This document shows positions 1 through 64,000 of a stretch of 64,000 bases of DNA, piece by piece; positions within the stretch are counted from its first letter, which is position 1; each line of letters starts with the position of its first letter. The stretch comes from an uncultured Bacteroides sp. GTDB lineage: Bacteria; Bacteroidota; Bacteroidia; Bacteroidales; JACABE01. The DNA lies in the NCBI GenBank assembly GCA_964496885.1, contig CAZCBG010000008.1:4354-68353 (forward strand). Direction: 5' to 3'. The notes under the pieces were generated by a model. The model had not been told where the DNA came from. It ran no database searches and saw only the letters and a program-made list of their open reading frames with translations. Made by a program: the position numbers and the translations under genes.

Positions 1-1
1 T

Positions 2-271
2 GCAGTTAAAAAAGATATCAACGGTATTGGTTATGGTGGCGCAGCTTACTCAGCAGGTATCGAAATCTGTAAAGTAAAAAAAGACGCCAACAGTCCTGCT
101 TACAAAGCTACTGCAGAAACAGTAAAGAATAACCAATATCCTATCACCCGTTATTTGTACATGTATTTAAGAAACAGACCTACAGGTGCTATGAAAACAT
201 ACATCGACTGGATTTTAAGTCCTGAAGGTCAAAGTCTGGTTACCGAAATGGGTTATTTCCCTGTTCGATAA
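2..271 (+). CDS. pstS: Phosphate ABC transporter substrate-binding protein PstS, 3' fragment (gene starts before the window)
   Basis: Frame from base 2 reads AVKKDINGIGYGGAAYS...YPITRYLYMYLRNRPTGAMKTYIDWILSPEGQSLVTEMGYFPVR*, with TAA at 269-271. This is a typical PstS/PBP C-terminus, and the gene lies directly upstream of pstC. Confidence 0.9.
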   Translation, partial: AVKKDINGIGYGGAAYSAGIEICKVKKDANSPAYKATAETVKNNQYPITRYLYMYLRNRPTGAMKTYIDWILSPEGQSLVTEMGYFPVR

Positions 272-287
272 AACCACTTTACTATAT

Positions 288-315
288 TGTCATATTGAGC
301 GAAGCAAAATATCTC
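288..315. repeat. Degenerate REP-like intergenic element
   Basis: tgtcatattgagcgaagcaaaatatctc resembles the widespread GTCATYCTGAGCGAAGCGAAGRATCT-type short repeat (recognised from memory). Only one copy is seen in the window. Confidence 0.4.
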
Positions 316-325
316 ATTAAAACTT

Positions 326-357
326 CAAACCTGACAGCTTAAAATCTGTCAGGTTTG
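326..357. repeat. 12-bp perfect inverted repeat (REP-like hairpin / mRNA-stabilising stem) between pstS and pstC
   Basis: caaacctgacag-cttaaaat-ctgtcaggtttg. It resembles the AAACCTGACAGG...CCTGTCAGGTTT repeats common in Bacteroidota intergenic DNA and has no long U-tract. Confidence 0.7.
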
Positions 358-413
358 CTTTATAAATGATGTAATATAAACTTAAGAAATAATCATTCAG
401 CTAGAAAAAGCTT

Positions 414-1688
414 ATGGATATAATTAATAAATTTATTAAACGAGGAATTAGAGTTTTTAAACTTAAAAAGCCAAATCCGACTGATAAAATCGATATCACC
501 CATAAACGATTCAGATGGTCTGATTTTATTGCTGAGAAAATTATCAAAGGGGTTGCTTTTCTTTCAATTACCATCATTGTATTGATCTTCTTTTTCGTAT
601 TCAGGGAATCCTTCCCCATATTTAATTTCGGGGGAAAAACCAACCCTAAAACGGAACAAATAACAACTACTCAGGACAAAAGCGGCACAGCAAAACCTGG
701 AGATCAAAAACAAGAACAATATGGTGGCGAAACAGCTGATGCTGCGAAACAGGAACAATATGGAACTGAAACTGCTCAGTCTGAAAAACAGGAACAATAT
801 GGGGCTGAAACTACATCCTCAGCTTCTCAGGAACAATACGGTGTACCTGCCAACGATACGATGACGGGAGAAAGTATCACACCCACTGAATCTTCTGCCC
901 AAATAGGAACTACAACCGATAACAACAAAAATGCATTGAAAACTTTGCCTACAAAAGTTTGGCAGCCGGTTTCTGATAATCCTCGGTATGGATTACTACC
1001 TTTGCTTTTAGGAACTTTTAAAATTACCATCATTTCCTTATTGTTTGCAGCACCTTTATCCATTTTGGCAGCCTTGTATACTTCGGTTTTTGCCAACAAA
1101 AAACTCAAAGAAATTATTAAACCAACCATCGAAATGCTGGCTGGGATTCCTTCAGTAGTCATTGGTTTTTTTGCTTTAATGGTAATGGCTAGCTTTTTAC
1201 AAAATCTGTTTGGTTATGATACACGTTTAAACTCATTTGTAGGTGGTATTGCCATGGGATTGGCAGCCATACCTATCATCTACACCATTACCGAAGATGC
1301 CTTAACCGCTGTTCCTAAAACCTATTATGAAGCCAGCCTTGCATTGGGTGCTAGTAAATGGCAAACTGCATTTTTCGTAATCCTACCTGCAGCTACTCCC
1401 GGAATTTTTGCTGCCATTTTATTAGGTATCGGCAGGGTTTTCGGCGAAACCATGATCGCTTTAATGGCCACAGGCAATGCAGCCATGATGGGGATCAATC
1501 CTTTTGAATCTGTAAGAACTTTAGCAGCAACCATAGGTGCCGAAATGGCTGAAGTAGTCTTCGGCGACACTCATTACAATGTGTTGTTTCTGATTGGTTC
1601 CATGCTGTTTATCTTCACTTTTGCATTGAATGCAATTGCTGAATTCTGGGTCAAAGGTAAATTAATGAAAAAAATTCAGGGGAAATAA
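414..1688 (+). CDS. pstC: Phosphate ABC transporter permease PstC with a repeat-containing insertion
   Basis: WQPVS..PRYGLLPLLLGT, EMLAGIPSVVIG and EAA-loop [15 protein letters not shown] motifs; operon context. Confidence 0.95.
   Translation: MDIINKFIKRGIRVFKLKKPNPTDKIDITHKRFRWSDFIAEKIIKGVAFLSITIIVLIFFFVFRESFPIFNFGGKTNPKTEQITTTQDKSGTAKPGDQKQEQYGGETADAAKQEQYGTETAQSEKQEQYGAETTSSASQEQYGVPANDTMTGESITPTESSAQIGTTTDNNKNALKTLPTKVWQPVSDNPRYGLLPLLLGTFKITIISLLFAAPLSILAALYTSVFANKKLKEIIKPTIEMLAGIPSVVIGFFALMVMASFLQNLFGYDTRLNSFVGGIAMGLAAIPIIYTITEDALTAVPKTYYEASLALGASKWQTAFFVILPAATPGIFAAILLGIGRVFGETMIALMATGNAAMMGINPFESVRTLAATIGAEMAEVVFGDTHYNVLFLIGSMLFIFTFALNAIAEFWVKGKLMKKIQGK
711..842 (+). repeat. In-frame 39-bp (13-aa) tandem repeat, 4 copies of QEQYG(x)8, inside pstC
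   Basis: CARGAACAATAYGG starts at 711, 750, 789 and 828 (exact 39-bp period). Protein: QEQYGGETADAAK QEQYGTETAQSEK QEQYGAETTSSAS QEQYG. Confidence 0.95.
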
Positions 1689-2725
1689 TGATATCAGAAA
1701 AACTAAATCACTTTTTTAGTTCTATAAAACTGAATAAAAGCAAAAATATCAGCATGGAAAATAGCGAAAACCTTACACCAACTCCTAAAAACGCATTTTT
1801 CGAGATGATCCGCATGAAAAAATCCCATTTTAAAAGAGACGCTCAAGGGTTTATTTATGAAGGATTAACACTTGCCGCTGTTTTAATTATCATTTCTATA
1901 CTAGTTGTAATGCTCGTGGTAATTATCAATGGTGGAAAGTCGATGTTTACCTGGGAATTTCTGACTTCTTTCCCTACCGAAGGGATGACCAAAGGAGGTA
2001 TCTTCCCTGCAATATTTGGGACAGCTATGCTGGTCATCATCATGTCGATTGCAGCAGTTCCCTTTGGTACTATTACAGCCATCTATTTAACTGAATATGC
2101 AAAAGAAAATTCATTCATCGCCCGTAGTATTCGATTTGCTGTAAGAACTTTAGCAGTTATTCCTTCTATCATTTACGGTTTATTTGGATTGGGCTTTTTT
2201 ATCAAATTTGTAGGTACCGAAATGGATACGATCTTTTTAGGAGGTCAACTGAAATGGGGACAACCCAATATTTTCTGGGCCAGTTTAACCATGGCTTTGC
2301 TTACCCTACCAGTTGTAATTGTATCCGTAGAAGAAGCTTTAAAAACCATTCCACGTGAATTGCGTGAAGCCAGTCTGGCGTTGGGAGCTACCAAATGGCA
2401 AACCATTCGCAAAGTTGTATTTCCGGGATCAATTTCAGGTATTATGACGGGTACTATTCTGGCAGTAAGTCGTGGAGCTGGTGAAGTAGCACCTATTTTA
2501 TTTACCGGAGCAGCCTATTATCTGGCAACATTGCCCCACTCCTTAAGCGATCAGTTTATGGTATTGGGTTATCACATTTACATTATGTCCACACAATCGG
2601 CCAACGTAGATCAAACATTACCCATACAGTTCGGGACCACCCTCGTATTGTTAATCCTTACATTTTCACTCAACTTCGTTGCCATCCTATTAAGATACAG
2701 AATCAGAAAAAGACGCATAGCCTAA
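1688..2725 (+). CDS. pstA: Phosphate ABC transporter permease PstA
   Basis: [27 protein letters not shown] and EAA loop [15 protein letters not shown] motifs; start overlaps the pstC stop. Confidence 0.95.
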
Positions 2726-2735
2726 AAAAATTATA

Positions 2736-3494
2736 ATGAAGCATTTAAAAATTCATACAGAAAACATGTATTTGCATTATGGAAGCAAAATGGCATTGAA
2801 CAATGTTTCCATCAGCATACCCGAAAACAAGGTGACCGCATTGATCGGACCCTCGGGTTGTGGAAAATCTACTTTTCTCAGAAGCCTGAACAGAATGAAC
2901 GATCTAATCGATTCTGTAAAGATTGAAGGAAGTGTTTTTATAGATGGCATCAATATCTATGATAAAAATATTGATGTGGTCAACCTACGCAAAAAAGTAG
3001 GCATGGTTTTCCAGAAATCAAACCCTTTTGCCAAATCCATTTTTGAGAATGTCGCCTACGGTCCCCGAATCAATGGCATTAACAATAAAAATGAACTCAC
3101 AGAAATTGTTGAATTATCCTTACAAAATGCAGCCATCTGGGAAGAAGTTAAAGACCGTTTACACGATTCTGCCCTTGGATTATCAGGAGGTCAGCAACAA
3201 CGATTGTGTATTGCTCGTACATTAGCAGTGAACCCTGAAGTTATTTTAATGGACGAACCGGCCAGTGCCCTCGATCCAATCTCTACTTCAAAAATAGAAG
3301 AATTAATTGTTCAATTGAAAGAAAAATACACCATTGTTATTGTAACACACAATATGCAGCAAGCTGCCAGAATCAGTGATGATACTGCATTTTTCTATCT
3401 TGGAGAGTTAATTGAATTCAATAAAACAAAAAAAATATATACCAACCCTGACAAAAAACAAACCGAAGATTATATTTCCGGAAGATTTGGTTAA
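2736..3494 (+). CDS. pstB: Phosphate ABC transporter ATPase PstB
   Basis: Walker [10 protein letters not shown], signature LSGGQQQR, Walker [14 protein letters not shown]-terminal [10 protein letters not shown]. Confidence 0.97.
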
Positions 3495-3496
3495 TT

Positions 3497-4204
3497 TTGT
3501 CGCAACATTATATTAAGATGACAGATATGGAGAAATACAGGATATTCGACAACGAACTCGAAAAACTCAGCGAAAGAGTAGTGAAAATGAGTCATTTGGT
3601 TGAAGAACAAATAAGCAATGCCGTGCTTGCTTTAAATAATTATGATATAGAACTGGCAAAACAAGTTATAGAGAATGACAATAAGGTTGATAAACTGGAT
3701 GTAAAAATTGATAAACTTTGTCAGAAAATTTTCGCCTTGCAACAACCTGTTGCTACTGATTTAAGGTATATTATTTCATCACTTAAAATCAACAATGATC
3801 TGGAACGTATTGGAGACCATGCAGTTAATATTGCCAAACGAATAGATGCATTGAGCGATTATACCAATTTTTCAAAAGAATTCGGTGTGGATGATATTGC
3901 CAACAAAACTGTTTTATTGTACAAAGATGTGGATCAATTGATTAAAACACATAATCTGATACTAGCTACCGATATTTTTCAAAATGCAATCACTATAAAA
4001 GAGCGCTGTCATCAGATTTCCGAAAAAATCATAGAAGAAATGATGCAGCAGAAAGAAGTGATAGTAGTGGCTACCAATATCATGATTATTGTAAATTTAA
4101 TTGAGCGTATAGCCTCCTACTCCACCAATGTTGCAGAATCTATAATTTTCGTTGTGGATGGAAAAATTGTAAAGCATCAGAAAAAAGATGAAGAAATCAA
4201 TTAA
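3497..4204 (+). CDS. phoU: Phosphate signalling/uptake regulator PhoU (likely start is the ATG at 3518)
   Basis: Two PhoU repeats: LQQPVATDLR and DLERIGDHAVNIAK, then LIERIASYSTNVAE. Follows pstB. Confidence 0.95.
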   Translation: MSQHYIKMTDMEKYRIFDNELEKLSERVVKMSHLVEEQISNAVLALNNYDIELAKQVIENDNKVDKLDVKIDKLCQKIFALQQPVATDLRYIISSLKINNDLERIGDHAVNIAKRIDALSDYTNFSKEFGVDDIANKTVLLYKDVDQLIKTHNLILATDIFQNAITIKERCHQISEKIIEEMMQQKEVIVVATNIMIIVNLIERIASYSTNVAESIIFVVDGKIVKHQKKDEEIN

Positions 4205-4331
4205 ATGTATTTTAATGCATTTTTTCATTTATAAAACTTAGCTTTTACTTCTTAATTTAAAAGATTTTACGAATAAATTATTAAATCTAAATAATAATCA
4301 TGCTTACTAAACATTTTAACAAGTTGATAAA

Positions 4332-4799
4332 ATGGGAATTGAAATTGAAAGAAAATTTATTGTAAATATTGATAAATGGAATGAAGTTGTTAAAACTCAA
4401 AATTTTTTTGTCAGACAAGGTTATTTAATGATAAATCATGTTATATCGATTAGAGTCAGGCAAACTGAAGCCAATGGCTATATAACGATAAAAGGTAATA
4501 AAGTCGGTATTACCAGATCTGAATTTGAGTATAGTATTCCTAAAGAAGAAGCTGAACAATTAATTGACAAGTATGCAACTTCAATATTGTCAAAATTCAG
4601 ATATATAATAGAATTTAAAAATAAATTATGGGAAGTTGATGAATTTTTAGAGGATAATTCAGGTTTAATTATTGCAGAAATTGAATTATGCAGTGAAACA
4701 GAACAATTTGAATTACCTGAATGGATTGATAAAGAGGTGACTCATGAAGAGAAGTATTATAATTCAAATCTATCAACCCACCCCTTCACAAATTGGTAA
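4332..4799 (+). CDS. CYTH-domain protein (triphosphate tunnel metalloenzyme)
   Basis: N-terminal EIERKF motif, plus RSEFEYSIP, WEVDEF and IAEIEL. Confidence 0.92.
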   Translation: MGIEIERKFIVNIDKWNEVVKTQNFFVRQGYLMINHVISIRVRQTEANGYITIKGNKVGITRSEFEYSIPKEEAEQLIDKYATSILSKFRYIIEFKNKLWEVDEFLEDNSGLIIAEIELCSETEQFELPEWIDKEVTHEEKYYNSNLSTHPFTNW

Positions 4800-4805
4800 T
4801 TTTAA

Positions 4806-4850
4806 AAAGGAAAAAGTATATTAATAAAAAATTAATATACTTTTTCCTTT
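4806..4850. terminator. 20-bp perfect inverted repeat, probable intrinsic terminator after the CYTH gene
   Basis: aaaggaaaaagtatattaat-aaaaa-attaatatactttttccttt, 7 bp after the stop codon. Confidence 0.7.
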
Positions 4851-4909
4851 ATTATGAATTAATTTTGTAATTCAATCTTTTATTTATTAATCTTTATTAT
4901 TTATTTACT

Positions 4910-5773
4910 ATGGAAGACATTAAAAATTATACCATAAAATTAGACAATAATGCTCAATTAATAGGCTTATTATCTAATAATGTTGAAATCTCAAATAAAG
5001 TAGCCCGATTTCAATCAGCAATTGAAAAATTAAAATCAAAACAAAAAAAAGCAGATGAATTACATTCTTTTTTAATTTTGGATATATCAACAATTGAAAA
5101 GGATAAGAATAAAAAAAGAATTGAATTAGAAAAAACGCTCTTGCCCTTAATAAGAATAATGCAGGTTTTTGCCTTTGATAAAAAGAAAAAAAATCTACAA
5201 AAAAAATTGGAGTATTTAACTTTAGATTATATTCAAAAATGCTCAGATATTGAATTGATAAAAATCGTAAAAAAAATCTGGCTATTAGCTGACAAAAATG
5301 CTGGATATTCACTTATATTTAATAGTAAAGGTAAATCAACCCTGAATACTGATTCGATAAAAAAAATAAACAAATTTGAAAAGGAATATGGTTTAAATCC
5401 TGCCTTGATTAAAAATATTGAAAAAACAAATTTAAAATTTATTGAATCAAAGTTTGTATATCAGAGTGAAATCAAAGAAAAAGGTAAAGCTGCCAAGAAA
5501 ATTAAAAATCTTTTAAAGCAGACAGAAGATTTATTTAAAAATACAATTGACCAGTTTGTAAAAATGTTTGAGAGTGATTATCCTGACTTTTACAAAGATT
5601 ATCATTTATTACGAGCAAATAAACCTAAAAGTAAAATAAAAGAAACCCCTGAGAAAAAACCAATTCGACAGGTAAGACCTAATAAAGAAAATAAAAATAC
5701 CCTGAAAGATATAGAACAAACGAATGAATCAACTCAAAAACCAAAAGCTACAAAAACAAATAAAGTAGTGTAA
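4910..5773 (+). CDS. Hypothetical helical protein with a Lys-rich C-terminal tail
   Basis: 287-aa ORF with a TAATTTTG -7 element at 4860-4867. The pattern (EYGL...; D.FV..F...YPDFY..Y...R) resembles an uncharacterised Bacteroidota family. Confidence 0.75.
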   Translation: MEDIKNYTIKLDNNAQLIGLLSNNVEISNKVARFQSAIEKLKSKQKKADELHSFLILDISTIEKDKNKKRIELEKTLLPLIRIMQVFAFDKKKKNLQKKLEYLTLDYIQKCSDIELIKIVKKIWLLADKNAGYSLIFNSKGKSTLNTDSIKKINKFEKEYGLNPALIKNIEKTNLKFIESKFVYQSEIKEKGKAAKKIKNLLKQTEDLFKNTIDQFVKMFESDYPDFYKDYHLLRANKPKSKIKETPEKKPIRQVRPNKENKNTLKDIEQTNESTQKPKATKTNKVV

Positions 5774-5832
5774 TATCAATATTAGATAAATTTAATCATA
5801 TCTTTTTTTACATCATTAAGTATATTATTTCA

Positions 5833-6660
5833 ATGAAAGACTGTAATGTAGTTAATATTTTTAAGCCTATTAGTTTTCTAAATTTGCTTGAAACAGATAT
5901 TGAAAACCTTTATACTTATTCTAACGATACTTCTTCTGAATTGGATAAGTCTATCCATGAAATACGAAAATCATTAAAATCTATTTCAGCTATTTTATCA
6001 ATTTATAAAGTACATTTTGAAAAAACACAATATTTAAGTTGGGTAGCTTATATTAAGGATATTTCAAAACTTTATGCTTCTTTAAGAGATCCTTATATTT
6101 ATCGTAAAACATATTATAAATTTGAAAAAGAACTAAATAAGAAATCTTTTGCACTTTCATTTGAATTAAAAAATCATCTTGAATTAAGGTATGCTCTAAC
6201 TGTTAAAGAATTAATTAATAAAAAAGATATTTTAATTCAGGGAAATTCTGCAATAATTAATATGATTGATACATTTAATAAATCTTTCATCTATTCTGAT
6301 ATTAAATTACTGAATAAGAGTGTTCTGAATACATTTAAAAAGTCAAAAAAATTATATTTAAAATTAAGTCTGTCTTCCACTTCTGAAGATTTTCATAAGT
6401 TTAGAACTTGTTGTAAAGATAATTATTTACAACAATCAGTACTTATACTTAATAAATTGAGAAATCCATCTAATCATATTAAGAGCCTTTATAAATTAAC
6501 TGAATACTTAGGGCAAGAGCATGATTTGCAACTATTTAAAGATTATTTAAAAATGCATTTTCCTGAATTGTCAAAATTATCGAATTCTTTTTTTAATTTA
6601 AGAATAAAAAAGTTAAGAATAAAAATAATGAAACTTTTTCCCAATATTAAATACAAATAA
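5833..6660 (+). CDS. CHAD-domain protein (polyphosphate-binding type)
   Basis: IHEIRKSLK, LRD and FHKFRTCCKD...LGQEHDL motifs typical of CHAD; near the CYTH and pst genes. Confidence 0.85.
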   Translation: MKDCNVVNIFKPISFLNLLETDIENLYTYSNDTSSELDKSIHEIRKSLKSISAILSIYKVHFEKTQYLSWVAYIKDISKLYASLRDPYIYRKTYYKFEKELNKKSFALSFELKNHLELRYALTVKELINKKDILIQGNSAIINMIDTFNKSFIYSDIKLLNKSVLNTFKKSKKLYLKLSLSSTSEDFHKFRTCCKDNYLQQSVLILNKLRNPSNHIKSLYKLTEYLGQEHDLQLFKDYLKMHFPELSKLSNSFFNLRIKKLRIKIMKLFPNIKYK

Positions 6661-6705
6661 TTTTAAAATATTTTAATAAAAGAACTAGTTATAAAAATTA
6701 ATTAA

Positions 6706-6761
6706 TTAATAATAACTTAATTTTAATTTAACATACCAGGCGTTATACTAACTTATATTTG
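6706..6761 (+). promoter_or_regulatory. Candidate Pho-box-like array plus Bacteroidota -7 element
   Basis: ttaataa (6706), ttaattt (6717), ttaacat (6728) at an 11-bp period; TATATTTG at 6754, 26 bp after the last repeat start. Confidence 0.55.
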
Positions 6762-6787
6762 CAGTATTATTTTAATACATATCAAAT

Positions 6788-7138
6788 ATGAAAAAATTAG
6801 TTTTATTAATCGTTATAATTACTGCTACAATCTATTTTACTCAGGCGGGTGAACCTCTAAAAACTGAAAAAATAACTGAGTCCCAGCTTGTATTAAAAGG
6901 CAAAGTAATTGACAAAAAAACCGGTGAAACTTTAGTAGGTGCTGTTGTTAATGTTGGAAATTCTGAATATAAAACATATACCGATTTAGATGGTAATTTT
7001 GAAATAAAAAATGTAAAAGAAGGAAATTATAATATTGTTGTGTCATATATTTCTTATCACTCTAGTTTGGTTGAACAGACAATCGTAAAATCTTTAAATA
7101 CTTCTTTAGAGATCGAACTGATTGAAGATAACAAATAA
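6788..7138 (+). CDS. Secreted stand-alone carboxypeptidase-regulatory-like (TBDT N-terminal extension-type) domain protein
   Basis: Signal peptide followed by LKGKVIDKKTGETLVGAVV...TDLDGNFEI...YNIVVSYISY; only 116 aa, with no barrel. Confidence 0.85.
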   Translation: MKKLVLLIVIITATIYFTQAGEPLKTEKITESQLVLKGKVIDKKTGETLVGAVVNVGNSEYKTYTDLDGNFEIKNVKEGNYNIVVSYISYHSSLVEQTIVKSLNTSLEIELIEDNK

Positions 7139-7167
7139 GCGTTTTCTCATCTATATATATCCCCCCT

Positions 7168-7210
7168 GCCGTAATAAATATATTGAAAATTATATTTTTA
7201 CGGCTTTTTT
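7168..7210 (+). terminator. Probable intrinsic terminator
   Basis: gccgtaataaatata...tatatttttacggc stem followed by tttttt. Confidence 0.6.
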
Positions 7211-7282
7211 ATGTAATTTTGTAAATGTAATACACATTGCATTTCAAAAACTAATTCTCAATAAATATTTTATTCATACATT

Positions 7283-7744
7283 ATGAAAAAGGCATTTTTA
7301 TTCATCATTAGTATTTTATTCCTTAATCTTTCATTTTTATTTTCGCAACAACTGGAAATTAAAGATGGTATTTATTATAAAGATAAAAAGCTATATACTG
7401 GAATTCATAAAGAATACTATGAAAATGGAAATTTGAAGATGGAATTAAGTATTACAAATGGTCTAAACGAAGGAATATCAACTTATTATTTTGAAAATGG
7501 CAAGAAAAAAGAACAACAGTCATATACAAAAGATGAAAAAGATGGGCTTTGGATTACATGGAATGAAGAGGGAATTAAAAACGCTGAAGCTCGTTATCTG
7601 AAAGGTAAAAAACATGGAATATGGTACATCTGGGATGAGAAAGGGAACCTCATTAGAGAAATGCTATATGAAAATGGAGAAAAAGCAGGTGTTTGGAAAA
7701 TGTGGGATTCCAATGGAAACCTAATACAGGAAAAAAAATATTAA
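7283..7744 (+). CDS. Secreted MORN-variant repeat protein (YwqK-like repeats)
   Basis: Signal peptide; repeats of YYENG.LK, YFENGKKK, WNEEG.K, WDEKGNL, WDSNGNL. Confidence 0.85.
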   Translation: MKKAFLFIISILFLNLSFLFSQQLEIKDGIYYKDKKLYTGIHKEYYENGNLKMELSITNGLNEGISTYYFENGKKKEQQSYTKDEKDGLWITWNEEGIKNAEARYLKGKKHGIWYIWDEKGNLIREMLYENGEKAGVWKMWDSNGNLIQEKKY

Positions 7745-8226
7745 AAAAAACAAATTCCCTTTAATTACAAAACCAGCTTAAGTTATTAATCCACACACAT
7801 AATTTACATTCCCATGTAAATAAGTAAGAATTACATTTATATATTTAATTTACCCTTAAAAGGCAAAACCAATCCTGCTTTTAATTTTCAAAATAATTAC
7901 CCCCGTCTTTACAAAATTTAATAGTGCTTGCAAAGAGATTTAAACCATTTAATAAGTGCTATTATAATAGCTTTGTCAGATTATCAACTGAATAAAAAGT
8001 CGTGATTCCTCATTTAAATTTCTAATTTACTTCACCCAATTTTAGTCTTACCGCAAATATAATATTTCATACTTCAATTTTGCTCCCTTTACATTTCGTT
8101 TTGCCAACAGCTTATTATTGTAGTAAAATGCAATAGAAGCATTCTAATTATCGCCACCCGTTAACTAATTTGATAGGCTGCAATATTAGGACACACAGCA
8201 TACATATTTATAATAACTTAATATAG

Positions 8227-8304
8227 TTAACATAAAATCAAACAAAAATTAAAGTAATAGTGAAATAATGTTAACACATTTTAGTTTTCTTTCAACTTAT
8301 TTTG
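8227..8304 (+). promoter_or_regulatory. Candidate Pho-box-like array plus variant -7 element upstream of the triple phosphatase
   Basis: ttaacat (8227), tcaaaca (8238), ttaaagt (8249), gtgaaat (8260), ttaacac (8271); TTATTTTG at 8297, 26 bp after the last repeat start. Confidence 0.6.
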
Positions 8305-8479
8305 CATAAAAAGTTTTAACAAATTTTATGAATATGAGAAAAAAATGAAACTAGAAAATTTAGAAATAAACAGCAAATATTTCTTAAATAAAAAAGGAAT
8401 TAAATGCAATAAAAGCAATTATTCCATGGCATATAATCCATGTTATTTAAAAAATGGTCTTTTACCATAAAATATCTAT

Positions 8480-11400
8480 TTGGATAAAAATATTGATACT
8501 TTAATAAATACTATTGAAATTATTAAAAAAATGAAAAGAAAAAAATACTTTTTAGATTATTTTCCTAAGAACTTCAGGAAAAAGTTTTTTAACACCCTGC
8601 TATTGGGGATTTGTATGCTTGGGTTTATGAGCAAAACCGAAGCTCAGATACAATTTGTTTATACATCTGACGCGCATTATGGTATTACCAGAGCCCGTTT
8701 TCAGAAAGCTGCCAATGTAAGTGCAACTGTTGTTAATGGAGCAATGATTGCTAAAATGAACAATCTTACTCAATTGACATTCCCTAATGATGGTGGAGTT
8801 AGATCAGGTTATAAAGTTGACAGTGTTGATTTTGTTGTAATGACCGGCGATATAGCCAATCGTTCTGAAACTACTATTATTCCAACCCTGAGTGCTTCTA
8901 CTTGTTGGTCGCAATTTGCCAATGATTACATTAATGGAACTACATTAAAAGATAAAACGGGTAGCAATTCAAAACTTTATTTATTACCTGGAAATCATGA
9001 TGTTTCCAATGCTATCGGGTTTTACAAAACGATGTCTCCTTTAAAGGATAGTGCTACTATGGTTAACATTTATAATATGATGATGCCAAGTCCACGGGCT
9101 GCAGGTAATTACAACTATGCTAATGAAAAAATTCATTATTCAAAAAATATTGGTGGCATTCATATGATGTTTGTTTGTATGTGGCCAGACTCTACAGAAC
9201 GTGTTTGGATGGCAAACGATTTAGCTACTGTTAGTTCTACAACTCCGGTATTTATTTTTACGCATGATCAGCCTTTAGTAGAATCAAAACATTTAAGCAA
9301 CCCAAATTCACCTTATACAATAAATAGTACTAATAAATTTGAAAATTTATTGTTAGAAAAATTTAAAGATGGAACTGCAATAACTGCTCCTTCCACTATT
9401 GAACAAAATGGCTTTGCAAGTTTTGTACAAGCACACCCTAACATTGTTGCGTATTTTCATGGTAATGATAATCAAAACAATTATTATAAATACTATGGAC
9501 CCAATAATAATATTGCTATAGATATTATTCAGGTTGATTCTCCAATGAAAGGGAATATATCTGCAACAGATGAAACCAAATTATCTTTCCAGTTAATTAC
9601 CATCGATACTTTATTAAAAGTGATGACCGTTCGCGAATGTCTTTATAATACAGATACCAATAATGTATATTCACCTATTATTTTTGGGAGTTCAAAAACC
9701 ATAAATTTTGATGTTGCTAACTATGCTCAAAATACCAGCACAGCCGGCACAAAGATATGCTCAGCAACTGATTTACATTTAATGCATCCATCATTATTAG
9801 TGAATGACGGAGTTGCTTTCCAAACTTATCTTGCAAGCGATAGAAAACTTATAAAAGAAAGTAATGCTATTATGCAGGAACTTAAAAACAGAATTTACGA
9901 AGAAAGACCTGAAATTTTCTTAGTTCCAGGAGATCTTACTAAAGATGGTGAAAAAATAAGTCACCAATTAATGGCTACTTATCTTGATTCTATTGAAATG
10001 AACGGAGTAACTAAAGTATATGTTATTCCCGGAAATCATGATGTGAATAACGTTAGTGCTTACAGTTATGATGGAAGTAATGTTACTAAAGTAGATTCAG
10101 TTTCTCCTTCTGATTTTAAAACTATATACAATAATTTTGGTTATGGCGAAGCTGTTAAAACAGATACTGTTTCTCTTTCCTATCTTGCAAAACCTAAATC
10201 TAAAACCTGGGTTTTAGGAATAGATGTTTTAGAATACGATTTAAATATGGCGGCCGGATATCCTATCACAGAAGGCAAATTTAAACCTTCTACTTATAAA
10301 TGGGTTCTCGACCGATTAAAAGAAGCAAAAGATTCAAGTGCTGTTGTTTTAGGTATGATGCATCCTGGACTTACCGAACATTATACCGGACAAAGTGTAT
10401 CTTTCCCCGAATATGTTGTTTTAGGTTGGGATACTATTTCAAAAAACTTTGCAAAAGCAGGATTAAAAATGATGTTTACAGGACATTTTCATGCAAATGA
10501 TATAACCAAAAAATCTAATCCAGGAAATTCTTCTTTTGTTTATGATATTGAAACAGGCTCAACGGTAACATGGCCTTGTCCTTACAGAGTTATGGATCTT
10601 AAAGGAGATAGTATATTAAATGTAGTTACCAACCGTATTCAGAATATTAATTACAATACCAATGGCATGACATTCCAGAATTATGCCTTGAATTATTTAA
10701 ATACTGGTATGACTGGTATTATAAATTATCAGTTAACTCATCCACCTTATTCTTTGGATGCAGGTACAGCAGCTGCTGTTACACCTCATGTTGTAAGTGC
10801 CTTTACAGCCCATTATGCGGGTGATGAAACAATACCTGCCTCTGAACAGGGATTTATCAGCTATTTAAATTCAGTTGGACAATTTTCACTTGCTTCTTCT
10901 TTAACTAATATGTGGACAGATTTAACCCCAAGTGATAATCTTGTTGCTTTGCCATTAAAGAGTTCAATTGATACTATTAATACTATTATTAATAATTTAA
11001 TTCAATCTGACTATACTGTACCAAGCTGGACTCTTTTCTTAAGAGCTAAAACAGCAATGGTTGCTAATCAGGATTCTGCAAGTATTGCTAATATGTATTC
11101 TGTGATTGCAAAAATGAAATCTTCATCTATGCCATACAATATAGTAATGAATATTAATAAAGATCCTAAAACCAAGATGGCTTTCAACTGGTTTACCAAT
11201 GCTGGTGTAACTGGCGGACAAGTTCAGATAGTAACTGGAAATACAAATGATACTTTAGCATTTAATACTCCATTAATGGTTGTAAGTGCTAGATGTGATT
11301 CAGCTAAAAATCTTAATTATAGCAATAGTGCAAATGGGTTATTACCATTAACCGGTATTGCTGATAATTCTAAAAAAACTTATATGTTTAACAAAGCTTT

Positions 11401-13942
11401 AGTAAATGGTTTAACTCCAAACACACAATACTCTTTCAGAGTTGGTAAAAACGGAGCTTGGAGTACTATTGGATCTTTCAAAACTGCAAAAACTACCAAA
11501 GATGCTTTCTCTTTTGTTTATTTTACCGATCCACAAGCAAACACTGATGCCATGTTTAATGTTTCTCAAATTACCACTCATGCTGCTCAGACCATGTATC
11601 CAAATGCTAACTTCTGGTTAAGCTGTGGTGATTTGGTGGAATCCTCAGGTTCGGCAAATTCAGAATGGGAATATGAACAATTTTTCGAGACACAACAGGA
11701 TATTTTCATGAAGAATCCTTTTGCTCCTATTGAAGGAAACCATGACATTACTACAAATAAAAACTTTACCTACCATTTTAACACTGATTCTGTTGCTTTT
11801 GATTATGCAAAAGCAACAACACCCGGTAGCGTTTATTCATATGTTTATGGTGATGCTTTATTTATGCACTTGACTTACGAAAATTACAGTACAACAGGTT
11901 ATCTTGATTCATTGGCTAACTGGATGAATACCCAGGTAAAAGCTAATCCAACTACAAAATGGAGAATAGCCGTTTATCATAAAACAATGTATACAGGAAG
12001 CCAAAGTCATCAAAGTGATTCAGATGGTAAAACAGTTCGTTTGAAAATGGGACCTGTTTTCGATAGTTTAAAAGTAGATTTAGCTTTCCAGGGACATGAT
12101 CATGTTTATGAAATAATTGGACCTGTAAAAAATGTTTCATTAATACCTAATGCTGTTTCTAATCAAACTATAGTTACTGCAACGGTACGTGATAATGTTA
12201 CCGGATTACTAGGTGGTACTTTTGATGTAAAACAAGGAACATTATTTTTCTTAAACAATTCAGCTGGAAAGAAAAAATATGAACCACGTTCTTTAGCTCA
12301 AATGAATGCAGCTTATTCTGCAACACAAGTTCCAAATTATTTTGGAATGTTTACAGGTAGATTTGGTCAAACAGGCGAACCTACTTTCAGTAATGTTACT
12401 ATTAGTACTGATTCAATCAATATTTCTACTTATACTGTTGATAGTGTAGGAAATTCAACTATTTTTGATTCGTACAAAATTGTTAAAACTGATCAAGATA
12501 ATACATGGAATGGTTCTGCTGATAACAATTGGAACAAAGCTTCAAACTGGTCAGAAGGATTAATACCTACCCAGAATCAGAATGTGATAATACCTACTAA
12601 CGTTCCTAATTTCCCGACCGTTAGTTCTCCAGCTATCATTAACAATCTGACTGTTCAATCCAATTCAACTGCAACTGCCTCATTGTTGGATAATGGCCTT
12701 TTAACTTTAAATGGTAATGCTAGCATTAAATGTTACTTAAGTGGAAACAAATGGCATATGATTTCAATTCCAGTTCAATCAGCTACTTCAAGTGTATTTA
12801 ACTTAGGAGCCGGACAAGCTGATATTTATGCTAAAGGATACAGCAATGGTAACTGGGATAGTTTGATAACAAATCCAACTACTCCGCTTGTACTTAATAA
12901 AGGTTATGCTGTTTGGGCTGATACCCTAACTAATTCTACACCAAATCCAACATTAACTTTTACCGGAACTTTCAATACAGGAATCCAAACGCTACCTACC
13001 GAAACTGGCTGGAACCTGATCGGGAATCCTTTTATTTCTGCTATTGACTGGAATACGCTGAATTTAACCAATGTCAATGGTCAGGCTGTTAGAGTTTGGA
13101 ATCATGATTTACAACTTTATTCAACTTATAGCGCAATTGGTGGAGGTGTAGATGGTGGTAATCAATATTTATCTCCAATGCAGGCTTTCTTTGTTAAAGG
13201 ATTGAATACTGATGGTATAGCAATTTCTCATCCAAACAGAATTCATAATCCTCAACCTTTAATGAAAAGTGCTAACTCAACTATCAGTAATTTATTAAAA
13301 ATAAAAGCTCAGAGAAGTACTTATACTGATGAGATTAATGTTGTCTACAATACCATTGCAACGAATGGATATGATCCATTGTATGATGCCAATAAATTAT
13401 TTGTAACGGATAATAACATTCCTCAGGTATATTCATTAGCTAATAACAATGAATTAGCTATCAATGTATTTGGAAGTTTACCTGCAGCTATTCCTATGAA
13501 CATCAAATTAGGCGTTCCAGGAATTGTTAGTTTGACAGCTTCTGAAACAAATAGTTTTGATGCAAATATTTCAATTAAATTAGAAGATATTTTAAGTGGA
13601 ACTATTCAGGATTTACGCCAAAACCCTGTTTACGCTTTTAGTGCTTCGGCAAATGAAAATGCAAATAGATTCATTTTACATTTTGCATTGGCTCCAAATA
13701 GTATAAATGAAGCACCAATCAACAATACAAGTATTTATGCTTTCGATAAAACTATTTATGTAAATTCTAATGATAAAGTTAAAGAAATCAGTATTTATAA
13801 TATGCTTGGCCAGTTAATAACTTCAAAAATATGCAATGGCAGTGCCTTTAACTCAATTTCAATAAATAAAGCTTCAGCATTTTATATGGTTAGAGTTATT
13901 ACTGACAAAACTACTTACTCTGAAAAAGTATTTATAAAATAA
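8480..13942 (+). CDS. T9SS-secreted multidomain phosphoesterase: three calcineurin-like metallophosphoesterase domains (third is purple-acid-phosphatase type with FN3), a beta-rich stalk and a T9SS CTD (likely start is the ATG at 8531)
   Basis: Three motif sets: SDAHYG/GDIAN/GNHD/THDQ/FHGND; TDLHL/GDLT/GNHD/MHPG/GHFH; TDPQ/GDLVE/GNHD/YHKT/GHDH. Signal peptide ends TEA-Q. C-terminus YNMLGQL...KVFIK. Confidence 0.9.
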   Translation: MDKNIDTLINTIEIIKKMKRKKYFLDYFPKNFRKKFFNTLLLGICMLGFMSKTEAQIQFVYTSDAHYGITRARFQKAANVSATVVNGAMIAKMNNLTQLTFPNDGGVRSGYKVDSVDFVVMTGDIANRSETTIIPTLSASTCWSQFANDYINGTTLKDKTGSNSKLYLLPGNHDVSNAIGFYKTMSPLKDSATMVNIYNMMMPSPRAAGNYNYANEKIHYSKNIGGIHMMFVCMWPDSTERVWMANDLATVSSTTPVFIFTHDQPLVESKHLSNPNSPYTINSTNKFENLLLEKFKDGTAITAPSTIEQNGFASFVQAHPNIVAYFHGNDNQNNYYKYYGPNNNIAIDIIQVDSPMKGNISATDETKLSFQLITIDTLLKVMTVRECLYNTDTNNVYSPIIFGSSKTINFDVANYAQNTSTAGTKICSATDLHLMHPSLLVNDGVAFQTYLASDRKLIKESNAIMQELKNRIYEERPEIFLVPGDLTKDGEKISHQLMATYLDSIEMNGVTKVYVIPGNHDVNNVSAYSYDGSNVTKVDSVSPSDFKTIYNNFGYGEAVKTDTVSLSYLAKPKSKTWVLGIDVLEYDLNMAAGYPITEGKFKPSTYKWVLDRLKEAKDSSAVVLGMMHPGLTEHYTGQSVSFPEYVVLGWDTISKNFAKAGLKMMFTGHFHANDITKKSNPGNSSFVYDIETGSTVTWPCPYRVMDLKGDSILNVVTNRIQNINYNTNGMTFQNYALNYLNTGMTGIINYQLTHPPYSLDAGTAAAVTPHVVSAFTAHYAGDETIPASEQGFISYLNSVGQFSLASSLTNMWTDLTPSDNLVALPLKSSIDTINTIINNLIQSDYTVPSWTLFLRAKTAMVANQDSASIANMYSVIAKMKSSSMPYNIVMNINKDPKTKMAFNWFTNAGVTGGQVQIVTGNTNDTLAFNTPLMVVSARCDSAKNLNYSNSANGLLPLTGIADNSKKTYMFNKALVNGLTPNTQYSFRVGKNGAWSTIGSFKTAKTTKDAFSFVYFTDPQANTDAMFNVSQITTHAAQTMYPNANFWLSCGDLVESSGSANSEWEYEQFFETQQDIFMKNPFAPIEGNHDITTNKNFTYHFNTDSVAFDYAKATTPGSVYSYVYGDALFMHLTYENYSTTGYLDSLANWMNTQVKANPTTKWRIAVYHKTMYTGSQSHQSDSDGKTVRLKMGPVFDSLKVDLAFQGHDHVYEIIGPVKNVSLIPNAVSNQTIVTATVRDNVTGLLGGTFDVKQGTLFFLNNSAGKKKYEPRSLAQMNAAYSATQVPNYFGMFTGRFGQTGEPTFSNVTISTDSINISTYTVDSVGNSTIFDSYKIVKTDQDNTWNGSADNNWNKASNWSEGLIPTQNQNVIIPTNVPNFPTVSSPAIINNLTVQSNSTATASLLDNGLLTLNGNASIKCYLSGNKWHMISIPVQSATSSVFNLGAGQADIYAKGYSNGNWDSLITNPTTPLVLNKGYAVWADTLTNSTPNPTLTFTGTFNTGIQTLPTETGWNLIGNPFISAIDWNTLNLTNVNGQAVRVWNHDLQLYSTYSAIGGGVDGGNQYLSPMQAFFVKGLNTDGIAISHPNRIHNPQPLMKSANSTISNLLKIKAQRSTYTDEINVVYNTIATNGYDPLYDANKLFVTDNNIPQVYSLANNNELAINVFGSLPAAIPMNIKLGVPGIVSLTASETNSFDANISIKLEDILSGTIQDLRQNPVYAFSASANENANRFILHFALAPNSINEAPINNTSIYAFDKTIYVNSNDKVKEISIYNMLGQLITSKICNGSAFNSISINKASAFYMVRVITDKTTYSEKVFIK

Positions 13943-13978
13943 ACTAAATTTTATTAATTTTAAAATATATATATTAAC

Positions 13979-14200
13979 ATGAAAAATTCAATCAAAAAAA
14001 TTATCATACTTTTTTTTCTCTTAGCTGCCCCTGTTGTTATGAGCAATGTAATTGCTGATAACCCACAAAGTCCGGGTGGAAATCCATCAGGAGGAGTTCC
14101 CATTGATGGAGGAGCAAGTATAGTAATTGCTGCCAGCGCAATATATGGTGCCAGAAAAGCCCGTAAAGCATTGAAAACTAAAAAAGATGAAATTAATTAA
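13979..14200 (+). CDS. Small signal-peptide + PIDGG-TM-basic protein (PID-CTERM-like sorting-domain protein), copy 1
   Basis: Signal peptide (..VIA), then DNPQSPGGNPSGGV, then PIDGG, a hydrophobic helix and RKARK. 69/73 aa identical to the 26715 copy, with synonymous codon differences. Confidence 0.85.
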   Translation: MKNSIKKIIILFFLLAAPVVMSNVIADNPQSPGGNPSGGVPIDGGASIVIAASAIYGARKARKALKTKKDEIN

Positions 14201-14222
14201 TTAATCATTTCTTATACAATTC

Positions 14223-14259
14223 AAAGAGGCTGAATTCTTTCATAGATTCAGCCTCTTTT
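14223..14259 (+). terminator. Intrinsic terminator
   Basis: aaagaggctgaat-tctttcatag-attcagcctcttt(t), a 13-bp stem. Confidence 0.8.
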
Positions 14260-14403
14260 AATTTTATGTAATCAAAAAAAGCATTAAAAACTTTAATAAG
14301 TAGTGTATATTCTTTCGATGATGATCCTTGTTCTTTCAAAAGCTAATAATATATAATTAAATCATTTTTAAAAATTTATTCAGTTTCTCAATATTATTTA
14401 AGC

Positions 14404-14470
14404 TTAATATTTATATAATCATATCATAACATTAAATTAATCTGTTTTTAATTTACAATAATGAAATTTG
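14404..14470 (+). promoter_or_regulatory. Candidate Pho-box-like array plus variant -7 element upstream of the TBDR operon
   Basis: ttaatat (14404), ataatca (14415), ataacat (14426), ttaatct (14437), ttaattt (14448); GAAATTTG at 14463, 26 bp after 14437. Confidence 0.55.
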
Positions 14471-14540
14471 CAAAAAATAATATAGCATTACTTTAATTTA
14501 TTTAAAATTTACCTTATCAATATTAACTAAGAAAATTCAA

Positions 14541-15323
14541 ATGAAATATAATTTCATTATTTTAATATTATTATTTATAAATTTCAATTTGTTAGCTCAG
14601 AACAAAGAAAATAATTATATAATTACGCATAATGACAGTTTAGCATTGGAAAATATTATAGTTGAAAAATATTATATTGCCGATTCAACTGACTATCTGG
14701 ATTCAACCAAAAATTCTCTTCCTCTTGGTTCTGTAACTTACAGAATCTTTGTTGATATGAAACCTGCTTATAAACTACTATCTGTATTTGGAAGTCTAAA
14801 ACATGAATTATTTTTTTATTCAACCGAAAAATTTTTTAATGATTTGGAAGCTGATGCTATTACAGGTTTTAATATTAATATAAAAAATATCAGTAAAGCA
14901 AATATTGCATTGGATTCATGGATTACATTAGGCGCAGCTGCCAGAGGATTTACAGGCATCCCAAGAAATGAAGATACTATGGGATTAAAATTAATATACA
15001 ATAGGCCTTCCTTATATAAAGCCGGAGGATTTACAAAAGCAATTTTACCTGATTTTAAGCACTTCAACCTCGATTTCAGTGTTTTTGAAAAAGACACTAA
15101 CCAAGGAAGATTTTACACAAACAATGGAGCTTGGGCTGCACCTGGTGGTGTTAAAGGTCCCACACCTGATAATAAAGTTCTGATAGCTCAGATTACTACA
15201 AATGGTAAATTGAGTTTTAAACTGAATGTTCAAATTGGAACACCAAGTGGTGGATTTGTAATTTTCGTAGCTGATAAGCCCGAAGAAAATGAAATTGAAT
15301 TCAACAAATTGATTTTAAAATAA
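14541..15323 (+). CDS. Secreted protein consisting only of the unassigned VEKYY/TYRI/DSW/AQITT domain (paralogue 1)
   Basis: Signal peptide (LLA-Q); IVEKYYI, GSVTYRIFVDMKP, LDSWITLGAA, VLIAQITTNG, LNVQIGTP; no T9SS CTD. Confidence 0.85.
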   Translation: MKYNFIILILLFINFNLLAQNKENNYIITHNDSLALENIIVEKYYIADSTDYLDSTKNSLPLGSVTYRIFVDMKPAYKLLSVFGSLKHELFFYSTEKFFNDLEADAITGFNINIKNISKANIALDSWITLGAAARGFTGIPRNEDTMGLKLIYNRPSLYKAGGFTKAILPDFKHFNLDFSVFEKDTNQGRFYTNNGAWAAPGGVKGPTPDNKVLIAQITTNGKLSFKLNVQIGTPSGGFVIFVADKPEENEIEFNKLILK

Positions 15324-15350
15324 ATATATTAACCTTTAAATTATTACATT

Positions 15351-16448
15351 GTGAACAAAATTTATACAAATTTCTTATTCATAAGTCTGACATTTTTTGT
15401 AACTTTTTATAGTTATGCTCAGCATGGTCTCGATTCAGTCATAGTTGAAAAATATTATATTTCAAATTCAGCAGATTCAATTAAAAGTATTGGAATATTA
15501 CCTGCTAAATCTGTAACCTATAGAATATTTGTTGATATGAAACCTGGTTATAAATTTCAATCATCTTATGGAAGTGTGAATCATCCTCTTTTGATAACAA
15601 CAACTACTTCTTTTTTCAACAATGAAGATTATGGTTCAATATCTCCTGTATATACAAAAACACAAGCAAAGAAAAATACTGTTATGCTTGATTCCTGGCT
15701 ATCAGTAGGATCTGCATGTGTAGGTAATTTTGGCATTCTAAAATCAAGAGATAATGGTGTTGCTAATGTTATAAACGCAGATACAATTTTACAAAACAAT
15801 GATACTGCTGCAGGTATTCCTTTAACACAACAGGATGGCTTAATTAGCGGTAGTACGGGTACTTTTGGAGCCATTGGGATTGATAATGCTATAGCAGTTT
15901 TTGATGCAAGCAGTCAATTCGGAAATTCTTTTGTAGTTACCAATGGAGCATGGTATTGTTTAGCTGGTGCTATAGGTCCTGATACGAATAATCAGGTACT
16001 CATAGCCCAAATTACTACCAATGGCAGATTAAGGTTTAAACTAAATCTTCAATTAGGCACACCTACAGGAGGTACAGAAAATTATGTAGCTGAAAATCCA
16101 ATTGATTCGACTGAACACCAACGAGGTTATTTAACCTATGTTTCAGACACGAATATTAATATTATTGTTAATACGAATGATTTCAAAGAAAAAGAAAACT
16201 ACATCTCTGTTTTCCCCAATCCATCCAATGGTATTTATACGTTGAATGTATATTCTGTTGGTTTGAATTCTGAAAATTATTATTCCATCTATTCTATAAT
16301 GGGAAATTTAATTCTCAAGAAAAAAATGAACACTTTTATAGATGCTAAATCTGAAACCATCGATATAACATCAGTTCCTAAAGGTGTCTATTTTATTGAA
16401 ATTAATTTGAATGGGGTTTCATCTACAAAAAAAATAATTAAAAATTAA
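15351..16448 (+). CDS. T9SS cargo with the unassigned domain (paralogue 2)
   Basis: Same motifs as paralogue 1. C-terminal SVFPNPSNG...YSIMGNLI...KGVYFIEI...KKIIKN is a type A CTD. Confidence 0.88.
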   Translation: MNKIYTNFLFISLTFFVTFYSYAQHGLDSVIVEKYYISNSADSIKSIGILPAKSVTYRIFVDMKPGYKFQSSYGSVNHPLLITTTTSFFNNEDYGSISPVYTKTQAKKNTVMLDSWLSVGSACVGNFGILKSRDNGVANVINADTILQNNDTAAGIPLTQQDGLISGSTGTFGAIGIDNAIAVFDASSQFGNSFVVTNGAWYCLAGAIGPDTNNQVLIAQITTNGRLRFKLNLQLGTPTGGTENYVAENPIDSTEHQRGYLTYVSDTNINIIVNTNDFKEKENYISVFPNPSNGIYTLNVYSVGLNSENYYSIYSIMGNLILKKKMNTFIDAKSETIDITSVPKGVYFIEINLNGVSSTKKIIKN

Positions 16449-16481
16449 TTTTTTTCATCATTTAGTTTAATAACATTTCTT

Positions 16482-19400
16482 TTGTCCATATTCAGAACCT
16501 CTTTAGATCATAAATTTGAATATTTTATGAAATCATTCTTATTTCTTATTTCTATTATTTTTTTAATTTCTACAAATATATTTTCACAATGTATCATCAG
16601 AGGTAAGGTAACAGACTCAAAAGGTGAAACAATAGTTGGTGCATCTGTTTATCCAAAATCAAAAATGAATTTAGGTGTAGCTACCGACTTAAACGGTGAA
16701 TTTTCAATAAATTTACCTGAATCAGAAAAAGAAATTATAATCGTAAGATATATAAGTTATCAATCCATAGAAGACACTATAAAATACAAAAAAGGTATTA
16801 TTATAAAAAATTATGTTTTGGAAACTGTAACCAAAGCATTAAATGAAGTTGTTATCACTGCTAAAGCTTATAAAAATAATGATGCTCAGCTGGAAAAATT
16901 GAAAATGATTTCAATTTCTACAATTGATTATATTTCTGCTGAAACTATTAAAAAAACCGGTGATGCCAATGTAGCTTCAGCTGTTTCGCGTATTACCGGG
17001 GTTTCAACAACTAGCAGCGGATTGATTACAGTGCGCGGTGTAGGAGACCGATATGTAAAAACAACAATAAACGGAGCCCGAATACCCACCTTAGATCCTT
17101 TTACAAATAATATTAAATTAGATTTTATTCCTTCAAGTCTTGTCGATAATATTATCTTGTCAAAAACTTCCAGGCCCGATTTACCCGGAGACTGGGCAGG
17201 TGCTTTTATTTCAATTGAAACTAAAGATTATCCTGATACCCTTTCTTTATTTACAGAAACATCTTTTGGTTACAATTCCCAATCAACATTTAAAGATGTT
17301 CTTACTTCTCAAACAAGTTCAACCGACTGGCTTGGCTTTGATAATGGATTTCGTGACTTTGATCATAGTAATTATATTCAATTTAATAATACGCCTACAA
17401 AATATCAGGAATTTGCTGCCTTAGGTTTAGGCAATTTTTTTCAGTCGCTAGGCATAAATGCTAGCACACCCTGGAATGATACTTATTTTAAATTGGGATT
17501 AATTCAATTAGGATTATTAGGCAATGCACAAATAAATGATCCTCTAGCATTTCAAAATGCTACGAATATATATAATTCATTAGCTTATAAGGGAAAAGCT
17601 TTTAATATTATTAATTCAACTGCTGTTGAATCAGAGAAAAAACTTCCAAATAACTGGAATACAACAACTAAAAAAGCACCTATAAGTTTAAGTCAGAGTT
17701 TTTCAATTGGAAATCAAACAAAATTATTTGGGAAAACACTTGGTTATATAATTGGTTTGAGGTATTCAAGTTCTGTTCAATATGATCCGAATACGATTAA
17801 AAATGATTTTTCATTTCAATTTAACAATTTTAATTTACTTGATACGAATAGAAGTACATTTTCAAAATATCAGTTCATCAGCAAAGAGACAAACAGCTGG
17901 AGTGGTTTAATAAAATTAGCTTTAAAACTAAATAATAACAATAATTTTTCTTTCCTTTTTATGCCCAACATAATAGGAACAAATAATGTAAGAGATGCTG
18001 AATATGTTGAACCGGCTTCAAATGATCCAACGAATAACCCTCCAACTATAAATTATTCCAAATATCAATTTTATGAATCAAGGAAACAATTTATTTACCA
18101 GTTAAAAACCGAGCATTTTATTCCATCTAGAAAAATAAAAATTGATTTCAATGCTTCTTACACCAATGGGAAAAGCAATGCACCTGATTCAAAAATTTAT
18201 GAAAAGAAATTTGTAGATTCAAATGTTCCGAATGATTATTCAATCTATTTTACTTTTCCTGCTGTTAATATTAGTGATAAAAATAAACCTATCCGGTATT
18301 TTCGATTACTCACCGATAATGTTTTAAATGCACAGATTTCAGCAGAAATGCCTATTGACAAAAATCCTGATTTAATTCGAAAAATTAAAATTGGCAGCGA
18401 ATTTATTTATAATTATTTAGAAAATGAAAGCAATGTATATCAGTTTGTAAATGGTAACGGTTTTATTGATCCTACAGTTCAAACTTTACAAAAACTAAAT
18501 CCAGACTCTATTTTTAATATTGTAACTATTAATAATGGAGGAAATTTGCAACGATCAGTATATGGATTTTATGAGAAATACAGTAGGCCTATCGATGATT
18601 TTTTTGGGTACAGTACTATTTTCGCCTCTTATGCAATGGCAGATTATACGATAAGTCCAAAAATGAGAGCATCTGGTGGCCTCAGAATTGAAAAAGCTAA
18701 TATATATACAGATTGTAAGTTTTTTGATGAATTAGGTATAGTTGCCAATGATAATAGAAGAAAAATTGTAGATGTAAGAGGTACACAAATGGATGTTGAA
18801 CCCGGAGTATTGGATAAAGTATCTTTTTTGCCAAGTGTGAATTTTATTTTAAAATTAAAAAACACCGAATCATCTCTAATTAATTTAAGACTAAATTACA
18901 GCCAATCCGTTGCCCGTCCTAGTATCAGAGAACTTTCTGAAACTTCATTTTATGATTTTGAAACAAATTCTTATGTAAAAGGCAATGCTCAACTTAAAAT
19001 GGTAAAAATTAATAATCTTGACGCAAGAATAGAATATTATTTTAAATCGGGTGATAATATTTCAGCCAGTTTGTTTTATAAAGGCTTTGAAAATCATATT
19101 GAATTATCGAGTTGGGGATATGTATTATCTTGGATCAATAATCCGAATTATACAAATTTATATGGATTGGAACTGGAAGGTAAGAAAAATATAACTAAAC
19201 ACCTAGAATTTAAAGCAAATCTATCTTTAATATATTCTCAATCTGTATTAAATGGTGGAATATTATATGATTTAATGGGTCATATTTTCTTTTTAAAAGG
19301 TGGAAAAAGACCTATGTTTGGACAGGCACCTTACGTTTTAAACACTATGTTAACATATAATTTCCCTAAATATGGAATATCAACAACCTTAAGTTATAAC

Positions 19401-19703
19401 GTTCAAGGCAGTAAATTAGTAATAGTTACCGATCCAACAAAACCTGATATCTACGAGTTACCTAGACATTTGGTTGATTTTAAAATATCGAAAAAAATTG
19501 GGAATCATTTTAGTTTAAGTTTAAAAGTACTTGATATTTTTAATAATCCTGTTACAAGAGCTTATGTAAATGTAAATACAGATAATTATTTCAAAAATAT
19601 TTGGGATGATATCACCAATAAAAAACCGCTTGAAAACAATTTCATCTATAATAAATACAAATATGGAACAAATTACATTCTTTCATTTTCTTATAAAATT
19701 TAA
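16482..19703 (+). CDS. TonB-dependent receptor with N-terminal carboxypeptidase-like extension (likely start is the ATG at 16527)
   Basis: NTE IRGKVTD..GETIVGA; plug ITVRGVGDRY...LDFIPSSLVDNIILSK; C-terminal beta-strand ending YILSFSYKI. Confidence 0.92.
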   Translation: MSIFRTSLDHKFEYFMKSFLFLISIIFLISTNIFSQCIIRGKVTDSKGETIVGASVYPKSKMNLGVATDLNGEFSINLPESEKEIIIVRYISYQSIEDTIKYKKGIIIKNYVLETVTKALNEVVITAKAYKNNDAQLEKLKMISISTIDYISAETIKKTGDANVASAVSRITGVSTTSSGLITVRGVGDRYVKTTINGARIPTLDPFTNNIKLDFIPSSLVDNIILSKTSRPDLPGDWAGAFISIETKDYPDTLSLFTETSFGYNSQSTFKDVLTSQTSSTDWLGFDNGFRDFDHSNYIQFNNTPTKYQEFAALGLGNFFQSLGINASTPWNDTYFKLGLIQLGLLGNAQINDPLAFQNATNIYNSLAYKGKAFNIINSTAVESEKKLPNNWNTTTKKAPISLSQSFSIGNQTKLFGKTLGYIIGLRYSSSVQYDPNTIKNDFSFQFNNFNLLDTNRSTFSKYQFISKETNSWSGLIKLALKLNNNNNFSFLFMPNIIGTNNVRDAEYVEPASNDPTNNPPTINYSKYQFYESRKQFIYQLKTEHFIPSRKIKIDFNASYTNGKSNAPDSKIYEKKFVDSNVPNDYSIYFTFPAVNISDKNKPIRYFRLLTDNVLNAQISAEMPIDKNPDLIRKIKIGSEFIYNYLENESNVYQFVNGNGFIDPTVQTLQKLNPDSIFNIVTINNGGNLQRSVYGFYEKYSRPIDDFFGYSTIFASYAMADYTISPKMRASGGLRIEKANIYTDCKFFDELGIVANDNRRKIVDVRGTQMDVEPGVLDKVSFLPSVNFILKLKNTESSLINLRLNYSQSVARPSIRELSETSFYDFETNSYVKGNAQLKMVKINNLDARIEYYFKSGDNISASLFYKGFENHIELSSWGYVLSWINNPNYTNLYGLELEGKKNITKHLEFKANLSLIYSQSVLNGGILYDLMGHIFFLKGGKRPMFGQAPYVLNTMLTYNFPKYGISTTLSYNVQGSKLVIVTDPTKPDIYELPRHLVDFKISKKIGNHFSLSLKVLDIFNNPVTRAYVNVNTDNYFKNIWDDITNKKPLENNFIYNKYKYGTNYILSFSYKI

Positions 19704-19721
19704 AAATTAATATCACTTATT

Positions 19722-21044
19722 ATGAAATGGATTGTATTATTTTTTACATTGTTTTTAACTATAACAGTAAATGCACAGGATGCTATTATAAAAACGTTTG
19801 TTGAAACTTATTATATATCTGACAATAATGATGCTACCGATACTTTAGGTGGATTTCTTCAATCTGGATCAACCACATACAGGATATATCTGCAACTAAA
19901 AAAAGCATGTAAACTTTTATCTGTTTATGGAGATGCCAATCATACAATAAAAATTAACAGTACGGATGTATTTTTTAATAACAAGGATAGAGGCAAAACT
20001 TTTGGGAAAGAAATAGTAAAAACCAATCTTTCCAATAATACTGTAGCACTCGACAGCTGGATTACAATTGGCCAAGCAACAACGACTAAAAATGGGCTCA
20101 CCTATTTTGGAATTCCAAAATCCCTTGATAAAAATGCTTCGTTTATTGGTGGCATTAATAATGATGGAGGAAGTGCAGGAATTGCAAGCGGATTACTCAA
20201 AAATAATAATAGTCTAGCAGGCATACCAATAACTGCAGCTGATGGTATGGATACCATGATGAATATTCCATCTAATTGGGTGAATTTAGGATTTCTTGAT
20301 GCAATATCCGGTGTTGACTCTAGTATTTTCGGTTCAATAAAACCTGGCAAATCTTTTATAAGTAATAGTGCAAAATTACAAAACTCTGGCGTATCAGGTG
20401 TTGATCCTGATAGCAATTATGTTTTAGTTGCCCAGTTAACCACCAAAGGAAGTCTTTCATTTGAATTGAACGTCGAAATAATGAATCCTGATGGTTCTAC
20501 TACTAAATATACTGCAACTAGAAGTATTGATTCGCTAACTGTAAAACACTCCGGATGGCTCAAATTTCCTTATGAATGTGGGTGCATAGATCCAGCTTAT
20601 TTTGAATATAATTCAGATTATATATGTTCAAACCCTAATGAATGTGTTCATCCTATTGTTTTAGGTTGTATGGATCCCAATGCCTGTAATTATGATCCAA
20701 AAGCAAATTATAATGTAGCTTCATTGTGCTGTTATCCGGGCATGTGTGAAGGACGTGATATCAGTCTGGTTTGTCCCTCACTGAAAGGGGTATTCAAAAA
20801 AATGAGCTTATATCCTATCCCTGCTATAGACGTATTAACCTTAGAAACAAATAATGAAATTACAGAAGAAATAAAATTTGCCGTGTATAATTCCTATGGA
20901 AAAATTCAATTAGAGAAAAGTCTGGGCTCAGTATCAGGGAAAATCAATGAAAACATTAATGTATCTAAACTTGAAAAAGGTATATATTTAGTTCGTTTGT
21001 CCTCGGGTAATACTATTATCAGTAGCACTTTCATAAAATTATAA
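19722..21044 (+). CDS. T9SS cargo with the unassigned domain (paralogue 3), a Cys-rich GCMDPNACNY module and a CTD
   Basis: VETYYIS, GSTTYRIY, LDSWITIG, VLVAQLTTKG; CGCIDP...GCMDPNACNYDP...CCYPGMC; LYPIPA...KGIYLVRL...FIKL. Confidence 0.88.
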   Translation: MKWIVLFFTLFLTITVNAQDAIIKTFVETYYISDNNDATDTLGGFLQSGSTTYRIYLQLKKACKLLSVYGDANHTIKINSTDVFFNNKDRGKTFGKEIVKTNLSNNTVALDSWITIGQATTTKNGLTYFGIPKSLDKNASFIGGINNDGGSAGIASGLLKNNNSLAGIPITAADGMDTMMNIPSNWVNLGFLDAISGVDSSIFGSIKPGKSFISNSAKLQNSGVSGVDPDSNYVLVAQLTTKGSLSFELNVEIMNPDGSTTKYTATRSIDSLTVKHSGWLKFPYECGCIDPAYFEYNSDYICSNPNECVHPIVLGCMDPNACNYDPKANYNVASLCCYPGMCEGRDISLVCPSLKGVFKKMSLYPIPAIDVLTLETNNEITEEIKFAVYNSYGKIQLEKSLGSVSGKINENINVSKLEKGIYLVRLSSGNTIISSTFIKL

Positions 21045-21082
21045 ACAATCATCGCTTTCTAAAAAACAAAATAAATTTTACA

Positions 21083-21889
21083 TTGATGAAAACCAAGCAT
21101 AATTTTAATAATATATTCCCTCTTTTTATATTTTTTATTTTAGTTTTAATTTTTGGTTGTAAAAAAGAAAACTCCCTTAATGCTAATGAAACAGCAAGCA
21201 TGTCAGACATTGATGGCAACGTTTATAAAACTGTAAAAATTGGGAATCAATGGTGGATGGCAGAAAATCTAAAAGTTAGAAGATACAGAAATGGAGATAC
21301 TATCGATTTTGTAGGTCTTATTGGATATAATCTGGATTCTTTAAAATGGAACAACATAAATTATGGGGCCTTTTGTATAATTGATAATCTTGATTCAACC
21401 TCAAAAAATTTTAATGGAAAAAAATTCGGATTTTTATATAATGGATTTACTATAACTGATAGCAGGATAATTGCTCCTGCGGGTTGGCATATCCCAACTG
21501 ATGCAGAATGGAAAACATTGGAAATTTATCTTGGAATGAGCGATAACGAAGTAAATAAAACAAATTGGAGAGGAAGCATTGAAGGAAATAAACTAAAACT
21601 TCAATTAGGTTGGAATGATCTTTCCGAAAATAATTCGAATTATACTTTAAGTGAACAATATTATATTTATGGAACAAATGAAAGTGGATTTTCTGCTTTA
21701 GGTGGTGGATGTTGTATGTACAATGGAAAATGGAGTGACCCCCAAACATTTGCCTCCGGTTTTTGGTGGACATCTTCTATAATTGACAATAAAATATTAT
21801 ACAGGTATCTGGATTACCATAAACCCAATGTATTCAGGTACTATGCTTCCAAAACCTATGGCTTCAATATCAGGTGTGTAAAAGACTAA
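21083..21889 (+). CDS. FISUMP (Fibrobacter succinogenes major paralogous domain) lipoprotein
   Basis: Lipobox-like IFG-C-KKE; DIDGNVYKTVKIGNQWWMAENL, GFLYN, APAGWHIPTDAEW, NESGFSALGGG, GFNIRCVKD. Confidence 0.9.
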   Translation: MMKTKHNFNNIFPLFIFFILVLIFGCKKENSLNANETASMSDIDGNVYKTVKIGNQWWMAENLKVRRYRNGDTIDFVGLIGYNLDSLKWNNINYGAFCIIDNLDSTSKNFNGKKFGFLYNGFTITDSRIIAPAGWHIPTDAEWKTLEIYLGMSDNEVNKTNWRGSIEGNKLKLQLGWNDLSENNSNYTLSEQYYIYGTNESGFSALGGGCCMYNGKWSDPQTFASGFWWTSSIIDNKILYRYLDYHKPNVFRYYASKTYGFNIRCVKD

Positions 21890-22146
21890 ACTATATTATC
21901 TCTCCTATCTTATCATTCAACTTTATTTTTTTATATACATTATTATTTTCAATTTTATACCAATTATTTTTTAATTCTAATTTCAATTACATAATTGCTT
22001 AACGATAAAAAAATCAAGCAATTTCTCCATTAAAGATTAATTTATATTGAAGGTAATGTAATATCAACAGGTACAAAAAGTATTTTGTTATAGATCAAAA
22101 TATAAAAACTGTGACTTTATAATAACTTAATATTTTCATATTTTCC

Positions 22147-22224
22147 TTAACATTATTTTAGTATTAATATAATTATTTCATAAACTTATCTTCTCTTTTA
22201 ATTAACCTAGCTACAATACATTTG
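22147..22224 (+). promoter_or_regulatory. Candidate Pho-box-like array (weaker) plus -7 element
   Basis: ttaacat (22147), ttagtat (22158), ataatta (22169), ataaact (22180), ttaacct (22202), all in 11-bp phase; TACATTTG at 22217. Confidence 0.45.
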
Positions 22225-22267
22225 CAACATTATTAATAAATGAAATCACAAACAAAAAAAAATTAAA

Positions 22268-24097
22268 ATGAAAAAGAAAATTACAAAGATGCTGATGATT
22301 GCATGTATTTTAGCAATCTCAGTTAATACTGGCTTTGCTCAGTATAATGACTTAAACAACGGAGCAGAGTGTGGATGTCCTGCAGTTGGTTCTAGAACCA
22401 TTGTAACACTTGAATCTATGGGAACAAGTATTGGTACTAATGAATATGAAATTCAGGCCAATACAACACTTACCTGCAACAATATGTACACAATTTCTCA
22501 CAAGATTTATGTTGGGTATGGTGTTACGCTTACCATTCAACCTGGAACAGTAATTAAAGGTCAATGGGTAGACCCTGTAACTGGAAATGCTTCAGTTCTT
22601 TTAGTTGAAAGAGGTGGGAAAATTATTGCTGATGGTAAAGCGAATTGTAAAATTATTTTTACAGGTATCAATGACCCATTAGATGGTACATATGCTGTAA
22701 CCAATGTAGGTGATTGGGGTGGAATAGTAATGTGCGGTTTTGCTACCAATAACTTATCAACTGCCCGTAACTTTGGAACAGGTATGAAGGGTGCAGGTTG
22801 GAATGGAGTTGGTTTTTGCGAAGGATTAGACAACACTACCAAACATTTATGGGGAGCAGGAGATACTATTACATTAGCTAACGGTCAAGCAGTATCAATT
22901 CCAACAACATTTAATGACAATGACAACTCAGGAATTTTAAGATATGTGTCTGTTCGTCACGCCGGTATGCTTGTTGGTGGAAATACAGCTGGTAACGAAT
23001 TAAACGGTATTTCATTGTATTCAGTGGGTCGTGGAACTAAAATTGAATATGTTGAAACAGTTGCTGCTGCAGATGATAATTTTGAAATGTTTGGTGGTAC
23101 TGTTGATTTAAAACACTGTTCAGTATTATATGGTGACGATGATTTTTATGATTATGATTTAGGTTGGACAGGTAGAATGCAATTTTGTTTTGGTATAGCC
23201 GGCGACAGCTTAACCGGTTTACATTCAACTGATAATGGATATGAATGTGATGCTGATGATAATGGCAGCAGTACTACTTTTGATCGTTCACATCCAGTTA
23301 TTTACAATACAACACTTATTGGCAATGGACATATTAAAGGAACTGCTGATAATACGGGCCCTGCTGCTATTATGGCAAAAGAACTTACTGAAGGAAGCTT
23401 TATCAATAATGTATTTGTTAACTTCCGTTCAGGATTACATTTAAATACAGGCAGACAAGGTACAGGTACAGGTAAAGGCGGTGATGCCTATGATAACTGG
23501 ACAGATCATGGTCCTACTACTTATATAAATCCAAGTTATCCTACTGGTTCAGGTTGGGGAGCCACACAAAATGCAAAACTTCAATCATTAATTGTTAAAA
23601 ACAATACGTTTGTTCATTGTAATTTAACCAACGAAACTGCCCCTAATGGAAATTCATACTGGATTACTAAAGGTAATAAATTAACTACAGGCTCAGGTGC
23701 TACAATTGGTATTAATACCTCTGTTATAGCAAGTGCTGCCGATACTTTACAGTTTTACAATGATGGAAATACTCATCTTTCTGTTGTTCCTGGTATTGAT
23801 TATACATGGTCATGGAATGTAGCAAAAACCGATTTTTCAGATAAATATCATGCAGTTCCTACAACAAGTTTAACTTCAAATATGACACCTCCAAATGATG
23901 GTTTCTTTGATATTGTTAGCTTTAGAGGTGCTTTTGATCCAAGCAAAAAAAGCTGGTTATCAACTGATAATGGATTTATGATTCCTGTTGCAGATAATAT
24001 GCGTTCTGATAACCCAACTGACATTAACAATGATGGAGTTACTGATGTTACTGACTTCCTTATTTTACTCGGTAAATTTGGACAATCTAATCAATAA
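22268..24097 (+). CDS. Secreted right-handed beta-helix protein of the type that accompanies SusD-less TBDRs, with a C-terminal dockerin/EF-hand-like motif
   Basis: GTVIKG, VERGGKIIADG, WGGIVMCG, DNDNSGILRYVSVRHAG, NELNGISLYSVGRGT.IEYVE, DDNFEMFGGTV, DDFYDYD.G, RGAF; tail DINNDGVTDVTDFLILLGKFG. Confidence 0.8.
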   Translation: MKKKITKMLMIACILAISVNTGFAQYNDLNNGAECGCPAVGSRTIVTLESMGTSIGTNEYEIQANTTLTCNNMYTISHKIYVGYGVTLTIQPGTVIKGQWVDPVTGNASVLLVERGGKIIADGKANCKIIFTGINDPLDGTYAVTNVGDWGGIVMCGFATNNLSTARNFGTGMKGAGWNGVGFCEGLDNTTKHLWGAGDTITLANGQAVSIPTTFNDNDNSGILRYVSVRHAGMLVGGNTAGNELNGISLYSVGRGTKIEYVETVAAADDNFEMFGGTVDLKHCSVLYGDDDFYDYDLGWTGRMQFCFGIAGDSLTGLHSTDNGYECDADDNGSSTTFDRSHPVIYNTTLIGNGHIKGTADNTGPAAIMAKELTEGSFINNVFVNFRSGLHLNTGRQGTGTGKGGDAYDNWTDHGPTTYINPSYPTGSGWGATQNAKLQSLIVKNNTFVHCNLTNETAPNGNSYWITKGNKLTTGSGATIGINTSVIASAADTLQFYNDGNTHLSVVPGIDYTWSWNVAKTDFSDKYHAVPTTSLTSNMTPPNDGFFDIVSFRGAFDPSKKSWLSTDNGFMIPVADNMRSDNPTDINNDGVTDVTDFLILLGKFGQSNQ

Positions 24098-24115
24098 TCA
24101 TTAATAAATATAAAA

Positions 24116-26683
24116 ATGAAAAAAATATTAATCGTATTAAGCCTTCTCTTTTTGGGTATTTTTACCCAGGCACAGAATGGCTTAGAAAAAATTGTTGTTG
24201 AAAAGTATTATATCACCAATACTGCAGATTCAATAGCAAATGATAATAATGGAACTAATACAACTGGTAGCCTAAATGTAGGATCTGTTACCTATAGAAT
24301 TTATGCTGATATGCTTCCCGGTTATAAATTTCAGTCTGCTTATGGTAGTACTAATCACAATCTTAAATTCACTACTTCTACATATTTTTATAATGATATA
24401 AATAATGGTACTTATTATCCAGTTTATACCAAAACAAAATTTAAACAATTTACTACAGGTATAGATTCTTGGATATCTGTTGGTGCTGCATGTGGAGGTA
24501 ATTTTGGTGTGCTTAAAACAGATGATAATGCCACATCTAATGCACTTACTATATCTAATGGATCATTAACAAATAACGATCCTAAAATGGGTATTCCATT
24601 ATACACCAGAGATGGTTTACTATTAGGCTCACCTGTTACAACTGTTTCAATAGCTGGTATGGATGCTACAATTCCTGCTGATAATGGAGTACTTGATGTT
24701 TTTGACACACAGGAAACTGCAAATTCATTTATTTTAACCGGTTCAGCATGGTCCTCACAATCTGGTTCATTGGGAGTAAATGCTGATACAAACAGGGTAT
24801 TAATTGCACAGATTACAACCAATGGCGTATTCCATTACGAATTAAATATACAGATAGGAACACCGAGTTTAGGAATAGAACAATACGTTTCAAGTAATCC
24901 AGTTTTAGTAAATCTTGGACCTTATGGAATTCAAATGGAAAGAACAATACCATCACTCACCGGAACATACAATGTTGCCCCAAGTGTAAGTATTACTTCT
25001 CCTTCAAACAATTCATATTCATATAGCGGTGTTGCTACAGCTATTACAGCTGCAGCTTCTGATTTAGATGGTACCGTAACTCAGGTTGAATTTTTTGTAG
25101 ATGGTATTTCAATTGGTGTTACTACTTCTACTTATACTGTAAATTATACAGGTGTAACAGGAACACATACTTTAACAGCCATAGCAACTGACAATGATGG
25201 TAAAACTACCACTTCAAGTCCTGTAACTTTAATTTGTGTTCCTCAAAATTCTACTTGGTCAGGTGCTATTAGTAATGCATGGTCAAATACTGCAAACTGG
25301 GATTACTTTCCTGTAGCTGTTTCTAATGTTATCATACCTGTTGTTACAACAAATTATCCTACCGTTTCTGCTGCTACAACTATTAACAACTTAACTTTAG
25401 AATCAAATACAAGCGGAACCGCTTCATTATTAGATAATAGTTTATTAACCGTTAATGGAACAGCTAATGTAAAATTATATGTAACCGGAAACAAATGGCA
25501 TATGCTTAGCATCCCTGTGCAATCAGCAACTTCAAATGTATTTCATTTAGCTGTTGGTCAAGCAGATATGTATGTTAAAGGATATGTTGCAGGAAACTGG
25601 GGTAGTTTAATTACAAATACTTCAACTCCATTAATTCCAGGTATTGGATATGCAGTTTGGGCTGACACACAAACCGGTTCAACACCTAATCCAACCATTA
25701 TTTTTAATGGCAGTCTTAATACCGGAAACCAAGCATTAACTACAGAAGTTGCTTGGACACTTGTTGGAAATCCTTATACTTCGTCTTTAGATTGGAACAC
25801 AATAAATTCTTCAAACACTGAAGGACAGGTTGTTAGAGTTTGGAGTGATGCCTTACAATTATATACTTCTTTCCAAAATGGTGGAATCAGCTTAAACGGA
25901 GGTAGTCAATACCTTTCTCCAATGCAGGCATTCTTTGTTAAAGGTTTAAATACTAACGGTATTAATTTAACTAATGCAAATAGAGTTCATAATAATCAAG
26001 CTTTTCAAAAAAGCAGCAATACTATCAATAATTTAGTTAAGATTAAAGCTCAACGGAGTACTTATTCAGATGAAATTGCTTTTGCTTACAATACGAATGC
26101 AACTAACAATTATGATAATTTGTATGATGCAAGTAAATTATTTTCAACAGAAAATAATATTCCTCAAGTATATACTTTAGCAGATAACAATGAATTATCA
26201 ATCAATGCTTTTGGTAGTTTACCTGTAGCTTTTCCGGTAAATATCAAATTAGGTGTTGCTGACAATGTTGTATTAACTGCATCTGAGTTTAATAATTTTG
26301 ATCCAAGTGTTTCAATTATATTAGAAGATATATTAAGTGGAACTTTTCATGATTTACGTCAGAACCCTGTTTACGCTTTTAGTGCATCAGCTAATGAAAA
26401 TGCAAACAGATTTGTTTTACATTTTGGAATGGCACCAAATAGTATTAACCAAGCATCAATCAACAATACAAGTATTTATGCTTACGAAAAAACTATTTAT
26501 GTTAATTCAAATGACAAAATAAAAGAAATCAGTATCTATAATATGCTTGGTCAGTTAATAACTTCAAAATTATGCAATGGTAATAGCTTAAACTTAATTT
26601 CAATAAGTAAAGCTTCAGCATTTTATATGGTTAGAGTTATCACAGACAAAACCACTTACAGTGAAAAAGTATTTATAAAATAA
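24116..26683 (+). CDS. T9SS cargo: unassigned domain (paralogue 4) + Ig-like (Big) domain + stalk shared with the triple phosphatase + CTD
   Basis: VVEKYYIT, GSVTYRIY, IDSWISVGAA, VLIAQITTNG; APSVSITSP...VEFFVDG...HTLTAIATDNDG; YNMLGQL...KVFIK. Confidence 0.9.
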   Translation: MKKILIVLSLLFLGIFTQAQNGLEKIVVEKYYITNTADSIANDNNGTNTTGSLNVGSVTYRIYADMLPGYKFQSAYGSTNHNLKFTTSTYFYNDINNGTYYPVYTKTKFKQFTTGIDSWISVGAACGGNFGVLKTDDNATSNALTISNGSLTNNDPKMGIPLYTRDGLLLGSPVTTVSIAGMDATIPADNGVLDVFDTQETANSFILTGSAWSSQSGSLGVNADTNRVLIAQITTNGVFHYELNIQIGTPSLGIEQYVSSNPVLVNLGPYGIQMERTIPSLTGTYNVAPSVSITSPSNNSYSYSGVATAITAAASDLDGTVTQVEFFVDGISIGVTTSTYTVNYTGVTGTHTLTAIATDNDGKTTTSSPVTLICVPQNSTWSGAISNAWSNTANWDYFPVAVSNVIIPVVTTNYPTVSAATTINNLTLESNTSGTASLLDNSLLTVNGTANVKLYVTGNKWHMLSIPVQSATSNVFHLAVGQADMYVKGYVAGNWGSLITNTSTPLIPGIGYAVWADTQTGSTPNPTIIFNGSLNTGNQALTTEVAWTLVGNPYTSSLDWNTINSSNTEGQVVRVWSDALQLYTSFQNGGISLNGGSQYLSPMQAFFVKGLNTNGINLTNANRVHNNQAFQKSSNTINNLVKIKAQRSTYSDEIAFAYNTNATNNYDNLYDASKLFSTENNIPQVYTLADNNELSINAFGSLPVAFPVNIKLGVADNVVLTASEFNNFDPSVSIILEDILSGTFHDLRQNPVYAFSASANENANRFVLHFGMAPNSINQASINNTSIYAYEKTIYVNSNDKIKEISIYNMLGQLITSKLCNGNSLNLISISKASAFYMVRVITDKTTYSEKVFIK

Positions 26684-26714
26684 ACAAATTTTTAAATTCT
26701 TAAAAAAAATAATC

Positions 26715-26936
26715 ATGAAAAATTCAATCAAAAAATTTATCATACTTTTTTTCCTGATGGCAGCTCCTGTTGTTATGAGCAATGTAATTGCTGATAATCC
26801 ACAAAGTCCGGGCGGAAATCCATCAGGAGGAGTTCCCATTGATGGAGGAGCAAGTATAGTAATAGCAGCCAGTGCTATATACGGTGCCAGAAAAGCTCGT
26901 AAAGCAATGAAAATTAAAAAAGATGAAATAAATTAA
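26715..26936 (+). CDS. Small PID-CTERM-like protein, copy 2
   Basis: Mature part DNPQSPGGNPSGGVPIDGG is identical to the 13979 copy. Confidence 0.85.
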   Translation: MKNSIKKFIILFFLMAAPVVMSNVIADNPQSPGGNPSGGVPIDGGASIVIAASAIYGARKARKAMKIKKDEIN

Positions 26937-26957
26937 TTAATCATTTTAATCAAAATC

Positions 26958-26993
26958 AAAGAGACTGTATCTTTTTAAAATACAGTCTCTTTT
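26958..26993 (+). terminator. Intrinsic terminator
   Basis: aaagagactgtat-ctttttaaa-atacagtctcttt(t). Confidence 0.8.
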
Positions 26994-27048
26994 CTTATTT
27001 ATTTACATTTAATCAGTGCCTTAAAACATCTTAATAATATTTCAATTT

Positions 27049-27699
27049 ATGCTTATAAATCTTCAAAATCTCAAAGCTAAGATTCAAGAAATTAAATTAT
27101 CCATCAATAAAAATTATATTTTAAAAACATTTGGGATTCGCTTACTCCTATTAATGGGAGTTGGGGCCATTGTTTTATTTATATTAAGAAATAATTCTGA
27201 ACTGAAATACATGGTCCAACACGCTCAGTTTATATATGATTTTTATAGAACTATAATGTATTCAAGCTTATACATATTAAAATTTTTAGGATTTGATGCT
27301 TATATCTATTATTCCGAAACTATTTACAAATATGGAGTGTATGCAATGGGAATCGTTGGATCAAAGTCAATTTTTATGGGTATATCATGTATTGGAATGA
27401 CTTTAATGGGTGTATTTATTGCTTTAATCATTTCATATCCAGGAAAAATAAAACATAAATTATGGCTTATACCTAGTGGTTTAATTATCATTCAAATACT
27501 CAATATCGTACGAATGTGCACACTTACGATTTTAGTTCATAATGGATTCGTACATACATTTAATGATTACAATTTTTTAGGAATATTGAAATTTAATCAT
27601 CATGATCTTTTTAATTTTTTTATTTACATCATTATTTTTGGCATGTTTGTTTTTTACATTAATACATTTGGTTTAAAAAAACTTCAGAAAATGGGATAA
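27049..27699 (+). CDS. Exosortase/archaeosortase-family membrane peptidase
   Basis: Multi-TM protein with candidate triad Cys (ISCIG), Arg (LNIVR) and His (NHHDLF). ALIISYPG...KLWLIPSGL.II..LN..R matches the XrtF-like pattern. Lies next to a PIDGG protein. Confidence 0.8.
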   Translation: MLINLQNLKAKIQEIKLSINKNYILKTFGIRLLLLMGVGAIVLFILRNNSELKYMVQHAQFIYDFYRTIMYSSLYILKFLGFDAYIYYSETIYKYGVYAMGIVGSKSIFMGISCIGMTLMGVFIALIISYPGKIKHKLWLIPSGLIIIQILNIVRMCTLTILVHNGFVHTFNDYNFLGILKFNHHDLFNFFIYIIIFGMFVFYINTFGLKKLQKMG

Positions 27700-27924
27700 T
27701 ATTATAATAGAATCGATATTTTAAGACTTTTTAGTCAAAAGTATTTATAATTATTTCAAATAAAATTAATATGTAATTAATATGTTTTCAAATTAATAGT
27801 TGTAATTTTATATATGTTAAAAGCGGAATATAAATTAAAGCAATAATTTTTAAAAAAGAAACTAAACTTAAAACAATCTTTATTGACATATATGATTGAT
27901 TAAGTCTATTTTCTTGTTTTTGTC

Positions 27925-27954
27925 AGGGAGGAAATCATTTCCTCCCTTTTTTTT
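27925..27954 (+). terminator. Strong GC-rich intrinsic terminator
   Basis: agggaggaaat-c-atttcctccct followed by a T-run; 225 bp after the exosortase stop. Confidence 0.8.
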
Positions 27955-28008
27955 AATTATTCTTTAAAATTACGATAACATTTCTTCCAATTAAATCAAT
28001 TATTTTTG
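27953..28008 (+). promoter_or_regulatory. Candidate Pho-box-like array plus -7 element for the marC-family gene
   Basis: ttaatta (27953), ttaaaat (27964), ataacat (27975); TATTTTTG at 28001, 26 bp after the last repeat start. Confidence 0.55.
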
Positions 28009-28016
28009 CAAATAAA

Positions 28017-28637
28017 ATGAATCTATTTTTCCTCGTATTTGCAGCCCTATTCTCTATCATGAATCCTTTAGGTACCGTGCCTGTTTTTGTAGGATTAACC
28101 AAAGAAAAAACCAGAAAAGAAATTATTAATATCGCATTTTATGCTTCTTTGAACGTATTTATCATTCTTTTGATATCATTCTTTTTAGGAAAGTATTTGC
28201 TGATTTTCTTTGGCATCAGCATACAATCATTGAAGATTGCAGGGGGTATGATAATTACTACTTCCGGATTTGCATTGCTTAACGGTACATTTTCAAAGCA
28301 CAAAGGGATGAAAAAAGCTGTAAATGAAGATGCTTCCCTGCGATCGGACATTACCTTAACGCCTTTGGCCATTCCTATGCTGGCTGGACCAGGATGCATT
28401 TCGTTATTGATTACATATTATCAGGAATACAACAGTATCAGTGAAATGCTCATTTTAACATCCGCAATGCTTACGATTTCTGTAGTTATATTTTTTATAC
28501 TCAGAAGCTCTAATCTAATCGTTAAATATATGGGAGCATCCGGATTGAATGCATTATCACGGATAATTGGCTTTATTGTTATAGCTATTGGAGTAGAAAA
28601 TATTTTATCGGTTATACTTCTAATATTGAAAAAATAA
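28017..28637 (+). CDS. marC: MarC-family (NAAT) integral membrane protein
   Basis: LFSIMNPLGTVPVF, SLKIAGG, TPLAIPMLAGPG, LSRIIGFIVIAIGVE. Confidence 0.93.
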   Translation: MNLFFLVFAALFSIMNPLGTVPVFVGLTKEKTRKEIINIAFYASLNVFIILLISFFLGKYLLIFFGISIQSLKIAGGMIITTSGFALLNGTFSKHKGMKKAVNEDASLRSDITLTPLAIPMLAGPGCISLLITYYQEYNSISEMLILTSAMLTISVVIFFILRSSNLIVKYMGASGLNALSRIIGFIVIAIGVENILSVILLILKK

Positions 28638-28962
28638 TTTTCAAGTCTTCAAATTCTACATCAAAATTATTTGTAAAAGATAATTCATTACGTGAAATAA
28701 TGCTATTCATCCTTTTTGATAGATTTATTCTTTTTGATAGATTCTTTGACCATTCAGAAATTTTTTCAAAGGCTTTTATTAAAATAAGTGTCGTATTAAC
28801 GAACACGAAAATAATTGGAAAAATATGAAAATACTTCATTAAAAGGATGCTTAATGAATGGATATCAATTTGATAAACAAACAATGAGGATAAAATAATC
28901 ATTATAAGTATCGCTGTATAAAAAAACAGGTTGAAAAATAAGAAAAATTTCAGGGTTTTCAT
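28612..28962 (-). CDS. Hypothetical small membrane protein
   Basis: 116-aa ORF with two hydrophobic stretches, downstream of the GH13 gene; overlaps the marC 3' end by 26 bp. Confidence 0.4.
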   Translation of the reverse strand: MKTLKFFLFFNLFFYTAILIMIILSSLFVYQIDIHSLSILLMKYFHIFPIIFVFVNTTLILIKAFEKISEWSKNLSKRINLSKRMNSIISRNELSFTNNFDVEFEDLKIIFSILEV

Positions 28963-29060
28963 GGTTTTCGTTTAAAATTTATACAAAGTAAGCATATCTA
29001 TATTAACCTAATATGTAGTAAATATTAATTTTTTATGAAATCTTCCATTGCTATTTAAAG

Positions 29061-30680
29061 CTAAGAGGCATTGAGCTTATAAATTAAAGCTTCAAATGGA
29101 GACAATATAAGTTTATTTTCAATAAAATGTTCTTTTTCTGAAGTCTGTGATGAGAATAATATTTCAAATGCTCCAATTTCTTTAAGCTGAACGATTTTTT
29201 CGTGGGAACTGAAATTCAAAAATATACAGATAATTTCATCTTGATAAATTCTGGAGAAAGCAAAAGTGTCATCTTTACCTTTTTTCAGGAAACTAATTTC
29301 ACCTTTGTGCAAAGAGGGATGCTTTTTTCTGAGTTCAATAAGTGCTTGATAAATATTGAAAAGAGAATCCGTCTCATTCTCTTGAAACTGGACATTTGTT
29401 TCTTTATAATTTCTATGCACAGGCAACCATGGTTTTACAGTTGAAAACCCTGCAAATATATTTGTATTCCATTGCATGGGCGTTCTAGCTCCATCTCTGC
29501 CATTATAAATTGGCCAGTATTTTTTCCCTAAACTATCTTTAATACTTCGGTAAGGTATTCTGGAGTTTAGCATGCCAATTTCTTCGCCATAATAAATAAA
29601 AGGACTTCCTTTTAAAGTAAGTAGTAGCACTGCTTCTATTTTTGCTTTTTCAAGCTGGAATTTCCTTAAAGGATTTCTGTTGATGCTTCTTTTTAAATCA
29701 TGATTTGAAAGCACATAACAAGGCCAACCTCCATCTGGAATACTTGCATTCCACTTTTGAATACATTTATAATAAGCATTTGCATTCCACTTTTGGAAAA
29801 GCAAGGAAAAATCAAATGCCAGATGGATTCCTTTTTTACCATCGGCCAGATAGCTGGCAGAAAGCTTGGAGTTGCCGGGTGGCATTACATATACCTCTCC
29901 TACCAATACGCTTTCATCATATTTGTCAATCAATTTCCTGAGTTTTTTTACAATCTCATATGATTTAGGTCGATTTCTTGAATATTTATGTTGCTGAAGA
30001 AACGGAATATTAAGATTTAATGGATTGTTACGATATTTTTTATCCTTAACAATCATGTTTATCACATCTAACCTAAAACCATCTACTCCCAGCTCGAGCC
30101 AATACTTAATTTCTTCAAAAAAAACAAGCTGCATTTCTTTGTTGCGCCAGTTTAAGTCGGGTTGCTCTTTAAAAAATGAATGCAAGTAATATGCATTGGT
30201 TTTATCATCCAATTGCCAGGCAGTGTTTCCGAAAGAAGATTTCCAGTTATTTGGGGATTTTCCTTTTGGGGCAGTTTTCCATATATACCAATCCCGTTTG
30301 GGATTATCTATGGACGATTTTGATTCGAGAAACCATGGATGCTGATCAGAAGTATGATTCATAATCATATCCATAATTACTTTAATATTTTTGGAATGAG
30401 CAATTTCTAAAAGATTTTTAAAATCCTCCAGCTTGCCATATTCGGGGTTGATGGATGTATAGTCTGAAACATCATAACCATAATCTTTATTGGGCGATTG
30501 ATAAATAGGAGAAAGCCAGATCGCATCTATGCCTAAATGCACTAAATAATCAAGTTTGGAAACAATACCCTTTATATCACCAATACCGTCATTGTCACTA
30601 TCATAAAAACTTCGGGGATAAATATGATAAATTACGCCATGCTTCCACCATATCCATTCATTTTCTTTTTTATTATTCAT
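29061..30680 (-). CDS. GH13 alpha-glucosidase/oligo-1,6-glucosidase family
   Basis: YHIYPRSFYDS..DGIGD, catalytic GFRLDV, GEVY and SNHD, plus RDGARTPMQW. Confidence 0.93.
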   Translation of the reverse strand: MNNKKENEWIWWKHGVIYHIYPRSFYDSDNDGIGDIKGIVSKLDYLVHLGIDAIWLSPIYQSPNKDYGYDVSDYTSINPEYGKLEDFKNLLEIAHSKNIKVIMDMIMNHTSDQHPWFLESKSSIDNPKRDWYIWKTAPKGKSPNNWKSSFGNTAWQLDDKTNAYYLHSFFKEQPDLNWRNKEMQLVFFEEIKYWLELGVDGFRLDVINMIVKDKKYRNNPLNLNIPFLQQHKYSRNRPKSYEIVKKLRKLIDKYDESVLVGEVYVMPPGNSKLSASYLADGKKGIHLAFDFSLLFQKWNANAYYKCIQKWNASIPDGGWPCYVLSNHDLKRSINRNPLRKFQLEKAKIEAVLLLTLKGSPFIYYGEEIGMLNSRIPYRSIKDSLGKKYWPIYNGRDGARTPMQWNTNIFAGFSTVKPWLPVHRNYKETNVQFQENETDSLFNIYQALIELRKKHPSLHKGEISFLKKGKDDTFAFSRIYQDEIICIFLNFSSHEKIVQLKEIGAFEILFSSQTSEKEHFIENKLILSPFEALIYKLNAS

Positions 30681-30682
30681 TA

Positions 30683-33358
30683 TTATTGAAGCTCAACATC
30701 TTTTAAAAACTGATCGAGTATGGATGATTTATTATAGTTCTTCGAACGTTCGATAGCAGCTTTTTTAAATGATTTCTGTATTGAAATATCATTAAAGTAA
30801 TAAATAATATTGGATGCCATTTCATCGGTATTAGAAACAAGAAATCCATTTTTATTATCTTCAATAATATCTTTAGGTCCCTTAGTATTGTATGCAATTA
30901 CAGGCAATCCACAACTCAATGCCTCCAATACAACACAACTGAAAGTATCAAATTTTGAGGGCAAAATCAATAAATCAGCAGACGAATAAATCCCGGGTAA
31001 TTTATCATGATCCATCCAACCTAAATAGATTGCTTCTGGTAAAGCTTTTTTTAATTCTTGTTCTGCCGGGCCATTACCTGCAATAACAATTTGCAAATCA
31101 TGAATTTCGGCTTTTGCTCTTTTGTAAATTTCAGCCAATTCCATCACGCCTTTCTCTTTACTCAATCTTCCTGCAAAAAGTAAAACAGCTTGCTGTTGAT
31201 CAATATTAAAAAGTTTCTTTTTTGCAGTTTTCTTGGGGATGAATATATCTTCAACCCAATGGGCAGTATTGAAGACTCTGCTGGATTCAAAACCCATTTT
31301 TGAACTTGTCAGCCATTTTTGTTGATCTGAATTAAGCACAAATAAATTATCAAACGCATTGTAATACATTCTCAGCAGTCGGGTGAAACGGTTTAAATTA
31401 CTTCTGTCGATATTTAATACTTTTTTTGCAAACATAATCCAATCGGTATGAATATAAAAATACGCTTTTACAGAATACGCATTTTTGAGATAAATGGCAG
31501 CCAGGCCCATTAAACCTTCGGTAGAGCATATAATTCTGTCGTATTCGTTTTCATGAAAAAGTTTATGAATTTCAAGATAATTCGGCACTCTCATAGTTTG
31601 ATCTTTGTACATTGGCAAACTAAACTCAGCCAATGGTTTTATAACAATTAAGTGATCTGTTGCTTGAATATTATTGCTACATACAAGAATATCAATGGGT
31701 AAATTTCTTAATTTTATTTCCTGAAGCATTGATTGTAATACCATAGAAACACCATTGTTGTCATCAAATGTATCTGTAAGCCATAACATCCTTTTAGGAT
31801 GCTGAAGTTTGCCGATATTTTCGGAAAATGTCTGAAGCAAAGGCCTGACATTATACAATACCTTAGAACTGGCATAATTTGCAGCCAGTATCAAAGCTGA
31901 GGCTAAAAAGGGAAATGAAAGACCATCAAATAAATCAGATAAATTTGGATTACTCATCCTCTTATTTTTATCTTTGTTAAAATACTTGGTTTCATTTTCA
32001 ATATATGCTCTGAATTCGCTGGGCAATTCAAATTTATCGATCAGCATGTTCACATCAAAGTCTTTAAATTTACCTTGTAGTTGGAATTTATCAATTTTTT
32101 TCACCAATCTTTTAAAAAGTAAAGCATTTAGTTTATCGCTGATCGAAAAAACTGATTTCTTATAAATTTCAACAACATTTTCAGGATCATTTTTAGTAGT
32201 TTCGGCAATACTCATTGCATCTTTAAAAATAGGTTTGTACACCTTAGGCACTAATATTTTTTTAGACAATGAGGGGACTTTCCCTTGAAAACAATTGTGA
32301 AACAGCTCAATAAAGTTCATGGTAACTCTATGTCTTCTCAACTCAGCAAATCCATTGGAAACCAATAAAGCTATCAGTTTATCCTGTGAAGTCCCTTTAT
32401 GTAATAGAATTCTCAGTAAACCCGGATCATTTCTATTGAGTGCTATCTGGAATACATAATCCAAAAAAGCTACGGTAAGTTTTTCACTATTATGATGGGA
32501 ACCATAAGGAGCCATATTTCCATCTTTGATTGCCTGTAATGCAAGTTCAGATGGTTTAAAATCTTTTAGTTTTACATTTAACTGAGGAACATACAACAAG
32601 GTACCTGTTAATCCCGAGAAAAAACCCATGTGACTGTCAGAACCTCCCGACATTGATTTTTTATAAGGATCTTTACAATATCGGTTGGCTGGAATTCCAA
32701 ACTCTTTAGATAATTCATCAATTTTTTCGGGTGTTATACTTTCCAACCAATTTTTAACCAGCATATTTTGCCAGCTATCTCTTTGTCCATTCAAAACTTC
32801 AAATCGTTCAAAAACCAAAGCCATTTTATTAAAAAAAGCCAAATTAGGAATGCCAGATGTGTTATAATGATACAATGGATGGGCCCAAATAGTAGGGATG
32901 TCATTTTCTAAGGCATAATCCTGAAAAGCATAGATGTTTTTTCTAAGTTTATTGAGCATTTTTTCCTGACTTGGATTAAATCCATACGTTAAAACATGAA
33001 TTCCAATATTAAAATCAGGTACTGTACAACTGAATTCTGCAGCAGTAAGTATATCAAAACCTTTATCCTGCATTTCGTAGCAAGATCTGGCATTGTTATG
33101 ATTGGTAATTGTAAAAGCTGAGCAATCGTTTTGTTTAAGTGTTTTTATCAATGTTTCCGACTTTAACCATGTTTCTGGCAAATTCAGTATTCGGCCCAAT
33201 AACTCATCAGGAACATCACTGTTGTAATCATGACAATGCAAGTCTATCCTCAACGTATCGTCAATAGGGTACTTTGCAAATTGTTGCGTTTGAAAAATAT
33301 TCAATTCATTGATTAATTCTTTTTGAAAAGAATGCTCTTTTAAAGATAATTGCTTCAT
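30683..33358 (-). CDS. PHP-phosphoesterase-GT4 glycosyltransferase fusion
   Basis: PHP motifs DLHCH, TITNHN, AAEF, WAHP, GGSDSH; GT4 motifs TDTFDDNNGV, FAGRLSKEKG, PSKFDTFSCVVLEALSCGLPVI. Confidence 0.88.
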   Translation of the reverse strand: MKQLSLKEHSFQKELINELNIFQTQQFAKYPIDDTLRIDLHCHDYNSDVPDELLGRILNLPETWLKSETLIKTLKQNDCSAFTITNHNNARSCYEMQDKGFDILTAAEFSCTVPDFNIGIHVLTYGFNPSQEKMLNKLRKNIYAFQDYALENDIPTIWAHPLYHYNTSGIPNLAFFNKMALVFERFEVLNGQRDSWQNMLVKNWLESITPEKIDELSKEFGIPANRYCKDPYKKSMSGGSDSHMGFFSGLTGTLLYVPQLNVKLKDFKPSELALQAIKDGNMAPYGSHHNSEKLTVAFLDYVFQIALNRNDPGLLRILLHKGTSQDKLIALLVSNGFAELRRHRVTMNFIELFHNCFQGKVPSLSKKILVPKVYKPIFKDAMSIAETTKNDPENVVEIYKKSVFSISDKLNALLFKRLVKKIDKFQLQGKFKDFDVNMLIDKFELPSEFRAYIENETKYFNKDKNKRMSNPNLSDLFDGLSFPFLASALILAANYASSKVLYNVRPLLQTFSENIGKLQHPKRMLWLTDTFDDNNGVSMVLQSMLQEIKLRNLPIDILVCSNNIQATDHLIVIKPLAEFSLPMYKDQTMRVPNYLEIHKLFHENEYDRIICSTEGLMGLAAIYLKNAYSVKAYFYIHTDWIMFAKKVLNIDRSNLNRFTRLLRMYYNAFDNLFVLNSDQQKWLTSSKMGFESSRVFNTAHWVEDIFIPKKTAKKKLFNIDQQQAVLLFAGRLSKEKGVMELAEIYKRAKAEIHDLQIVIAGNGPAEQELKKALPEAIYLGWMDHDKLPGIYSSADLLILPSKFDTFSCVVLEALSCGLPVIAYNTKGPKDIIEDNKNGFLVSNTDEMASNIIYYFNDISIQKSFKKAAIERSKNYNKSSILDQFLKDVELQ

Positions 33359-33387
33359 ACTATTAATATTATTTTAATAATCCTTTG

Positions 33388-33454
33388 CAAAATAATAATT
33401 TATTAAGCAAAATACAATGGTTTGAATATTAATTTATTGTGAATTTATTATTAA
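33388..33454 (-). promoter_or_regulatory. Candidate Pho-box-like array plus variant -7 element for the PHP-GT4 operon
   Basis: Minus strand: ttaataa (33454), ttcacaa (33443), ttaatat (33432); TTATTTTG starts at 33395, 37 (26+11) bp after 33432. Confidence 0.55.
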
Positions 33455-33481
33455 ATTATTATGCAAGCAATAAATATTATT

Positions 33482-33537
33482 ATAATGTTTAAATAATATT
33501 GCCTTAATGTAGGTAAGAATTATTTATATTTATTTTG
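33482..33537 (+). promoter_or_regulatory. Candidate Pho-box-like array plus variant -7 element for the third PIDGG protein
   Basis: ataatgt (33482), ataatat (33493), ttaatgt (33504); TTATTTTG at 33530, 26 bp after the last repeat start. Confidence 0.5.
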
Positions 33538-33565
33538 CAAAAGATAAAAAAAATATGATAACACA

Positions 33566-33799
33566 ATGAGAAATATAATTTTTACTTTATTAATTATAAT
33601 GGGAAGTATTGGTTTATTTGCACAACCTATACCTCCGGGTGGTGGTGTAGCTGGAGCAGGACATGGATTAAGTGGCAATCAGGGTGGCAATGGAGCTCCT
33701 ATTGATGGTGGTTTCAGTATATTAATACTCTTGGGAGCAATTTATGGAGCAAAAAACATTAAAAAAATAAATAAAAATGATGAAAATATAAATGCATAA
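33566..33799 (+). CDS. Small PID-CTERM-like protein, divergent third member
   Basis: Signal peptide (LFA-Q), then QPIPPGGGVAGAGHGLSGNQGGNGA, then PIDGG, FSILILLGAIYGA and a basic tail. Confidence 0.82.
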   Translation: MRNIIFTLLIIMGSIGLFAQPIPPGGGVAGAGHGLSGNQGGNGAPIDGGFSILILLGAIYGAKNIKKINKNDENINA

Positions 33800-34038
33800 A
33801 GCGATGAATAGTAAATAAACAATCTGAAAATCATGAGAATCAGATATATAACAAGATAATAGCCATGAGTATTTTTTATTACTATTACATCGCTTTTAAA
33901 ATTTTAAACAAATATAAATGAAATATATTTTCTTCAATTACAATTCAAATAAATTATTGTAATTATTTGACTACCTGCCCTGTTTTTTTTCAAAACAATC
34001 AATAACAAATCCTTTGTTATAATTCTCAAACGAAAGCT

Positions 34039-34064
34039 AAACTCCCTATTTAGGGAGTTTTTTA
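34039..34064 (+). terminator. Intrinsic terminator in a long intergenic region
   Basis: aaactccct-attt-agggagttt followed by ttt. Confidence 0.7.
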
Positions 34065-34165
34065 TACTTTAAAATTTACAATATTGAATAATGAAAGATT
34101 TCTCTAAGAAACAATTAATATTAAATATTAATTAAACTATTACTATTTAATAAGTTAAAACAAAA

Positions 34166-34360
34166 TTAATCTTCCCATATTGCAACTAGCAAGAATTCAT
34201 CCGGATGTTTGGAATTATTTTTATCAAAAACATAAACTAAACCTCCCCTCCTATAGAAAAAATACATATTACTTTCACTCACTAAATTGCAATGAGCATC
34301 TTGCAAAAACTTTTTACTATATTTTTGACCTTTTAAGAGCAGATTATCAATTACATTCAT
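34166..34360 (-). CDS. Possible small hypothetical protein
   Basis: 64-aa ATG-started ORF with protein-like composition; no recognisable motif. Confidence 0.25.
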   Translation of the reverse strand: MNVIDNLLLKGQKYSKKFLQDAHCNLVSESNMYFFYRRGGLVYVFDKNNSKHPDEFLLVAIWED

Positions 34361-34496
34361 ATAAAAATATTTTTACAAAAATAATATATTACAAAGTCAT
34401 CATAATTATTGTTAGAATAATAAATCATTAATTTTTAGTTTTAAATCACTGATTTTTATAAAAAATTTTTAGTCAAATATGTTTAAGACCAAAATG

Positions 34497-34552
34497 GTAA
34501 CATTAAATTAAAATAAACGAAACATTGAATAAGTTTAAGTTTCATAAATTTG
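34497..34552 (+). promoter_or_regulatory. Candidate Pho-box-like array plus -7 element for the GT4-dedA operon
   Basis: gtaacat (34497), ttaaaat (34508), gaaacat (34519); TAAATTTG at 34545, 26 bp after the last repeat start. Confidence 0.6.
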
Positions 34553-34695
34553 GAATGGTTCTAAAAATAATATTATTATAAAATTTACCCTGATATATCA
34601 GGCATTAAACAAAAGAACAATAAAATAAAATAAAATAATAGCTTGTGTATTCATTAAAAAAAATCAATCCATATTAAATTAAAATTAAATAACTT

Positions 34696-35736
34696 ATGAA
34701 AGTAAATGTTTGTTCTGAGACTAAAATACTCAACATGAAAGGCGAAGGTGTAAATACTGCATTTTTAAATTGTATAGAATTAATTAATGAAAACAAGAAT
34801 GACGAAGTGTTGATTAACAATGAAGGTGTTGGCGACATCATGCACAGTCATTCTTATGGACCCTATTATTTTTTGAGAGGTTTAAAATACAAAGGCAGAA
34901 AAGTTTTTACAGTTCATGTTATACCTGATTCGATCAAAGGTTCAATTCCGGCAGCAAATTTGCTAATGCCTTTTGTAAAGTGGTATTTTAAACAAGTTTA
35001 TTCCTATGCCGATGTTTGCATTGCTATAAGCCCTATGGTAGAAAAAGTGATTAAAGATTTGGGGGTAAAAACCAATATCGTCGTTATGAACAACCCTCTG
35101 ATGGTCAATAACTGGAAAAGAACAACTGAGCTTCGCGAAAAAGGAAGAGCAATGTTAGGACTTAAAGAATATGATTTTTGTGTACTAGGTGTTGGGCAAT
35201 TAGAAAGCAGAAAAGGTTGTGCCGATTTTATAGAAGTAGCCAGACAAATTCCTAATGCGCAGTTTCGTTGGATAGGAGGCAGACCATTCGGAAAGATGAC
35301 CGAGGGTATCAAAAGTTTAGAAAATCAAATAGCAGCTGCTTCACCCAATGTAAAATTTTCAGGATTATTTTCATTGGAAGATATGCCTAGTTTGTATGCT
35401 GCTGGTGATATGTTTCTATTTCCTTCCTACCAGGAAAATTGTCCTTTGGCTCCTTTGGAAGCAGCTGCATCAGGAATGCCTGTTGTTTATCGTAATATTA
35501 AAGAATATGATTTATTATACAATCATGAATACTTAAAAGCAGATAATAATGATGAGTTTGTAGCTGCCGTAAACAGACTAATGGTTGATGATCATGCCTA
35601 TATAAGAGGACTGGAAATTTCTTCATGCTTGATTACTCAATTTGAGAAAAACAATATTCGTCAAAAATTAATGAATGTGTATAAAGATTTACTGAATTCT
35701 CAAACAGATATTCAACTGATTGAACAGTATGCCTAA
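34696..35736 (+). CDS. GT4 glycosyltransferase, CpoA/LafB-like (diglycosyl-diacylglycerol synthase type)
   Basis: HVIPDSIKGSIPAANLLMPFVKWYFKQVYSYAD resembles the CpoA-type segment; also GVGQLESRKG and PSYQENCPLAPLEAAASGMPVV. Confidence 0.85.
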   Translation: MKVNVCSETKILNMKGEGVNTAFLNCIELINENKNDEVLINNEGVGDIMHSHSYGPYYFLRGLKYKGRKVFTVHVIPDSIKGSIPAANLLMPFVKWYFKQVYSYADVCIAISPMVEKVIKDLGVKTNIVVMNNPLMVNNWKRTTELREKGRAMLGLKEYDFCVLGVGQLESRKGCADFIEVARQIPNAQFRWIGGRPFGKMTEGIKSLENQIAAASPNVKFSGLFSLEDMPSLYAAGDMFLFPSYQENCPLAPLEAAASGMPVVYRNIKEYDLLYNHEYLKADNNDEFVAAVNRLMVDDHAYIRGLEISSCLITQFEKNNIRQKLMNVYKDLLNSQTDIQLIEQYA

Positions 35737-36334
35737 TGAACTAATCATTTTTATTGGGAATTATGGTTATATTGCCATTTTTTTGCTTGTCTTCTCTCAG
35801 GAAATAGGGATTCCAAATCCGGTACCCAACGAATTGGTTCTTATGTTTGCCGGCTTCCTTTCGATAAAAGAAATGCTATCTATACCATTTGTAATACTCA
35901 CAGTTATATTAGCTGATTTTGCAGGTACAATTATTCTTTATGCTGTATTTTATTTTTTCGGTGATTATATTGTAAATCATTTACCCCGTTGGATACCTTT
36001 ATCCAAACAAAACATTGACAAATTTTCTAAAAGAATTTCACAAGGTGGGAAATTGTATATTTATATGGGCCGTTTAACACCTTTTATCCGAGGATATACT
36101 TCAGTTGTGAGTGGTTTATTAAACATCAAACCCAGGGTATTTTTACCCATCGCACTTATTTCGGCATCTACCTGGAGTATTCTATGTGTAATGACAGGGA
36201 GATTATTTGGAAATTATTTAAACTTTTCAGTAGACAATACGGGTAATTTTAAATATATTATCATTTCAGTTATATTGATAACCTTGATGATTGTTTTGAT
36301 TTTTAAATATATCCATAAACGTACGGCCATTTAA
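35720..36334 (+). CDS. DedA-family membrane protein
   Basis: IGIPNPVPNELVLMFAGFL and GRLTPFIRG motifs; likely ATG at 35729 overlapping the GT4 stop. Confidence 0.9.
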   Translation: MNSMPNELIIFIGNYGYIAIFLLVFSQEIGIPNPVPNELVLMFAGFLSIKEMLSIPFVILTVILADFAGTIILYAVFYFFGDYIVNHLPRWIPLSKQNIDKFSKRISQGGKLYIYMGRLTPFIRGYTSVVSGLLNIKPRVFLPIALISASTWSILCVMTGRLFGNYLNFSVDNTGNFKYIIISVILITLMIVLIFKYIHKRTAI

Positions 36335-36505
36335 ACAAAATAGAACAACTAAATTCTACTCATGATTAAAAATAATTGTTAGATTTGAGTTTTTAAATAA
36401 ATCTTATGGTTTATTAACCAAATAATAAATCATATTATATTAACATATAACCGATTACAGATTATAAAATAAGATATTTCTGTGTAAATTAATTTGTTTA
36501 TCTGA

Positions 36506-36967
36506 TTATTTTTCATTAAAAATTTTAATTTTTATAATAACCTTCTTTACTAATTTACAAACTCCAGATGCCAGTCCAGAAACATAAACCTCTTTTGGAA
36601 AGAAAATAATAAAATCTCCATCTTTAATAGAAATGAATTGCCCATCACCTTTATAAAATGTAATATCCTTTTCTGGTATGTATTTACTAATTTCCTCAAG
36701 TTCTGAAACTTTTGATAATCCAAATTTTTCTTCACCTTTAAAAACAAAATGAATATATGCATATTGTTCATGAGCTTCCCATTGAATTTCATCAATTGTT
36801 TTTGGGATAAATTCGTTTACAATAGCAAACATTCTTTCTCCATCAATCTCATATTTTCCATTTTCAAAAATTGCGAAATCATTTTTCTTTAAAAATCTTA
36901 AAGCTTTTATAAATCCAGAATTTAAATATGAATAATTTTGGACGTTTGACAAATTTGATAAAATCAT
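36506..36967 (-). CDS. YhcH/YjgK/YiaL (DUF386) family protein
   Basis: GKYEIDGERMFAIV, WEAHEQYAYIH, FIIFFP.E, VKKVIIKI. Confidence 0.88.
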   Translation of the reverse strand: MILSNLSNVQNYSYLNSGFIKALRFLKKNDFAIFENGKYEIDGERMFAIVNEFIPKTIDEIQWEAHEQYAYIHFVFKGEEKFGLSKVSELEEISKYIPEKDITFYKGDGQFISIKDGDFIIFFPKEVYVSGLASGVCKLVKKVIIKIKIFNEK

Positions 36968-37298
36968 AAATTTTTATTATTCATATGTTTGTATTCTTAC
37001 AATCAAAATATAACCATCAAATGATAATTTTATGTATTTTTTTGCTATTTATATGAAGAATATGCATCGTTATATAAAATTTTTGCTTAAAAACCTTCAT
37101 CTCCCTAATAAATATTCAAATCCTGCCATCTGCTTTTATCAGAAAAGCAAAATTCATTTAATGATAAAAATTAATTGATTATTAATTTTTTACAAAAGTA
37201 AATGGACTTTCTGTATTAAATATTAATTTAATATTAAATCAATTTTAAATATTAATATTTTTTATGTAAATTTATACTTTTTAAATGCAAGCATAAAA

Positions 37299-37754
37299 AT
37301 GACAACTGAAGACATACTTTTAAAATACAAACCACAGAAAGACAATTTAATACAGATACTTCATGAGATTCAGGATGCTCAACCTCAAAATTATTTACCG
37401 GAAGAGGAGCTGATGAAAGTAGCCAAACACCTCAATATTAGCATGAGTGCAGTTTTTGGTGTTACAGGATATTATTCAATGTTTAGCACTATTCCTCGTG
37501 GTAAATACATTCTTCGTCTCTGTGAATCACCCATTTGTAATATGTTTGGCTCCAAAAATATTGCAAATAAGCTAAAAGAACTTTTACAGATCAATTTTAA
37601 CGAAACAACCCCCGATGGGATGTTTACACTCGAAATGAGCGAGTGCCTGGGTTTATGCGGTAATAAACCTTCAATGATGATTAATCAACAAACCATTACT
37701 GGATTAAACGAAGATATGATCGAATTGATAATTAATGAATTGCGTATCAAATAA
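37299..37754 (+). CDS. NuoE/HydC-like [2Fe-2S] subunit of an NAD-dependent formate dehydrogenase
   Basis: LIQILHEIQ, GVTGYYSMF, LCESPIC, ECLGLC. Confidence 0.9.
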   Translation: MTTEDILLKYKPQKDNLIQILHEIQDAQPQNYLPEEELMKVAKHLNISMSAVFGVTGYYSMFSTIPRGKYILRLCESPICNMFGSKNIANKLKELLQINFNETTPDGMFTLEMSECLGLCGNKPSMMINQQTITGLNEDMIELIINELRIK

Positions 37755-37765
37755 AAACAATAAGC

Positions 37766-39007
37766 ATGATAAGCGAAACCAGGGTAGCACTTAAAAATTT
37801 AGGAAAGATAAATCCGGAAAATATAGATGATTATATTCTCAACGGAGGCTATCTGGCATTAAGAAAAGCCATGGACATGGAGCCCTCTGCTGTTATTGAT
37901 GAAATCGAACAATCGGGTTTAAGAGGCAGAGGTGGTGCTGGTTTTCCTACCGGAATTAAAAACCGTTATACTTCTCTATCCTGCGATGAATGTGAAAGAT
38001 ATGTAATATGCAATGCCGATGAAGGAGAACCCGGCACATTCAAGGATCGTATCATTATGGAAAATGATCCTCATTTGCTGATTGAAGGTATGTTGATCAG
38101 TGCATATGCAATTGGAGCTTCTAAAGGATATATCTATATCAGGGCAGAATACTATTTATCCCTCGAAAGAATTAAAAAAGCCATAGAAACAGCATATTCC
38201 AGTGGATATTTGGGTAAAAATATTATGGAATCCTATTTTAATTTTGATCTTGAAATAAAATTGGGTGCAGGCTCCTATCTCTGTGGCGAAGAGCTTACCC
38301 TCATGGAATCATTGGAAGGTAAAAGAGGTTATCCTCGTATAAAACCACCTTTCCCTGCCGAAAAAGGATTATTTGGAAAGCCTACTTTAATAAATAATGT
38401 AGAAACGCTTTCTCATTTCCCCTCTATCCTTATCAATGGTGCTGAATGGTATAGCAGCATGGGTAATGAAAAATCAAAAGGTATCAAAATATTTACAATC
38501 AGCGGAAATGTAAACAATCTCGGTTATTTTGAAGTGGAACTAGGCGTTAGCTTAAGAGCATTAATTTTTGACCTTGCTGGTGGCATTCAATACGGTAAAA
38601 AATTTAAAGGCGCATTGTTGGGTGGAGCTGCCGGAACTTTTGTGGACGAAACCATGTTGGATGCAAACATGGGATACGATAGCCTGAAAGCAATGGGGGC
38701 AACGCTGGGTTCAGGGGCTATCATTGTGTTAGACGAAGATCAAGCGGTTTACGAGATATTACTCAGCGTGTTGAAGTTTTTTAAAAACGAATCCTGCGGA
38801 AAATGTGTTCCATGCAGAATTGGATGCCTGCAATTGTTGCTGTTGATGGACAAACTCAAAAAAGAAAAAAACAAAAAAGAAATACTTCAGGAACTATTGT
38901 CTCAAGCTGAAATGATGGCTAAATCATCCCTCTGCCCTCTCGGGCAATCACCCATATTACCAATAAGAAGTGCCATCAGGTATTTTGAAAATGAATTGAT
39001 AAACTAA
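37766..39007 (+). CDS. NuoF-like FMN/NADH-binding diaphorase subunit (short form)
   Basis: SGLRGRGGAGFPTG, CNADEGEPGTFKDR, GAGSYLCGEE, ESCGKCVPCRIG...CPLG. Confidence 0.93.
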   Translation: MISETRVALKNLGKINPENIDDYILNGGYLALRKAMDMEPSAVIDEIEQSGLRGRGGAGFPTGIKNRYTSLSCDECERYVICNADEGEPGTFKDRIIMENDPHLLIEGMLISAYAIGASKGYIYIRAEYYLSLERIKKAIETAYSSGYLGKNIMESYFNFDLEIKLGAGSYLCGEELTLMESLEGKRGYPRIKPPFPAEKGLFGKPTLINNVETLSHFPSILINGAEWYSSMGNEKSKGIKIFTISGNVNNLGYFEVELGVSLRALIFDLAGGIQYGKKFKGALLGGAAGTFVDETMLDANMGYDSLKAMGATLGSGAIIVLDEDQAVYEILLSVLKFFKNESCGKCVPCRIGCLQLLLLMDKLKKEKNKKEILQELLSQAEMMAKSSLCPLGQSPILPIRSAIRYFENELIN

Positions 39008-39065
39008 AAAGTATAAGAACAATTTTTCTGACAAGACAAATTTTACAAACTAGCAATATACAAAA

Positions 39066-41789
39066 ATGGCAGAAAGCGTAAAAATTACAATTGACGGCAG
39101 ACAGATTGAAGCTGAAAATGGAGCCAATTTACTGCAGCTTGCTAAAGACAACGGAATTCAGATTCCAAGTTTGTGTTATCACCGTAAGCTTACACCTACC
39201 GGAGCCTGTAGACTGTGTTTGGTTAAAATAAAAGGAATGAACGGTCTCATTGCATCCTGCACTGTTCAGATTAAAGAAGGTATGGAAGTCATTGCTTTTG
39301 ACCAGGAACTGGAAGCCACCCGCAGGTATTTGCTCGATTACTTAGTTGCTGAACACAACGAAGCCAATGATGATACGCATGCTGATGAGTTGATGGCATT
39401 GCTCAAAAGATATGATCTGGAAAATGTTGACAACAGAAAATATCCATCGGTTTGGAAATTAATGAATTATCCTATTGACAACAGTTCTCCGGTTTTGACC
39501 TACGATGCTTCAAAATGCATCAAATGCTTTCGTTGTATAAAAGCCTGCGACGAAGTTCAGGGAAAAAATGTACTTTCTTTTACCGACAGAGGAATAGCAT
39601 CCTTTATTATTGCCGGATTCGGAAAATGGAGTGAATCGGAATGCGACGGATGTGGCGAATGTATTCAACTATGCCCAACGGGTGCAATTGTCGAAAAGCC
39701 TCATCGTGATGAAATCAAACTTCCTAAAATTGACAGCAAGGTTAAAACTACCTGTCCTTATTGTGGTGTGGGTTGTCAGATTGAAATGTTGGTACAGGAT
39801 GGAAAAATTCTAAGATCAAACGGCATTGAACAGCAATGGCCCAATGATGGCAGGCTATGTATTAAAGGACGCTTCGGATATGATTTTATACAAAGTAAAG
39901 AAAGATTAACCCATCCACTGATTAAAAAAAATGGAAATTTTGAAAAAGCAAGCTGGGATGAAGCCCTTGATTTAATCGCGACTAAATTTAATGAAACGAT
40001 AGAAAAGTATGGAAATGAAGCATTGGCTGGTTATTCTTCAGCAAAATGCACCAACGAAGACAATTATATCTTTCAAAAATTCATCAGATGTGTTGTTGGC
40101 AACAACAATGTAGATTATTGCACACGTTTGTGTCATGCTTCAACCGTTACAGCCATGCTTCGTTCTATTGGCGATGGAGCAGGAAGCAATTCAATTGAGG
40201 ATTTCGAAACAACAGATTGCCTATTGGTATGTGGTAATAATATTATTGAAACCCATCCAATTACGGCAACCTATGTAAAACGAGGCATCAGCAAGGGAAT
40301 GCAGGTAATTATCATCGATCCGAAATGGACTCCTCTGGTTAAACATGCCAAAATTTGGCTACAGCCACGTTTAGGAACAGACGTAGCATTGTTAAACGGA
40401 ATGATTCATTCAATTATAAAGGATGATTTAATTGACGAAGAATTCATACTATCGAGACTGGACGGTGGCATGGAAGCTTTTGAAGAATTAAAAAAAATAT
40501 GTCAGAAATACACTTCCCAATATGTTGAAGCAATCACAGGAGTTCCAAAAAGCAAAATGATAGAAGCTGCAAGAATATATGCAACTTCTCCCACTGCGAT
40601 GATAGCTACCGGAATGGGAATGAGCCAACAGCTAACAGGCACCAATAATGTATTTTCATTGATTAACATGATGCTGATTTGCGGACAGATTGGCAAGGAA
40701 AGAGCCGGTATAGATCCACCACGTGGGCAGAATAATGTGCAAGGAGCCACTGATGTTGGGGCTTCACCCATTAATTATCCGGGTTATATTCCTATCGGCA
40801 ACGACGAGAACAGAAAAAAAGTAGCTGGCATCTGGGGAGTTCCATTTGAAACCTTATCTTCAAAACCTGGTTTGACTACCGTAGAGATTGTTAAGGCAGC
40901 ATATGAAGGAAAAGTAAAAGCTTTGTATATCATGGGTGAAAATCCTATGCTAACAGACCCCAATCTGAATCACGCAAAAGCAGCTTTTGAAAAACTTGAT
41001 TTTTTGGTAGTTCAGGATATTTTCCAAACAGATACAACACCTTATGCTGATGTAATATTGCCAGCTGCATCCTTTGCTGAAAAAAACGGAACTTTTGTCA
41101 ATAGCGACCGAAGGGTTTTAAGGGTAAGAAAAGTGGTTGATTCGCCAGGGGAAGCCCGTCAGGACTGGGAAATAATTCAGGAAATTGCCAAGCGAATGGG
41201 AAAACCCATGACAGCTTACAAGGATGAATCCGAAATATTTGATGAAATTACAAAGGTTACACCAATGATGGGGGGAATTAGCTACGAGCTTATCGAACAA
41301 CAGGGTATCCAATGGCCTTGTCCCGATAAAAATCATCCCGGAACTCCTACCCTTTTCCTTGAAAAATTCAATACAGCCAACGGTAAAGCCAAGCTTAACC
41401 CAGTGGATTACTTACCTCAAAATGAAAAAACTTCGTATGAATATCCTTTTCTTTTAAATTCCGGAAGAATTTTATTTCAATACCATTCATCCACCATGTC
41501 TCGTAAAAACGAGGCACTCAATGCTTTTGCCAATAAATCCTATGTGTTGATGCACTCCAATGATGCTGCTAAAAATAAACTGGAGGATGGATGCAGTGTA
41601 AAATTAACTTCAGCAAGGGGCGAATTGCAAACCACTTTAAGAATCAGTGATGAAGTGCTAGAAGGAGAATTATTTATGCCTTGGCATTTCAGCGAATCAG
41701 CTGTTAATAATCTAACCCGGGATGAACTGGATCCTCATTCTAAAATTGCAGCTTTTAAACTCAGTGCCTGCAAAGTAATATTGATTTAG
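39066..41789 (+). CDS. fdhF: Mo/W-bisPGD formate dehydrogenase alpha subunit (Cys-ligated)
   Basis: N-terminal 2Fe-2S and two 4Fe-4S motifs, TTCPYCGVGC...LCIKG, active site DYCTRLCHAST, RGQNNVQG. Confidence 0.92.
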   Translation: MAESVKITIDGRQIEAENGANLLQLAKDNGIQIPSLCYHRKLTPTGACRLCLVKIKGMNGLIASCTVQIKEGMEVIAFDQELEATRRYLLDYLVAEHNEANDDTHADELMALLKRYDLENVDNRKYPSVWKLMNYPIDNSSPVLTYDASKCIKCFRCIKACDEVQGKNVLSFTDRGIASFIIAGFGKWSESECDGCGECIQLCPTGAIVEKPHRDEIKLPKIDSKVKTTCPYCGVGCQIEMLVQDGKILRSNGIEQQWPNDGRLCIKGRFGYDFIQSKERLTHPLIKKNGNFEKASWDEALDLIATKFNETIEKYGNEALAGYSSAKCTNEDNYIFQKFIRCVVGNNNVDYCTRLCHASTVTAMLRSIGDGAGSNSIEDFETTDCLLVCGNNIIETHPITATYVKRGISKGMQVIIIDPKWTPLVKHAKIWLQPRLGTDVALLNGMIHSIIKDDLIDEEFILSRLDGGMEAFEELKKICQKYTSQYVEAITGVPKSKMIEAARIYATSPTAMIATGMGMSQQLTGTNNVFSLINMMLICGQIGKERAGIDPPRGQNNVQGATDVGASPINYPGYIPIGNDENRKKVAGIWGVPFETLSSKPGLTTVEIVKAAYEGKVKALYIMGENPMLTDPNLNHAKAAFEKLDFLVVQDIFQTDTTPYADVILPAASFAEKNGTFVNSDRRVLRVRKVVDSPGEARQDWEIIQEIAKRMGKPMTAYKDESEIFDEITKVTPMMGGISYELIEQQGIQWPCPDKNHPGTPTLFLEKFNTANGKAKLNPVDYLPQNEKTSYEYPFLLNSGRILFQYHSSTMSRKNEALNAFANKSYVLMHSNDAAKNKLEDGCSVKLTSARGELQTTLRISDEVLEGELFMPWHFSESAVNNLTRDELDPHSKIAAFKLSACKVILI

Positions 41790-41855
41790 AGCTCTATTCA
41801 AATTTTCTTATTCATTTAAGCTCAACTAGCATTTCTCCGGTCTTCCGACTTCCGA

Positions 41856-42335
41856 CTATTTCAATGGAACATAGATAAATGTTTGCAGCTTTTCAGCTTT
41901 TGTTTTTTCGGGATTGTTCATGTATTTGTCAAAACAGGGTACATCTCTGACAACATAACCCGATTCAGGCAACCATGTATTAAAAATCTGACGGTAGGCT
42001 TCACCCAAATGCGAATAAGGTCCTGTATGTTTAAAAACAGCATACTTACCCCCTGCTACTTCTTTTACTCCGATTTCATCCTCTGCCACTACCTCTTTTT
42101 TAATCGTAACACAGGCATCGTAACGGCATTCACCGACATTTGTTTGCGAGGGGTCGTCATAACTCAGACCAATGCTTTCCATTCCAAAACTATACAATTT
42201 TTTTTCTTTCACAAAAGCCCAGAGTTTTTCCCAGGCTTTGGCAGTTTTTTCGCCACCATATGTTTCAACTACCTGAATATAAATAACCTTACGGCTGCTA
42301 ATTTCTTTAATCTGAGGTTTAAGTTCCATTTTCAT
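41856..42335 (-). CDS. GyrI-like small-molecule-binding domain protein
   Basis: YDDP....CRYDAC, GGKYAVFKHTGPY, WLPESGY. Confidence 0.9.
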   Translation of the reverse strand: MKMELKPQIKEISSRKVIYIQVVETYGGEKTAKAWEKLWAFVKEKKLYSFGMESIGLSYDDPSQTNVGECRYDACVTIKKEVVAEDEIGVKEVAGGKYAVFKHTGPYSHLGEAYRQIFNTWLPESGYVVRDVPCFDKYMNNPEKTKAEKLQTFIYVPLK

Positions 42336-42392
42336 TTCAGCTCAATGTAAAATTGATGATTTTTGATGTAAAATTTTTCTGGATAAAATTTC

Positions 42393-42420
42393 AAAAAAAA
42401 AGCCACATTGCTGTGGCTTT
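42393..42420 (-). terminator. Terminator downstream of tRNA-Asn
   Basis: A-run (U-tract on the minus strand) plus aaagccaca-ttgc-tgtggcttt, abutting the tRNA CCA end. Confidence 0.75.
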
Positions 42421-42497
42421 TGGCTCCCCCTTCAGGACTTGAACCTGAGACCCTCTGATTAACAGTCAGATGCTCTAACCAACTGAGCTAAGGAGGA
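42421..42497 (-). tRNA. tRNA-Asn (GTT), CCA encoded
   Basis: Reverse complement TCCTCCTTAGCTCAGTTGGTTAGAGCATCTGACTGTTAATCAGAGGGTCTCAGGTTCAAGTCCTGAAGGGGGAGCCA folds as a cloverleaf with anticodon GTT and a GGTTCAA T-loop. Confidence 0.97.
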
Positions 42498-42602
42498 AAA
42501 TATTTTGATTAAAAAGCCTGTTTTTAAAAACCAAGCTAAGAACGTTGCTGTTTTAAAATTTGGACTGCAAAATTATATAAAGTTTTAAAATAAACAATAC
42601 CT

Positions 42603-43613
42603 TTGCACAAATTTTTTAAATATATTTATATGATCAGAGTTTTAGGAATGGGTAACGCATTGGTAGACATCATGACACGTCTTGAAAGCGACTCATTATT
42701 AAATGATTTTAAGCTTCCGAAGGGAAGTATGCAATTGGTAGACAAAGATGCTGCCCAAATCGTTTCAAAAGGAACACATCATCTTGACAAACAACAATCT
42801 TCGGGTGGTTCAGCTGCCAATACCATACATGGTTTGGCCAGTTTAAACATTGAAACAGGTTTTATCGGAACCATTGGTGAAGATGAATTTGGTGTATTTT
42901 TTCATGAAGATTTGAAAAAAAACAATATTCAACCTCGACTTTTTAAAGGTAAATACGAGTCAGGAAGAGCCATCGCTTTGATAAGCCCTGACTCAGAACG
43001 GACTTTCGCAACTTTTTTAGGTGCCGCCATCGAATTATCAGTAGATCATCTTTCGCCTGAATTATTTGAAGGATATGATTATTTCCATATCGAAGGTTAT
43101 TTGGTTCAGAACCATGACTTAATCAGGAAAGCTGTTGAATTAGCCAAACTAAAAGGTTTAAAAGTATCCCTTGATCTGGCAAGTTTCAATGTTGTGGAAG
43201 CAAATATTGATTTTCTGAAAGAAATTATCAAAGAATATGTGGATATTGTTTTTGCCAATGAAGAAGAAGCAAAATCTTTTACAGGCTTACAACCCGAAGA
43301 AGCATTGTCCGAGATTGCCAAAGATTGCGAAATTGCTGTAGTAAAAATCGGCAAAAAAGGTTCACTGGTTATGAAAGATGACAAAATGTACGTTATCGAT
43401 GTAATCAAAGCAACCAGTCGTGATACCACAGGAGCAGGAGATGTGTATGCAGCAGGTTTCATTTATGGTCTTGTAAAGGGTTTATCGATGCAAAAATGTG
43501 GTGAAATCGGAGCGGTTCTGTCAGGGAAAGTCATAGAAGTAATCGGAGCCAAAATGGATAGCCCAACCTGGGATCATATCCGCAAAATGGTTGCTGAAAT
43601 TGAACTATCTTAG
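42603..43613 (+). CDS. PfkB-family carbohydrate/adenosine kinase (likely start is the ATG at 42630)
   Basis: GMGNALVD, GGSAANT, DTTGAGD.YAAGF. Confidence 0.92.
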   Translation: MHKFFKYIYMIRVLGMGNALVDIMTRLESDSLLNDFKLPKGSMQLVDKDAAQIVSKGTHHLDKQQSSGGSAANTIHGLASLNIETGFIGTIGEDEFGVFFHEDLKKNNIQPRLFKGKYESGRAIALISPDSERTFATFLGAAIELSVDHLSPELFEGYDYFHIEGYLVQNHDLIRKAVELAKLKGLKVSLDLASFNVVEANIDFLKEIIKEYVDIVFANEEEAKSFTGLQPEEALSEIAKDCEIAVVKIGKKGSLVMKDDKMYVIDVIKATSRDTTGAGDVYAAGFIYGLVKGLSMQKCGEIGAVLSGKVIEVIGAKMDSPTWDHIRKMVAEIELS

Positions 43614-43756
43614 TATAAAAACTAAGCTTCAACTTATCATTTGATGAATATTTGATTTTTTCTAAAAATAAATATATTACACCTATATTTATTAAGCAGA
43701 TTTTTATATATTTGCCAACCAATTTGGAATTTAATCATTAAATCAAATTATATAAC

Positions 43757-45892
43757 ATGAAGGTTTACCAGACAAACGAGATCAAAAATATTGCCCTGGT
43801 TGGCGGTGCTAAATCAGGGAAAACCACGATTGCAGAAGCAATGTTGTTCGAGGGTGGTTTAATTAAAAGACGAGGAAGTATTGACGATAAAAATACGGTT
43901 TCCGATTACCGGGCCATAGAACTTGAACGTCAAAACTCTATTTCTTCCACCTTATTGTATATTGAACACAATGGCTTTAAAATAAATATCATTGACGCCC
44001 CTGGTTTCGACGATTTTATTGGAGAAGTTGCAGCAGCTGTTAAAGTTGCAGATACCGCCATAATGGTTATTAATGCCCAAACAGGTATTGATGTTGGAAC
44101 CGATTTAGCATGGCGTTATGCCGGGAAAAATGAAACCTCGGTTATATTTGCCATTAATCATTTGGAACACGAAAATTCCAATTTTGATGAAATTCTACTC
44201 CAATTAAAACAAACTTATGGGAAAAATGTAACGATATGCCAATATCCGCTCAATCCTGGATTAGGTTTTAATGCGATTATTGACTTGGTGAAAATGAAAA
44301 TGTTAAAATTTCCCGAAAACGGTGGAACACCAGAAGTTTTGGATATTCCTGCAAGTGAATTGGAGAAAGCAGAAAAATTACACACCATTTTAATTGAAAA
44401 TGCAGCTGAAGCTGATGAATCATTAATGGAAATTTTCTTTGAAAAAGAAACATTGACAATCGAACAGTTAAGACAAGGTATAAAAGCTGGTGTTATCAAC
44501 AGAGGTTTATTTCCAGTTATGTGTGTTGCAGGTAAGCACAATATGGGTGTTCAACGATTACTGGAATTTATTACTTATAATGCACCTTCACCCAACGATA
44601 TGAATAATGCTAAAACGGTTTCAGGAAAATCCTTAGCATATAAAAATACAGATCCTGCTAGTTTATTTATTTTCAAAACAGGTATTGAAGAACATTTGGG
44701 TGAGATTTCATTTATAAAAATTTATTCAGGAGAAGTTACAGAAGGCTTGGATGTTGTAAATATTTCCAATGGTTCAAAAGAAAGAATTACTCAAATATTT
44801 TCAATCGCAGGAAAAAACCGTGAGAAATTACCAAAAGCAGTAGCTGGTGATATTATTGCAACGATTAAATTAAAAAGTTGCTTTACCAACAACACTTTAA
44901 ATGCAGATAAAAACTCAGAAGAAGCTATAACGCCTATTATTTTCCCTGAACCTAAATTCAGAACTGCGATTAAAGCTAAAAATCAGGCTGATGATGAAAA
45001 GCTTGGTGCTGTTTTAAACGAAATGCACAAAGTAGATCAAACGATATTGATTGAATATTCAAAAGAGCTAAAACAGATTATTTTAAGCGGACAAGGTGAA
45101 TTGCACCTAAACATTGCAAAATGGATGCTCGAAACCCTGCATAAAATTGAAATCGAATTTATTGCACCTAAAATACCTTATCGTGAAACCATCACCAAAG
45201 CTGCAAAAACTACCTATCGCCATAAGAAACAATCAGGTGGTGCAGGTCAATTTGGAGAAGTACATATTATGATTCAGCCTTATACCGAAGGTATGGCTAA
45301 CCAAACTGAATTTCCAATACGTGCAACTACTGAAGAAAAATTAAATTGGGGAGGTAAATTGATATTTAACAACTGTATTGTTGGTGGAGCCATTGATGCT
45401 CGCTTTTTACCAGCCATCCTGAAAGGTATTATGGAAAAAATGGAAGAAGGTCCATTAACCGGATCTTATGCCCGTGATATCGTTGTAAATGTGTATGACG
45501 GCAAAATGCATCCTGTTGATTCAAACGAACTTTCGTTCAAATTGGCAGGTCGTCAAGCCTTCAGAGAAGCTTTTAAATTAGCAGGTCCAAAAATCCTGGA
45601 ACCAATTTACGACGTTGATGTTATTGTTCCTTCTGATAGAATGGGAGATGTAATGACAGACTTACAAGGCAGAAGAGCAGTTGTAATGGGTATGGACAGT
45701 GAAGGAAATTACCAGATTATCAAAGCGAAAGTTCCTTTGGCTGAAATGAATAAATACTCAACTACATTGAGCTCATTAACCAGTGGAAGAGCAACCTACT
45801 CATTGAAATATGCAGATTACCAACAAGTTCCATCTGACGTTCAGACGACTTTACTCAAAGCATACGAAGAACAGGAAAAAGACGACGAATAG
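43757..45892 (+). CDS. fusA2: Elongation factor G paralogue (EF-G2 type)
   Basis: Divergent G1 motif GGAKSGKTT, DAPG, YRETI, KKQSGGAGQFG, LEPIY..; not next to rpsL/rpsG. Confidence 0.9.
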   Translation: MKVYQTNEIKNIALVGGAKSGKTTIAEAMLFEGGLIKRRGSIDDKNTVSDYRAIELERQNSISSTLLYIEHNGFKINIIDAPGFDDFIGEVAAAVKVADTAIMVINAQTGIDVGTDLAWRYAGKNETSVIFAINHLEHENSNFDEILLQLKQTYGKNVTICQYPLNPGLGFNAIIDLVKMKMLKFPENGGTPEVLDIPASELEKAEKLHTILIENAAEADESLMEIFFEKETLTIEQLRQGIKAGVINRGLFPVMCVAGKHNMGVQRLLEFITYNAPSPNDMNNAKTVSGKSLAYKNTDPASLFIFKTGIEEHLGEISFIKIYSGEVTEGLDVVNISNGSKERITQIFSIAGKNREKLPKAVAGDIIATIKLKSCFTNNTLNADKNSEEAITPIIFPEPKFRTAIKAKNQADDEKLGAVLNEMHKVDQTILIEYSKELKQIILSGQGELHLNIAKWMLETLHKIEIEFIAPKIPYRETITKAAKTTYRHKKQSGGAGQFGEVHIMIQPYTEGMANQTEFPIRATTEEKLNWGGKLIFNNCIVGGAIDARFLPAILKGIMEKMEEGPLTGSYARDIVVNVYDGKMHPVDSNELSFKLAGRQAFREAFKLAGPKILEPIYDVDVIVPSDRMGDVMTDLQGRRAVVMGMDSEGNYQIIKAKVPLAEMNKYSTTLSSLTSGRATYSLKYADYQQVPSDVQTTLLKAYEEQEKDDE

Positions 45893-45897
45893 TTCTC

Positions 45898-45935
45898 ATA
45901 AAAAAAACGCTGGAAATTTCCAGCGTTTTTTTTAT
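45898..45935. terminator. Perfect 38-bp palindrome, bidirectional terminator between convergent fusA2 and engB
   Basis: Core aaaaaaacgctggaaa|tttccagcgttttttt. Confidence 0.85.
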
Positions 45936-45978
45936 AATATAAGCGAAAGCAAAATTCAAATTTCAAATCACACTAGTT

Positions 45979-46581
45979 CTATATATTAAAAAGCAAATTA
46001 GTTTTTTCAATATAATTTAGAATTTCGTCTTTTCCAAGCGTTGATTTTGATGAACTAAAAATCATTTCGGGCAATTCTTCCCATTGTTTTAATAATTCAT
46101 TTTTATAAACACTCACACCATGTCCCAATTGATTGGGCGTTATTTTATCAGTTTTGGTAAACACTATTACAAATGGCAATTGCATAGTTCCCATCCATTC
46201 AATAAATGCAATATCTTTTTTCTGAGGTTCTATTCGGGAATCAACAAGTACAAAAGTAGTCATAAGATTCTCTCTGGTTTCAATATAATCTTCTATCATT
46301 CTCTGCCATTTCGATCTTTCTTTTTTAGATGATCTTGCATAGCCATATCCGGGTAAATCGACAATATACCAGGTTTTATTAATTAAAAAATGATTGATTA
46401 GTTTAGTTTTCCCAGGTGTTGAAGAAGTTTTTGCCAGATTATTATTACCGGTTAACATATTGATTAATGATGATTTACCAACATTTGAACGTCCTATAAA
46501 GGCATATTCAGCTAAATCGGGTTTTGGACATTTATTGATATTCTCATTGCTAATTACAAAGAGCGCTTCTTTTATGAGCAT
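45979..46581 (-). CDS. engB: Ribosome biogenesis GTPase EngB/YihA/YsxC
   Basis: GRSNVGKSS, STPGKT, DLPGYG, TKTD. Confidence 0.95.
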   Translation of the reverse strand: MLIKEALFVISNENINKCPKPDLAEYAFIGRSNVGKSSLINMLTGNNNLAKTSSTPGKTKLINHFLINKTWYIVDLPGYGYARSSKKERSKWQRMIEDYIETRENLMTTFVLVDSRIEPQKKDIAFIEWMGTMQLPFVIVFTKTDKITPNQLGHGVSVYKNELLKQWEELPEMIFSSSKSTLGKDEILNYIEKTNLLFNI

Positions 46582-46651
46582 TTTTTAAAGTTAATGTAAA
46601 TATTAATTGAGTTAATTTAGCAAATTCTGTATTGATAAGTATATTTATTTC

Positions 46652-46679
46652 AAAAGCTTACATTAAGAAGTAAGCTTTT
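46652..46679. terminator. Hairpin, probable terminator of the acyltransferase pair
   Basis: aaaagcttac-attaagaa-gtaagctttt. Confidence 0.55.
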
Positions 46680-46697
46680 TTAGATAATTCTGCTTTT

Positions 46698-47630
46698 TTA
46701 AAGCGTTTTTTTATAAGTAGCAATATGACGGTGCTTTTTAATATCATAAATATCGTTGATAGTCACCAAAATACCTGTTTCCTCTACTTCGCCAAAATGG
46801 TGATTAATGGCCGTACCAAATGTTTTCATCGTTGATGATAAATTCATATACGCATTCACGAGTGGAGGAATGGATTCATTAAATCTTCTAACATTTTTCA
46901 TTAAAATCCTGTAATCCTCATCGTAATTATTTTCATGAAAAGTATTAGTAAGCTCCTCGATATCTGTAACTAAATTTAATGCCCGGTGAGGATATACCAG
47001 ATTTTCATGATCGGGAAAATATTTTTTCAAGAAGAAAAGGATCATGTCTCTTGCTGTTATATTAAAACGAGGATACATGGTTATTTTTCCAAAAAAATAT
47101 TTCATTTCAGGATATTCTAAGGTAATTGCACCCAGACCATCCCATAAATTATCCAGAGAAAAAATTCCTTTGCGAATATTATAAGTTGGTTGATAATTAG
47201 GTTGTACCCACGATCTTCCCAATTCGATGGTATAAGGTAAATAATCACGGTTAAAATGCTCAGAAAAATGAAATAGTTCAGCAGTAGCACTAAAAGGTGC
47301 ACCATTATTATCAAATTTGATTTTATCACCATTTATAAAACGGTAGCCACCGATAATTTCCTGTTCTTCGGGATTCCAAACCAATAATTGTTGGTAAGGA
47401 ACTTCTGAAGTATCATATTCATCAATATCTACTTCCTTGCCAGTACCACCCCCTGCATCTCTAAAACTCATTTCACGTAAACGGCCTATTTCGAGCATAA
47501 TATTGGGAGAATTATGGTAGGTTATGATATAAATTTCCTTGTTGCCATTATTGGTTTTTCTTAAAAATTTATCTTCAGTCAATTCATTTTTAATCAATCG
47601 CTTATCAATAGGTGAGATTATGTTTTTCAT
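46698..47630 (-). CDS. glsB: GNAT N-acyltransferase, OlsB/GlsB-like amino-lipid synthase
   Basis: EIGRLREMSFRDAGGGTG..DIDEYD, IIGGYR, IELGRSWV, LDNLWDGL; paired with a PlsC-type gene upstream of mraZ. Confidence 0.75.
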   Translation of the reverse strand: MKNIISPIDKRLIKNELTEDKFLRKTNNGNKEIYIITYHNSPNIMLEIGRLREMSFRDAGGGTGKEVDIDEYDTSEVPYQQLLVWNPEEQEIIGGYRFINGDKIKFDNNGAPFSATAELFHFSEHFNRDYLPYTIELGRSWVQPNYQPTYNIRKGIFSLDNLWDGLGAITLEYPEMKYFFGKITMYPRFNITARDMILFFLKKYFPDHENLVYPHRALNLVTDIEELTNTFHENNYDEDYRILMKNVRRFNESIPPLVNAYMNLSSTMKTFGTAINHHFGEVEETGILVTINDIYDIKKHRHIATYKKTL

Positions 47631-47662
47631 AATAATTATTTTTCTTGTTAAGTAATTTGATT

Positions 47663-48520
47663 CTATTTAAAAAAACTTGTATCGGATTTATTTTCAAGTG
47701 AATATACATGATTCTTTAACTTTTCAGCCCATTGTTGATCTGTAAATTCTTTGTCAAAGATAAGGTATGAAATTGGTTTCCCCAAAATAATTTTAATTGT
47801 TTTATTTTTCTGCTTATACATTTCATCAACCAGATAAAGCATTTCGAAATTAACTTTTAAACCGATCTTTTCACGTATCATGGCCAGGTTATAAAAAAAA
47901 TTGGAATTCATACCATCAATAAATACAGGAATGATATCTCTCTGGTACTGTTTGGCCTTGGTTATAAATGTTTTTTTCCATTCAAGGTCTTTGATAATAC
48001 CTCCTTTTTGTTTACGGGAAACCAATCCAGCCGGAAAATACAACATCATTGAATTTGACCTAAAAGCCTGCTCCAGCATCTGAATATTTTCTGTATTTTT
48101 ACCATGTTTATTAATAGGTACAAAAATTGGTTTAAGCTGTTGAAGGTTCATCAACAGATCATTAACAGGGAAAAGAAAATCTTTTCTACAGTTTCCAATT
48201 CTAGAGATCAATGCCAGACCATCCATTCCCCCTAAAGGATGATTGGAAGCAATGATATACCTTCCATCTTTCGTAATATTTTCTAAGCCAACTACTTGTA
48301 TATTTACACCAAAATCCTCTAAAATTGCTGTTGCAAAATCAGCACCAATTTTGTCACGATTTTTGAAAATGGCTGCATTTAATTCATCCATATGAATCAC
48401 CTTTTTTAAGTAATTCATTACAAATCGGGGAATAAATTTTAAGATTTTAGGGTTTTTACCGCCTATAATCCGCTCTAAATCAAGGAATTTTTCCGATATT
48501 TCGGACTGATGATTTTCCAA
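47663..48520 (-). CDS. glsA: PlsC-family O-acyltransferase, OlsA/GlsA-like
   Basis: HX4D motif NHPLGGMDG; FPAGLVSR. Confidence 0.72.
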   Translation of the reverse strand: MENHQSEISEKFLDLERIIGGKNPKILKFIPRFVMNYLKKVIHMDELNAAIFKNRDKIGADFATAILEDFGVNIQVVGLENITKDGRYIIASNHPLGGMDGLALISRIGNCRKDFLFPVNDLLMNLQQLKPIFVPINKHGKNTENIQMLEQAFRSNSMMLYFPAGLVSRKQKGGIIKDLEWKKTFITKAKQYQRDIIPVFIDGMNSNFFYNLAMIREKIGLKVNFEMLYLVDEMYKQKNKTIKIILGKPISYLIFDKEFTDQQWAEKLKNHVYSLENKSDTSFFK

Positions 48521-49103
48521 TGCTAATGTTCTTTTTCGTTAAATTAGCTACAAAGTTACGATAAACAGACAAAAAAAACCATTATTTATATTAAATCATT
48601 ATTAATTTTAAGTATTACCGTCAAATTTATTTGCAATTAATTGCTTCAATTAATGAAATTATACAATTCCAATATTAAGGTTTAGGCTAATAAATTACTA
48701 ACAATAGGCTTTAGCCGAAGAAATAAGAAATGATTTTCAATTTTGAAAATGATTATTTCGAAATATGAAATTGAAAGTCTAATAATAAATTAAGCCTCGC
48801 ATTCTATTTTAAATCCAAGTATAAAAAATTCTAAAAAACATATTAGAAGCATTAGAAATCTTTCATTCCAAAAAATCAAATCATACTTTCTAAATATTGC
48901 AAATTTTAGTTTTAAATCCAAAAGTTATGAACAATTTTAATTTTTGAGATTTTTAAATTTCCCAAAGAAAAAATAAGGAAAATACCTCTTTCCATAGAAA
49001 TATCACATCAAAAAAATATTCTAATTATTTCATATACTGTTTATTATATCAGCTCAAAATTAAACGAAACCTTTTAATTGAAACAACGTATAAAAAATTA
49101 CAA

Positions 49104-49151
49104 ATGGGATTATTTGGATTTTTATGGAAAATTTATTAACAAAATGGGATT
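49104..49151 (+). promoter_or_regulatory. MraZ-binding direct repeats in the dcw promoter
   Basis: atgggat (49104), ttggatt (49114), atggaaa (49124), atgggat (49144): 10-bp period, like the TGGGN repeats bound by MraZ. Confidence 0.65.
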
Positions 49152-49199
49152 ATATCATTTTTTGATGTACATTTACATCCTCAAATATTAAAGTAGAAA

Positions 49200-49655
49200 A
49201 TGCTGAAAGTCATAGGTAAAGATTATTGCACAGTGGACTCAAATGGAAGGTTTAAATTTCCTTCCAGTTTGAAAAAACAACTTATCAGTGTGATTGATAG
49301 TGGTTTCGTGATGCGTGAAAGCATCTACGGTGACTATCTTGAGCTTTATCCTATGGATGTTTGGGGTGATGAAATTGAAAAAATCAGAAAAAAACTTAAT
49401 CCATATAATCCTAAAGATATCATTCTTATCCGCAAACTATCGGAAGGGAACAAAGTAGAACTTGACAACAACGACAGACTGCTTATTCCCGGAGATCAGA
49501 AGAAAGCCAAGAGTATCAACAAAGACATTATTCTGGTATCCAGGATAAACATCTTTGAAATTTGGGATGTTGAAAAATACAATGAAGTAAATAACTCAAC
49601 AATGGATTATGTTGCATATGCTAATGAAAGAATAGGACAGTTCGATAACGAATAA
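49200..49655 (+). CDS. mraZ: Division/cell-wall cluster transcriptional repressor MraZ
   Basis: VDSNGRFKFP and LDNNDRLLIP SpoVT/AbrB repeats. Confidence 0.92.
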   Translation: MLKVIGKDYCTVDSNGRFKFPSSLKKQLISVIDSGFVMRESIYGDYLELYPMDVWGDEIEKIRKKLNPYNPKDIILIRKLSEGNKVELDNNDRLLIPGDQKKAKSINKDIILVSRINIFEIWDVEKYNEVNNSTMDYVAYANERIGQFDNE

Positions 49656-49664
49656 TAGCACACA

Positions 49665-50561
49665 ATGTATCATAACCCGGTTTTGTTAATTGAAAGCATC
49701 GAAGGCTTATCAATCAAACCCAATGGAACTTACGTAGATGTTACCTTTGGTGGCGGTGGTCATTCAAGAGAAATACTGAAACACCTGGACGAAAACGGAA
49801 AACTTTATGCTTTCGATCAGGATGATGATGCATTGGCCAATACGATTGATGACGAAAGATTCATTCTCATCAACAACAATTTTAAATTCCTGAAGAACTT
49901 CCTGAAATTATATGCGGTCACTCCGGTAGATGGCATATTGGCTGATTTAGGCATTTCATCCCATCAGATTGACATTCCAGAGAGAGGTTTTTCAACCCGA
50001 CACAAAGGAGAGCTTGATTTAAGAATGAACCGCAATCAAATTAAATCGGCAAAAGATGTCATTAATAATTACACCGAAGAAGAACTGAAAATGGTTTTTC
50101 AGGAATATGGAGAAATCCCGAATTCATGGAAATTGGCAAGAACCATCGTTGAATATCGCAAAACACGAGAAATTACAGATACTGAACAATTTATTGAAGC
50201 TATTCAAAGCTGTGTACCTAAGAAAATAGAAAACAAATACCTGGCTATGCTTTTTCAGGCTATCCGGATTGAAGTAAACGAAGAACTGGATGTACTCAAG
50301 GAATTATTAATTCAGAGTACCGATTGTCTAAAAGCCGGGGGAAGACTGGTTGTAATTTCATATCATTCACTCGAGGATCGTTTGGTTAAAAACTATATGA
50401 AATCAGGAAATTTTAAAGGTGAACTTGAAAAGGATTTTTATGGCAATACGTTTCCTCCTTATAAATTAATCAGCCGCAAACCAATTACACCAGAAGAAAA
50501 TGAGGTTGTAAGAAACAACCGTTCGAGAAGTGCAAAATTAAGAATCGCTGAAAAAATCTGA
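49665..50561 (+). CDS. rsmH: 16S rRNA m4C1402 methyltransferase RsmH
   Basis: HNPVLL, DVTFGGGGHS, DLGISSHQID, SYHSLEDR, NNRSRSAKLR. Confidence 0.97.
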   Translation: MYHNPVLLIESIEGLSIKPNGTYVDVTFGGGGHSREILKHLDENGKLYAFDQDDDALANTIDDERFILINNNFKFLKNFLKLYAVTPVDGILADLGISSHQIDIPERGFSTRHKGELDLRMNRNQIKSAKDVINNYTEEELKMVFQEYGEIPNSWKLARTIVEYRKTREITDTEQFIEAIQSCVPKKIENKYLAMLFQAIRIEVNEELDVLKELLIQSTDCLKAGGRLVVISYHSLEDRLVKNYMKSGNFKGELEKDFYGNTFPPYKLISRKPITPEENEVVRNNRSRSAKLRIAEKI

Positions 50562-50562
50562 T

Positions 50563-50976
50563 ATGAGTAAAAACGTAATCAAAGAACCCATAGTAGAAAA
50601 CAAAAAGCCTAAGAAAAAATTTAAGCTGAAGATGAAATTACCTTCAGCTAAAAATACGACGATTGGAAGTGCATTCAACGAAATGCTAGAAGGCACCTTT
50701 CTTACAAGGAAAAGTGTCATCAAACTGCTTCCGTTGGGGGTTTTTATTAGTTTATTAATGGTGGTTTATATTGCAAATAACTATTGGTCGATCAAGAGTT
50801 TCAGGGAAATGTACAAGTTAAAAAAAGAATTGAAAGAATTGCGTTTCGAGCATATTACAACAAAATCGGATTTTATGTATATCAGCAAACAATCTGAAGT
50901 TGCAAAAAAACTTGATACGATGGGTATCAAAGAATCAACCGTTCCTCCTCAAAAGTTTTTTTATAAAACCAATTAA
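50563..50976 (+). CDS. ftsL: FtsL-like cell division protein
   Basis: Single TM helix followed by coiled coil LKKELKELRFE; lies between rsmH and ftsI. Confidence 0.85.
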   Translation: MSKNVIKEPIVENKKPKKKFKLKMKLPSAKNTTIGSAFNEMLEGTFLTRKSVIKLLPLGVFISLLMVVYIANNYWSIKSFREMYKLKKELKELRFEHITTKSDFMYISKQSEVAKKLDTMGIKESTVPPQKFFYKTN

Positions 50977-50991
50977 ATAACATTTTTTCAA

Positions 50992-53673
50992 ATGAAAGAT
51001 GAAAATAAAGACATAGTGTGGAGGATTAAGCTCATTTATTTAGGTGTGCTTCTTTTTGCGCTTGTTATCATCTATAGAGTAATTACCATTCAATTTATAG
51101 AGGGTGATATTTGGCGTAAACGTGCTGAAAATCTGACCTTACGTTATGAAAGTGTTGAAGCGATCAGAGGTAATATCATTTCTTCCGATTCCAACTTATT
51201 AGCTACTTCTATCCCAATATTTGATGTAAAATTAGATTTGGATAATACAGTTATTCCAGGAGATACTTTCAAATTTTATTTAAATGCTTTATCTGATAGT
51301 TTGTCGAGAATTTTTCCTGAAAAAAGCAAAGAAGATTTTAAAAATCTATTAATAATTGGCAGACAAAAAGAAGAGAGAGATTTCCTGTTACGAAGAGATA
51401 TTGATTATACTCAACTTAAACGAATGAGAGGTTTCCCTATACTTAAAAGAGGGAAATACAAAGGAGGCTTTATTGTTGAAGAAAAAGATTATCGCAAAAT
51501 GCCTTTCAAAGAATTAGGCAGCAGAACGATAGGATATAAAAATATAAAAGAAAACTTATACGTTGGACTCGAAGGAGCTTACAGCAAAGAATTAGAAGGC
51601 ATCAGTGGGAAAAGACTGATTCGGAAAATTGCCAATGGAATATGGCGCCCTGTTGAACGCGATAATCAGATAGAACCTGAGAATGGCAAAGACATCGTTA
51701 CTACCATTGATATTAACATTCAGGATGTAGCTGAACATGCATTAAGGAAATGCCTCGATTCGAATGAAGCCGACCATGGTTGTGCTGTTTTGATGGAAGT
51801 AGAGACAGGCTATATTAAAGCAATTGCTAATTTAAAGCGACACAAAGACGGCAGTTATGGAGAAGACATAAATTATGCAATCTGGGAAAGTGCAGAACCT
51901 GGTTCCACTTTTAAGTTGGCATCCTTGATCTCTGTTTTAGAAGATGGTAAATTCGATACCAATGAATTGGTAAATACAGGAAAATGTACTTACGCTGACA
52001 GAACCATGGAAGATTCACATGAACAAGGTTATGGAAGAATATCTCTAGCAAGGGCTTTTGAAGTTTCTTCTAATGTTGGAATCTCAGAAATTGTGTACCG
52101 AACATTTAAAGATAAACCTCAAAAATATATTGATTTTCTTTACGATATGTCACTCAACAAGCCCCTTGGCTTAGATATTAAAGGTGAAGGACTTCCATTT
52201 ATAAAGAATACCAAAAATTCAACATGGTCAAGAACATCATTACCCTGGATGGCTATTGGTTACGAATTGCAATTAACCCCTTTACAAACACTAACTTTAT
52301 ACAATGCCATTGCCAATAAAGGTAAAATGGTAAAACCGCTGTTTGTAAAGGAAATTCTTCAAACAGGCAAATTGGTTGAGAAAAAAGATGCAATAATTAT
52401 CAATAAATCAATCTGTTCTGAAAAAACACTTAATAAAGTTCAGGCAATACTTGAAGGAGTTGTGGAACACGGCACAGCAAAACATTTAATGAACACTGTT
52501 TATAAAATTGCAGGAAAAACAGGAACAGCAAAGATAGACTATGGAAAAAACAAAGACAGCAAGGTGTACAGAGCTTCTTTTGTGGGATATTTTCCTGCTG
52601 ATAAGCCCAAGTATTCTTGCATTGTAATTGTAAACAATCCAACTAAAGGACAATATTACGGAGGAGCTATTGCCGCACCGGTATTTAAGGAAATAGCTGA
52701 CAAAGTATACGCAACACAACTCGACATCCATCAGGCAAATAAAAACATGAATGCAAAGATTGCCATTCCATATGTTACCGCTGGAAATCAACAGGAACTA
52801 TTTACAATCTACACTACTTTAAACCTCCCCTTTCTAACAAATAACTCAAATGCACAATATATAGCAAGCCAAAAAATTGATAGCCTACAGAAATATATTC
52901 CAAAAAATTTCAACCCAAAACTAGTCCCTGATGTAAATGGAATGGGAGTAAAAGAAGCTGTTTATTTACTTGAAAAATCTGGCCTAAAAGTCAATATCAG
53001 CGGTAAAGGAAAAGTTATTGGGCAATCTATTCCTGCTGAAACTCCAATCCTGAAAGGTTCCATTATTTTCTTAACCTTAAGCAATCCAGCTTTTGATTTT
53101 AAGAATAAGATCGTCGCAAAACCAATACTTGCAGCAAATACCTTGAATAAAGATAGTCTGGCAAAGGAAGTTGTACTTTCTGACAACAAAAACATTAAAA
53201 CGCTTAAAGTAAAAAAAGATGAAAGCACTGAAAAAAACAAAGCCGTCGAAATGCTAAAAATAATACCAAAAGATAACGGGAAAATCAAGGGAAAAGACAA
53301 ACTAACGGAGAATGCAAAAGATAAAACAAAAGCCAAAGGAAAAGAAAATTCAAAAGAAAAGCTAACAGAAAAACCAAAAGATAAAGCAAAAGCTTTGGAA
53401 AAAGAGAATCCTAAAGTAAAAGATAAAGCAAAAGTTAAGGAAAAAGAGAAACCTAATAAAGCAAAAGTAAAAGATAAACCCAAAGAAAAAGTAAAAGATA
53501 AAGCAAAATCAAAAGAGCTGAACAAAAAGACAAAAAAAACAGAAGTTAAAATCAAGAAAAAAGTTGACCCGAAAAAAGCAGTTAAAAAAACAGAAAAGAG
53601 TAAAATAACAGAGAAAAAACTGATCAAACAAATCGATAAGAAATCAACAAAGAAATCAACAAATAATAACTAA
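50992..53673 (+). CDS. ftsI: Penicillin-binding protein 3 (FtsI) with PASTA domain and a long Lys-rich C-terminal tail
   Basis: EPGSTFK (SxxK), SSN, KTGT; PASTA VPDVNGMGVKEAVYLLE. Confidence 0.95.
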   Translation: MKDENKDIVWRIKLIYLGVLLFALVIIYRVITIQFIEGDIWRKRAENLTLRYESVEAIRGNIISSDSNLLATSIPIFDVKLDLDNTVIPGDTFKFYLNALSDSLSRIFPEKSKEDFKNLLIIGRQKEERDFLLRRDIDYTQLKRMRGFPILKRGKYKGGFIVEEKDYRKMPFKELGSRTIGYKNIKENLYVGLEGAYSKELEGISGKRLIRKIANGIWRPVERDNQIEPENGKDIVTTIDINIQDVAEHALRKCLDSNEADHGCAVLMEVETGYIKAIANLKRHKDGSYGEDINYAIWESAEPGSTFKLASLISVLEDGKFDTNELVNTGKCTYADRTMEDSHEQGYGRISLARAFEVSSNVGISEIVYRTFKDKPQKYIDFLYDMSLNKPLGLDIKGEGLPFIKNTKNSTWSRTSLPWMAIGYELQLTPLQTLTLYNAIANKGKMVKPLFVKEILQTGKLVEKKDAIIINKSICSEKTLNKVQAILEGVVEHGTAKHLMNTVYKIAGKTGTAKIDYGKNKDSKVYRASFVGYFPADKPKYSCIVIVNNPTKGQYYGGAIAAPVFKEIADKVYATQLDIHQANKNMNAKIAIPYVTAGNQQELFTIYTTLNLPFLTNNSNAQYIASQKIDSLQKYIPKNFNPKLVPDVNGMGVKEAVYLLEKSGLKVNISGKGKVIGQSIPAETPILKGSIIFLTLSNPAFDFKNKIVAKPILAANTLNKDSLAKEVVLSDNKNIKTLKVKKDESTEKNKAVEMLKIIPKDNGKIKGKDKLTENAKDKTKAKGKENSKEKLTEKPKDKAKALEKENPKVKDKAKVKEKEKPNKAKVKDKPKEKVKDKAKSKELNKKTKKTEVKIKKKVDPKKAVKKTEKSKITEKKLIKQIDKKSTKKSTNNN

Positions 53674-53677
53674 TCAA

Positions 53678-55126
53678 TTGAAAAAGCTAACAGATTTATT
53701 AAATAATTCAGGTGTCGTTCAAATTATTGGCGATACTCAACTTATTATTAGTAATCTAAGTTTTGATTCTCGCAACATTGAAAGTAATTCCGTTTTTATT
53801 GCAGTTAAAGGAAGTCAATCTGATGGCCATCAATACATTGCACAAACTATTGAAAAAGGAGCGATTGCTGTTGTATGTGAGGATTTGCCTGAAAAACTAA
53901 ACAAAGATGTTTGTTATATTAAAGTAGAAAACAGCAGTTTTGCCTTGGGAGAAATTGCATCTAACTTCTTCGACAGGCCTTCAGAAATGTTAAAATTAGT
54001 TGGAATTACTGGAACCAACGGTAAAACAACAAGCGTTACTTTGCTTTTTAATTTATTCAGGGGCTTAGGTTATCATGTCGGACTTCTTTCGACGATTAGT
54101 AATCGTATCAACGAAAATGAAATTGCTTCAACTCACACAACCCCTGATGCCATTCAATTGAATGCTTTACTCAAACAAATGGTTGATAGTGGATGTAGCC
54201 ATTGCTTTATGGAAGTAAGTTCGCATGCCATTGTTCAAAACCGGATTGCTGGACTTAAATTTTCTGGAGCAATCTTTAGTAATATAACCCATGATCATCT
54301 TGACTTCCATAAAACTTTCGCAGCTTATATCAAAGCTAAAAAATTGTTTTTCGACCATTTGAGTGAAGATGCTTTTGCATTGACAAATGCGGATGATAAG
54401 AATGGTAAAGTAATGATTCAGAATACAAAAGCTTCTAAATACTCTTACAGTTTGCTAACAATTGCTGATTTTAAATGTCGTATCATCGAAAATGAACTTC
54501 ATGGTTTATTTTTGAATATTGATGGCATTGAAACATCCACAAAATTGGTCGGTAAATTTAATGCTTATAATATACTAGCAGTATATGCTGCTTCCATTTT
54601 ATTAGGGGAAGACAAAATTGAGATTTTAAAACAACTGAGTATACTAGATGCTGCTGAAGGCCGCTTTGAATATATAAAATCCAAAAACAATATAACTGCA
54701 ATTGTTGATTATGCTCATACTCCGGATGCATTATTAAATGTACTGAAAACAATAGAAACCATACGAACGAAGACAGAACAATTGATTACGGTAGTAGGTG
54801 CAGGAGGAAACCGCGATGCACTTAAACGACCTGTTATGGCTAAAATTGCCAGTGAAATGAGTGATATGCTGATACTTACTTCCGATAATCCCCGTGACGA
54901 AAACCCTGAAGATATTCTTCATCAAATGGAAGAAGGAGTTGATATTTTATATAAACGTAAAATCTTAACAATCATTAATCGTAGAGAAGCTATTAAAACA
55001 GCCTGCGCAATGGCAAAATCGGGTGATATTATTTTAGTTGCCGGAAAAGGTCACGAAAAATATCAGGAAATTAAAGGAATAAAACATCATTTTGACGACA
55101 AGGAAATATTAACAGAATTTTTATAA
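53678..55126 (+). CDS. murE: UDP-MurNAc-tripeptide ligase MurE
   Basis: GITGTNGKTT, HTTPD, MEVSSH, DYAHTPDAL, DNPR. Confidence 0.97.
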   Translation: MKKLTDLLNNSGVVQIIGDTQLIISNLSFDSRNIESNSVFIAVKGSQSDGHQYIAQTIEKGAIAVVCEDLPEKLNKDVCYIKVENSSFALGEIASNFFDRPSEMLKLVGITGTNGKTTSVTLLFNLFRGLGYHVGLLSTISNRINENEIASTHTTPDAIQLNALLKQMVDSGCSHCFMEVSSHAIVQNRIAGLKFSGAIFSNITHDHLDFHKTFAAYIKAKKLFFDHLSEDAFALTNADDKNGKVMIQNTKASKYSYSLLTIADFKCRIIENELHGLFLNIDGIETSTKLVGKFNAYNILAVYAASILLGEDKIEILKQLSILDAAEGRFEYIKSKNNITAIVDYAHTPDALLNVLKTIETIRTKTEQLITVVGAGGNRDALKRPVMAKIASEMSDMLILTSDNPRDENPEDILHQMEEGVDILYKRKILTIINRREAIKTACAMAKSGDIILVAGKGHEKYQEIKGIKHHFDDKEILTEFL

Positions 55127-55135
55127 ACAATTGAT

Positions 55136-56389
55136 ATGCTGTACTATTTATTCGATTATTTACGCAATACTTTTGATTTCCCTGGAGCTGGTGTATTCCA
55201 GTACATCTCATTCAGGGCAGCAATGGCAGTGATTACATCATTATGTATTTCATTGCTATTTGGAAAAAGTTTAATAAACTATCTTACAAAGAAGCAGGTT
55301 GGTGAAACTGTTAGAGATTTAGGACTCGAGGGCCAAAAAGAGAAACAAGGTACTCCGACTATGGGTGGTCTAATTATTTTAGGTTCGATTTTAGTTCCAA
55401 CTTTATTGTTTTCAAAGATTAACAACATTTATGTGATCTTAATGATTGTTACTACGATATGGCTTGGAGTTATTGGTTTTTTGGATGATTACATTAAAGT
55501 TTTCAAAAAAGATAAGAAAGGGCTGGCCGGTAAGTTTAAAATTTTAGGTCAAGTGACACTTGGGCTGATAATTGGATTAACCATGTATTTTCATGAAGGA
55601 ATTGTAATCCGTGAAAAAGTTCAGGAAAGTCAGTTTGTTAAATCACATAATATTTTAAATGCTGCCAATTACGAAAAAGCAAAAGAAGTTTTTGCCAAAG
55701 AATCTGTAAAATCAACCAAAACAACGATTCCCTTTTTTAAAAATAATGAATTGGATTATTCCCTTTTAATTTCATGGACAGGAAAAGACTATCGAAACTG
55801 GGCATGGTTAATTTTTATTCCTATTATAATTCTGATTATAACCGCCGTTTCAAATGGCGCCAACCTTACCGATGGAATTGATGGTTTGGCGACAAGTACA
55901 TCTGCAATTATAGGTGCAACACTTGGCATATTGGCCTGGATTTCGGGTAATATCATATTTGCCAACTATCTCAATATTATGTATATTCCTAATATCGGAG
56001 AGTTGACAATATTTATAAGTGCATTTGTTGGAGCTACTATTGGGTTTTTATGGTACAATACTTATCCAGCCCAAGTATTTATGGGAGATACAGGAAGTTT
56101 GGCAATTGGTGGCATCATTGCAGTTTTAGCTATTTTAATTCGCAAAGAGTTGCTAATACCAATTTTATGTGGAATATTCCTGGTAGAGAACTTATCAGTG
56201 GTAATGCAGGTGAGTTATTTTAAATATACAAGAAGAAGATATGGTGAAGGAAAAAGAATTTTCAGAATGTCGCCCTTGCATCATCATTTTCAAAAACTTG
56301 GATATTCAGAACCTAAGATAGTTGTACGATTTGTAATTGTTGGATTAATGTTGGCTGTATTCACGATTGTAACATTAAAATTAAGATAA
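55136..56389 (+). CDS. mraY: Phospho-MurNAc-pentapeptide transferase MraY
   Basis: [38 protein letters not shown]. Confidence 0.97.
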
Positions 56390-56390
56390 A

Positions 56391-57734
56391 ATGCCTACAA
56401 AAAATATCGTAGTTCTTGGAGCTGGTGAAAGCGGAGTAGGCGCTGCGATACTTGCAAAAAAAAAAGGCTATGATATTTTTGTTTCTGACGTTGGAAAAAT
56501 TAAAGAAAAATACAAGAATGTTCTTTTACAATATGAAATAAATTTTGAGGAAGGGAAACATACAACATCGCTTATTTTACAAGCAGATGAAGTGATAAAA
56601 AGCCCAGGTATCCCTGATAAAGTAGCAATTATTAGCGCAATTGAAAACAAGGGAATCCCTGTGATTGACGAACTTGAATTTGCTGCCCGTTTTACAAATG
56701 CTATAAAAATCTGTGTAACTGGCAGTAATGGAAAAACTACTACTACATTATTAATCTATCACATTTTAAAGAATGCAGGTTTCAATGTAGGTTTAGGTGG
56801 AAATATCGGTCAGAGTTTTGCACTAAAAGTTGCAGAAAACGATTTTGATTATTATGTATTAGAAGTAAGTAGTTTTCAATTGGATCACATGTATGATTTT
56901 AAGGCTGAAATTGCCATACTAACAAATATTACACCTGATCATTTAGATAGATATCATGATCAATTTGAGAATTATATAAAATCTAAATTCAGAATAATAA
57001 AAAATCAAACTTCAAATGATGCATTTATTTATTGTGCAGATGACCAGACAACAATCAAGCATCTGGATAACTATAAAATTGCAGCCAAAAAGTATTCTTT
57101 TTCCAACCTCAAAACTATTTCGGGAGAAGGTGCATATTTAAAAGATAAAGAAATAATACTCACTATAAATACAAAAAAAATTACTATGGAAATTGAAACA
57201 TTGGCATTGCAGGGACGTCATAATATATACAACTCAATGGCGGCAGGAGTGGCTTCAAAAATCTTGAATGTCCGCAAGAGTATTATTAAAAACAGCCTAG
57301 CAAACATGGAAAATATTGAGCACAGGCTTGAGTTTATTGCTAAGGTTCATGGCATAGAATTTATCAATGATTCTAAAGCAACCAATGTCAATTCCACCTG
57401 GTATGCATTGGAATGTATGACAAAACCAACCGTCTGGATAGTGGGTGGTGAAGATAATGGCAACGATTACAGTAGCCTCAGACAATTGGTTAAGTCAAAG
57501 GTAAAAGCCATTGTTTGTCTGGGTATTGATAATTCAAAAATTATTCAGGCCTTTTCTGATATTGTTCCAATCATTGTTGAAACAACAACAGCAAAAGCTG
57601 CCGTTGATAATGCCTATCATTTGTCCGAATCAGAAGATGTTGTTTTATTATCTCCTTGTTGTAAAAGTTTTGATTTATTTGAAAATTATGAAGACAGAGG
57701 TCTACAATTTAAAAATGCAGTCAACGAATTATAA
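56391..57734 (+). CDS. murD: UDP-MurNAc-L-Ala-D-Glu ligase MurD
   Basis: GAGESG, TGSNGKTT, EVSSFQL, NDSKATN. Confidence 0.97.
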   Translation: MPTKNIVVLGAGESGVGAAILAKKKGYDIFVSDVGKIKEKYKNVLLQYEINFEEGKHTTSLILQADEVIKSPGIPDKVAIISAIENKGIPVIDELEFAARFTNAIKICVTGSNGKTTTTLLIYHILKNAGFNVGLGGNIGQSFALKVAENDFDYYVLEVSSFQLDHMYDFKAEIAILTNITPDHLDRYHDQFENYIKSKFRIIKNQTSNDAFIYCADDQTTIKHLDNYKIAAKKYSFSNLKTISGEGAYLKDKEIILTINTKKITMEIETLALQGRHNIYNSMAAGVASKILNVRKSIIKNSLANMENIEHRLEFIAKVHGIEFINDSKATNVNSTWYALECMTKPTVWIVGGEDNGNDYSSLRQLVKSKVKAIVCLGIDNSKIIQAFSDIVPIIVETTTAKAAVDNAYHLSESEDVVLLSPCCKSFDLFENYEDRGLQFKNAVNEL

Positions 57735-57756
57735 TTCTTTATGATAGTTATATAAC

Positions 57757-58950
57757 ATGGGAAACATATTAAAAAATATAAGAGGGGATAAAGTAATCTG
57801 GATAGTAGTCATTCTGCTTTCGATATTCTCATTGTTATCGGTATACAGCTCAACGGGAACCCTTGCATATAAATATCAGGGTGGAAATACAGAATATTAT
57901 ATGTTTAAACATTTTGGTATTTTAGTGTTCGGGTTTTTTCTTATGTACTTGACTCATATGATTAAATACACCTATTATTCTAGAATATCACAAATAGCGA
58001 TTGTTGTTGCAATACTTTTACTTCTTTTTACAATGGCTACAGGGACCAATATTAACGAAGCCAACCGATGGCTTACACTACCCATCGTAAATCTAACTTT
58101 TCAAACTTCAGACTTTGCCAAATTAGCTTTAATTATGTTTGTTGCTCGTTTATTGGCCTTGAAACAAGATTATATTAAAGATTTAAAAACTGCTTTTCTT
58201 CCTATCATCGGAATAATAACTCTGATTTGCGGACTGATATTACCTGCCAACTTTTCTACAGCTGCCATTTTATTTGCCACTTCTGTTATTTTGATGTTTA
58301 TTGGCAGGGTAAATCTAAAATATATCTTTTCATTAATAGGAATAGGGATTGTTGGTGCAGCTTTATTTCTGATGCTTATTTTCAATTATCCCCAGATAGG
58401 ACGTTTTGGTACCTGGAAAAATCGTATTGAAAATTTCAGAAATGGAGAAGGTGATGTCAACTATCAGGCCGATCAGGCAAAAATTGCCATTGCTGGTGGC
58501 GAAATTATTGGAAAATTTCCAGGAAATAGCACACAACGTAATTTTTTGCCTCACCCCTATTCCGACTTTATTTATGCCATCATTATCGAAGAATATGGAA
58601 TTATAGGAGGTGTATTTATTTTACTACTCTATCTTATATTACTTTATAGAGGAATGCGGATCGCAGCCCGAAGTCCTGGTAGTTTTGCCGCCTTTTTAAC
58701 CATTGGCGTCTGCCTGAATTTGGTTTTTCAGGCTGTTATCAATATGGCTGTTGCTGTTGGGATTTTCCCAGTTACCGGGCAACCACTACCTTTGGTGAGT
58801 ATGGGGGGAACATCTATATGGTTTACCAGTATTGCAATTGGCATCATGTTAAGTGTAAGTGCAGAAACAGAACCTGAAGAAACAGAAAAAATAAAAATGG
58901 GTAATACTATTACAAATGAAATTCAACCATTAACAAATACGAATATTTAG
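57757..58950 (+). CDS. ftsW: SEDS peptidoglycan polymerase FtsW
   Basis: [38 protein letters not shown]. Confidence 0.95.
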
Positions 58951-58952
58951 TT

Positions 58953-60047
58953 ATGAAGGTAATTATCAGCGGAGGAGGCACCGGCGGTCATATTTATCCT
59001 GCAATAGCCATCGCCAATACTTTGAGAGAAAAAGTCAAGGATATTGATATTTTATTTATTGGAGCCAAAGACAGAATGGAAATGGAAAAAGTCCCTATTG
59101 CCGGTTACCCTATAAAAGGATTGTGGATTAGTGGACTACAAAGAAAATTTACATTCAAAAATTTATTATTTCCTATTAAAATTATATCAAGCTTATTGCA
59201 AGCAAGAAAAATAATAGATGAATTTAAACCAGATGTTGTTATTGGAGTTGGGGGATATGCTAGCGGACCGACACTTAGAGCAGCCACTTTTAAAGGCATA
59301 CCTACTTTAATTCAGGAACAAAATTCCTTTCCGGGAATAACCAATAAACTCCTTGCAGCAAAAGTTAATAAAATTTGTGTAGCTTATGAAGGTATGGAAA
59401 AGTTTTTTCCTAAAAGGAAAATCATACTTACCGGAAATCCGGTCCGTCAGAACATTTTAGATTTAAATATTGAGAGAAAGCAAGCTGAAGATTTTTTTGG
59501 ATTAGATGCTAATAAAAAAACGGTGTTAGTCATCGGAGGAAGTTTAGGTGCAAAAACAATCAATGAAAGCATTAGGCCTTTGATTCAAAATTTTGTTGAT
59601 GCCGATATACAGTTAATCTGGCAAACTGGAAAATATTATTTCCCAATAGCCAGAGTAGCTACATACAAATTTGAAACAAAAGGAATTAAATCTTATGGAT
59701 TTATTGATGAAATGGATTATGCTTATGCAGCAGCTGATGTAATTGTTTCTCGAGCTGGAGCCATTGCTATTTCGGAGCTATGTATTGTTGGCAAACCTGT
59801 AATATTAATCCCTTCTCCTAATGTAGCTGAAGATCATCAAACTAAAAATGCAATAGCTTTGGTTCATAAAAATGCAGCTATTCTAGTTAAAGATATAGAT
59901 GCAATGGATCAGTTAAAAGAGAATATATTTGGTCTTTTGTTAAACAATGATTTACAACATGACTTATCTTTAAATATAAAAAAAATGGCATTTTTAGATG
60001 CAGCCGAAAAAATTGCAGAAGAGGTTATTTTGTTAGCTGGAAATTAA
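58953..60047 (+). CDS. murG: Undecaprenyl-PP-MurNAc-pentapeptide GlcNAc transferase MurG
   Basis: [26 protein letters not shown]. Confidence 0.97.
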
Positions 60048-60187
60048 TTGCAAGCAACATTATAAGTTTATTAAGTTATTTGGAAGAAGGATTTAGAAAA
60101 TGAGAAAATTAGTTAGCTTATATAAATGAATTCTTACTAATTTACAATAAGCACTTTAATAAAACGAAAGAACAGAAATACAAAAAT

Positions 60188-61540
60188 ATGAAGATTGAGA
60201 AATTAAATAGTATTTACTTCTTAGGAATTGGTGGCATAGGAATGAGCGCTCTGGCTAGGTATTACCATGCCCAAGGTGTCGAAATTCATGGTTACGACAA
60301 AACCCAAACGCCATTAACTACACAGTTGATGGCTGAAGGTATGCATATTCATTTTGAAGAAGATATAAGTTTGATTCCTCAATACATTGATTTCGTAGTT
60401 TACACCCCTGCTATTCCGTCAGAAAATATGGAACTTATTTTTTTCAGACAAAATAAGTCAACCATCTACAAACGTTCAGAGGTATTAGGTTTAATTACCC
60501 GAAATACAAAAGGAATAGGAATTGCCGGGACACATGGAAAAACAACAATTTCAACAATGTGTGCACATTTATTAAAACAATCCACTGTTGATTGCAGTGC
60601 ATTTTTAGGGGGTATTTCCAAGAACTACAGCAGTAATCTATTAATTTCAGAAAAGAGTGATTTTGTAGTAATAGAAGCCGATGAATTTGACCGTTCTTTT
60701 CTTCAGTTACATCCTTATATTGCAGTAGTAAGTTCTATAGATGCTGACCATCTTGATATTTATGGAAGCAAAGAGGAGCTAAAATTATCATTTGAAGCTT
60801 ACATTTCTCAAATCCAAAAAGGAGGAAAACTTATTGTAAAACAAGGTCTTAATCTAAAACATACAGAATGTATTGACAGCTGGACGTATTCTTTAGATGG
60901 AAATTCCGATTTTCGAGCCAACAATATCATTATCAATGAAGGATCTTATTTTTTCGATTTCGTTTATCCTAACGGTTGTTATAAAGCTATTAAAATGGGA
61001 TACCCGGGATTACATAATATTGAGAATGCTATTGCAGCAATATCCGTTGCATTTTTAACAGGGGTTAGCCAAGATGAAATCCGAAATGCTATGGCCACTT
61101 TCACGGGAGTAAAGCGAAGGTTCGATATTAGGATTAAAAATGAAAACTTGGTTTATATCGACGATTATGCACATCATCCGGCTGAATTAAAAGCATGTAT
61201 TCATTCCGTGAGGAATTTATATAAAGGTAAAAAAATAAGTGGAATTTTCCAACCTCATTTATTCAGTCGCACCAGAGATTTTGCTGATGAATTTGCTAGA
61301 AGCCTTGAATTATTGGATGAAGTGATCTTACTTGATATTTATCCGGCCCGTGAAAACCCCATAAAAGGAGTAACTTCACAAATGTTGCTGGATAAAATTA
61401 ATATAAAAGATAAATTTTTAGTTCAAAAATCAGAATTACTCGGGTTTTTGAAATCAAGAAAACTGGACGTACTTTTAACACTGGGTGCCGGAGACATTGA
61501 CCAATTTGTTGAACCCATTGAAAATATATTATTAAAATGA
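60188..61540 (+). CDS. murC: UDP-MurNAc-L-Ala ligase MurC
   Basis: GIGGIGMSALA, AGTHGKTT, EADE, DDYAHHP. Confidence 0.97.
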   Translation: MKIEKLNSIYFLGIGGIGMSALARYYHAQGVEIHGYDKTQTPLTTQLMAEGMHIHFEEDISLIPQYIDFVVYTPAIPSENMELIFFRQNKSTIYKRSEVLGLITRNTKGIGIAGTHGKTTISTMCAHLLKQSTVDCSAFLGGISKNYSSNLLISEKSDFVVIEADEFDRSFLQLHPYIAVVSSIDADHLDIYGSKEELKLSFEAYISQIQKGGKLIVKQGLNLKHTECIDSWTYSLDGNSDFRANNIIINEGSYFFDFVYPNGCYKAIKMGYPGLHNIENAIAAISVAFLTGVSQDEIRNAMATFTGVKRRFDIRIKNENLVYIDDYAHHPAELKACIHSVRNLYKGKKISGIFQPHLFSRTRDFADEFARSLELLDEVILLDIYPARENPIKGVTSQMLLDKINIKDKFLVQKSELLGFLKSRKLDVLLTLGAGDIDQFVEPIENILLK

Positions 61541-62331
61541 AGAAAATCATCATCATTTCAATCTGGGTTCTACTTGCATCAGGTTTAGTGGCAGGTTTAA
61601 TTTTCTCTGGATTATTTCATCAGCAAAGAATTTGCAAAGCCGTTGATATTCAGGTAAATTATGCTGGGGCAGATCCATTTTTTACTGTGAATGATATCAA
61701 TTCTTTCCTCATTCAGAAAAATGATTCCATCAAAGGTAAAAAAATGTCGGAAATAAACGAAAATTTAATAGAAAACAATATAAAAGAGAACCCTTATATC
61801 TTAGATGCTGATGTATTTACATCTATGGAAGGTATTTTAAAGATAAATATAACGCAACGAAAACCTATTGTTAGGATTATTAATTCAGCTAACCAACATT
61901 ATTATCTGGACAATTTAGGCGTAAAAATGCCAATTAATACAAACTATCCAGTAAATGTGGTTGTTGCATCAGGAAATATAAATTCATCTTATAACTTTTT
62001 TTCTCCAGAAAACGAACATCAAAGAAATGACACAATGAACCTGAAAAAAGATTCCATTCTATTCAGCGTTTTTAAAGTTGCAAACTATATCTCAAACAAT
62101 AACTTCTTGAAAGCTCAAATTGAGCAAATATATGTTAATGAAGATGCGGAAATTGAGTTAATACCTAAATTAGGTGAACAAACTATTATTTTTGGAAATG
62201 CAGAAAATATGGAAGTAAAATTTAATAAGTTATTGATTATCTACAAAGAGGCATTTAATAAATCAGGATGGGATCAATATAAAAAAATTAATCTCACCTT
62301 CGAGAATCAGGTAGTGTGTACAAAAAAATAA
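61537..62331 (+). CDS. ftsQ: Cell division protein FtsQ/DivIB
   Basis: N-terminal TM helix, POTRA-like region, Y..INL.FENQVVC; lies between murC and ftsA. Confidence 0.88.
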   Translation: MKKIIIISIWVLLASGLVAGLIFSGLFHQQRICKAVDIQVNYAGADPFFTVNDINSFLIQKNDSIKGKKMSEINENLIENNIKENPYILDADVFTSMEGILKINITQRKPIVRIINSANQHYYLDNLGVKMPINTNYPVNVVVASGNINSSYNFFSPENEHQRNDTMNLKKDSILFSVFKVANYISNNNFLKAQIEQIYVNEDAEIELIPKLGEQTIIFGNAENMEVKFNKLLIIYKEAFNKSGWDQYKKINLTFENQVVCTKK

Positions 62332-62370
62332 AAAATCTAGAAATTTTAATCTATTATAAATATTTAATCT

Positions 62371-63639
62371 ATGAATCAAAGTGAAATTATTGTCGGTTTA
62401 GACATTGGAACAACCAAAATAGCTGTAATTATTGGCAGAAAAGACAGCAATGGTAAAATAGAAATATTGGGTTCGGGAAAAACCGATTCAATAGGAGTAA
62501 TGAGAGGTTCTGTCATTAATATTGAGAAAACAGCTGAATCTATTTTATCAGCAGTGCAGGAAGCAAGTACAGCATCGGGTGTTGAAGTAGGTGAAGTTTA
62601 TGTAGGTATTGCAGGTCAACACATTAAGAGCCTTCAACAAAGAGGAAATATCATGCGAAATACAATAGAAGAAGAAGTTTCGCAAAAAGACCTTGATTTG
62701 CTGATAGAAAATATGCACAAATTAGTAATGAAACCAGGCGAAGAAATAATTGACGTAATTCCTCAGGAATTTATTATTGACAACGAACCCGGTATCAGAC
62801 AACCTATTGGGATGTCAGGAATTTGCCTTGAAGCCAATTTTCATATTATCACTGGACAGATTGCTTCAATTAAAAATATTATCAGAAGTGTAAAAAAAGC
62901 CAATTTAGAAGTTAAAGATTTAATATTGGAACCTTTAGCATCTGCTGAAGCTGTATTGGATGAGAGAGAAAAAGAAGCCGGTGTAGCATTGGTTGACATT
63001 GGAGGTGGAACAACTGATGTTGCAATTTTTCAGGATGGTATTATTAGACACACAGCAGTTATTCCATTAGGTGGCAATATCATAACTGAGGATGTAAAAG
63101 AAGGTTGTTCAATTATTAAAAGTCAGGCAGAAGCCTTAAAAGCTAAATTCGGTTCAGCTTTGGCAAGCGAAAACAAAGAAGAGGAAATTGTTGCCATACC
63201 AGGACTAAGAGGTCGACAACCCAAAGAAATTTCGCTTAAAAACCTTGCCAATATTATTCAAGCCCGAATGGAAGAAATCCTTGAACATGTAATGTATGAA
63301 ATTAAAAGTTCAGGTTACGAAAAGAAGCTGATTGGCGGTATCGTACTAACAGGAGGTGGTGCCATGCTTAAACATATTGCCCAGCTTTCGGAGTTTATGA
63401 CAGGAATGGATACCCGTATAGGTTATCCGAACGAACACTTATCGAGCAATTCTCCTGAAGAACTGGCCCATCCTATCTATTCAACAGGTGTTGGATTGGT
63501 GATAAAAGGGCTTGAAAGAGCTGAAAAAGAAACCGTTAAAGAAGTTAAAAATAAAAAAACGCCTAAGAAGCAAAAAACAGAATCGAATGTAAAATTTTTA
63601 GATAAATTTAAAAAATTCTTTGACGAGGAAGTAAAGTAA
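62371..63639 (+). CDS. ftsA: Cell division protein FtsA
   Basis: GLDIGTTKI, VDIGGGTTD, LTGGG. Confidence 0.97.
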   Translation: MNQSEIIVGLDIGTTKIAVIIGRKDSNGKIEILGSGKTDSIGVMRGSVINIEKTAESILSAVQEASTASGVEVGEVYVGIAGQHIKSLQQRGNIMRNTIEEEVSQKDLDLLIENMHKLVMKPGEEIIDVIPQEFIIDNEPGIRQPIGMSGICLEANFHIITGQIASIKNIIRSVKKANLEVKDLILEPLASAEAVLDEREKEAGVALVDIGGGTTDVAIFQDGIIRHTAVIPLGGNIITEDVKEGCSIIKSQAEALKAKFGSALASENKEEEIVAIPGLRGRQPKEISLKNLANIIQARMEEILEHVMYEIKSSGYEKKLIGGIVLTGGGAMLKHIAQLSEFMTGMDTRIGYPNEHLSSNSPEELAHPIYSTGVGLVIKGLERAEKETVKEVKNKKTPKKQKTESNVKFLDKFKKFFDEEVK

Positions 63640-63832
63640 TTAACAATGCATTGTTGAATAATAATTCAAATTCTTCAACATTAGATTGAATTTTATCCAT
63701 AAATTTATCGATGCTAAAAATAGTTTTCTTTTTATGTTGGTTTTACTATAAACCAATGAAATTTAAGCAAATAATAAATACTGCGATTTCTTAAAAAAAT
63801 CTCAAACATACAATATAGTAATAATAAATTTA

Positions 63833-64000
63833 ATGAGCATGCTAAAAGTTGATTTACCAAAAAATCAGTCGTCCATCATCAAAGTGATTGGAGTTGGAGG
63901 TGGCGGAAGTAACGCCGTAAACTATATGTACAATCAAGGTATTAATGGTGTTGATTTTATTATCTGCAACACCGATGCCCAGGCATTGGACGCCAGCCCT
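63833..64000 (+). CDS. ftsZ: Cell division protein FtsZ, 5' fragment (runs off the window)
   Basis: [30 protein letters not shown]...NTDAQAL. Confidence 0.95.

Follow-up and report, generated by a model that had tools for sequence, protein, structure and literature searches.

Genes and promoter arrays of the phosphate cluster

The stretch of DNA analysed here (the window, 64,000 nucleotides from an uncultured Bacteroidota bacterium) opens within a phosphate-uptake operon, with the 3' end of pstS (1-270) followed by pstC, pstA, pstB and phoU on the forward strand (1..4204, Pfam assignments). Besides pstSCAB-phoU, the region holds CYTH/CHAD, a 1820-aa secreted metallophosphoesterase, a TonB-dependent receptor operon and glycolipid-type glycosyltransferases, a gene content that fits a Pho regulon. 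An earlier note on this DNA described eight promoters with heptamers recurring every 11 bp, and every coordinate it gave for the -7-like 8-mers and their in-phase heptamers proved right: WTAAYAT-type heptamers lie 26+11n bp upstream of each of the eight -7 boxes, of which four are canonical TAnnTTTG, three are TTATTTTG and one is GAAATTTG. Six of the arrays (boxes at 6754, 14463, 28001, 33395 on the minus strand, 33530 and 34545) are individually strong, whereas those at 8297 and 22217 are weak. Scores quoted below come from a 33-bp matrix built solely from other species, from three units at offset 30 from the TTTG anchor (equivalent to 26 bp upstream of the first base of the 8-mer), or from the best three of five in-phase units (T).

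The leftmost array of the window (6706..6738, +; TTAATAAtaac TTAATTTtaat TTAACATacca, 48/37/26 bp before TATATTTG at 6754-6761) scores 20.3 bits with the matrix and 16.1 bits at offset 30, and precedes the gene of a small CarboxypepD_reg-like protein (6788-7138, +). The gene of the 1820-aa metallophosphoesterase secreted via T9SS (+; it probably starts at 8531) is preceded by a weak, atypical array (8227..8281, +), with good units only 70 bp (TTAACAT, 8227) and 26 bp (TTAACAC, 8271) before TTATTTTG (8297-8304) and a marginal one, TTAAAGT, at 48 bp; its three-adjacent-unit score is -3.0, and the best three of five units give T = 11.9 (p = 0.0006). Four units (14404..14447, +; TTAATATttat ATAATCAtatc ATAACATtaaa TTAATCTgttt, 59/48/37/26 bp before GAAATTTG at 14463-14470; 15.1 bits with the matrix, 14.1 bits at offset 30) precede an operon (14541-21889, +) encoding, in order, a hypothetical protein, a T9SS-tail protein, a SusC-like TonB-dependent receptor, a second T9SS-tail protein and a Fib_succ_major protein. 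The next array (22147..22212, +) is degenerate, with strong units only 70 bp (TTAACAT, 22147) and 15 bp (TTAACCT, 22202) before TACATTTG (22217-22224) and near-neutral units between them (T = 7.6, p = 0.0012); it stands before genes for an unannotated 609-aa protein (22268-24097, +) and a Big_7/T9SS protein (24116-26683, +). The array of marC (28017-28637, +) occupies 27953..27985 (+; TTAATTAttct TTAAAATtacg ATAACATttct, 48/37/26 bp before TATTTTTG at 28001-28008; 9.9 bits at offset 30).

Two arrays on opposite strands come next. On the minus strand, 33422..33454 (TTAATAAtaaa TTCACAAtaaa TTAATATtcaa, 59/48/37 bp before TTATTTTG at 33395-33388; T = 15.1, p = 0.0006) serves an 891-aa GT4 glycosyltransferase gene (30683-33358, -) and an alpha-amylase-family gene (29061-30680, -). 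On the plus strand, 33482..33514 (ATAATGTttaa ATAATATtgcc TTAATGTaggt, 48/37/26 bp before TTATTTTG at 33530-33537), which is known from the window sequence alone, scores 12.1 bits with the matrix and 14.0 bits at offset 30, and precedes a 77-aa micro-protein (33566-33799, +) with a PID-CTERM domain (NF046080, 26.7 bits against a cut-off of 26). The array at 34497..34529 (+; GTAACATtaaa TTAAAATaaac GAAACATtgaa, 48/37/26 bp before TAAATTTG at 34545-34552; 9.2 bits with the matrix, 10.8 bits at offset 30) precedes genes for a 346-aa GT4 enzyme (34696-35736, +; IagA/BgsA/Dgs-like glycolipid glycosyltransferase) and a VTT/DedA protein (35720-36334, +).

Three sites had been missed. One (28996..29028, -; TTAATATttac TACATATtagg TTAATATagat) lies 37/26/15 bp before TTACTTTG (28991-28984) and upstream of an unannotated 116-aa ORF (28612-28962, -), with 9.5 bits from the matrix and T = 10.4 at the 15-bp register (p = 0.0006). 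Another (37216..37248, -; TTAAAATtgat TTAATATtaaa TTAATATttaa, 48/37/26 bp before TACTTTTG at 37200-37193), also known from the window sequence alone, scores 10.2 bits with the matrix and, at offset 30, 15.4 bits; the cluster has its right edge here. It is placed upstream of a DUF386 (YhcH/YjgK/YiaL) gene (36506-36967, -), this nearest gene being 218 nt away, a point against the Pho-box reading; an Rfam search of the leader in between gave no family. The third belongs to the porin(OprO/P)-pstS operon, whose promoter lies outside the window, 2.1 kb upstream of its start, on an upstream contig (L001) that is the same sequence (2 mismatches over a 6,684-bp overlap). The pstS promoter had been set beforehand as a refuting test, and it carries a four-unit array, TTAACAAtttcTTAATATtaacTTAATCCtggcTTAATAAccat (L001 7478-7521; promoter and array L001 7478-7544, or -2109 to -2043 in window coordinates), whose proximal unit starts exactly 26 bp before TATTTTTG and which scores 23.9 bits with the matrix. 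The phosphate region proposed in the note stands as a cluster, but extends over ~39 kb (-2.1 kb to 37.25 kb) rather than ~36 kb. Our data support a phosphate-scavenging cluster in which about eleven promoters are marked by predicted Pho boxes.

Motif statistics and register to the -7 box

The strict heptamer pattern occurs 259 times on the two strands of the 73.6 kb examined, so that lone heptamers are uninformative and only arrays and register carry information. De novo motif discovery was run on the pst upstream gaps of 78 other species, by expectation-maximisation at width 33 with no periodicity imposed. It returned three 11-bp-phased [T/G]TAA[C/T]AT units, with information peaks recurring every 11 bp. 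In the pooled unit, [T/G]TAA[C/T]AT(T), T2, A3 and A4 are near-invariant, position 5 is C or T, and positions 9-11 hold little information. At a threshold of at least 8 bits, the other-species matrix has 10 matches in the intergenic DNA of the window against 0.43 expected from 300 dinucleotide shuffles (shuffle maximum 4), and none in 127,070 positions of its coding DNA. Phased arrays are thus not equally frequent in shuffled DNA, and the housekeeping promoters within the window are devoid of them. The 11-bp repeats are genuine and far above chance.

When the best three of the five in-phase units are compared with an off-phase null, each of the eight promoters has p <= 0.0012, with 8297 and 22217 the weakest; neither of these two passes the test on three adjacent units. 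The four -7 elements that the note had used as controls (4860, 7214, 42598 and 43707) are indeed without an array (p = 0.08-0.79). Since the genome has 32% G+C and the intergenic DNA is 77% A+T, weak sites are not individually callable.

All 162 intergenic TTTG anchors of the window were scored at each of the offsets 12 to 63; three units together reached 9 bits or more at 7 anchors for offset 30, at 3 for offset 41, and at no more than 1 for any other offset. The first TTTG stands 19+11n bp from the last unit in 51 of 65 unique pst promoters, and in 1.36 Mb of loci from other species the offsets 19, 30, 41 and 52 have 80, 85, 36 and 15 sites (off-phase mean 1.0). In 271 kb of loci picked via an unrelated gene, the in-phase counts are 4, 7 and 2, versus 0.1. 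The phase lock extends phylum-wide. The 26-bp register claimed for the window holds there; in other clades the one used most often is 15 bp, a single turn nearer to the box.

A site consists usually of three or four 11-bp units arranged head-to-tail, each made up of a conserved core, [T/G]TAA[C/T]A[T/A]T, and a tail of about three bases with weak conservation. At every strong site the three or four units are on the strand of the downstream gene and point along transcription. Relative to the -7 box, a unit begins 26, 15 or 26+11n bp upstream, which places the array on one face of the helix. The primary-sigma promoter of Bacteroidota has the consensus TTTG at -33, 19-21 bp, and TAnnTTTG at -7. 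As had been calculated, a heptamer starting 26 bp before the 8-mer overlies the place of the -33 TTTG; at the strong sites no TTTG was found 19-21 bp upstream of the -7 box, a repeat unit (TTAACAT, TTAATAT) standing there instead, as expected of an activator-dependent promoter.

Conservation in related loci

Across the 80 related loci listed, the strongest array of the entire ~20-kb locus is in most cases that of the pst operon promoter, situated 2.3-3.4 kb upstream of pstC on the coding strand. Among 121 phase-locked sites in related loci, 109 precede homologues of the window cluster genes (porin 68, 609-aa protein 14, PstS 7, TonB-dependent receptor 7, CarboxypepD_reg protein 5, 891-aa GT4 5, PhoU 2, 346-aa GT4 1), part of this conservation being shared ancestry, as the loci include several close relatives. 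The arrays are specific to phosphate genes and conserved across species, including species with genomes of 40-51% G+C, which retain both the exact register and the C at unit position 5.

The individual promoters differ in how far they can be followed. That of the CarboxypepD_reg gene keeps three units and the 26-bp register in L006, L008 and L009, and the 26-bp register also in L082; in L050 it has the 15-bp register. The metallophosphoesterase orthologue of L106 (86% identical) keeps the units at 26 and 70 bp, and the homologues in L107-L110 (52-62% identity) have no array. The TonB operon orthologue in L009 has ATAAACT/ATAACTC/TTAATAG before GATATTTG in the same register as at 14463, and there the GAnnTTTG form of the -7 box is seen again; homologous TonB-dependent receptors have arrays of their own in six Flavobacterium loci and one Mariniphaga locus. 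For marC, L006 keeps TTAAAAT/TTAATAT before TTATTTTG, an in-phase array precedes the gene in L106, and L004 and L007 have it immediately after phoU, inside the pst operon. L106 further keeps the site of the 116-aa ORF, there before a called 99-aa gene, the layout of the minus-strand GT4 array at 33422..33454, and ATAATAT/TTAAACT/GAAACAT at the 346-aa GT4. Orthologues of the 891-aa GT4 (56-62% identity) in metagenome loci of 40-51% G+C (L085/L088, L100 and L103) carry arrays of three units placed exactly 26 bp ahead of TACATTTG, TTCCTTTG or TAAATTTG. The 346-aa GT4 orthologue of L004 (82% identity) has ATAACTT/ATAATAT/TTAATAT at 48/37/26 bp before TAAATTTG, a box identical to that of the window.

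Neither the window nor L001 contains phoB-phoR. A PhoB-type regulator and kinase adjoin pst, with arrays on both sides, in about 26 Flavobacterium loci and in L007 (61% identity); other Bacteroidia loci, several of them Prolixibacteraceae, have such a pair at ~37-43% identity. All 14 Flavobacterium loci with homologues of the 609-aa protein (~26-34% identity) have three-unit arrays at the 26-bp register, and in L055 the homologue lies beside a TonB-dependent transporter and phoB-phoR. The array-bearing Flavobacterium genes, a TonB-dependent transporter and an unannotated protein, both adjoin phoB-phoR, a layout that resembles the phoBR cluster of F. johnsoniae, in which a TonB-dependent transporter and the FII lipoprotein are strongly induced by phosphate depletion (PMC8115612).

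The candidate regulator and alternative readings

We read the arrays as putative Pho boxes, operators of the Bacteroidota phosphate-starvation response regulator PhoB (OmpR family), with a probability of about 0.85. They combine an 11-bp period, tandem co-oriented units, a fixed distance to the promoter and a conserved location at pst, and by their sequence belong to a known operator type, the OmpR/PhoB direct repeat. The suggestion of the earlier note, an activator that is probably the phosphate-response regulator, gains support from the pstS promoter array, the phosphate-gene specificity and the gene content. We infer that PhoB binds the arrays, that it activates rather than represses, and that the cluster genes would be induced at low phosphate. 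Points against this reading are that phoB-phoR is found neither in the window nor in L001, that the arrays at 8297 and 22217 fail on three adjacent units, and that the phosphoesterase homologues of L107-L110 have no array.

It is unlikely that the arrays are instead operators of another OmpR-family regulator, ArcA-like or of general envelope or stress type, with the overlap with phosphate genes coincidental or the sites shared with PhoB. The window lacks the gene of the regulator, and the part of the Riemerella account drawn on here calls the DAP-seq motif of PhoP (core TTTAACA) ArcA-like, places it upstream of 764 genes and leaves pstS unmentioned (PMC9603813); so broad a regulon, with a motif likened to that of ArcA, suggests that a TTAACA-type repeat may be read by more than one OmpR-family paralogue. 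However, the pst operon promoter is the strongest site in most of the related loci listed, the Flavobacterium arrays flank the phoB-phoR pair adjoining pst, and the gene content is overwhelmingly phosphate-related.

Some promoters can be repressed by PhoB-family regulators, and the proximal unit overlaps the -33 position, where bound PhoB might block RNA polymerase. We nevertheless regard repression as very improbable, as pstS has the identical architecture and PhoB activates pstS wherever tested, including B. fragilis pstC (PMC3547664), as the Flavobacterium genes with such arrays are laid out like an F. johnsoniae cluster that answers phosphate depletion with induction of its members and not with repression, and as activators classically have their box at a fixed distance, where it substitutes for the upstream promoter element. 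Periodic TTAA-rich runs might also be no protein site at all, reflecting chance, intrinsic DNA curvature or UP-like elements in promoters so A+T-rich that single heptamers are very common, with a period near the helical repeat. This would be hard to reconcile with the excess over dinucleotide shuffles, the housekeeping promoters without arrays, the conservation of the position-5 C and of the exact register at 40-51% G+C, and in-phase counts of 80-85 over a background of ~1, and we give it almost no credence.

If the arrays are Pho boxes, phosphate limitation would lead PhoR to phosphorylate PhoB, and PhoB~P would oligomerise on the array and recruit RNA polymerase with the Bacteroidota primary sigma factor to promoters that have no usable -33 element. 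The genes switched on would be the porin-pstSCAB-phoU operon, the secreted giant phosphoesterase (weak site), the TonB-dependent uptake operon with its T9SS-secreted proteins, marC, the DUF386 gene, the 116-aa protein, the homologue of a protein encoded beside phoB-phoR in Flavobacterium (weak site), the PID-CTERM micro-protein, and two glycosyltransferase operons, probably making phosphorus-free glycolipids.

PHO boxes are defined by 11-nt direct repeat units of 7 conserved and 4 less conserved bases (PMC4415409). The PHO box of E. coli PhoB has two such units with the core CTGTCAT, 10 bp upstream of the -10 hexamer, and replaces the -35 element; the 7+4 base units, the fixed downstream spacing, the replaced upstream element and pstS as the archetypal target recur here. 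It differs from our arrays in core (TTAACAT here) and number of units (usually three or four here), the partner here would be the primary sigma factor of Bacteroidota, whose -7 element is TAnnTTTG, and the arrays use two discrete registers, 15 and 26 bp. The Bacillus subtilis PhoP box consists of TT(A/T/C)ACA direct repeats about 11 bp apart, a core, TTAACA, almost identical to the unit here, but at Gram-positive sigma-A promoters.

The known motifs that appear closest are the cyanobacterial CTTAACCT box and the TTTAACA of Riemerella PhoP. The former, the consensus of SphR/PhoB in Synechocystis and relatives, was predicted by phylogenetic footprinting (Su et al. 2007; PMC1906773). It sits at pst and phosphatase promoters and has the TTAAC core in common with the unit here ([c/t]TTAAC-A-T), but it belongs to another phylum and another regulator orthologue, its last two core positions are CT instead of AT, and no fixed register to a -33/-7 type promoter was described (PMC1906773). 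In the part of the account used here, the PhoP of Riemerella anatipestifer (Flavobacteriales), a phylum shared with the window organism, is an OmpR/PhoB-family regulator that is up on phosphate starvation, has TTTAACA as its most conserved bases, was validated by EMSA, and counts a TonB-dependent receptor and a dedA/VTT gene among its targets (PMC9603813). Its likeness to our arrays is one of motif; in the same part, the ArcA-like motif lies upstream of hundreds of virulence-linked genes, and 11-bp phased arrays, a -7 register and pst genes are not described (PMC9603813). B. fragilis PhoB binds a 512-bp pst promoter fragment in EMSA and is required for pstC expression (PMC3547664), and the phosphate-depletion regulon of F. 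johnsoniae includes OprP, TonB-dependent transporters, unannotated lipoproteins, a glycosyltransferase and PlcP next to phoBR (PMC8115612). The kinds of genes match the window cluster, but neither study defined an operator sequence, the former giving no box sequence (PMC3547664) and the latter not containing the word 'promoter' (PMC8115612).

We put it at slightly better than even that the Bacteroidota Pho box is an array of [T/G]TAAYAT units that replaces the -33 element and is locked to the -7 box at only two distances, 15 or 26 bp, to which whole turns may be added, a rule strict enough for the Pho regulons of uncultured Bacteroidota to be read from sequence, and that it puts unexpected genes under phosphate control. 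Such control would then reach a substrate of exosortase-type sorting (the PID-CTERM micro-protein), MarC, DUF386, the 116-aa protein and a two-glycosyltransferase module, whose 891-aa enzyme has an uncharacterised 500-aa N-terminal domain.

Arrays of an 11-bp unit and the chance expectation

The earlier note had claimed phased heptamers at eight promoters, probably under a PhoB/PhoP-type activator. All eight of its -7-like boxes were found at the positions given, and the heptamers TTAACAT, ATAACAT, TTAATAT and GTAACAT come into alignment once the upstream sequence is divided at 26+11n bp, distances being counted back from the start of the -7 8-mer. The four control promoters said to lack phased heptamers give no comparable alignment (best three of five units, p = 0.08-0.79). 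The pstS promoter, upstream of the window, had been proposed as a check. An exact-protein look-up of PstC recovered the same contig extended upstream by 9.6 kb (2 mismatches over the 6,684-bp overlap), in which the first gene of the pst operon encodes an OprO/P-type porin and is followed by pstS. The porin-pstS promoter reads TTAACAAtttc TTAATATtaac TTAATCCtggc TTAATAAccat, 15 bases, then TATTTTTG: four head-to-tail units, with exactly 26 bp from the start of the proximal one to the box.

Since 73.6 kb contain 259 copies of the strict pattern [TAG]TAA[CT]AT, both strands counted, a lone heptamer is uninformative and was rejected as a stand-alone signal; the question is how arrays and their register compare with chance. 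A matrix trained on the window itself was rejected as circular, as it overfits its own top 12 arrays, and was replaced by one built from other species. A genome-collection scan with PstC yielded 80 such loci. In 78 loci, with the window and a near-identical locus (L002) left out, the stretches free of ORFs that lie 0.7-4.5 kb upstream of pstC were submitted to motif discovery (expectation-maximisation, both strands, random seeds, periodicity not imposed). The top solution, AATTAATATTTATTTAACATTAACTTAACATTA, has information peaks at 11-bp intervals across the 78 loci. The unit pooled from 65 unique sites, [T/G]-T-A-A-[C/T]-A-[T/A]-T and then three weak positions, matches the consensus (T/A/G)TAA(C/T)AT originally put forward.

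We scanned the window and its upstream extension with this 33-bp matrix, taking the window's own A+T-rich intergenic DNA as background. Ten intergenic windows reached at least 8 bits versus 0.43 expected (300 dinucleotide-preserving shuffles, maximum 4), and none of 127,070 positions in coding DNA did so. The distinct sites are the pstS promoter, 6704, 14402, 33480, 34495, 37218(-) and 28998(-), the last two missing from the original list of eight, which was incomplete: three further sites have been added, one of them beyond the window. The window has 32% G+C over its 64 kb, and base composition might be invoked as the source of the repeats. Orthologues of its 891-aa GT4 glycosyltransferase on contigs of 40-51% G+C carry three-unit arrays whose distance to TACATTTG, TTCCTTTG or TAAATTTG is exactly 26 bp, which rules out A+T richness as the explanation.

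Register to the -7 box

All 162 intergenic TTTG in the window served as anchors, at offsets of 12 to 63; offsets of 19, 30 and 41 to TTTG correspond to registers of 15, 26 and 37 bp to the start of the -7 8-mer. A three-unit score of at least 9 bits was obtained at 7 anchors for offset 30, at 3 for offset 41 and at no more than one for any other offset. When the best three of five in-phase units are taken, each of the eight promoters of the earlier note has p <= 0.0012 against the off-phase null, and 9 anchors exceed the 99.9% null quantile versus 0.16 expected. Six of the eight are individually robust; those with -7 boxes at 8297 and 22217 are weak and fail the strict three-unit test, good units lying solely at 26 and 70 bp in the former and at 15 and 70 bp in the latter.

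The same spacing is seen in other species. Of the 65 unique pst promoters, 44 have their first TTTG 19 bp after the point where the last unit starts, 4 have it at 30 bp and 3 at 41 bp, so that 51 of 65 are in phase versus 1 in 11 by chance. Over 1.36 Mb of pstC loci (25,334 TTTG anchors, at any sequence position), the counts at offsets 19, 30, 41, 52, 63 and 74 are 80, 85, 36, 15, 5 and 7, against an off-phase mean of 1.0 and maximum of 5, and metagenome loci picked through an unrelated GT4 gene (271 kb) give in-phase counts of 4, 7 and 2 versus 0.1. The phase lock is phylum-wide. Its commonest register is 15 bp in Flavobacterium and Prolixibacteraceae, and 26 bp, one turn farther, in the clade of the window.

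Downstream genes and the probable link to PhoB

Bacteroidota play a major part in recycling organic phosphorus in soils, lakes, oceans and guts, and the definition of their phosphate-starvation regulon has so far come from proteomics of a few cultured strains. The related loci hold 121 phase-locked sites, 109 of which precede homologues of genes of the window's cluster: the porin (68), the 609-aa protein (14), PstS and the TonB-dependent receptor (7 each), the CarboxypepD_reg protein and the 891-aa GT4 (5 each), PhoU (2) and the 346-aa GT4 (1). Between species the positions of the units are kept and their sequences vary. In a closely related metagenome-assembled genome (MAG; L106) the cluster is rearranged; the sites are retained at the phosphoesterase gene, at the two GT4 genes and at the small ORF on the minus strand, and an in-phase array lies upstream of marC. 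The gene marC has its own Pho-box promoter in the window and, as a two-unit site, in L006; it directly follows phoU, without a gap, as the last pst-operon gene in L004 (about 8800-9532) and L007 (about 13700-14420). The 8297-type array was not found at remoter phosphoesterase homologues, being kept solely in the 86%-identical orthologue, which makes the phosphoesterase the least secure target.

No PhoB homologue was found in the window. One adjoins pst in about 26 Flavobacterium loci and in L007, and those beside pst in other Bacteroidia loci (several of them Prolixibacteraceae) have about 37-43% identity. In Flavobacterium zhoui the minus strand carries the 609-aa homologue followed by a TonB-dependent transporter, and the plus strand a PhoB-type regulator, a histidine kinase, a porin-like protein, two PstS genes and pstCAB-phoU, with a GT28 glycosyltransferase farther along; arrays precede the 609-aa homologue, the transporter and the porin-like gene. 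In arrangement this layout resembles F. johnsoniae Fjoh_0541-0549, where phosphate depletion induces few proteins as strongly as the transporter and the FII lipoprotein (PMC8115612).

At phosphate-acquisition genes throughout the phylum, the 11-bp units stand head-to-tail on one helical face, oriented with transcription; one of them occupies the -33 position, and their spacing to the -7 box varies strictly by whole turns. By analogy with the PhoB paradigm (PMC4415409, PMC1906773), PhoB~P oligomers would bind these units and might recruit RNA polymerase to promoters that have no -33 element. Units placed over a promoter could in principle also serve repression; we favour activation, because pstS has the same layout, pstC of B. 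fragilis needs PhoB (PMC3547664) and induction is seen for the F. johnsoniae genes of similar arrangement. The observation of phased promoters is confirmed, and its interpretation as a phosphate-starvation regulon is supported.

We found no published Pho box definition or operator sequence for Bacteroidota; a 2026 preprint naming both 'Pho box' and 'Bacteroidota' (bioRxiv 10.64898/2026.09.15.751765) falls outside that coverage and may bear on novelty. PhoB of B. fragilis binds a 512-bp pst fragment in which no box was defined (PMC3547664). For Riemerella PhoP, excerpts of a DAP-seq study give TTTAACA as the conserved bases and liken the motif to ArcA (PMC9603813); those excerpts describe neither phased arrays nor a register. 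Closest in both sequence and layout is the cyanobacterial SphR box, with at least three tandem CTTAACCT 8-mers and 3-bp linkers (PMC1906773).

The finding of array plus register in Bacteroidota is well supported, and the array rule should be useful in annotating their uncultured members: sequence and register together allow the Pho regulon to be predicted in metagenome-assembled genomes and direct PhoB targets to be told apart from indirect ones. Candidate phosphate-starvation genes nominated here encode the 609-aa and 116-aa proteins, the PID-CTERM micro-protein, DUF386 and MarC. Of moderate interest is the clean test system offered by an OmpR-family activator with the unusual Bacteroidota primary sigma factor, in which whole-turn can be contrasted with half-turn spacing and the 15-bp with the 26-bp register.

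Extent of the cluster and single genes

The window starts inside pstS and continues with pstC, pstA, pstB and phoU. A G+C-rich inverted repeat at 328-355 (+) (aacctgacag ... ctgtcaggtt), followed by a T-rich stretch in the 143-bp pstS-pstC gap, looks like an intra-operon terminator or attenuator. Next after phoU come genes for a CYTH protein, an unannotated 287-aa protein and a CHAD protein (4332-6660, +); CYTH and CHAD domains have ties to triphosphate and polyphosphate metabolism. No Pho-box array was found in front of these three genes, which may therefore depend on read-through from the pst operon or on a promoter at 4860. Downstream lie a small CarboxypepD_reg-like protein and a MORN protein, the 1820-aa metallophosphoesterase/purple-acid-phosphatase protein with a T9SS tail, an operon with a SusC-like TonB-dependent receptor and T9SS-tail proteins, the unannotated 609-aa protein with a Big_7/T9SS protein, an exosortase-like protein (27049-27699, +) and then MarC, an alpha-amylase-family protein and the 891-aa GT4 on the minus strand, and the 346-aa GT4, similar to glycolipid synthases (IagA/BgsA/Dgs), with a VTT/DedA protein. 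Beyond 37.3 kb the genes are housekeeping ones: NADH-dehydrogenase-like subunits, molybdopterin oxidoreductase, PfkB, EF-G, a GTPase, acyltransferases and the mraZ-mraW-PBP division cluster. The extent of about 36 kb given in the earlier note is revised: the cluster begins at the porin promoter (window -2.1 kb) and reaches 37.25 kb. The nearest genome match is the uncultured Bacteroidota MAG ELA489 (PstC 94% identical), and remoter relatives are Bacteroidales, Lentimicrobiaceae and Prolixibacteraceae MAGs and Flavobacterium species.

Several further arrays were rejected. The one at 3491-3523 (+), TTAATTTtgtc GCAACATtata TTAAGATgaca, at the pstB stop and phoU start, is kept in L002, L009 and L010; it was not counted because it overlaps or abuts coding sequence, lacks a downstream -7 box and falls below the 7-bit listing threshold of the independent matrix, and its conservation may come from coding constraint. 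That at 8242-8274(-) mirrors the 8297 region, with no gene downstream and no support from the independent matrix, and that at 27755-27787(+) has no in-phase TTTG.

A 41-aa ORF (8345-8470, +) lies between the 8297 promoter and the 1820-aa phosphoesterase, whose start is probably 8531, before the signal peptide, the listed TTG at 8480 probably being too early. The 37200(-) promoter is 218 nt upstream of the DUF386 start codon, with a 27-aa ORF as the sole intervening one (36967-37200, -). An Rfam scan found nothing in the long leaders, this one included, its only match in the window being a tRNA gene (42424-42497, -); with the 27-aa ORF standing alone, the region could be a long leader or hold an unannotated small RNA or peptide. 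The 891-aa GT4 (30683-33358, -) has an N-terminal domain of roughly 500 aa, and the full-length protein recurs at 52-67% identity in 23 metagenome loci. Its residues 1-520 gave no Pfam match at E <= 0.5 and no PDB sequence match, and a PHP phosphoesterase domain, suggested by an HxH...NHNN pattern, was dropped for that reason.

Behind the 33530 promoter, the product of a 77-aa ORF (33566-33799, +) has a signal peptide, is rich in Gly in the middle and carries a PID-CTERM sorting domain at its C-terminus (NF046080, 26.7 bits versus a cut-off of 26). The exosortase-family protein, 6 kb away, has its best matches, below cut-off, to XrtX/XrtY, and the two are possibly a sorting enzyme and its substrate within the phosphate-starvation cluster. 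The OlsB-like (Acetyltransf_5, 46698-47630, -) and OlsA-like (Acyltransf_2, 47663-48520, -) acyltransferases are candidate aminolipid synthesis genes; the TTAATAA/TTAATAT units upstream of them (48584-48616, -) were rejected, being one base off register (36 bp). In L107, a locus from another genome, an Acetyltransf_5/Acyltransf_2 fusion (6260-7954) has a Metallophos_2 protein and a large-phosphoesterase homologue as neighbours.

Follow-up and report, generated by a model that had tools for sequence, protein, structure and literature searches.

A three-module metallophosphoesterase, predicted to be exported by type IX secretion, from an uncultured freshwater Bacteroidales genome

Within the 64,000-nucleotide stretch of DNA analysed here (the window), which comes from an uncultured Bacteroides sp., positions 8480..13942 of the plus strand form one open reading frame (ORF) without an internal stop. 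It encodes a protein of 1820 aa in which three different metallophosphoesterase modules (A, B and C) are followed by an all-beta stalk and the C-terminal sorting domain of a type IX secretion system (T9SS). Our main reading, to which we give a probability of roughly 0.55, is that this is a T9SS-exported, tri-catalytic surface phosphoesterase that scavenges organic phosphorus during phosphate scarcity, its feeder diesterases supplying a monoesterase finisher; the substrates, the reaction order, the surface retention and the control by phosphate starvation are what we infer of it. In lakes and peat, where Bacteroidota are key degraders, much of the phosphorus supply is in dissolved organic form; what is known of Bacteroidota phosphatases comes mainly from a small number of Flavobacterium strains in culture.

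One gene, three phosphoesterase modules and an export cassette

The gene and its product are divided as follows.

8480..13942, plus strand: ORF of 1820 aa; TTG 8480 is the first codon, with an in-frame stop, TAA 8468-8470, upstream of it (sequence read directly)
8531..8644, plus strand: predicted signal peptide, MKRKKYF...GFMSKTEA/Q, with a basic n-region, a hydrophobic core and a TEA-Q cleavage site, read from the sequence
8645-9709, plus strand: module A, metallophosphoesterase (aa 56-410; Pfam PF00149, 27.4 bits)
9752-10984, plus strand: module B, Lmo2642-like phosphodiesterase with a C-terminal helical extension (aa 425-835; PF00149, 39.8 bits; PDB 2XMO)
10985..11131, plus strand: leader L, about 50 aa, containing DYTVPSWTLF and detected before most PAP-like modules
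11132-12484, plus strand: module C, purple acid phosphatase (PAP)-like, with an FN3-like N-domain and a catalytic domain (aa 885-1335; PF16656, PF00149)
12500..13729, plus strand: module X, all-beta stalk with homology to the part of RemA and RemZ that precedes the C-terminal domain (CTD)
13730..13942, plus strand: T9SS C-terminal sorting domain (type A) with the stop codon (TIGR04183)

By inspection, the true start is likely to be ATG 8531 (MKRKKYF...), a start that gives a normal predicted signal peptide, cleaved after TEA (aa 55) and homologous to the N-terminus of the L001 and L012 orthologues. Scanned alone, each of the three modules exceeds the PF00149 (Metallophos) cut-off of 21.5 bits (27.4, 39.8 and 42.4 bits for A, B and C), at the very places where the original prediction had put three different calcineurin-like domains.

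The prediction of a T9SS cargo carried on a stalk also held. The CTD passes NCBIfam TIGR04183 (31 bits, cut-off 23) and scores 19-22 bits with Pfam PF18962, below the cut-off of 27, while a profile of stalk and CTD together (X+T) matches the CTDs of gingipain, NucA, RemA and RemZ. The genome encodes a T9SS translocon (SprA_N, PF14349, 571 bits, in a 2418-aa open frame), and export of the 1820-aa protein by this system is the best reading of these matches. The AF2 model of module X is all-beta (pLDDT 79), and positions 2-482 of the X+T profile match RemA 892-1436 (8GL6_D, E = 5e-58), the C-terminal ~545 residues of that protein, and RemZ 578-1111 (E = 5e-45), with Mfa5 also matched. For both RemA and RemZ, export through the SprA translocon as type A substrates is proven (PMC10994853). 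We infer that the 1820-aa protein is probably retained at the cell surface on its RemA-type beta stalk. Counting against surface display, many type A T9SS cargos are released to the medium rather than retained.

Seventeen full copies of the stalk are present in the genome, including that of the window ORF 24116-26683, and the cassette is carried by 17 unrelated cargos. It has also been swapped between orthologues of the 1820-aa protein; a dN/dS for the stalk is not meaningful, given that the cassette is non-orthologous between the genes compared. That the stalk is a multi-copy family, and that the source genome is a fragmented MAG of 228 contigs, gives some weight to the explanation that the gene is an assembly chimera of separate phosphatase genes. 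However, an independent contig from another sample (L002, assembled with SPAdes, coverage 43) matches window positions 7929-13340 at 99.54%, gapless, with L002 and L021 collinear over a span that starts 550 nt upstream and runs 840 nt into the stalk, across every module junction. The A-B-C order is furthermore kept in three more lineages at ~80% nucleotide identity (L001/L024, L012/L023 and L022), and the stalk paralogues, which share no more than 71% identity, are too divergent for mis-joining. We conclude from these independent assemblies that the gene is not chimeric; a chimera is scarcely credible.

A search for the same architecture revealed that triple fusions are not unique to this genome. 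In a homologue set that is biased, being made up of proteins of 1001-3185 aa, at least two catalytic modules occur in 54 of the 63 long homologues, in shuffled combinations: A-B-C, B-A-C, P-B-C, P-A-C, A-A-C-C and others, and also C-C, A-P and P-C. In 46 of 47 mixed fusions no other catalytic module follows the PAP-like one, and there are relatives in which module A is fused to a PhoA-type alkaline phosphatase and module B to a 5'-nucleotidase. The suggestion that the protein was built by domain shuffling is thus strongly supported, both by the same modules in many orders and by the stalk cassette swapped between orthologues. In the literature searched we found no report of multi-phosphatase fusions, of module A or of the protein family; within that literature, this multi-phosphatase family of uncultured freshwater bacteria is so far undescribed, with YfkN a known protein of comparable kind.

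These combinations bear directly on what the fusion might be for. One explanation is that the modules act independently on unrelated substrates (nucleotides, phospholipid head groups, phytate), and are fused only for joint export at fixed stoichiometry on a single set of signal peptide, stalk and CTD. Such independence is favoured by modules that come in almost any combination and copy number (A-A-C-C, C-C, A-P, P-C), each of them found also as a stand-alone protein, and by the reuse of the stalk by unrelated cargos, but it sits poorly with the near-constant last place of the PAP-like module, with the fusions of B to 5'-nucleotidase and of A to alkaline phosphatase, which are diesterase-plus-monoesterase pairings, and with YfkN as a precedent for sequential nucleotide breakdown. 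We hold it to be possible, and incline against it. Returning to the main reading, a sequential diester-monoester 'assembly line' fits the module order and is plausible, although an order with the PAP-like module last could instead reflect a history of N-terminal accretion rather than function.

Metal-ligand positions in the catalytic modules

Module A has the motifs DAH, GD, GNHD and H262, and its ligand positions (D64, H66, D124, N172/H173 and H262) are conserved among 26 module A copies. Motif V, F-H327-G-N329-D-N331, is without both canonical His of GHxH. The original prediction had singled out FHGND (aa 326-330) in place of GHxH as a possible defect; the replacement is indeed present, but it is no private defect, since G-N-x-N is found clade-wide in the module A subfamily, with a compensating His always one residue before the Gly. 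A residue other than His at position 329 goes with His at 327 in 29 of 29 cases, and among the others His stands at 327 in 18 of 27 (Fisher p = 6e-4), a covariation that looks like relocation of the motif V ligand.

No characterised protein is similar to module A, and its chemistry is a guess. Searching PDB sequences with the module A profile gave nothing beyond a 40-residue patch to PAPs, and an NCBIfam search gave no match for module A, C or X or for the N domain encoded nearby. The AF2 model of module A has a pTM of 0.82, and its nearest folds are those of SMPDL3A and SMPDL3B (Foldseek E = 1e-8, TM ~0.5-0.57, 12-13% identity); as modelled, module A is distantly related in structure to the acid-sphingomyelinase-like phosphodiesterases. 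With matches in 411 of 1.84 billion clusters, it is a rare, uncharacterised metallophosphoesterase subfamily. Stand-alone module A genes adjoin pstB and phoU in other genomes, and experiments on the module are feasible because such genes also occur in the cultured Chitinophaga niastensis and Parasediminibacterium paludis.

Module B carries all five superfamily motifs (DLH, GD, GNHD, H628 and GHFH), with its ligand positions (D431, H433, D485, N519/H520, H628 and H669/H671) conserved among 15 copies, and residues 427-703 align to residues 45-314 of the 2XMO chain, that of Lmo2642 (275 residues, E = 6e-46). At aa 627-630 it reads MHPG, with P629 where relatives have His: the HH pair at motif IV of Lmo2642 and of 93% of module B copies is here HP. 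This substitution had been predicted, correctly, with the suggestion that metal ligation may differ; the ligand His628 is kept, and only the residue beside it is changed. Among the closest orthologues position 629 is H, P or Q, while H628 is invariant. As for other assignments, module B gives weak matches to PdeM and SbcD, far under their cut-offs, and to anti-phage (DS9/DS8) models (NF053862, 35-46 bits, cut-off 420), and we rejected all of these as family assignments. PF02872, the C-terminal substrate-binding domain of 5'-nucleotidases of the YfkN/CpdB/UshA type, has no Pfam match in the 1820-aa protein; among its relatives only P0064 and P0065, distantly related through module B, have it.

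The sites just described raise the question of whether module A (G-N-D-N) or module B (P629) might be a non-catalytic pseudo-enzyme, serving as a substrate-binding or spacer domain. Module A does lack both canonical motif V His, and module B does have a private His-to-Pro change beside a motif IV ligand, but the remaining ligand positions vary little or not at all within each family, the strict pairing of His at 327 with non-His at 329 resembles a moved ligand rather than a lost one, and 629 varies between H, P and Q in close orthologues in which H628 never does. E. coli UshA, moreover, has Gln in place of the last His. Selection tells against the pseudo-enzyme explanation in the same way: dN/dS is 0.10-0.13 in modules A and B, equal to that of module C, and such equally strong purifying selection on all three modules argues against a dead domain. 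We consider this explanation unlikely.

For module C, the predicted third domain with a PAP-type FN3-like N-domain was borne out, with Pur_ac_phosph_N (PF16656) matching aa 885-1002 at 53 bits (cut-off 30), beside the PF00149 match of 42.4 bits. Its motifs are of PAP type, namely TDPQ (motif I), GD, GNHD, H1167 and GHDH, and its ligand positions (D1017, D1051, N1087, H1167 and H1206/H1208) are conserved among 61 module C copies. Six of the seven PAP metal ligands are present; at the seventh, the Tyr position, stands E1054 (GDLVE), which is Glu in 97% of the 61 copies. We take E1054 to occupy the position of the chromophoric Tyr of PAPs, by comparison with the GDLSY motif of the PAP consensus. 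The alignment of module C to kidney bean PAP is anchored at NSEWE/NVRWD, and plant PAPs and PAP phytases in PDB match the module with E = 2e-7 to 1e-5.

The short segment DYTVPSWTLF (aa 845-854, nt ~11012) had been likened to FIVAR-like linkers. This comparison is not supported: neither FIVAR (PF07554) nor any other Pfam family matched aa 701-887 at E <= 0.5, and the segment belongs to leader L, the conserved ~50-aa leader of PAP-like modules, which precedes the PAP-like module in most relatives whatever stands before the leader.

Genomic neighbourhood and a candidate control element

The 1820-aa gene lies 3.8 kb downstream of pstC-pstA-pstB-phoU-CYTH-CHAD; immediately upstream of the window, the contig carries a porin-like ORF (assigned from sequence) and pstS. 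The neighbouring features are as follows.

414..6660, plus strand: pstC, pstA, pstB, phoU, CYTH, an ORF of unknown function and CHAD (Pfam matches)
8217..8276, plus strand: three perfect [CG]TTAAYA heptamers (8217, 8226 and 8270), a candidate Pho-box-like element in the promoter region
13979..14200, plus strand: gene for a PID-CTERM micro-protein of 73 aa (NF046080, 34.9 bits, cut-off 26)
14223..14258, plus strand: predicted intrinsic terminator closing a two-gene unit (14-pair stem, then a T tail)
14541..19703, plus strand: downstream cassette of two 'N-domain' proteins and a TonB-dependent receptor (ORF list, Pfam)

The PID-CTERM gene begins 36 nt past the 1820-aa ORF with no terminator between them, and its position suggests that the two are co-transcribed; the terminator at 14223..14258 is the sole terminator-like site in 13900-14600. 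Elsewhere, the N domain of the downstream cassette is fused to module A (P0017 and P0059) or occurs with the receptor beside N-A-L-C genes. In its phosphatase inventory the genome has one PhoA-type enzyme only, and a search of the genome for PhoD and PhoX found neither.

The three heptamers at the promoter compare with 0.27 expected in dinucleotide shuffles (P = 0.0015). Their spacings of 9 and 44 bp are the same in the L001 and L012 promoters (the first L001 site being ATTAACA, a 6/7 match), and differ from the 11-bp tandem at pst. At the porin-pstS promoter the same heptamer makes up a 4 x 11-bp array (contig C8, 2243-2282), the best in the genome, and the promoter of the 1820-aa gene is one of only three non-tandem clusters of at least three heptamers in 3.7 Mb; another cluster, on contig C48 near an integrase-like gene, looks unrelated. 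Several scans gave no such signal. The exact word GTTAACA is not enriched over the whole window (8 found, 11 expected), in-phase pairs of perfect heptamers are chance-like genome-wide (7 found, ~3 expected), and a scan for four repeats at 11 bp returned the pst promoter only. Given the negative GTTAACA and in-phase pair scans, the regulatory argument rests on local enrichment and conserved geometry, and we offer the heptamers of the 1820-aa gene as a lead only to a phosphate control element.

The neighbourhood also bears on whether the protein has a nutritional role at all. It might instead break down matrix DNA or nucleotide signals outside the cell, or act in defence, and secreted esterases of the CpdB/CdnP type do degrade cyclic dinucleotides in pathogens. 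The weak matches of module B to anti-phage phosphoesterase models (NF053862) point the same way, as does a T9SS-secreted metallophosphoesterase linked to virulence in Riemerella (PMC12398890). Those anti-phage matches, however, fall far under the 420-bit cut-off, the source organism and all relatives are MAGs of free-living bacteria from lakes, peat and sediment, and the neighbours of the gene are phosphate transport and polyphosphate genes. A non-nutritional role is in our view very improbable, and we retain phosphorus scavenging as the preferred reading.

Proposed function and comparison with known systems

Under phosphate scarcity, the protein would free orthophosphate from dissolved organic phosphorus. 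Modules A and B would be the feeders, of diesterase or pyrophosphatase type, converting diesters or anhydrides (cyclic or linear nucleotides, nucleotide derivatives) to monoesters. The PAP-like module C, nearest the anchor, would be the monoesterase finisher, and the adjacent porin and PstSCAB would take up the phosphate that it frees. The protein itself would have been built by recombining self-contained modules at conserved junctions, these being the L leader and the DNTWNG stalk junction.

A bolder version, speculative and in our estimation rather doubtful, is that uncultured freshwater Bacteroidales swap A, B, PHP-like and PAP-like cassettes at conserved junctions to make a combinatorial 'surface phosphatasome'. 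Its fixed grammar, with feeders distal and a Glu-type PAP-like finisher beside a RemA-type stalk, would amount to proximity channelling from diester to monoester to phosphate, and the metal site of module A would have a new geometry, its motif V His having moved two positions.

On the evidence above, uncultured lake Bacteroidales carry multi-catalytic phosphoesterases, predicted to be surface-displayed, that are made of interchangeable modules. Three targets for enzymology emerge: the rare module A subfamily with its seemingly relocated motif V His, a PAP-like enzyme in which Glu replaces the chromophoric Tyr, and the natural module permutations, as a test set for kinetic coupling by fusion order.

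Considered one at a time, the modules each resemble, and depart from, known proteins. The nearest solved folds to the predicted fold of module A are those of SMPDL3A and SMPDL3B, but identity is a mere 12-13%, a sequence-level match is lacking, and motif V of module A is G-N-D-N. Module B retains all metal-ligand motifs when aligned to PDB 2XMO, the Listeria monocytogenes protein Lmo2642, which was described in print as a phosphodiesterase of cyclic nucleotides (Kim et al. 2011, as cited in PMC4320098); Lmo2642 differs in being a single-domain protein of 443 residues with HH rather than HP at motif IV. Module C shares with PAPs (kidney bean 1KBP/4DHL; wheat PAP phytase 6GIT) the PF16656 N-domain and the GD, GNHD, VxxH-type and GHDH motifs in PAP order; it differs in having Glu for the Tyr of GDxxY, the Fe(III) ligand that gives the purple colour, in its motif I, TDPQ, and in its low similarity to the plant enzymes (E ~1e-5 to 1e-7). 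The last ~480 residues, stalk and CTD, are homologous to RemA 892-1436 of the Flavobacterium johnsoniae gliding adhesins RemA and RemZ, but the N-terminal cargo is here a set of enzymes and not a lectin.

For the protein as a whole, phosphate depletion in F. johnsoniae induces T9SS proteins, TonB-dependent transporters and phosphatases (Lidbury et al. 2020, PMC8115612), and Riemerella secretes through its T9SS a single-domain metallophosphoesterase with acid phosphatase activity (Niu et al. 2021); the proteins of both are single-domain, unlike the three-module fusion described here. A further comparison is YfkN of Bacillus subtilis, likewise a very large secreted fusion of different calcineurin-type domains, two in its case. 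YfkN is a natural CpdB-UshA fusion, a trifunctional nucleotide phosphoesterase that carries out diester and then monoester hydrolysis, and belongs to the phosphate-starvation regulon (PMC8475336). It is, however, a Gram-positive secreted protein with two catalytic modules, each with PF02872, while the protein described here has three modules, of other subfamilies, on a T9SS/RemA-type display cassette.

Reading frame, module layout and integrity

The plus-strand stretch 8480..13942 is a single unbroken reading frame of 1820 codons in the ORF scan of the window. Over the whole protein, Pfam recognises three distinct Metallophos stretches, Pur_ac_phosph_N and a weak Por_Secre_tail; scanned piecewise, the three regions score 27.4, 39.8 and 42.4 bits, all above the Pfam cut-off of 21.5 bits. 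The three calcineurin-like domains of the original prediction are thus borne out where they had been placed, as is the N-domain of purple acid phosphatases (PAPs) in the third, and the variant motifs FHGND and MHPG are both found as described.

Layout of the protein encoded by 8480..13942 (+)
aa 56-410: catalytic module A, Metallophos
aa 425-835: catalytic module B, Metallophos
aa 836-884: leader L, which holds DYTVPSWTLF
aa 885-1335: catalytic module C, Metallophos and PAP N-domain
aa 1341-1750: region X, the stalk, 410 residues
aa 1751-1820: sorting domain T, NCBIfam TIGR04183, 31 bits against a cut-off of 23

Upstream, the frame reaches no farther than an in-frame TAA at 8468. Read from the sequence, the true start is probably the ATG at 8531, from which a normal signal peptide would run up to TEA, with Q following. 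At the orthologous loci L001 and L012, translation begins at a conserved ATG directly after a conserved TTTTAAC[CA]AAATTTTAT box. The corresponding ATG of the window (8334) meets a stop after four codons. A frame of 41 codons runs from a second in-frame ATG (8345) to the TAA already mentioned, and the start of the gene, at 8480 or 8531, now lies ~190 nt farther downstream than that of the orthologues. Region 8334-8479 might represent a long 5' UTR, a leader peptide or a start that has been remodelled.

The possibility that so long a frame is an assembly chimera, a worry raised with the original prediction, was tested by comparison with independently assembled contigs. Locus L002, from another ENA sample (SPAdes node, coverage 43; also present in MAG ELA489 as L021), aligns collinearly to window 7929-13340 (99.54% identity, 25 mismatches, 0 gaps), a stretch that covers all domain junctions and extends into the stalk by 840 nt. 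The modules follow one another as A-B-L-C-X-T, at 77-88% amino acid identity per module, in L001/L024 (MAG ELA429) and L012/L023 (MAG Umea3p4_bin-1352), which share ~81% nucleotide identity with each other, while a fourth lineage, L022 (Deming_bin.89), has A-B at a contig end. The gapless match over all junctions, together with the same order in further lineages, effectively excludes a chimera, and the reading frame is real.

Metal ligands of the catalytic modules

Searched by sequence against the PDB, module A has no detectable relative apart from a 40-residue patch. Its AlphaFold model, computed on an alignment of 16 sequences (pTM 0.82, mean pLDDT 75), has a metallophosphoesterase fold. Among solved structures SMPDL3A/B come closest to it (TM ~0.5, 12-13% identity), with Lmo2642 and Mre11 next. 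When a profile was run against 1.84 billion cluster representatives, just 411 members of this family came up, 155 of them at E <= 1e-30; many of the 411 are stand-alone proteins of ~400 aa. Among one-per-species genomes the hosts are lake, peat and soil MAGs of Bacteroidota, Ignavibacteria, Verrucomicrobia, Acidobacteria, Myxococcota and other phyla, with a few members from cultured Chitinophagaceae; in the window's own order, 9 of 301 genomes carry the module. Two cultured strains, Parasediminibacterium paludis CECT 8010 and Chitinophaga niastensis DSM 24859, encode stand-alone homologues (loci L042 and L051) at 52-55% identity, which leaves the family open to experiment.

Across 55 divergent members of the family motif V follows the pattern F-[H/S]-G-[H/N]-x-[N/H]; distant members retain G-H-x-N, rarely G-H-x-H, and the clade of the query has G-N-x-N. 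Position 327, which precedes the motif V Gly, is His in all 29 cases that lack His329, the canonical first His, compared with 18 of the 27 that have it (Fisher p = 6e-4). Because His327 is always present once His329 has been lost, we read the FHGND variant, which had been predicted in place of GHxH and is indeed present, as the relocation of a metal ligand rather than as decay. Three further points support this reading: in 26 close copies, conservation is 96% or more at both H327 and N329; dN/dS of module A equals that of the other two (A 0.12, B 0.12, C 0.10-0.13 in three pairwise comparisons, approximate values given the high dS); and there is a parallel in E. coli UshA, where the last His of motif V is replaced by Gln.

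Module B matches Lmo2642 (PDB 2XMO) with E = 6e-46 over 275 residues and is closely related to it; Lmo2642 is a cyclic-nucleotide phosphodiesterase according to Kim et al. 2011, as cited in PMC4320098. None of the ligand positions D431, H433, D485, N519, H628, H669 and H671 varies among 15 module B copies. The MHPG variant is present, with the motif IV ligand His628 kept; the private change is the neighbouring P629. Lmo2642 has a second His at this position, as do 93% of relatives; in the nearest orthologues the residue is H, P or Q, with H628 constant. A single His suffices for motif IV in the canonical superfamily signature (PMC4320098).

Module C matches plant PAPs and PAP phytases and has six of the seven PAP metal ligands. 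The position of the GDxxY tyrosine is Glu (GDLVE, E1054), conserved in 97% of 61 copies, and because of this replacement module C is PAP-like yet unable to be 'purple'. A Pfam scan of the leader region gave no match, FIVAR included, to the DYTVPSWTLF segment, which had been likened to FIVAR-like linkers. In most relatives leader L was detected ahead of the PAP-like module whatever precedes it, and for this reason it behaves as part of the C module, not as a borrowed Firmicutes linker.

Module orders and the stalk cassette

A word-indexed search over 5.8 billion proteins, restricted to those 1001-3185 aa long, gave 63 homologues that contain catalytic modules; 54 of these have at least two, and three or more different types occur in 21. 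Relatives also carry a module absent from the window, the PHP-like P (~500 aa).

Orders of catalytic modules (query modules mapped; L, X, T and N domain omitted)
P-C: 19 proteins
P-A-C: 9 proteins
P-B-C: 4 proteins
C-C: 4 proteins
A-B-C: 3 proteins
A-C: 3 proteins, one (P0017) with the N domain of the neighbouring genes
B-A-C: 2 proteins
A-P: 2 proteins, one (P0059) with the N domain
A-A-C-C, B-A-P-C and B-A-C-P: 1 protein each
A-B and further orders were also seen

The triple phosphatase is not unique in its group; only four lineages have exactly the order A-B-C. The last catalytic module is PAP-like in 46 of 47 mixed fusions, and P is its most frequent partner. P belongs to no Pfam family, its sole match, to CehA/McbA, being sub-threshold (52.7 bits against 80), and is apparently a secreted PHP-type phosphoesterase as yet undescribed. 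P modules such as those of P0008, P0011, P0016 and P0021 open with GDFHQH(S/T)TYTDGS, a PHP-type HxH...DG signature. Distant relatives (P0066, P0064, P0065) join module A with an alkaline phosphatase of the PhoA type (PF00245), and module B with a 5'-nucleotidase (PF02872); these would be additional natural pairings of a diesterase and a monoesterase.

The X+T profile matches RemA, a gliding adhesin, over its C-terminal ~545 residues (8GL6_D, E = 5e-58), as well as RemZ (E = 5e-45), part of Mfa5, and the CTDs of gingipains and NucA; the predicted structure of X+T is all-beta. Experiments have established RemA and RemZ as type A substrates of the SprA translocon (PMC10994853), and SprA is encoded in the genome. 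The T9SS stalk of the original prediction is supported. The full cassette occurs in 17 proteins of the genome, on unrelated cargos; one lies at window 24116-26683 (stalk paralogue part 25382-26077), against 12500-13942 of the phosphatase ORF. With the orthologues, whose catalytic part is the same, identity in X/T is only 33-38%, whereas P0005, P0006 and P0048, which bear other cargos, reach 66-80% in X and 53-71% in T. Set out by gene relationship, the contrast is ~34% identity to orthologues against 74-80% to non-orthologues. Since X/T is less similar to the orthologues than to proteins with other cargos, the stalk and CTD are a reusable cassette that has been swapped between orthologous phosphatase genes. 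Such exchange, and the recurrence of modules in many orders, strongly support the domain shuffling originally proposed.

Phosphate context and a model of action

Genes around the phosphatase ORF
directly ahead of the window on the contig: phosphate-porin-like gene (assigned from sequence alone) and pstS
upstream, same strand: pstC, pstA, pstB, phoU, CYTH protein, unknown ORF, CHAD protein
upstream, after the CHAD gene: two small secreted proteins
13979-14258, with terminator, 36 nt behind the ORF: 73-aa PID-CTERM (exosortase-signal) micro-protein gene
14541-16448, downstream: two paralogous proteins with an unassigned N domain of ~230 aa
downstream, after these: TonB-dependent receptor

The phosphatase and PID-CTERM genes share one terminator, the sole terminator of the region. 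Other genomes have the N domain joined to the N-terminus of module A (P0017, P0059; loci L025-L027), and N-A-L-C genes adjoin the same receptor cassette; the fusion is a Rosetta-stone link between the TonB-receptor cassette and the phosphatases. At a distance of ~4 kb from pstB-phoU, other genomes also have stand-alone module A genes. The genome has one PhoA-type phosphatase; PhoD and PhoX were not found in it.

The porin-pstS promoter (L020 2243-2282, contig C8), ~2.1 kb before the window start, has four CTTAAYA repeats at an exact 11-bp spacing, then a TAnnTTTG-like box. It is the top-scoring phased array, unique in the 3.7-Mb genome, and a good Pho-box candidate for this Bacteroidales lineage. 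The ORF promoter has three perfect copies of the pst heptamer, at 8217, 8226 and 8270, against 0.27 expected (P = 0.0015). Two orthologous promoters keep the 9-bp and 44-bp spacings unchanged (P = 0.02 and 0.0005), the first site in L001 being ATTAACA, a 6/7 match. Apart from 8-bp microsatellites, the genome has only three clusters of at least three heptamers, one of them unrelated. Short tandem arrays of the 8-bp unit CTTAATAA, which came up because they contain the heptamer, lie at C149:3588-3618, C85:9020-9050, C45:7847-7885, C205:1807-1829 and C165:1114-1159. Co-regulation of the phosphatase with pst is suggested, not proven, by these sites.

The evidence supports a T9SS-exported phosphoesterase for phosphorus scavenging, probably held at the cell surface; its substrates, the coupling of its modules, surface retention and Pho control are what we infer. 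Diesterase-type modules A and B would act as 'feeders' and the terminal PAP-like C as the monoesterase 'finisher', in two steps. The main rival is that the modules act independently and are fused merely for joint export. We favour 'feeders plus finisher' as the best single model because diesterase-type modules are recurrently paired with a terminal PAP-like monoesterase, and because YfkN offers a precedent.

The literature searched gave no report of a shuffled multi-phosphatase family on RemA-type stalks, of module A with a relocated histidine, or of a Glu-type PAP-like module. In Flavobacterium, T9SS and TonB systems are induced by phosphate depletion (PMC8115612). A T9SS-secreted single metallophosphoesterase is already known, and for fusion itself the precedent is YfkN, a known multi-domain secreted phosphoesterase.

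Follow-up and report, generated by a model that had tools for sequence, protein, structure and literature searches.

Exosortases act at the inner membrane, and the systems built around them are widespread and poorly understood. In two comparable systems, GlyGly-CTERM/rhombosortase (VesB of Vibrio cholerae) and PGF-CTERM/archaeosortase A (the Haloferax S-layer glycoprotein), experiments have shown that the C-terminal motif-TM-basic signal is cleaved and the new C-terminus joined to a lipid-type moiety, by which the secreted protein is anchored at the surface; the moiety added by rhombosortase contains glycerophosphoethanolamine and is required for this anchoring (both as cited in PMC7468200). 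For XrtF of Flavobacterium johnsoniae and the other exosortases of Bacteroidota no substrate has been shown, and the xrtF deletion mutant has the same pattern of phenotypes as the porU and porZ deletion mutants (PMC10936215). Among T9SS surface proteins, the type-B adhesin systems SprB-SprF and Fjoh_3952-Fjoh_3951 need their downstream partner stoichiometrically for secretion and anchoring (PMC12618676, PMC9143113). How type-A adhesins like RemA stay on the surface and reach the gliding machinery is not settled, the CTD of RemA being described as giving 'both anchoring and release' (PMC12618676). Neither PID-CTERM nor XrtX was the subject of any paper in our literature search, and in the literature searched we met no description of a pairing of PID-CTERM genes with RemA-type T9SS genes.

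The window, i.e. the whole stretch of 64,000 nucleotides analysed here, contains two T9SS cargo genes, each with a gene for a PID-CTERM micro-protein behind it, an exosortase gene and a third micro-gene. The features are the following:

8480..13942, + strand: T9SS type-A cargo gene 1, 1820 aa from a mechanical TTG start (TIGR04183 31.0 bits, cutoff 23)
12440..13684, + strand: stalk of cargo 1, a RemA-type C-terminal module at aa 1321-1735 (E 2e-156 with a stalk HMM that excludes the CTD)
13685..13939, + strand: T9SS type-A CTD of cargo 1 (TIGR04183 match at aa 1758-1820)
13979..14200, + strand: PID-CTERM micro-protein gene A, 73 aa (NF046080 34.9 bits, cutoff 26)
14223..14258, + strand: intrinsic-terminator-like hairpin with T-tract, closing the cargo 1/micro-gene A unit (14-pair stem)
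24116..26683, + strand: T9SS type-A cargo gene 2, 855 aa (TIGR04183 34.0 bits, cutoff 23)
25181..26425, + strand: RemA-type stalk module of cargo 2, aa 356-770 (homology to the cargo 1 stalk and the RemA family)
26426..26680, + strand: T9SS type-A CTD of cargo 2 (TIGR04183 match at aa 793-855)
26715..26936, + strand: PID-CTERM micro-protein gene B, 73 aa (NF046080 34.9 bits, cutoff 26)
26958..26992, no strand assigned: palindromic, terminator-like hairpin that separates micro-gene B from the exosortase gene (16-pair stem)
27049..27699, + strand: exosortase-family gene, 216 aa, PID-adjacent paralogue (TIGR04178 37.6 bits, cutoff 23)
27925..27947, + strand: terminator-like hairpin after the exosortase gene (hairpin scan)
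33566..33799, + strand: PID-CTERM micro-protein gene C, the third and divergent one, 77 aa (NF046080 26.7 bits, cutoff 26)

Micro-gene A starts 36 nt behind the stop of cargo gene 1 and micro-gene B 31 nt behind that of cargo gene 2, in agreement with an earlier sequence-only reading of this DNA, which had placed a 73-aa ORF close behind each of the two stalk-sharing T9SS genes. Read from their translations, both micro-proteins consist, in order, of a signal peptide (judged by eye, without a predictor), the segment DNPQSPGGNPSGGV, PIDGG, a hydrophobic span and a basic tail, which is the anatomy that had been assigned to them. As had also been noticed, four residues differ between the copies (I8F, L15M, L65M, T67I), leaving the mature part and the motif unchanged. 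The 13.5 synonymous and 4.5 non-synonymous differences correspond to a dN/dS of 0.08 and bear out the purifying selection proposed for the twin ORFs. Orthologues of micro-gene B occupy the same position in two related MAGs, L005 (75 aa) and L008 (74 aa), with a dN/dS of about 0.2 relative to B.

The assignment to PID-CTERM, which the sequence-only reading had already made, is confirmed by NCBIfam, where A and B score 34.9 bits each against the cutoff of 26. PID_CTERM is the sole NCBIfam/TIGRFAM family matching the micro-proteins at E ≤ 0.01; PEP-CTERM and other named CTERM models gave no match at this threshold. A Pfam profile search with the micro-proteins produced no match; relatives bear the precomputed tag PF28310, and some are already named PID-CTERM proteins by NCBI. 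The notion that short members are unusual in this family is rejected by the size of the group: proteins in the format of about 75 residues (median length 75 aa) fall into 2,470 clusters when grouped at 50% identity, and into at least 6,829 when grouped at 90%. The layout of signal peptide, linker, motif, hydrophobic span and basic tail is common to 242 relatives, among which the linker is of low complexity and highly variable, and the P, D, G and G of the motif, together with the following Y-G and K-K, show little or no variation in thousands of clusters. A degenerate DNA pattern for the tail, run over metagenome contigs, yielded six chance matches, none with a tail of TM helix plus stop. Purifying selection and thousands of homologues of the same anatomy establish from sequence that the micro-ORFs are real genes.

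Micro-gene C, which the earlier reading had missed, is 41-42% identical to A and B at the protein level. It is unpaired, lacking a T9SS gene upstream, and is flanked by glycosyltransferase genes; GT4 glycosyltransferases and a gene resembling DedA/UptA are its neighbours. L008 has an orthologue at 16682-16915 with 68% identity and a dN/dS of 0.18.

The two cargo proteins differ in their heads and share their C-terminal part, their last 500 residues being 66% identical. The ORF of cargo 1 begins with TTG at 8480; its first ATG, near 8531, is followed by a signal-peptide-like stretch and is likely to be the true start. The head of cargo 1 matches Pfam Metallophos (100 bits) and Pur_ac_phosph_N (53.6 bits), that of cargo 2 comprises a domain without assignment and Big_7 (49 bits), and in both the stalk and the CTD follow. 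In the cargo 2 orthologues of L005 and L008 the stalk is 76-78% identical. Both window cargos remain below the gathering score of Pfam PF18962 (19.3 and 21.2 bits vs 27), and TIGR04183 is matched by all 13 stalk proteins (13/13). When compared with PDB sequences, the stalk family profile found RemA with an E-value of 1.2e-53 (residues 875-1436) and RemZ with 7.4e-45 (residues 539-1111). By sequence homology, the stalk is the C-terminal module, of about 450 residues, of the F. johnsoniae RemA/RemZ adhesin family. An AlphaFold2 model of the stalk, computed from an alignment of the two window sequences only, had a mean pLDDT of 34.5, and the CTD alone was predicted with confidence. In a literature search for the neighbours of remA and remZ, we found no mention of Fjoh_0802, 0804, 0807 or 0809.

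Between large gene and micro-gene no terminator-like site was found, and a strong one lies behind the micro-gene; cargo gene and downstream micro-gene are therefore probably co-transcribed. This is based on the terminator results alone, as a sigma-70 promoter scan was uninformative in this AT-rich sequence, Bacteroidota promoters being different. The hairpin behind micro-gene B is homologous to that behind micro-gene A. From these sequence comparisons, the twin is a single segmental duplication of stalk, CTD, micro-gene and terminator, and not two independent couplings. Between the copies, dS is 1.09 in the stalk, 0.31 in the CTD (about 89% nucleotide identity) and 0.34 in the micro-gene, from which it follows that the 3' block of CTD and micro-gene was homogenised later by gene conversion. 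In a genome unrelated to that of the window (L030), the micro-genes are 99% identical and the stalks only 43%, the homogenised block covering the micro-gene and about 70 nt on each side.

The pairing recurs beyond this lineage. In 10 of 13 dereplicated micro-gene contexts, or 9 of 12 with the window twin taken as one, the micro-gene is preceded on its own strand by a stalk-module gene that ends 20-144 nt before it; the micro-genes surveyed were sampled solely by the size of their contig, and because they are top matches to a profile for which this locus was the seed, they may be enriched for the paired subfamily. Standalone micro-genes make up the other 3 of the 13 contexts, the window's copy C among them. 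Conversely, a micro-gene follows 11 of 12 distinct stalk genes. The paired lineages span Bacteroidales and Chitinophagia, with micro-proteins 34-65% and stalks 21-43% identical between lineages, and the heads on the paired stalks vary widely (phosphatase, Big_7, GEVED, Gly_rich_2/fn3, DUF2341, LTD). Absence of genomic coupling in relatives had been named beforehand as a refutation of the sequence-only reading; coupling is present in these 10 of 13 contexts, yet its partner is the RemA/RemZ-like module and not T9SS cargo in general, to which the earlier claim had extended. This recurrence in distant Bacteroidota suggests that type IX surface proteins are linked, in a way so far unreported, to processing by exosortases.

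The gene 112 nt 3' of micro-gene B had been taken for an exosortase with Cys, Arg and His, and rightly so: it matches TIGR04178, and none of the residues C114, N152, R155, H184 and H185 varies in 15 relatives. Its best subfamily matches are XrtX (NF046081, 74.1 bits vs cutoff 170; clade members 53.8-83.3 bits) and XrtY (NF046083, 67.8 bits vs 160), and it is not XrtF either (TIGR04128, 26.8 bits vs 90); since it reaches less than half of the XrtX and XrtY cutoffs, it belongs to an unnamed subfamily. An exosortase gene lies directly behind the cassette in three genomes, those of the window, L005 and L008, and the PID-adjacent paralogues (context A) form one distinct, lineage-specific clade. Exosortase paralogues of the enzyme's clade occur in polysaccharide-type loci, where they adjoin genes for sugar epimerases and dehydratases and for a polysaccharide deacetylase of the XrtA type (TIGR03006-like, 238 bits); a 322-aa gene of context B, checked as FemAB/VimA-like, had only a sub-threshold GNAT match (E 0.007). 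No exosortase was found within 10 kb of any of the distant pairs. The unannotated 191-aa gene that follows a micro-gene in L035 was considered as a candidate and is not an exosortase. From its position, the adjoining exosortase would be the cognate enzyme of the micro-proteins.

The anatomy, family memberships, selection, gene pairing, micro-gene homogenisation and, in this lineage, the exosortase adjacency are direct observations. As a model for them we propose, tentatively and with the balance slightly against us, that an exosortase-processed Pro/Gly micro-peptide is made in step with RemA-type proteins, probably for their retention at the surface. The locus would comprise two copies of a cassette and a dedicated exosortase, gene 1 of the cassette encoding a T9SS type-A substrate with a variable head on a RemA/RemZ module and CTD, and gene 2 a precursor of about 75 residues with a Sec signal peptide, a Pro/Gly-rich segment of 10-25 residues and the PID-CTERM signal. 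The precursor would be exported via Sec and lose its signal peptide, whereupon the inner-membrane exosortase, with its Cys, Arg and His, would cut it at PIDGG and join the new C-terminus of the Pro/Gly peptide to an acceptor in the envelope, most likely a lipid by analogy with rhombosortase and archaeosortase A, whose precedents are the reason for proposing the processing step. The resulting generic micro-peptide, the same from every cassette in the cell, would accompany each RemA-type protein as a partner, and its most likely role would be to keep this protein, once exported by the T9SS, tethered to or retained at the cell surface. That the precursor is cleaved, what its acceptor is, that the peptide physically partners the stalk and that it serves as an anchor are our inferences. 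Against the model stand the three standalone contexts, copy C included, and the finding that no distant pair has an exosortase within 10 kb. The exosortase acts, moreover, at the inner membrane, and no route is known by which a lipid-linked peptide would travel from there to the cell surface. Type-A cargo is also already anchored by PorU transfer to anionic LPS, so that a second anchor is not obviously needed.

A bolder version, which we regard as unlikely, has the micro-protein as the missing anchor or adaptor of RemA-type adhesins, a lipid-linked Pro/Gly peptide consumed one-for-one by the stalk. Such a peptide might even leave together with the stalk by way of the SprA translocon, which is open laterally. 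If this version were true, Bacteroidota would gain a second attachment route independent of anionic LPS, and it would be explained why exosortase mutants of F. johnsoniae share the phenotype pattern of porU and porZ mutants.

Alternatively, the micro-proteins may be generic exosortase substrates whose Pro/Gly peptides join a surface or exopolysaccharide layer, a role already proposed for small low-complexity PEP-CTERM proteins, and whose place behind RemA-type genes comes merely from common regulation or a common level of expression, with neither a physical nor a functional partnership. This is possible, though we doubt it. The polysaccharide-type loci of the same-clade exosortase paralogues, the location of micro-gene C between GT4 glycosyltransferases and the DedA/UptA-like gene, the three unpaired contexts and the genome-specific rather than cargo-specific sequence of the micro-proteins are all consistent with it; however, co-regulation alone hardly suffices for a pairing with one and the same module under unrelated heads and at such low stalk identity, micro-genes stand behind nearly all stalk genes, and only 4 of 242 linkers contain the Bacteroidota O-glycosylation motif. 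Most pairs have no nearby exosortase gene, which would suit an uncleaved single-pass inner-membrane protein whose periplasmic Pro/Gly segment holds, escorts or times the RemA-type module before T9SS export, and the tight one-to-one pairing with probable co-transcription would likewise fit a dedicated export factor. We nevertheless think this quite unlikely, given that the (near-)invariant P, D, G, G, Y-G and K-K are the mark of a sorting signal recognised by an enzyme, that the hydrophobic span is short (median of 13 residues to the first Lys/Arg in the 242 relatives), and that in this lineage an exosortase does follow the cassette directly.

The sequence-only reading had suggested, among other roles, that of an acceptor for the cargo. 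In such a model the free N-terminal amine of the processed, membrane-linked micro-peptide would act as the nucleophile for the T9SS sortase PorU, and the new cargo C-terminus would be joined covalently to the micro-peptide instead of anionic LPS. PorU does work by transpeptidation to an amine, that of a linking sugar (PMC7468200), a one-to-one pairing would suit a consumable acceptor, and the predicted mature N-terminus in the window lineage is Asp, not Gln. Family-wide, however, the idea loses ground, as 184 of 242 members (76%) have a small residue followed by Gln at the signal-peptide junction, only 21 of 242 have a Lys in the linker, and the preference for RemA-type stalks over type-A CTDs in general is left unaccounted for, since the window's CTD genes at 15351-16448 and 19722-21044 have no micro-gene. 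In secreted proteins of Bacteroidota, a Gln at this junction normally has its amine blocked by cyclisation to pyroglutamate, and we judge the acceptor role very unlikely. The chance that the small ORFs are non-functional, or the source of a released peptide signal, is practically negligible: the former disagrees with purifying selection, thousands of homologues and curated families, and for the diffusible signal that had also been suggested we found nothing in support, the low-complexity, highly variable linker being unlike a specific signalling peptide.

The conserved, tightly linked pair of RemA-type cargo and micro-gene offers the exosortase and T9SS fields a concrete hypothesis that can be tested by knockout. 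The pair occurs in two or more classes of Bacteroidota, its sequence is kept identical inside each genome, and through it many thousands of proteins of about 75 residues, mostly annotated as 'hypothetical', gain a consistent genomic partner.

Of the described systems, PID-CTERM (NF046080, PF28310) with XrtX/XrtY is alike in that all three micro-proteins pass the family cutoff and these are the enzyme's best subfamilies, and differs in that the window enzyme falls short of half of either cutoff. With PEP-CTERM/XrtA (EpsH), the locus has in common a tripartite signal (short motif, hydrophobic span, basic tail) with which Sec-exported proteins end, a polytopic Cys/Arg/His enzyme, many small, low-complexity substrates and paralogues in polysaccharide loci. 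Yet the motif is PIDGG instead of PEP, the phylum is Bacteroidota, and the substrate genes stand one-to-one with T9SS cargo genes, whereas those of PEP-CTERM systems are scattered or under PrsK/PrsR. In the rhombosortase and archaeosortase A systems the anchored product is a functional protein, whereas here it would be only a Pro/Gly peptide of 10-25 residues; as the signal's cargo is a mere peptide, its function would have to lie in the peptide conjugate or its binding partner. RemA and RemZ (PDB 8gl6, 8gl8) have a C-terminal region homologous to the module and CTD of every paired upstream gene, but RemA carries a lectin head where the window proteins have phosphatase and Big_7 heads. The SprB-SprF type resembles the cassette in logic and arrangement only, a T9SS surface protein gene being followed directly by a partner gene; there the partner is an outer-membrane β-barrel of the PorP/SprF type and the CTD is type-B, whereas here a 73-aa micro-protein accompanies a type-A CTD (TIGR04183).

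Two large T9SS genes with type-A sorting domains (CTD) are each followed, at gaps of 36 and 31 nt, by a micro-gene encoding 73 residues, in agreement with the sequence-only reading, and an exosortase-family gene follows the second copy:

8480–13942, plus strand, T9SS gene (cargo 1), TIGR04183 at 31.0 bits (cutoff 23)
13979–14200, plus strand, micro-gene A, 73 aa, starting 36 nt past the stop of cargo 1
24116–26683, plus strand, T9SS gene (cargo 2), TIGR04183 at 34.0 bits (cutoff 23)
26715–26936, plus strand, micro-gene B, 73 aa, starting 31 nt past the stop of cargo 2
27049–27699, exosortase-family gene, passing the exosortase/archaeosortase signature

In both cargo proteins the Pfam counterpart of the type-A sorting domain stays under its gathering score; over their final 500 residues the two are 66% identical. 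The micro-proteins consist of a signal peptide, DNPQSPGGNPSGGV, PIDGG, ASIVIAASAIYGA and a basic tail. They differ by four replacements (I8F, L15M, L65M, T67I), which spare mature segment, motif and hydrophobic span alike, and a Nei-Gojobori count of 13.5 synonymous and 4.5 non-synonymous differences (dN/dS 0.08) bears out the purifying selection seen in the sequence-only reading. We found no terminator-like site between either large gene and its micro-gene; a hairpin of 14–16 pairs with a T-tract lies directly 3′ of each twin micro-gene, and the exosortase gene has its own terminator.

Micro-proteins A and B each score 34.9 bits against the NCBIfam model NF046080 (PID-CTERM, cutoff 26) and match none of the other CTERM models. 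Their homologs bear the precomputed Pfam tag PF28310 (PID_CTERM), some being already named PID-CTERM proteins by NCBI; searching the literature for PID-CTERM or XrtX turned up no publication. We ran a profile of nine micro-proteins exhaustively through HMMER against 1.84 billion representative proteins, and 2,470 clusters matched at E ≤0.001. Median length among the best 150 of these is 75 aa (≤100 aa in 141 of 149), with PIDGG in 105, PLDGG in 11 and PVDGG in 9. With clustering at 90% identity, a second profile search matched no fewer than 6,829 clusters; among the matches listed, all carry PF28310 and nearly all have 63–92 aa. Short members are the norm in this family. In 242 members, the linker between signal-peptide core and motif is 20 residues long at the median and rich in Gly (25%) and Pro (23%), a small residue followed by Gln marks the signal-peptide junction in 76%, the Bacteroidota O-glycosylation motif occurs in 4 linkers, and the hydrophobic stretch from the motif to the first Lys/Arg has a median of 13 residues. 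One protein of 155 aa (P0041) contains two complete micro-proteins in tandem, both of them having a signal peptide, a Pro-rich linker and a tail of the PID type; either two genes have fused here or their gene calls have been merged.

The conserved C-terminal module of the cargo proteins, which we call the stalk, is not recognized by Pfam or NCBIfam except for the terminal CTD. A profile built from 13 stalks and run against PDB chain sequences matched RemA of Flavobacterium johnsoniae (Fjoh_0808; 8gl6_D, residues 875–1436, E 1.2e-53) and RemZ (Fjoh_0803; 8gl8_D, residues 539–1111, E 7.4e-45), with the motifs WxG...W...NW, NLxGNPYxS, YDA, LEDxxTG and RFxL aligned throughout, followed by the CTD. 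In the structures 8gl6 and 8gl8 only the CTD is resolved (PMC10994853), and in our structure model of the stalk (mean pLDDT 34.5) the confident region is the CTD alone.

The coupling of short PIDGG genes to T9SS-CTD genes recurs in relatives. Distant micro-proteins entered our sample solely because their contigs are long, with one more added from a named genus. In L019, L029, L030 (twice), L033/34, L035, L036, L037, L038 and L039, loci from other genomes or metagenome contigs, a large gene on the same strand ends 20–144 nt 5′ of the micro-gene; the micro-genes of L031/32 and L040 stand alone. By tblastn with the window stalk, a CTD-free stalk HMM and hhalign, every upstream gene of these distant pairs has a window-type stalk (E 1e-19 to 1e-160; hhalign probability 99.6% for L039). 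Once redundant loci are removed, 10 of the remaining 13 micro-gene contexts are paired (9 of 12 with the window twin counted once), and a micro-gene follows 11 of the 12 distinct stalk genes seen. The sole stalk-bearing T9SS gene without one (L019, 1467–3452) lies 4.5 kb upstream of the paired stalk gene in the same locus.

Identity between lineages is 34–65% for the micro-proteins and 21–43% for the stalks. Flavipsychrobacter (class Chitinophagia) supplies one of the pairs. The N-terminal heads on the stalks are unrelated: phosphatase, Big_7, GEVED, Gly_rich_2/fn3, DUF2341 and LTD. Three related loci, whose stalk proteins have differing heads, share a gene resembling Ala-racemase-N/D-Ser-dehydratase immediately 3′ of the cassette (L030, 10312–11406; L033, 10300–11397; L036, 10259–11410), which implies that heads are exchanged on a constant chassis.

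Within the window, the twin is a single duplication: the repeated segment, from ~12590 to ~14210 in its first copy, comprises stalk, CTD, micro-gene and terminator hairpin. Synonymous divergence between the copies is lower in the CTD (0.31) and the micro-gene (0.34) than in the stalk (1.09), so that the 3′ block must have been homogenized by gene conversion after the duplication. L030, on a contig unrelated to the window, has a second twin of tandem cassettes (micro-genes 5030–5251 and 10001–10222), in which the micro-proteins are 99% and the stalks 43% identical; at the DNA level, 95–100% identity is confined to the micro-gene and ~70 nt on either side, with CTD and stalk 50–60% identical. 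Together, the two twins show that copies of the micro-gene are held similar inside one genome even as the stalk genes upstream of them diverge. We read the micro-protein as a generic product with its supply coupled to every stalk gene, and not as half of a cargo-specific lock and key.

Some further features of the neighborhood concern the cargo genes. The mechanical ORF of cargo 1 begins with TTG at 8480, and the first ATG, at ~8531, precedes a stretch (MKRKKYF...) that is basic and hydrophobic like a signal peptide; this ATG is more likely the start. The head of cargo 2 (24116–25000) belongs to a paralogous family (repeat family D4) common to three nearby genes (14541–15323, 15351–16448, 19722–21044), two of which have T9SS CTDs. 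As these paralogs flank a TonB-dependent receptor and a FISUMP-domain gene (16482–19703, 21083–21889), the DNA separating the twin cassettes has the look of a locus for nutrient capture at the cell surface. A Beta_helix_4 gene lies immediately 5′ of the stalk gene in L025 (5570–7387) and in the distant L019 (4927–7941), and a 609-aa gene with no local Pfam match occupies the equivalent position in the window (22268–24097); a third gene, upstream of the stalk gene, may be a conserved part of the cassette. Positions 4001–8000 are unusually low in G+C (24%, against ~32% elsewhere), and a tRNA-Asn (42421–42497, minus strand) is the sole RNA gene detected in the window.

The Cys, Arg and His residues noted in the sequence-only reading hold up: C114, N152, R155, H184 and H185 are invariant in 15 relatives. 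Among subfamily models, XrtX (74.1 bits, cutoff 170) and XrtY (67.8 bits, cutoff 160) match best, every relative scores equally far under these cutoffs, and the clade, with 20 clusters, is small and confined to MAGs of uncultured Bacteroidales or Bacteroidetes; we therefore consider it an exosortase subfamily without a name. Loci retrieved with the exosortase as query fall into two contexts. In the window, L005 and L008, the order is T9SS cargo (850 aa), micro-gene, exosortase and MarC. The second context consists of a 321-aa gene with a sub-threshold GNAT match, an XrtA-type polysaccharide deacetylase (TIGR03006-like, 238 bits, cutoff 276) and the exosortase, with no micro-gene at any of its four loci:

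L001, 7983–9830
L002, 3402–5212
L007, 4646–6519
L010, 8162–9975

This gene order matches the vimA-like/deacetylase/exosortase loci discussed in PMC7468200. Two MAGs have both paralogs, and the enzymes of the micro-gene context group as a separate clade. Around the distant stalk/micro-gene pairs, exosortases of the window clade are absent to a distance of 10 kb; placement of the paralog beside a micro-gene is lineage-specific.

A third micro-gene (C), overlooked in the sequence-only reading, has no T9SS gene directly upstream:

30683–33358, minus strand, GT4 glycosyltransferase, 891 aa, divergently transcribed
33566–33799, plus strand, micro-gene C, from a six-frame motif search (PID_CTERM 26.7 bits, cutoff 26)
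34696–35736, plus strand, glycolipid-synthase-like GT4 (IagA/BgsA-like; 148 bits, below cutoff)
35720–36334, plus strand, DedA/UptA-like gene

Its product reads MRNIIFTLLIIMGSIGLFAQ-PIPPGGGVAGAGHGLSGNQGGNGA-PIDGG-FSILILLGAIYGAKNIKK..., and an ortholog of this divergent gene is kept in L008. The glycolipid-type neighbors could be related to the acceptor of the exosortase.

In the mechanism we propose, the micro-protein precursor would be exported by Sec and lose its signal peptide, the exosortase would cut it at PIDGG, and the new C-terminus might, by analogy, be passed to an acceptor. Experimentally shown precedents for cleavage/transfer are rhombosortase and archaeosortase A, as cited in PMC7468200. 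The resulting Pro/Gly conjugate would serve the RemA-type module as its one-for-one partner, its role most plausibly being surface retention of that module. Counting against any anchoring model, we know of no route by which an exosortase product would reach the outer membrane. The earlier interpretation is thus partly supported, and sharpened: the genomic link stands, and the proposal that the processed micro-peptide itself serves as acceptor for T9SS cargo is weakened. The mature N-terminus is Gln in most family members, a residue usually cyclized in Bacteroidota, most lack Lys (present in 21 of 242 linkers), and the remaining type-A CTD genes of the window have no micro-gene.

For the retention role that we prefer, known systems offer points of comparison. 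The CTD of RemA confers anchoring as well as release (PMC12618676). In F. johnsoniae, ΔxrtF and the mutant of its partner gene have the phenotype pattern of ΔporU/ΔporZ, with substrates unknown (PMC10936215), a similarity that hints at a link between exosortase and T9SS. The locus belongs to two known kinds, the PID-CTERM domain and the exosortase superfamily. What appears to be new, although curators' notes on NF046080/PF28310 may already cover part of it, is the scale of the family and its uniform micro-protein format, the conserved pairing of PID-CTERM micro-genes with RemA-type T9SS cargo, and the homogenization of micro-genes within genomes.
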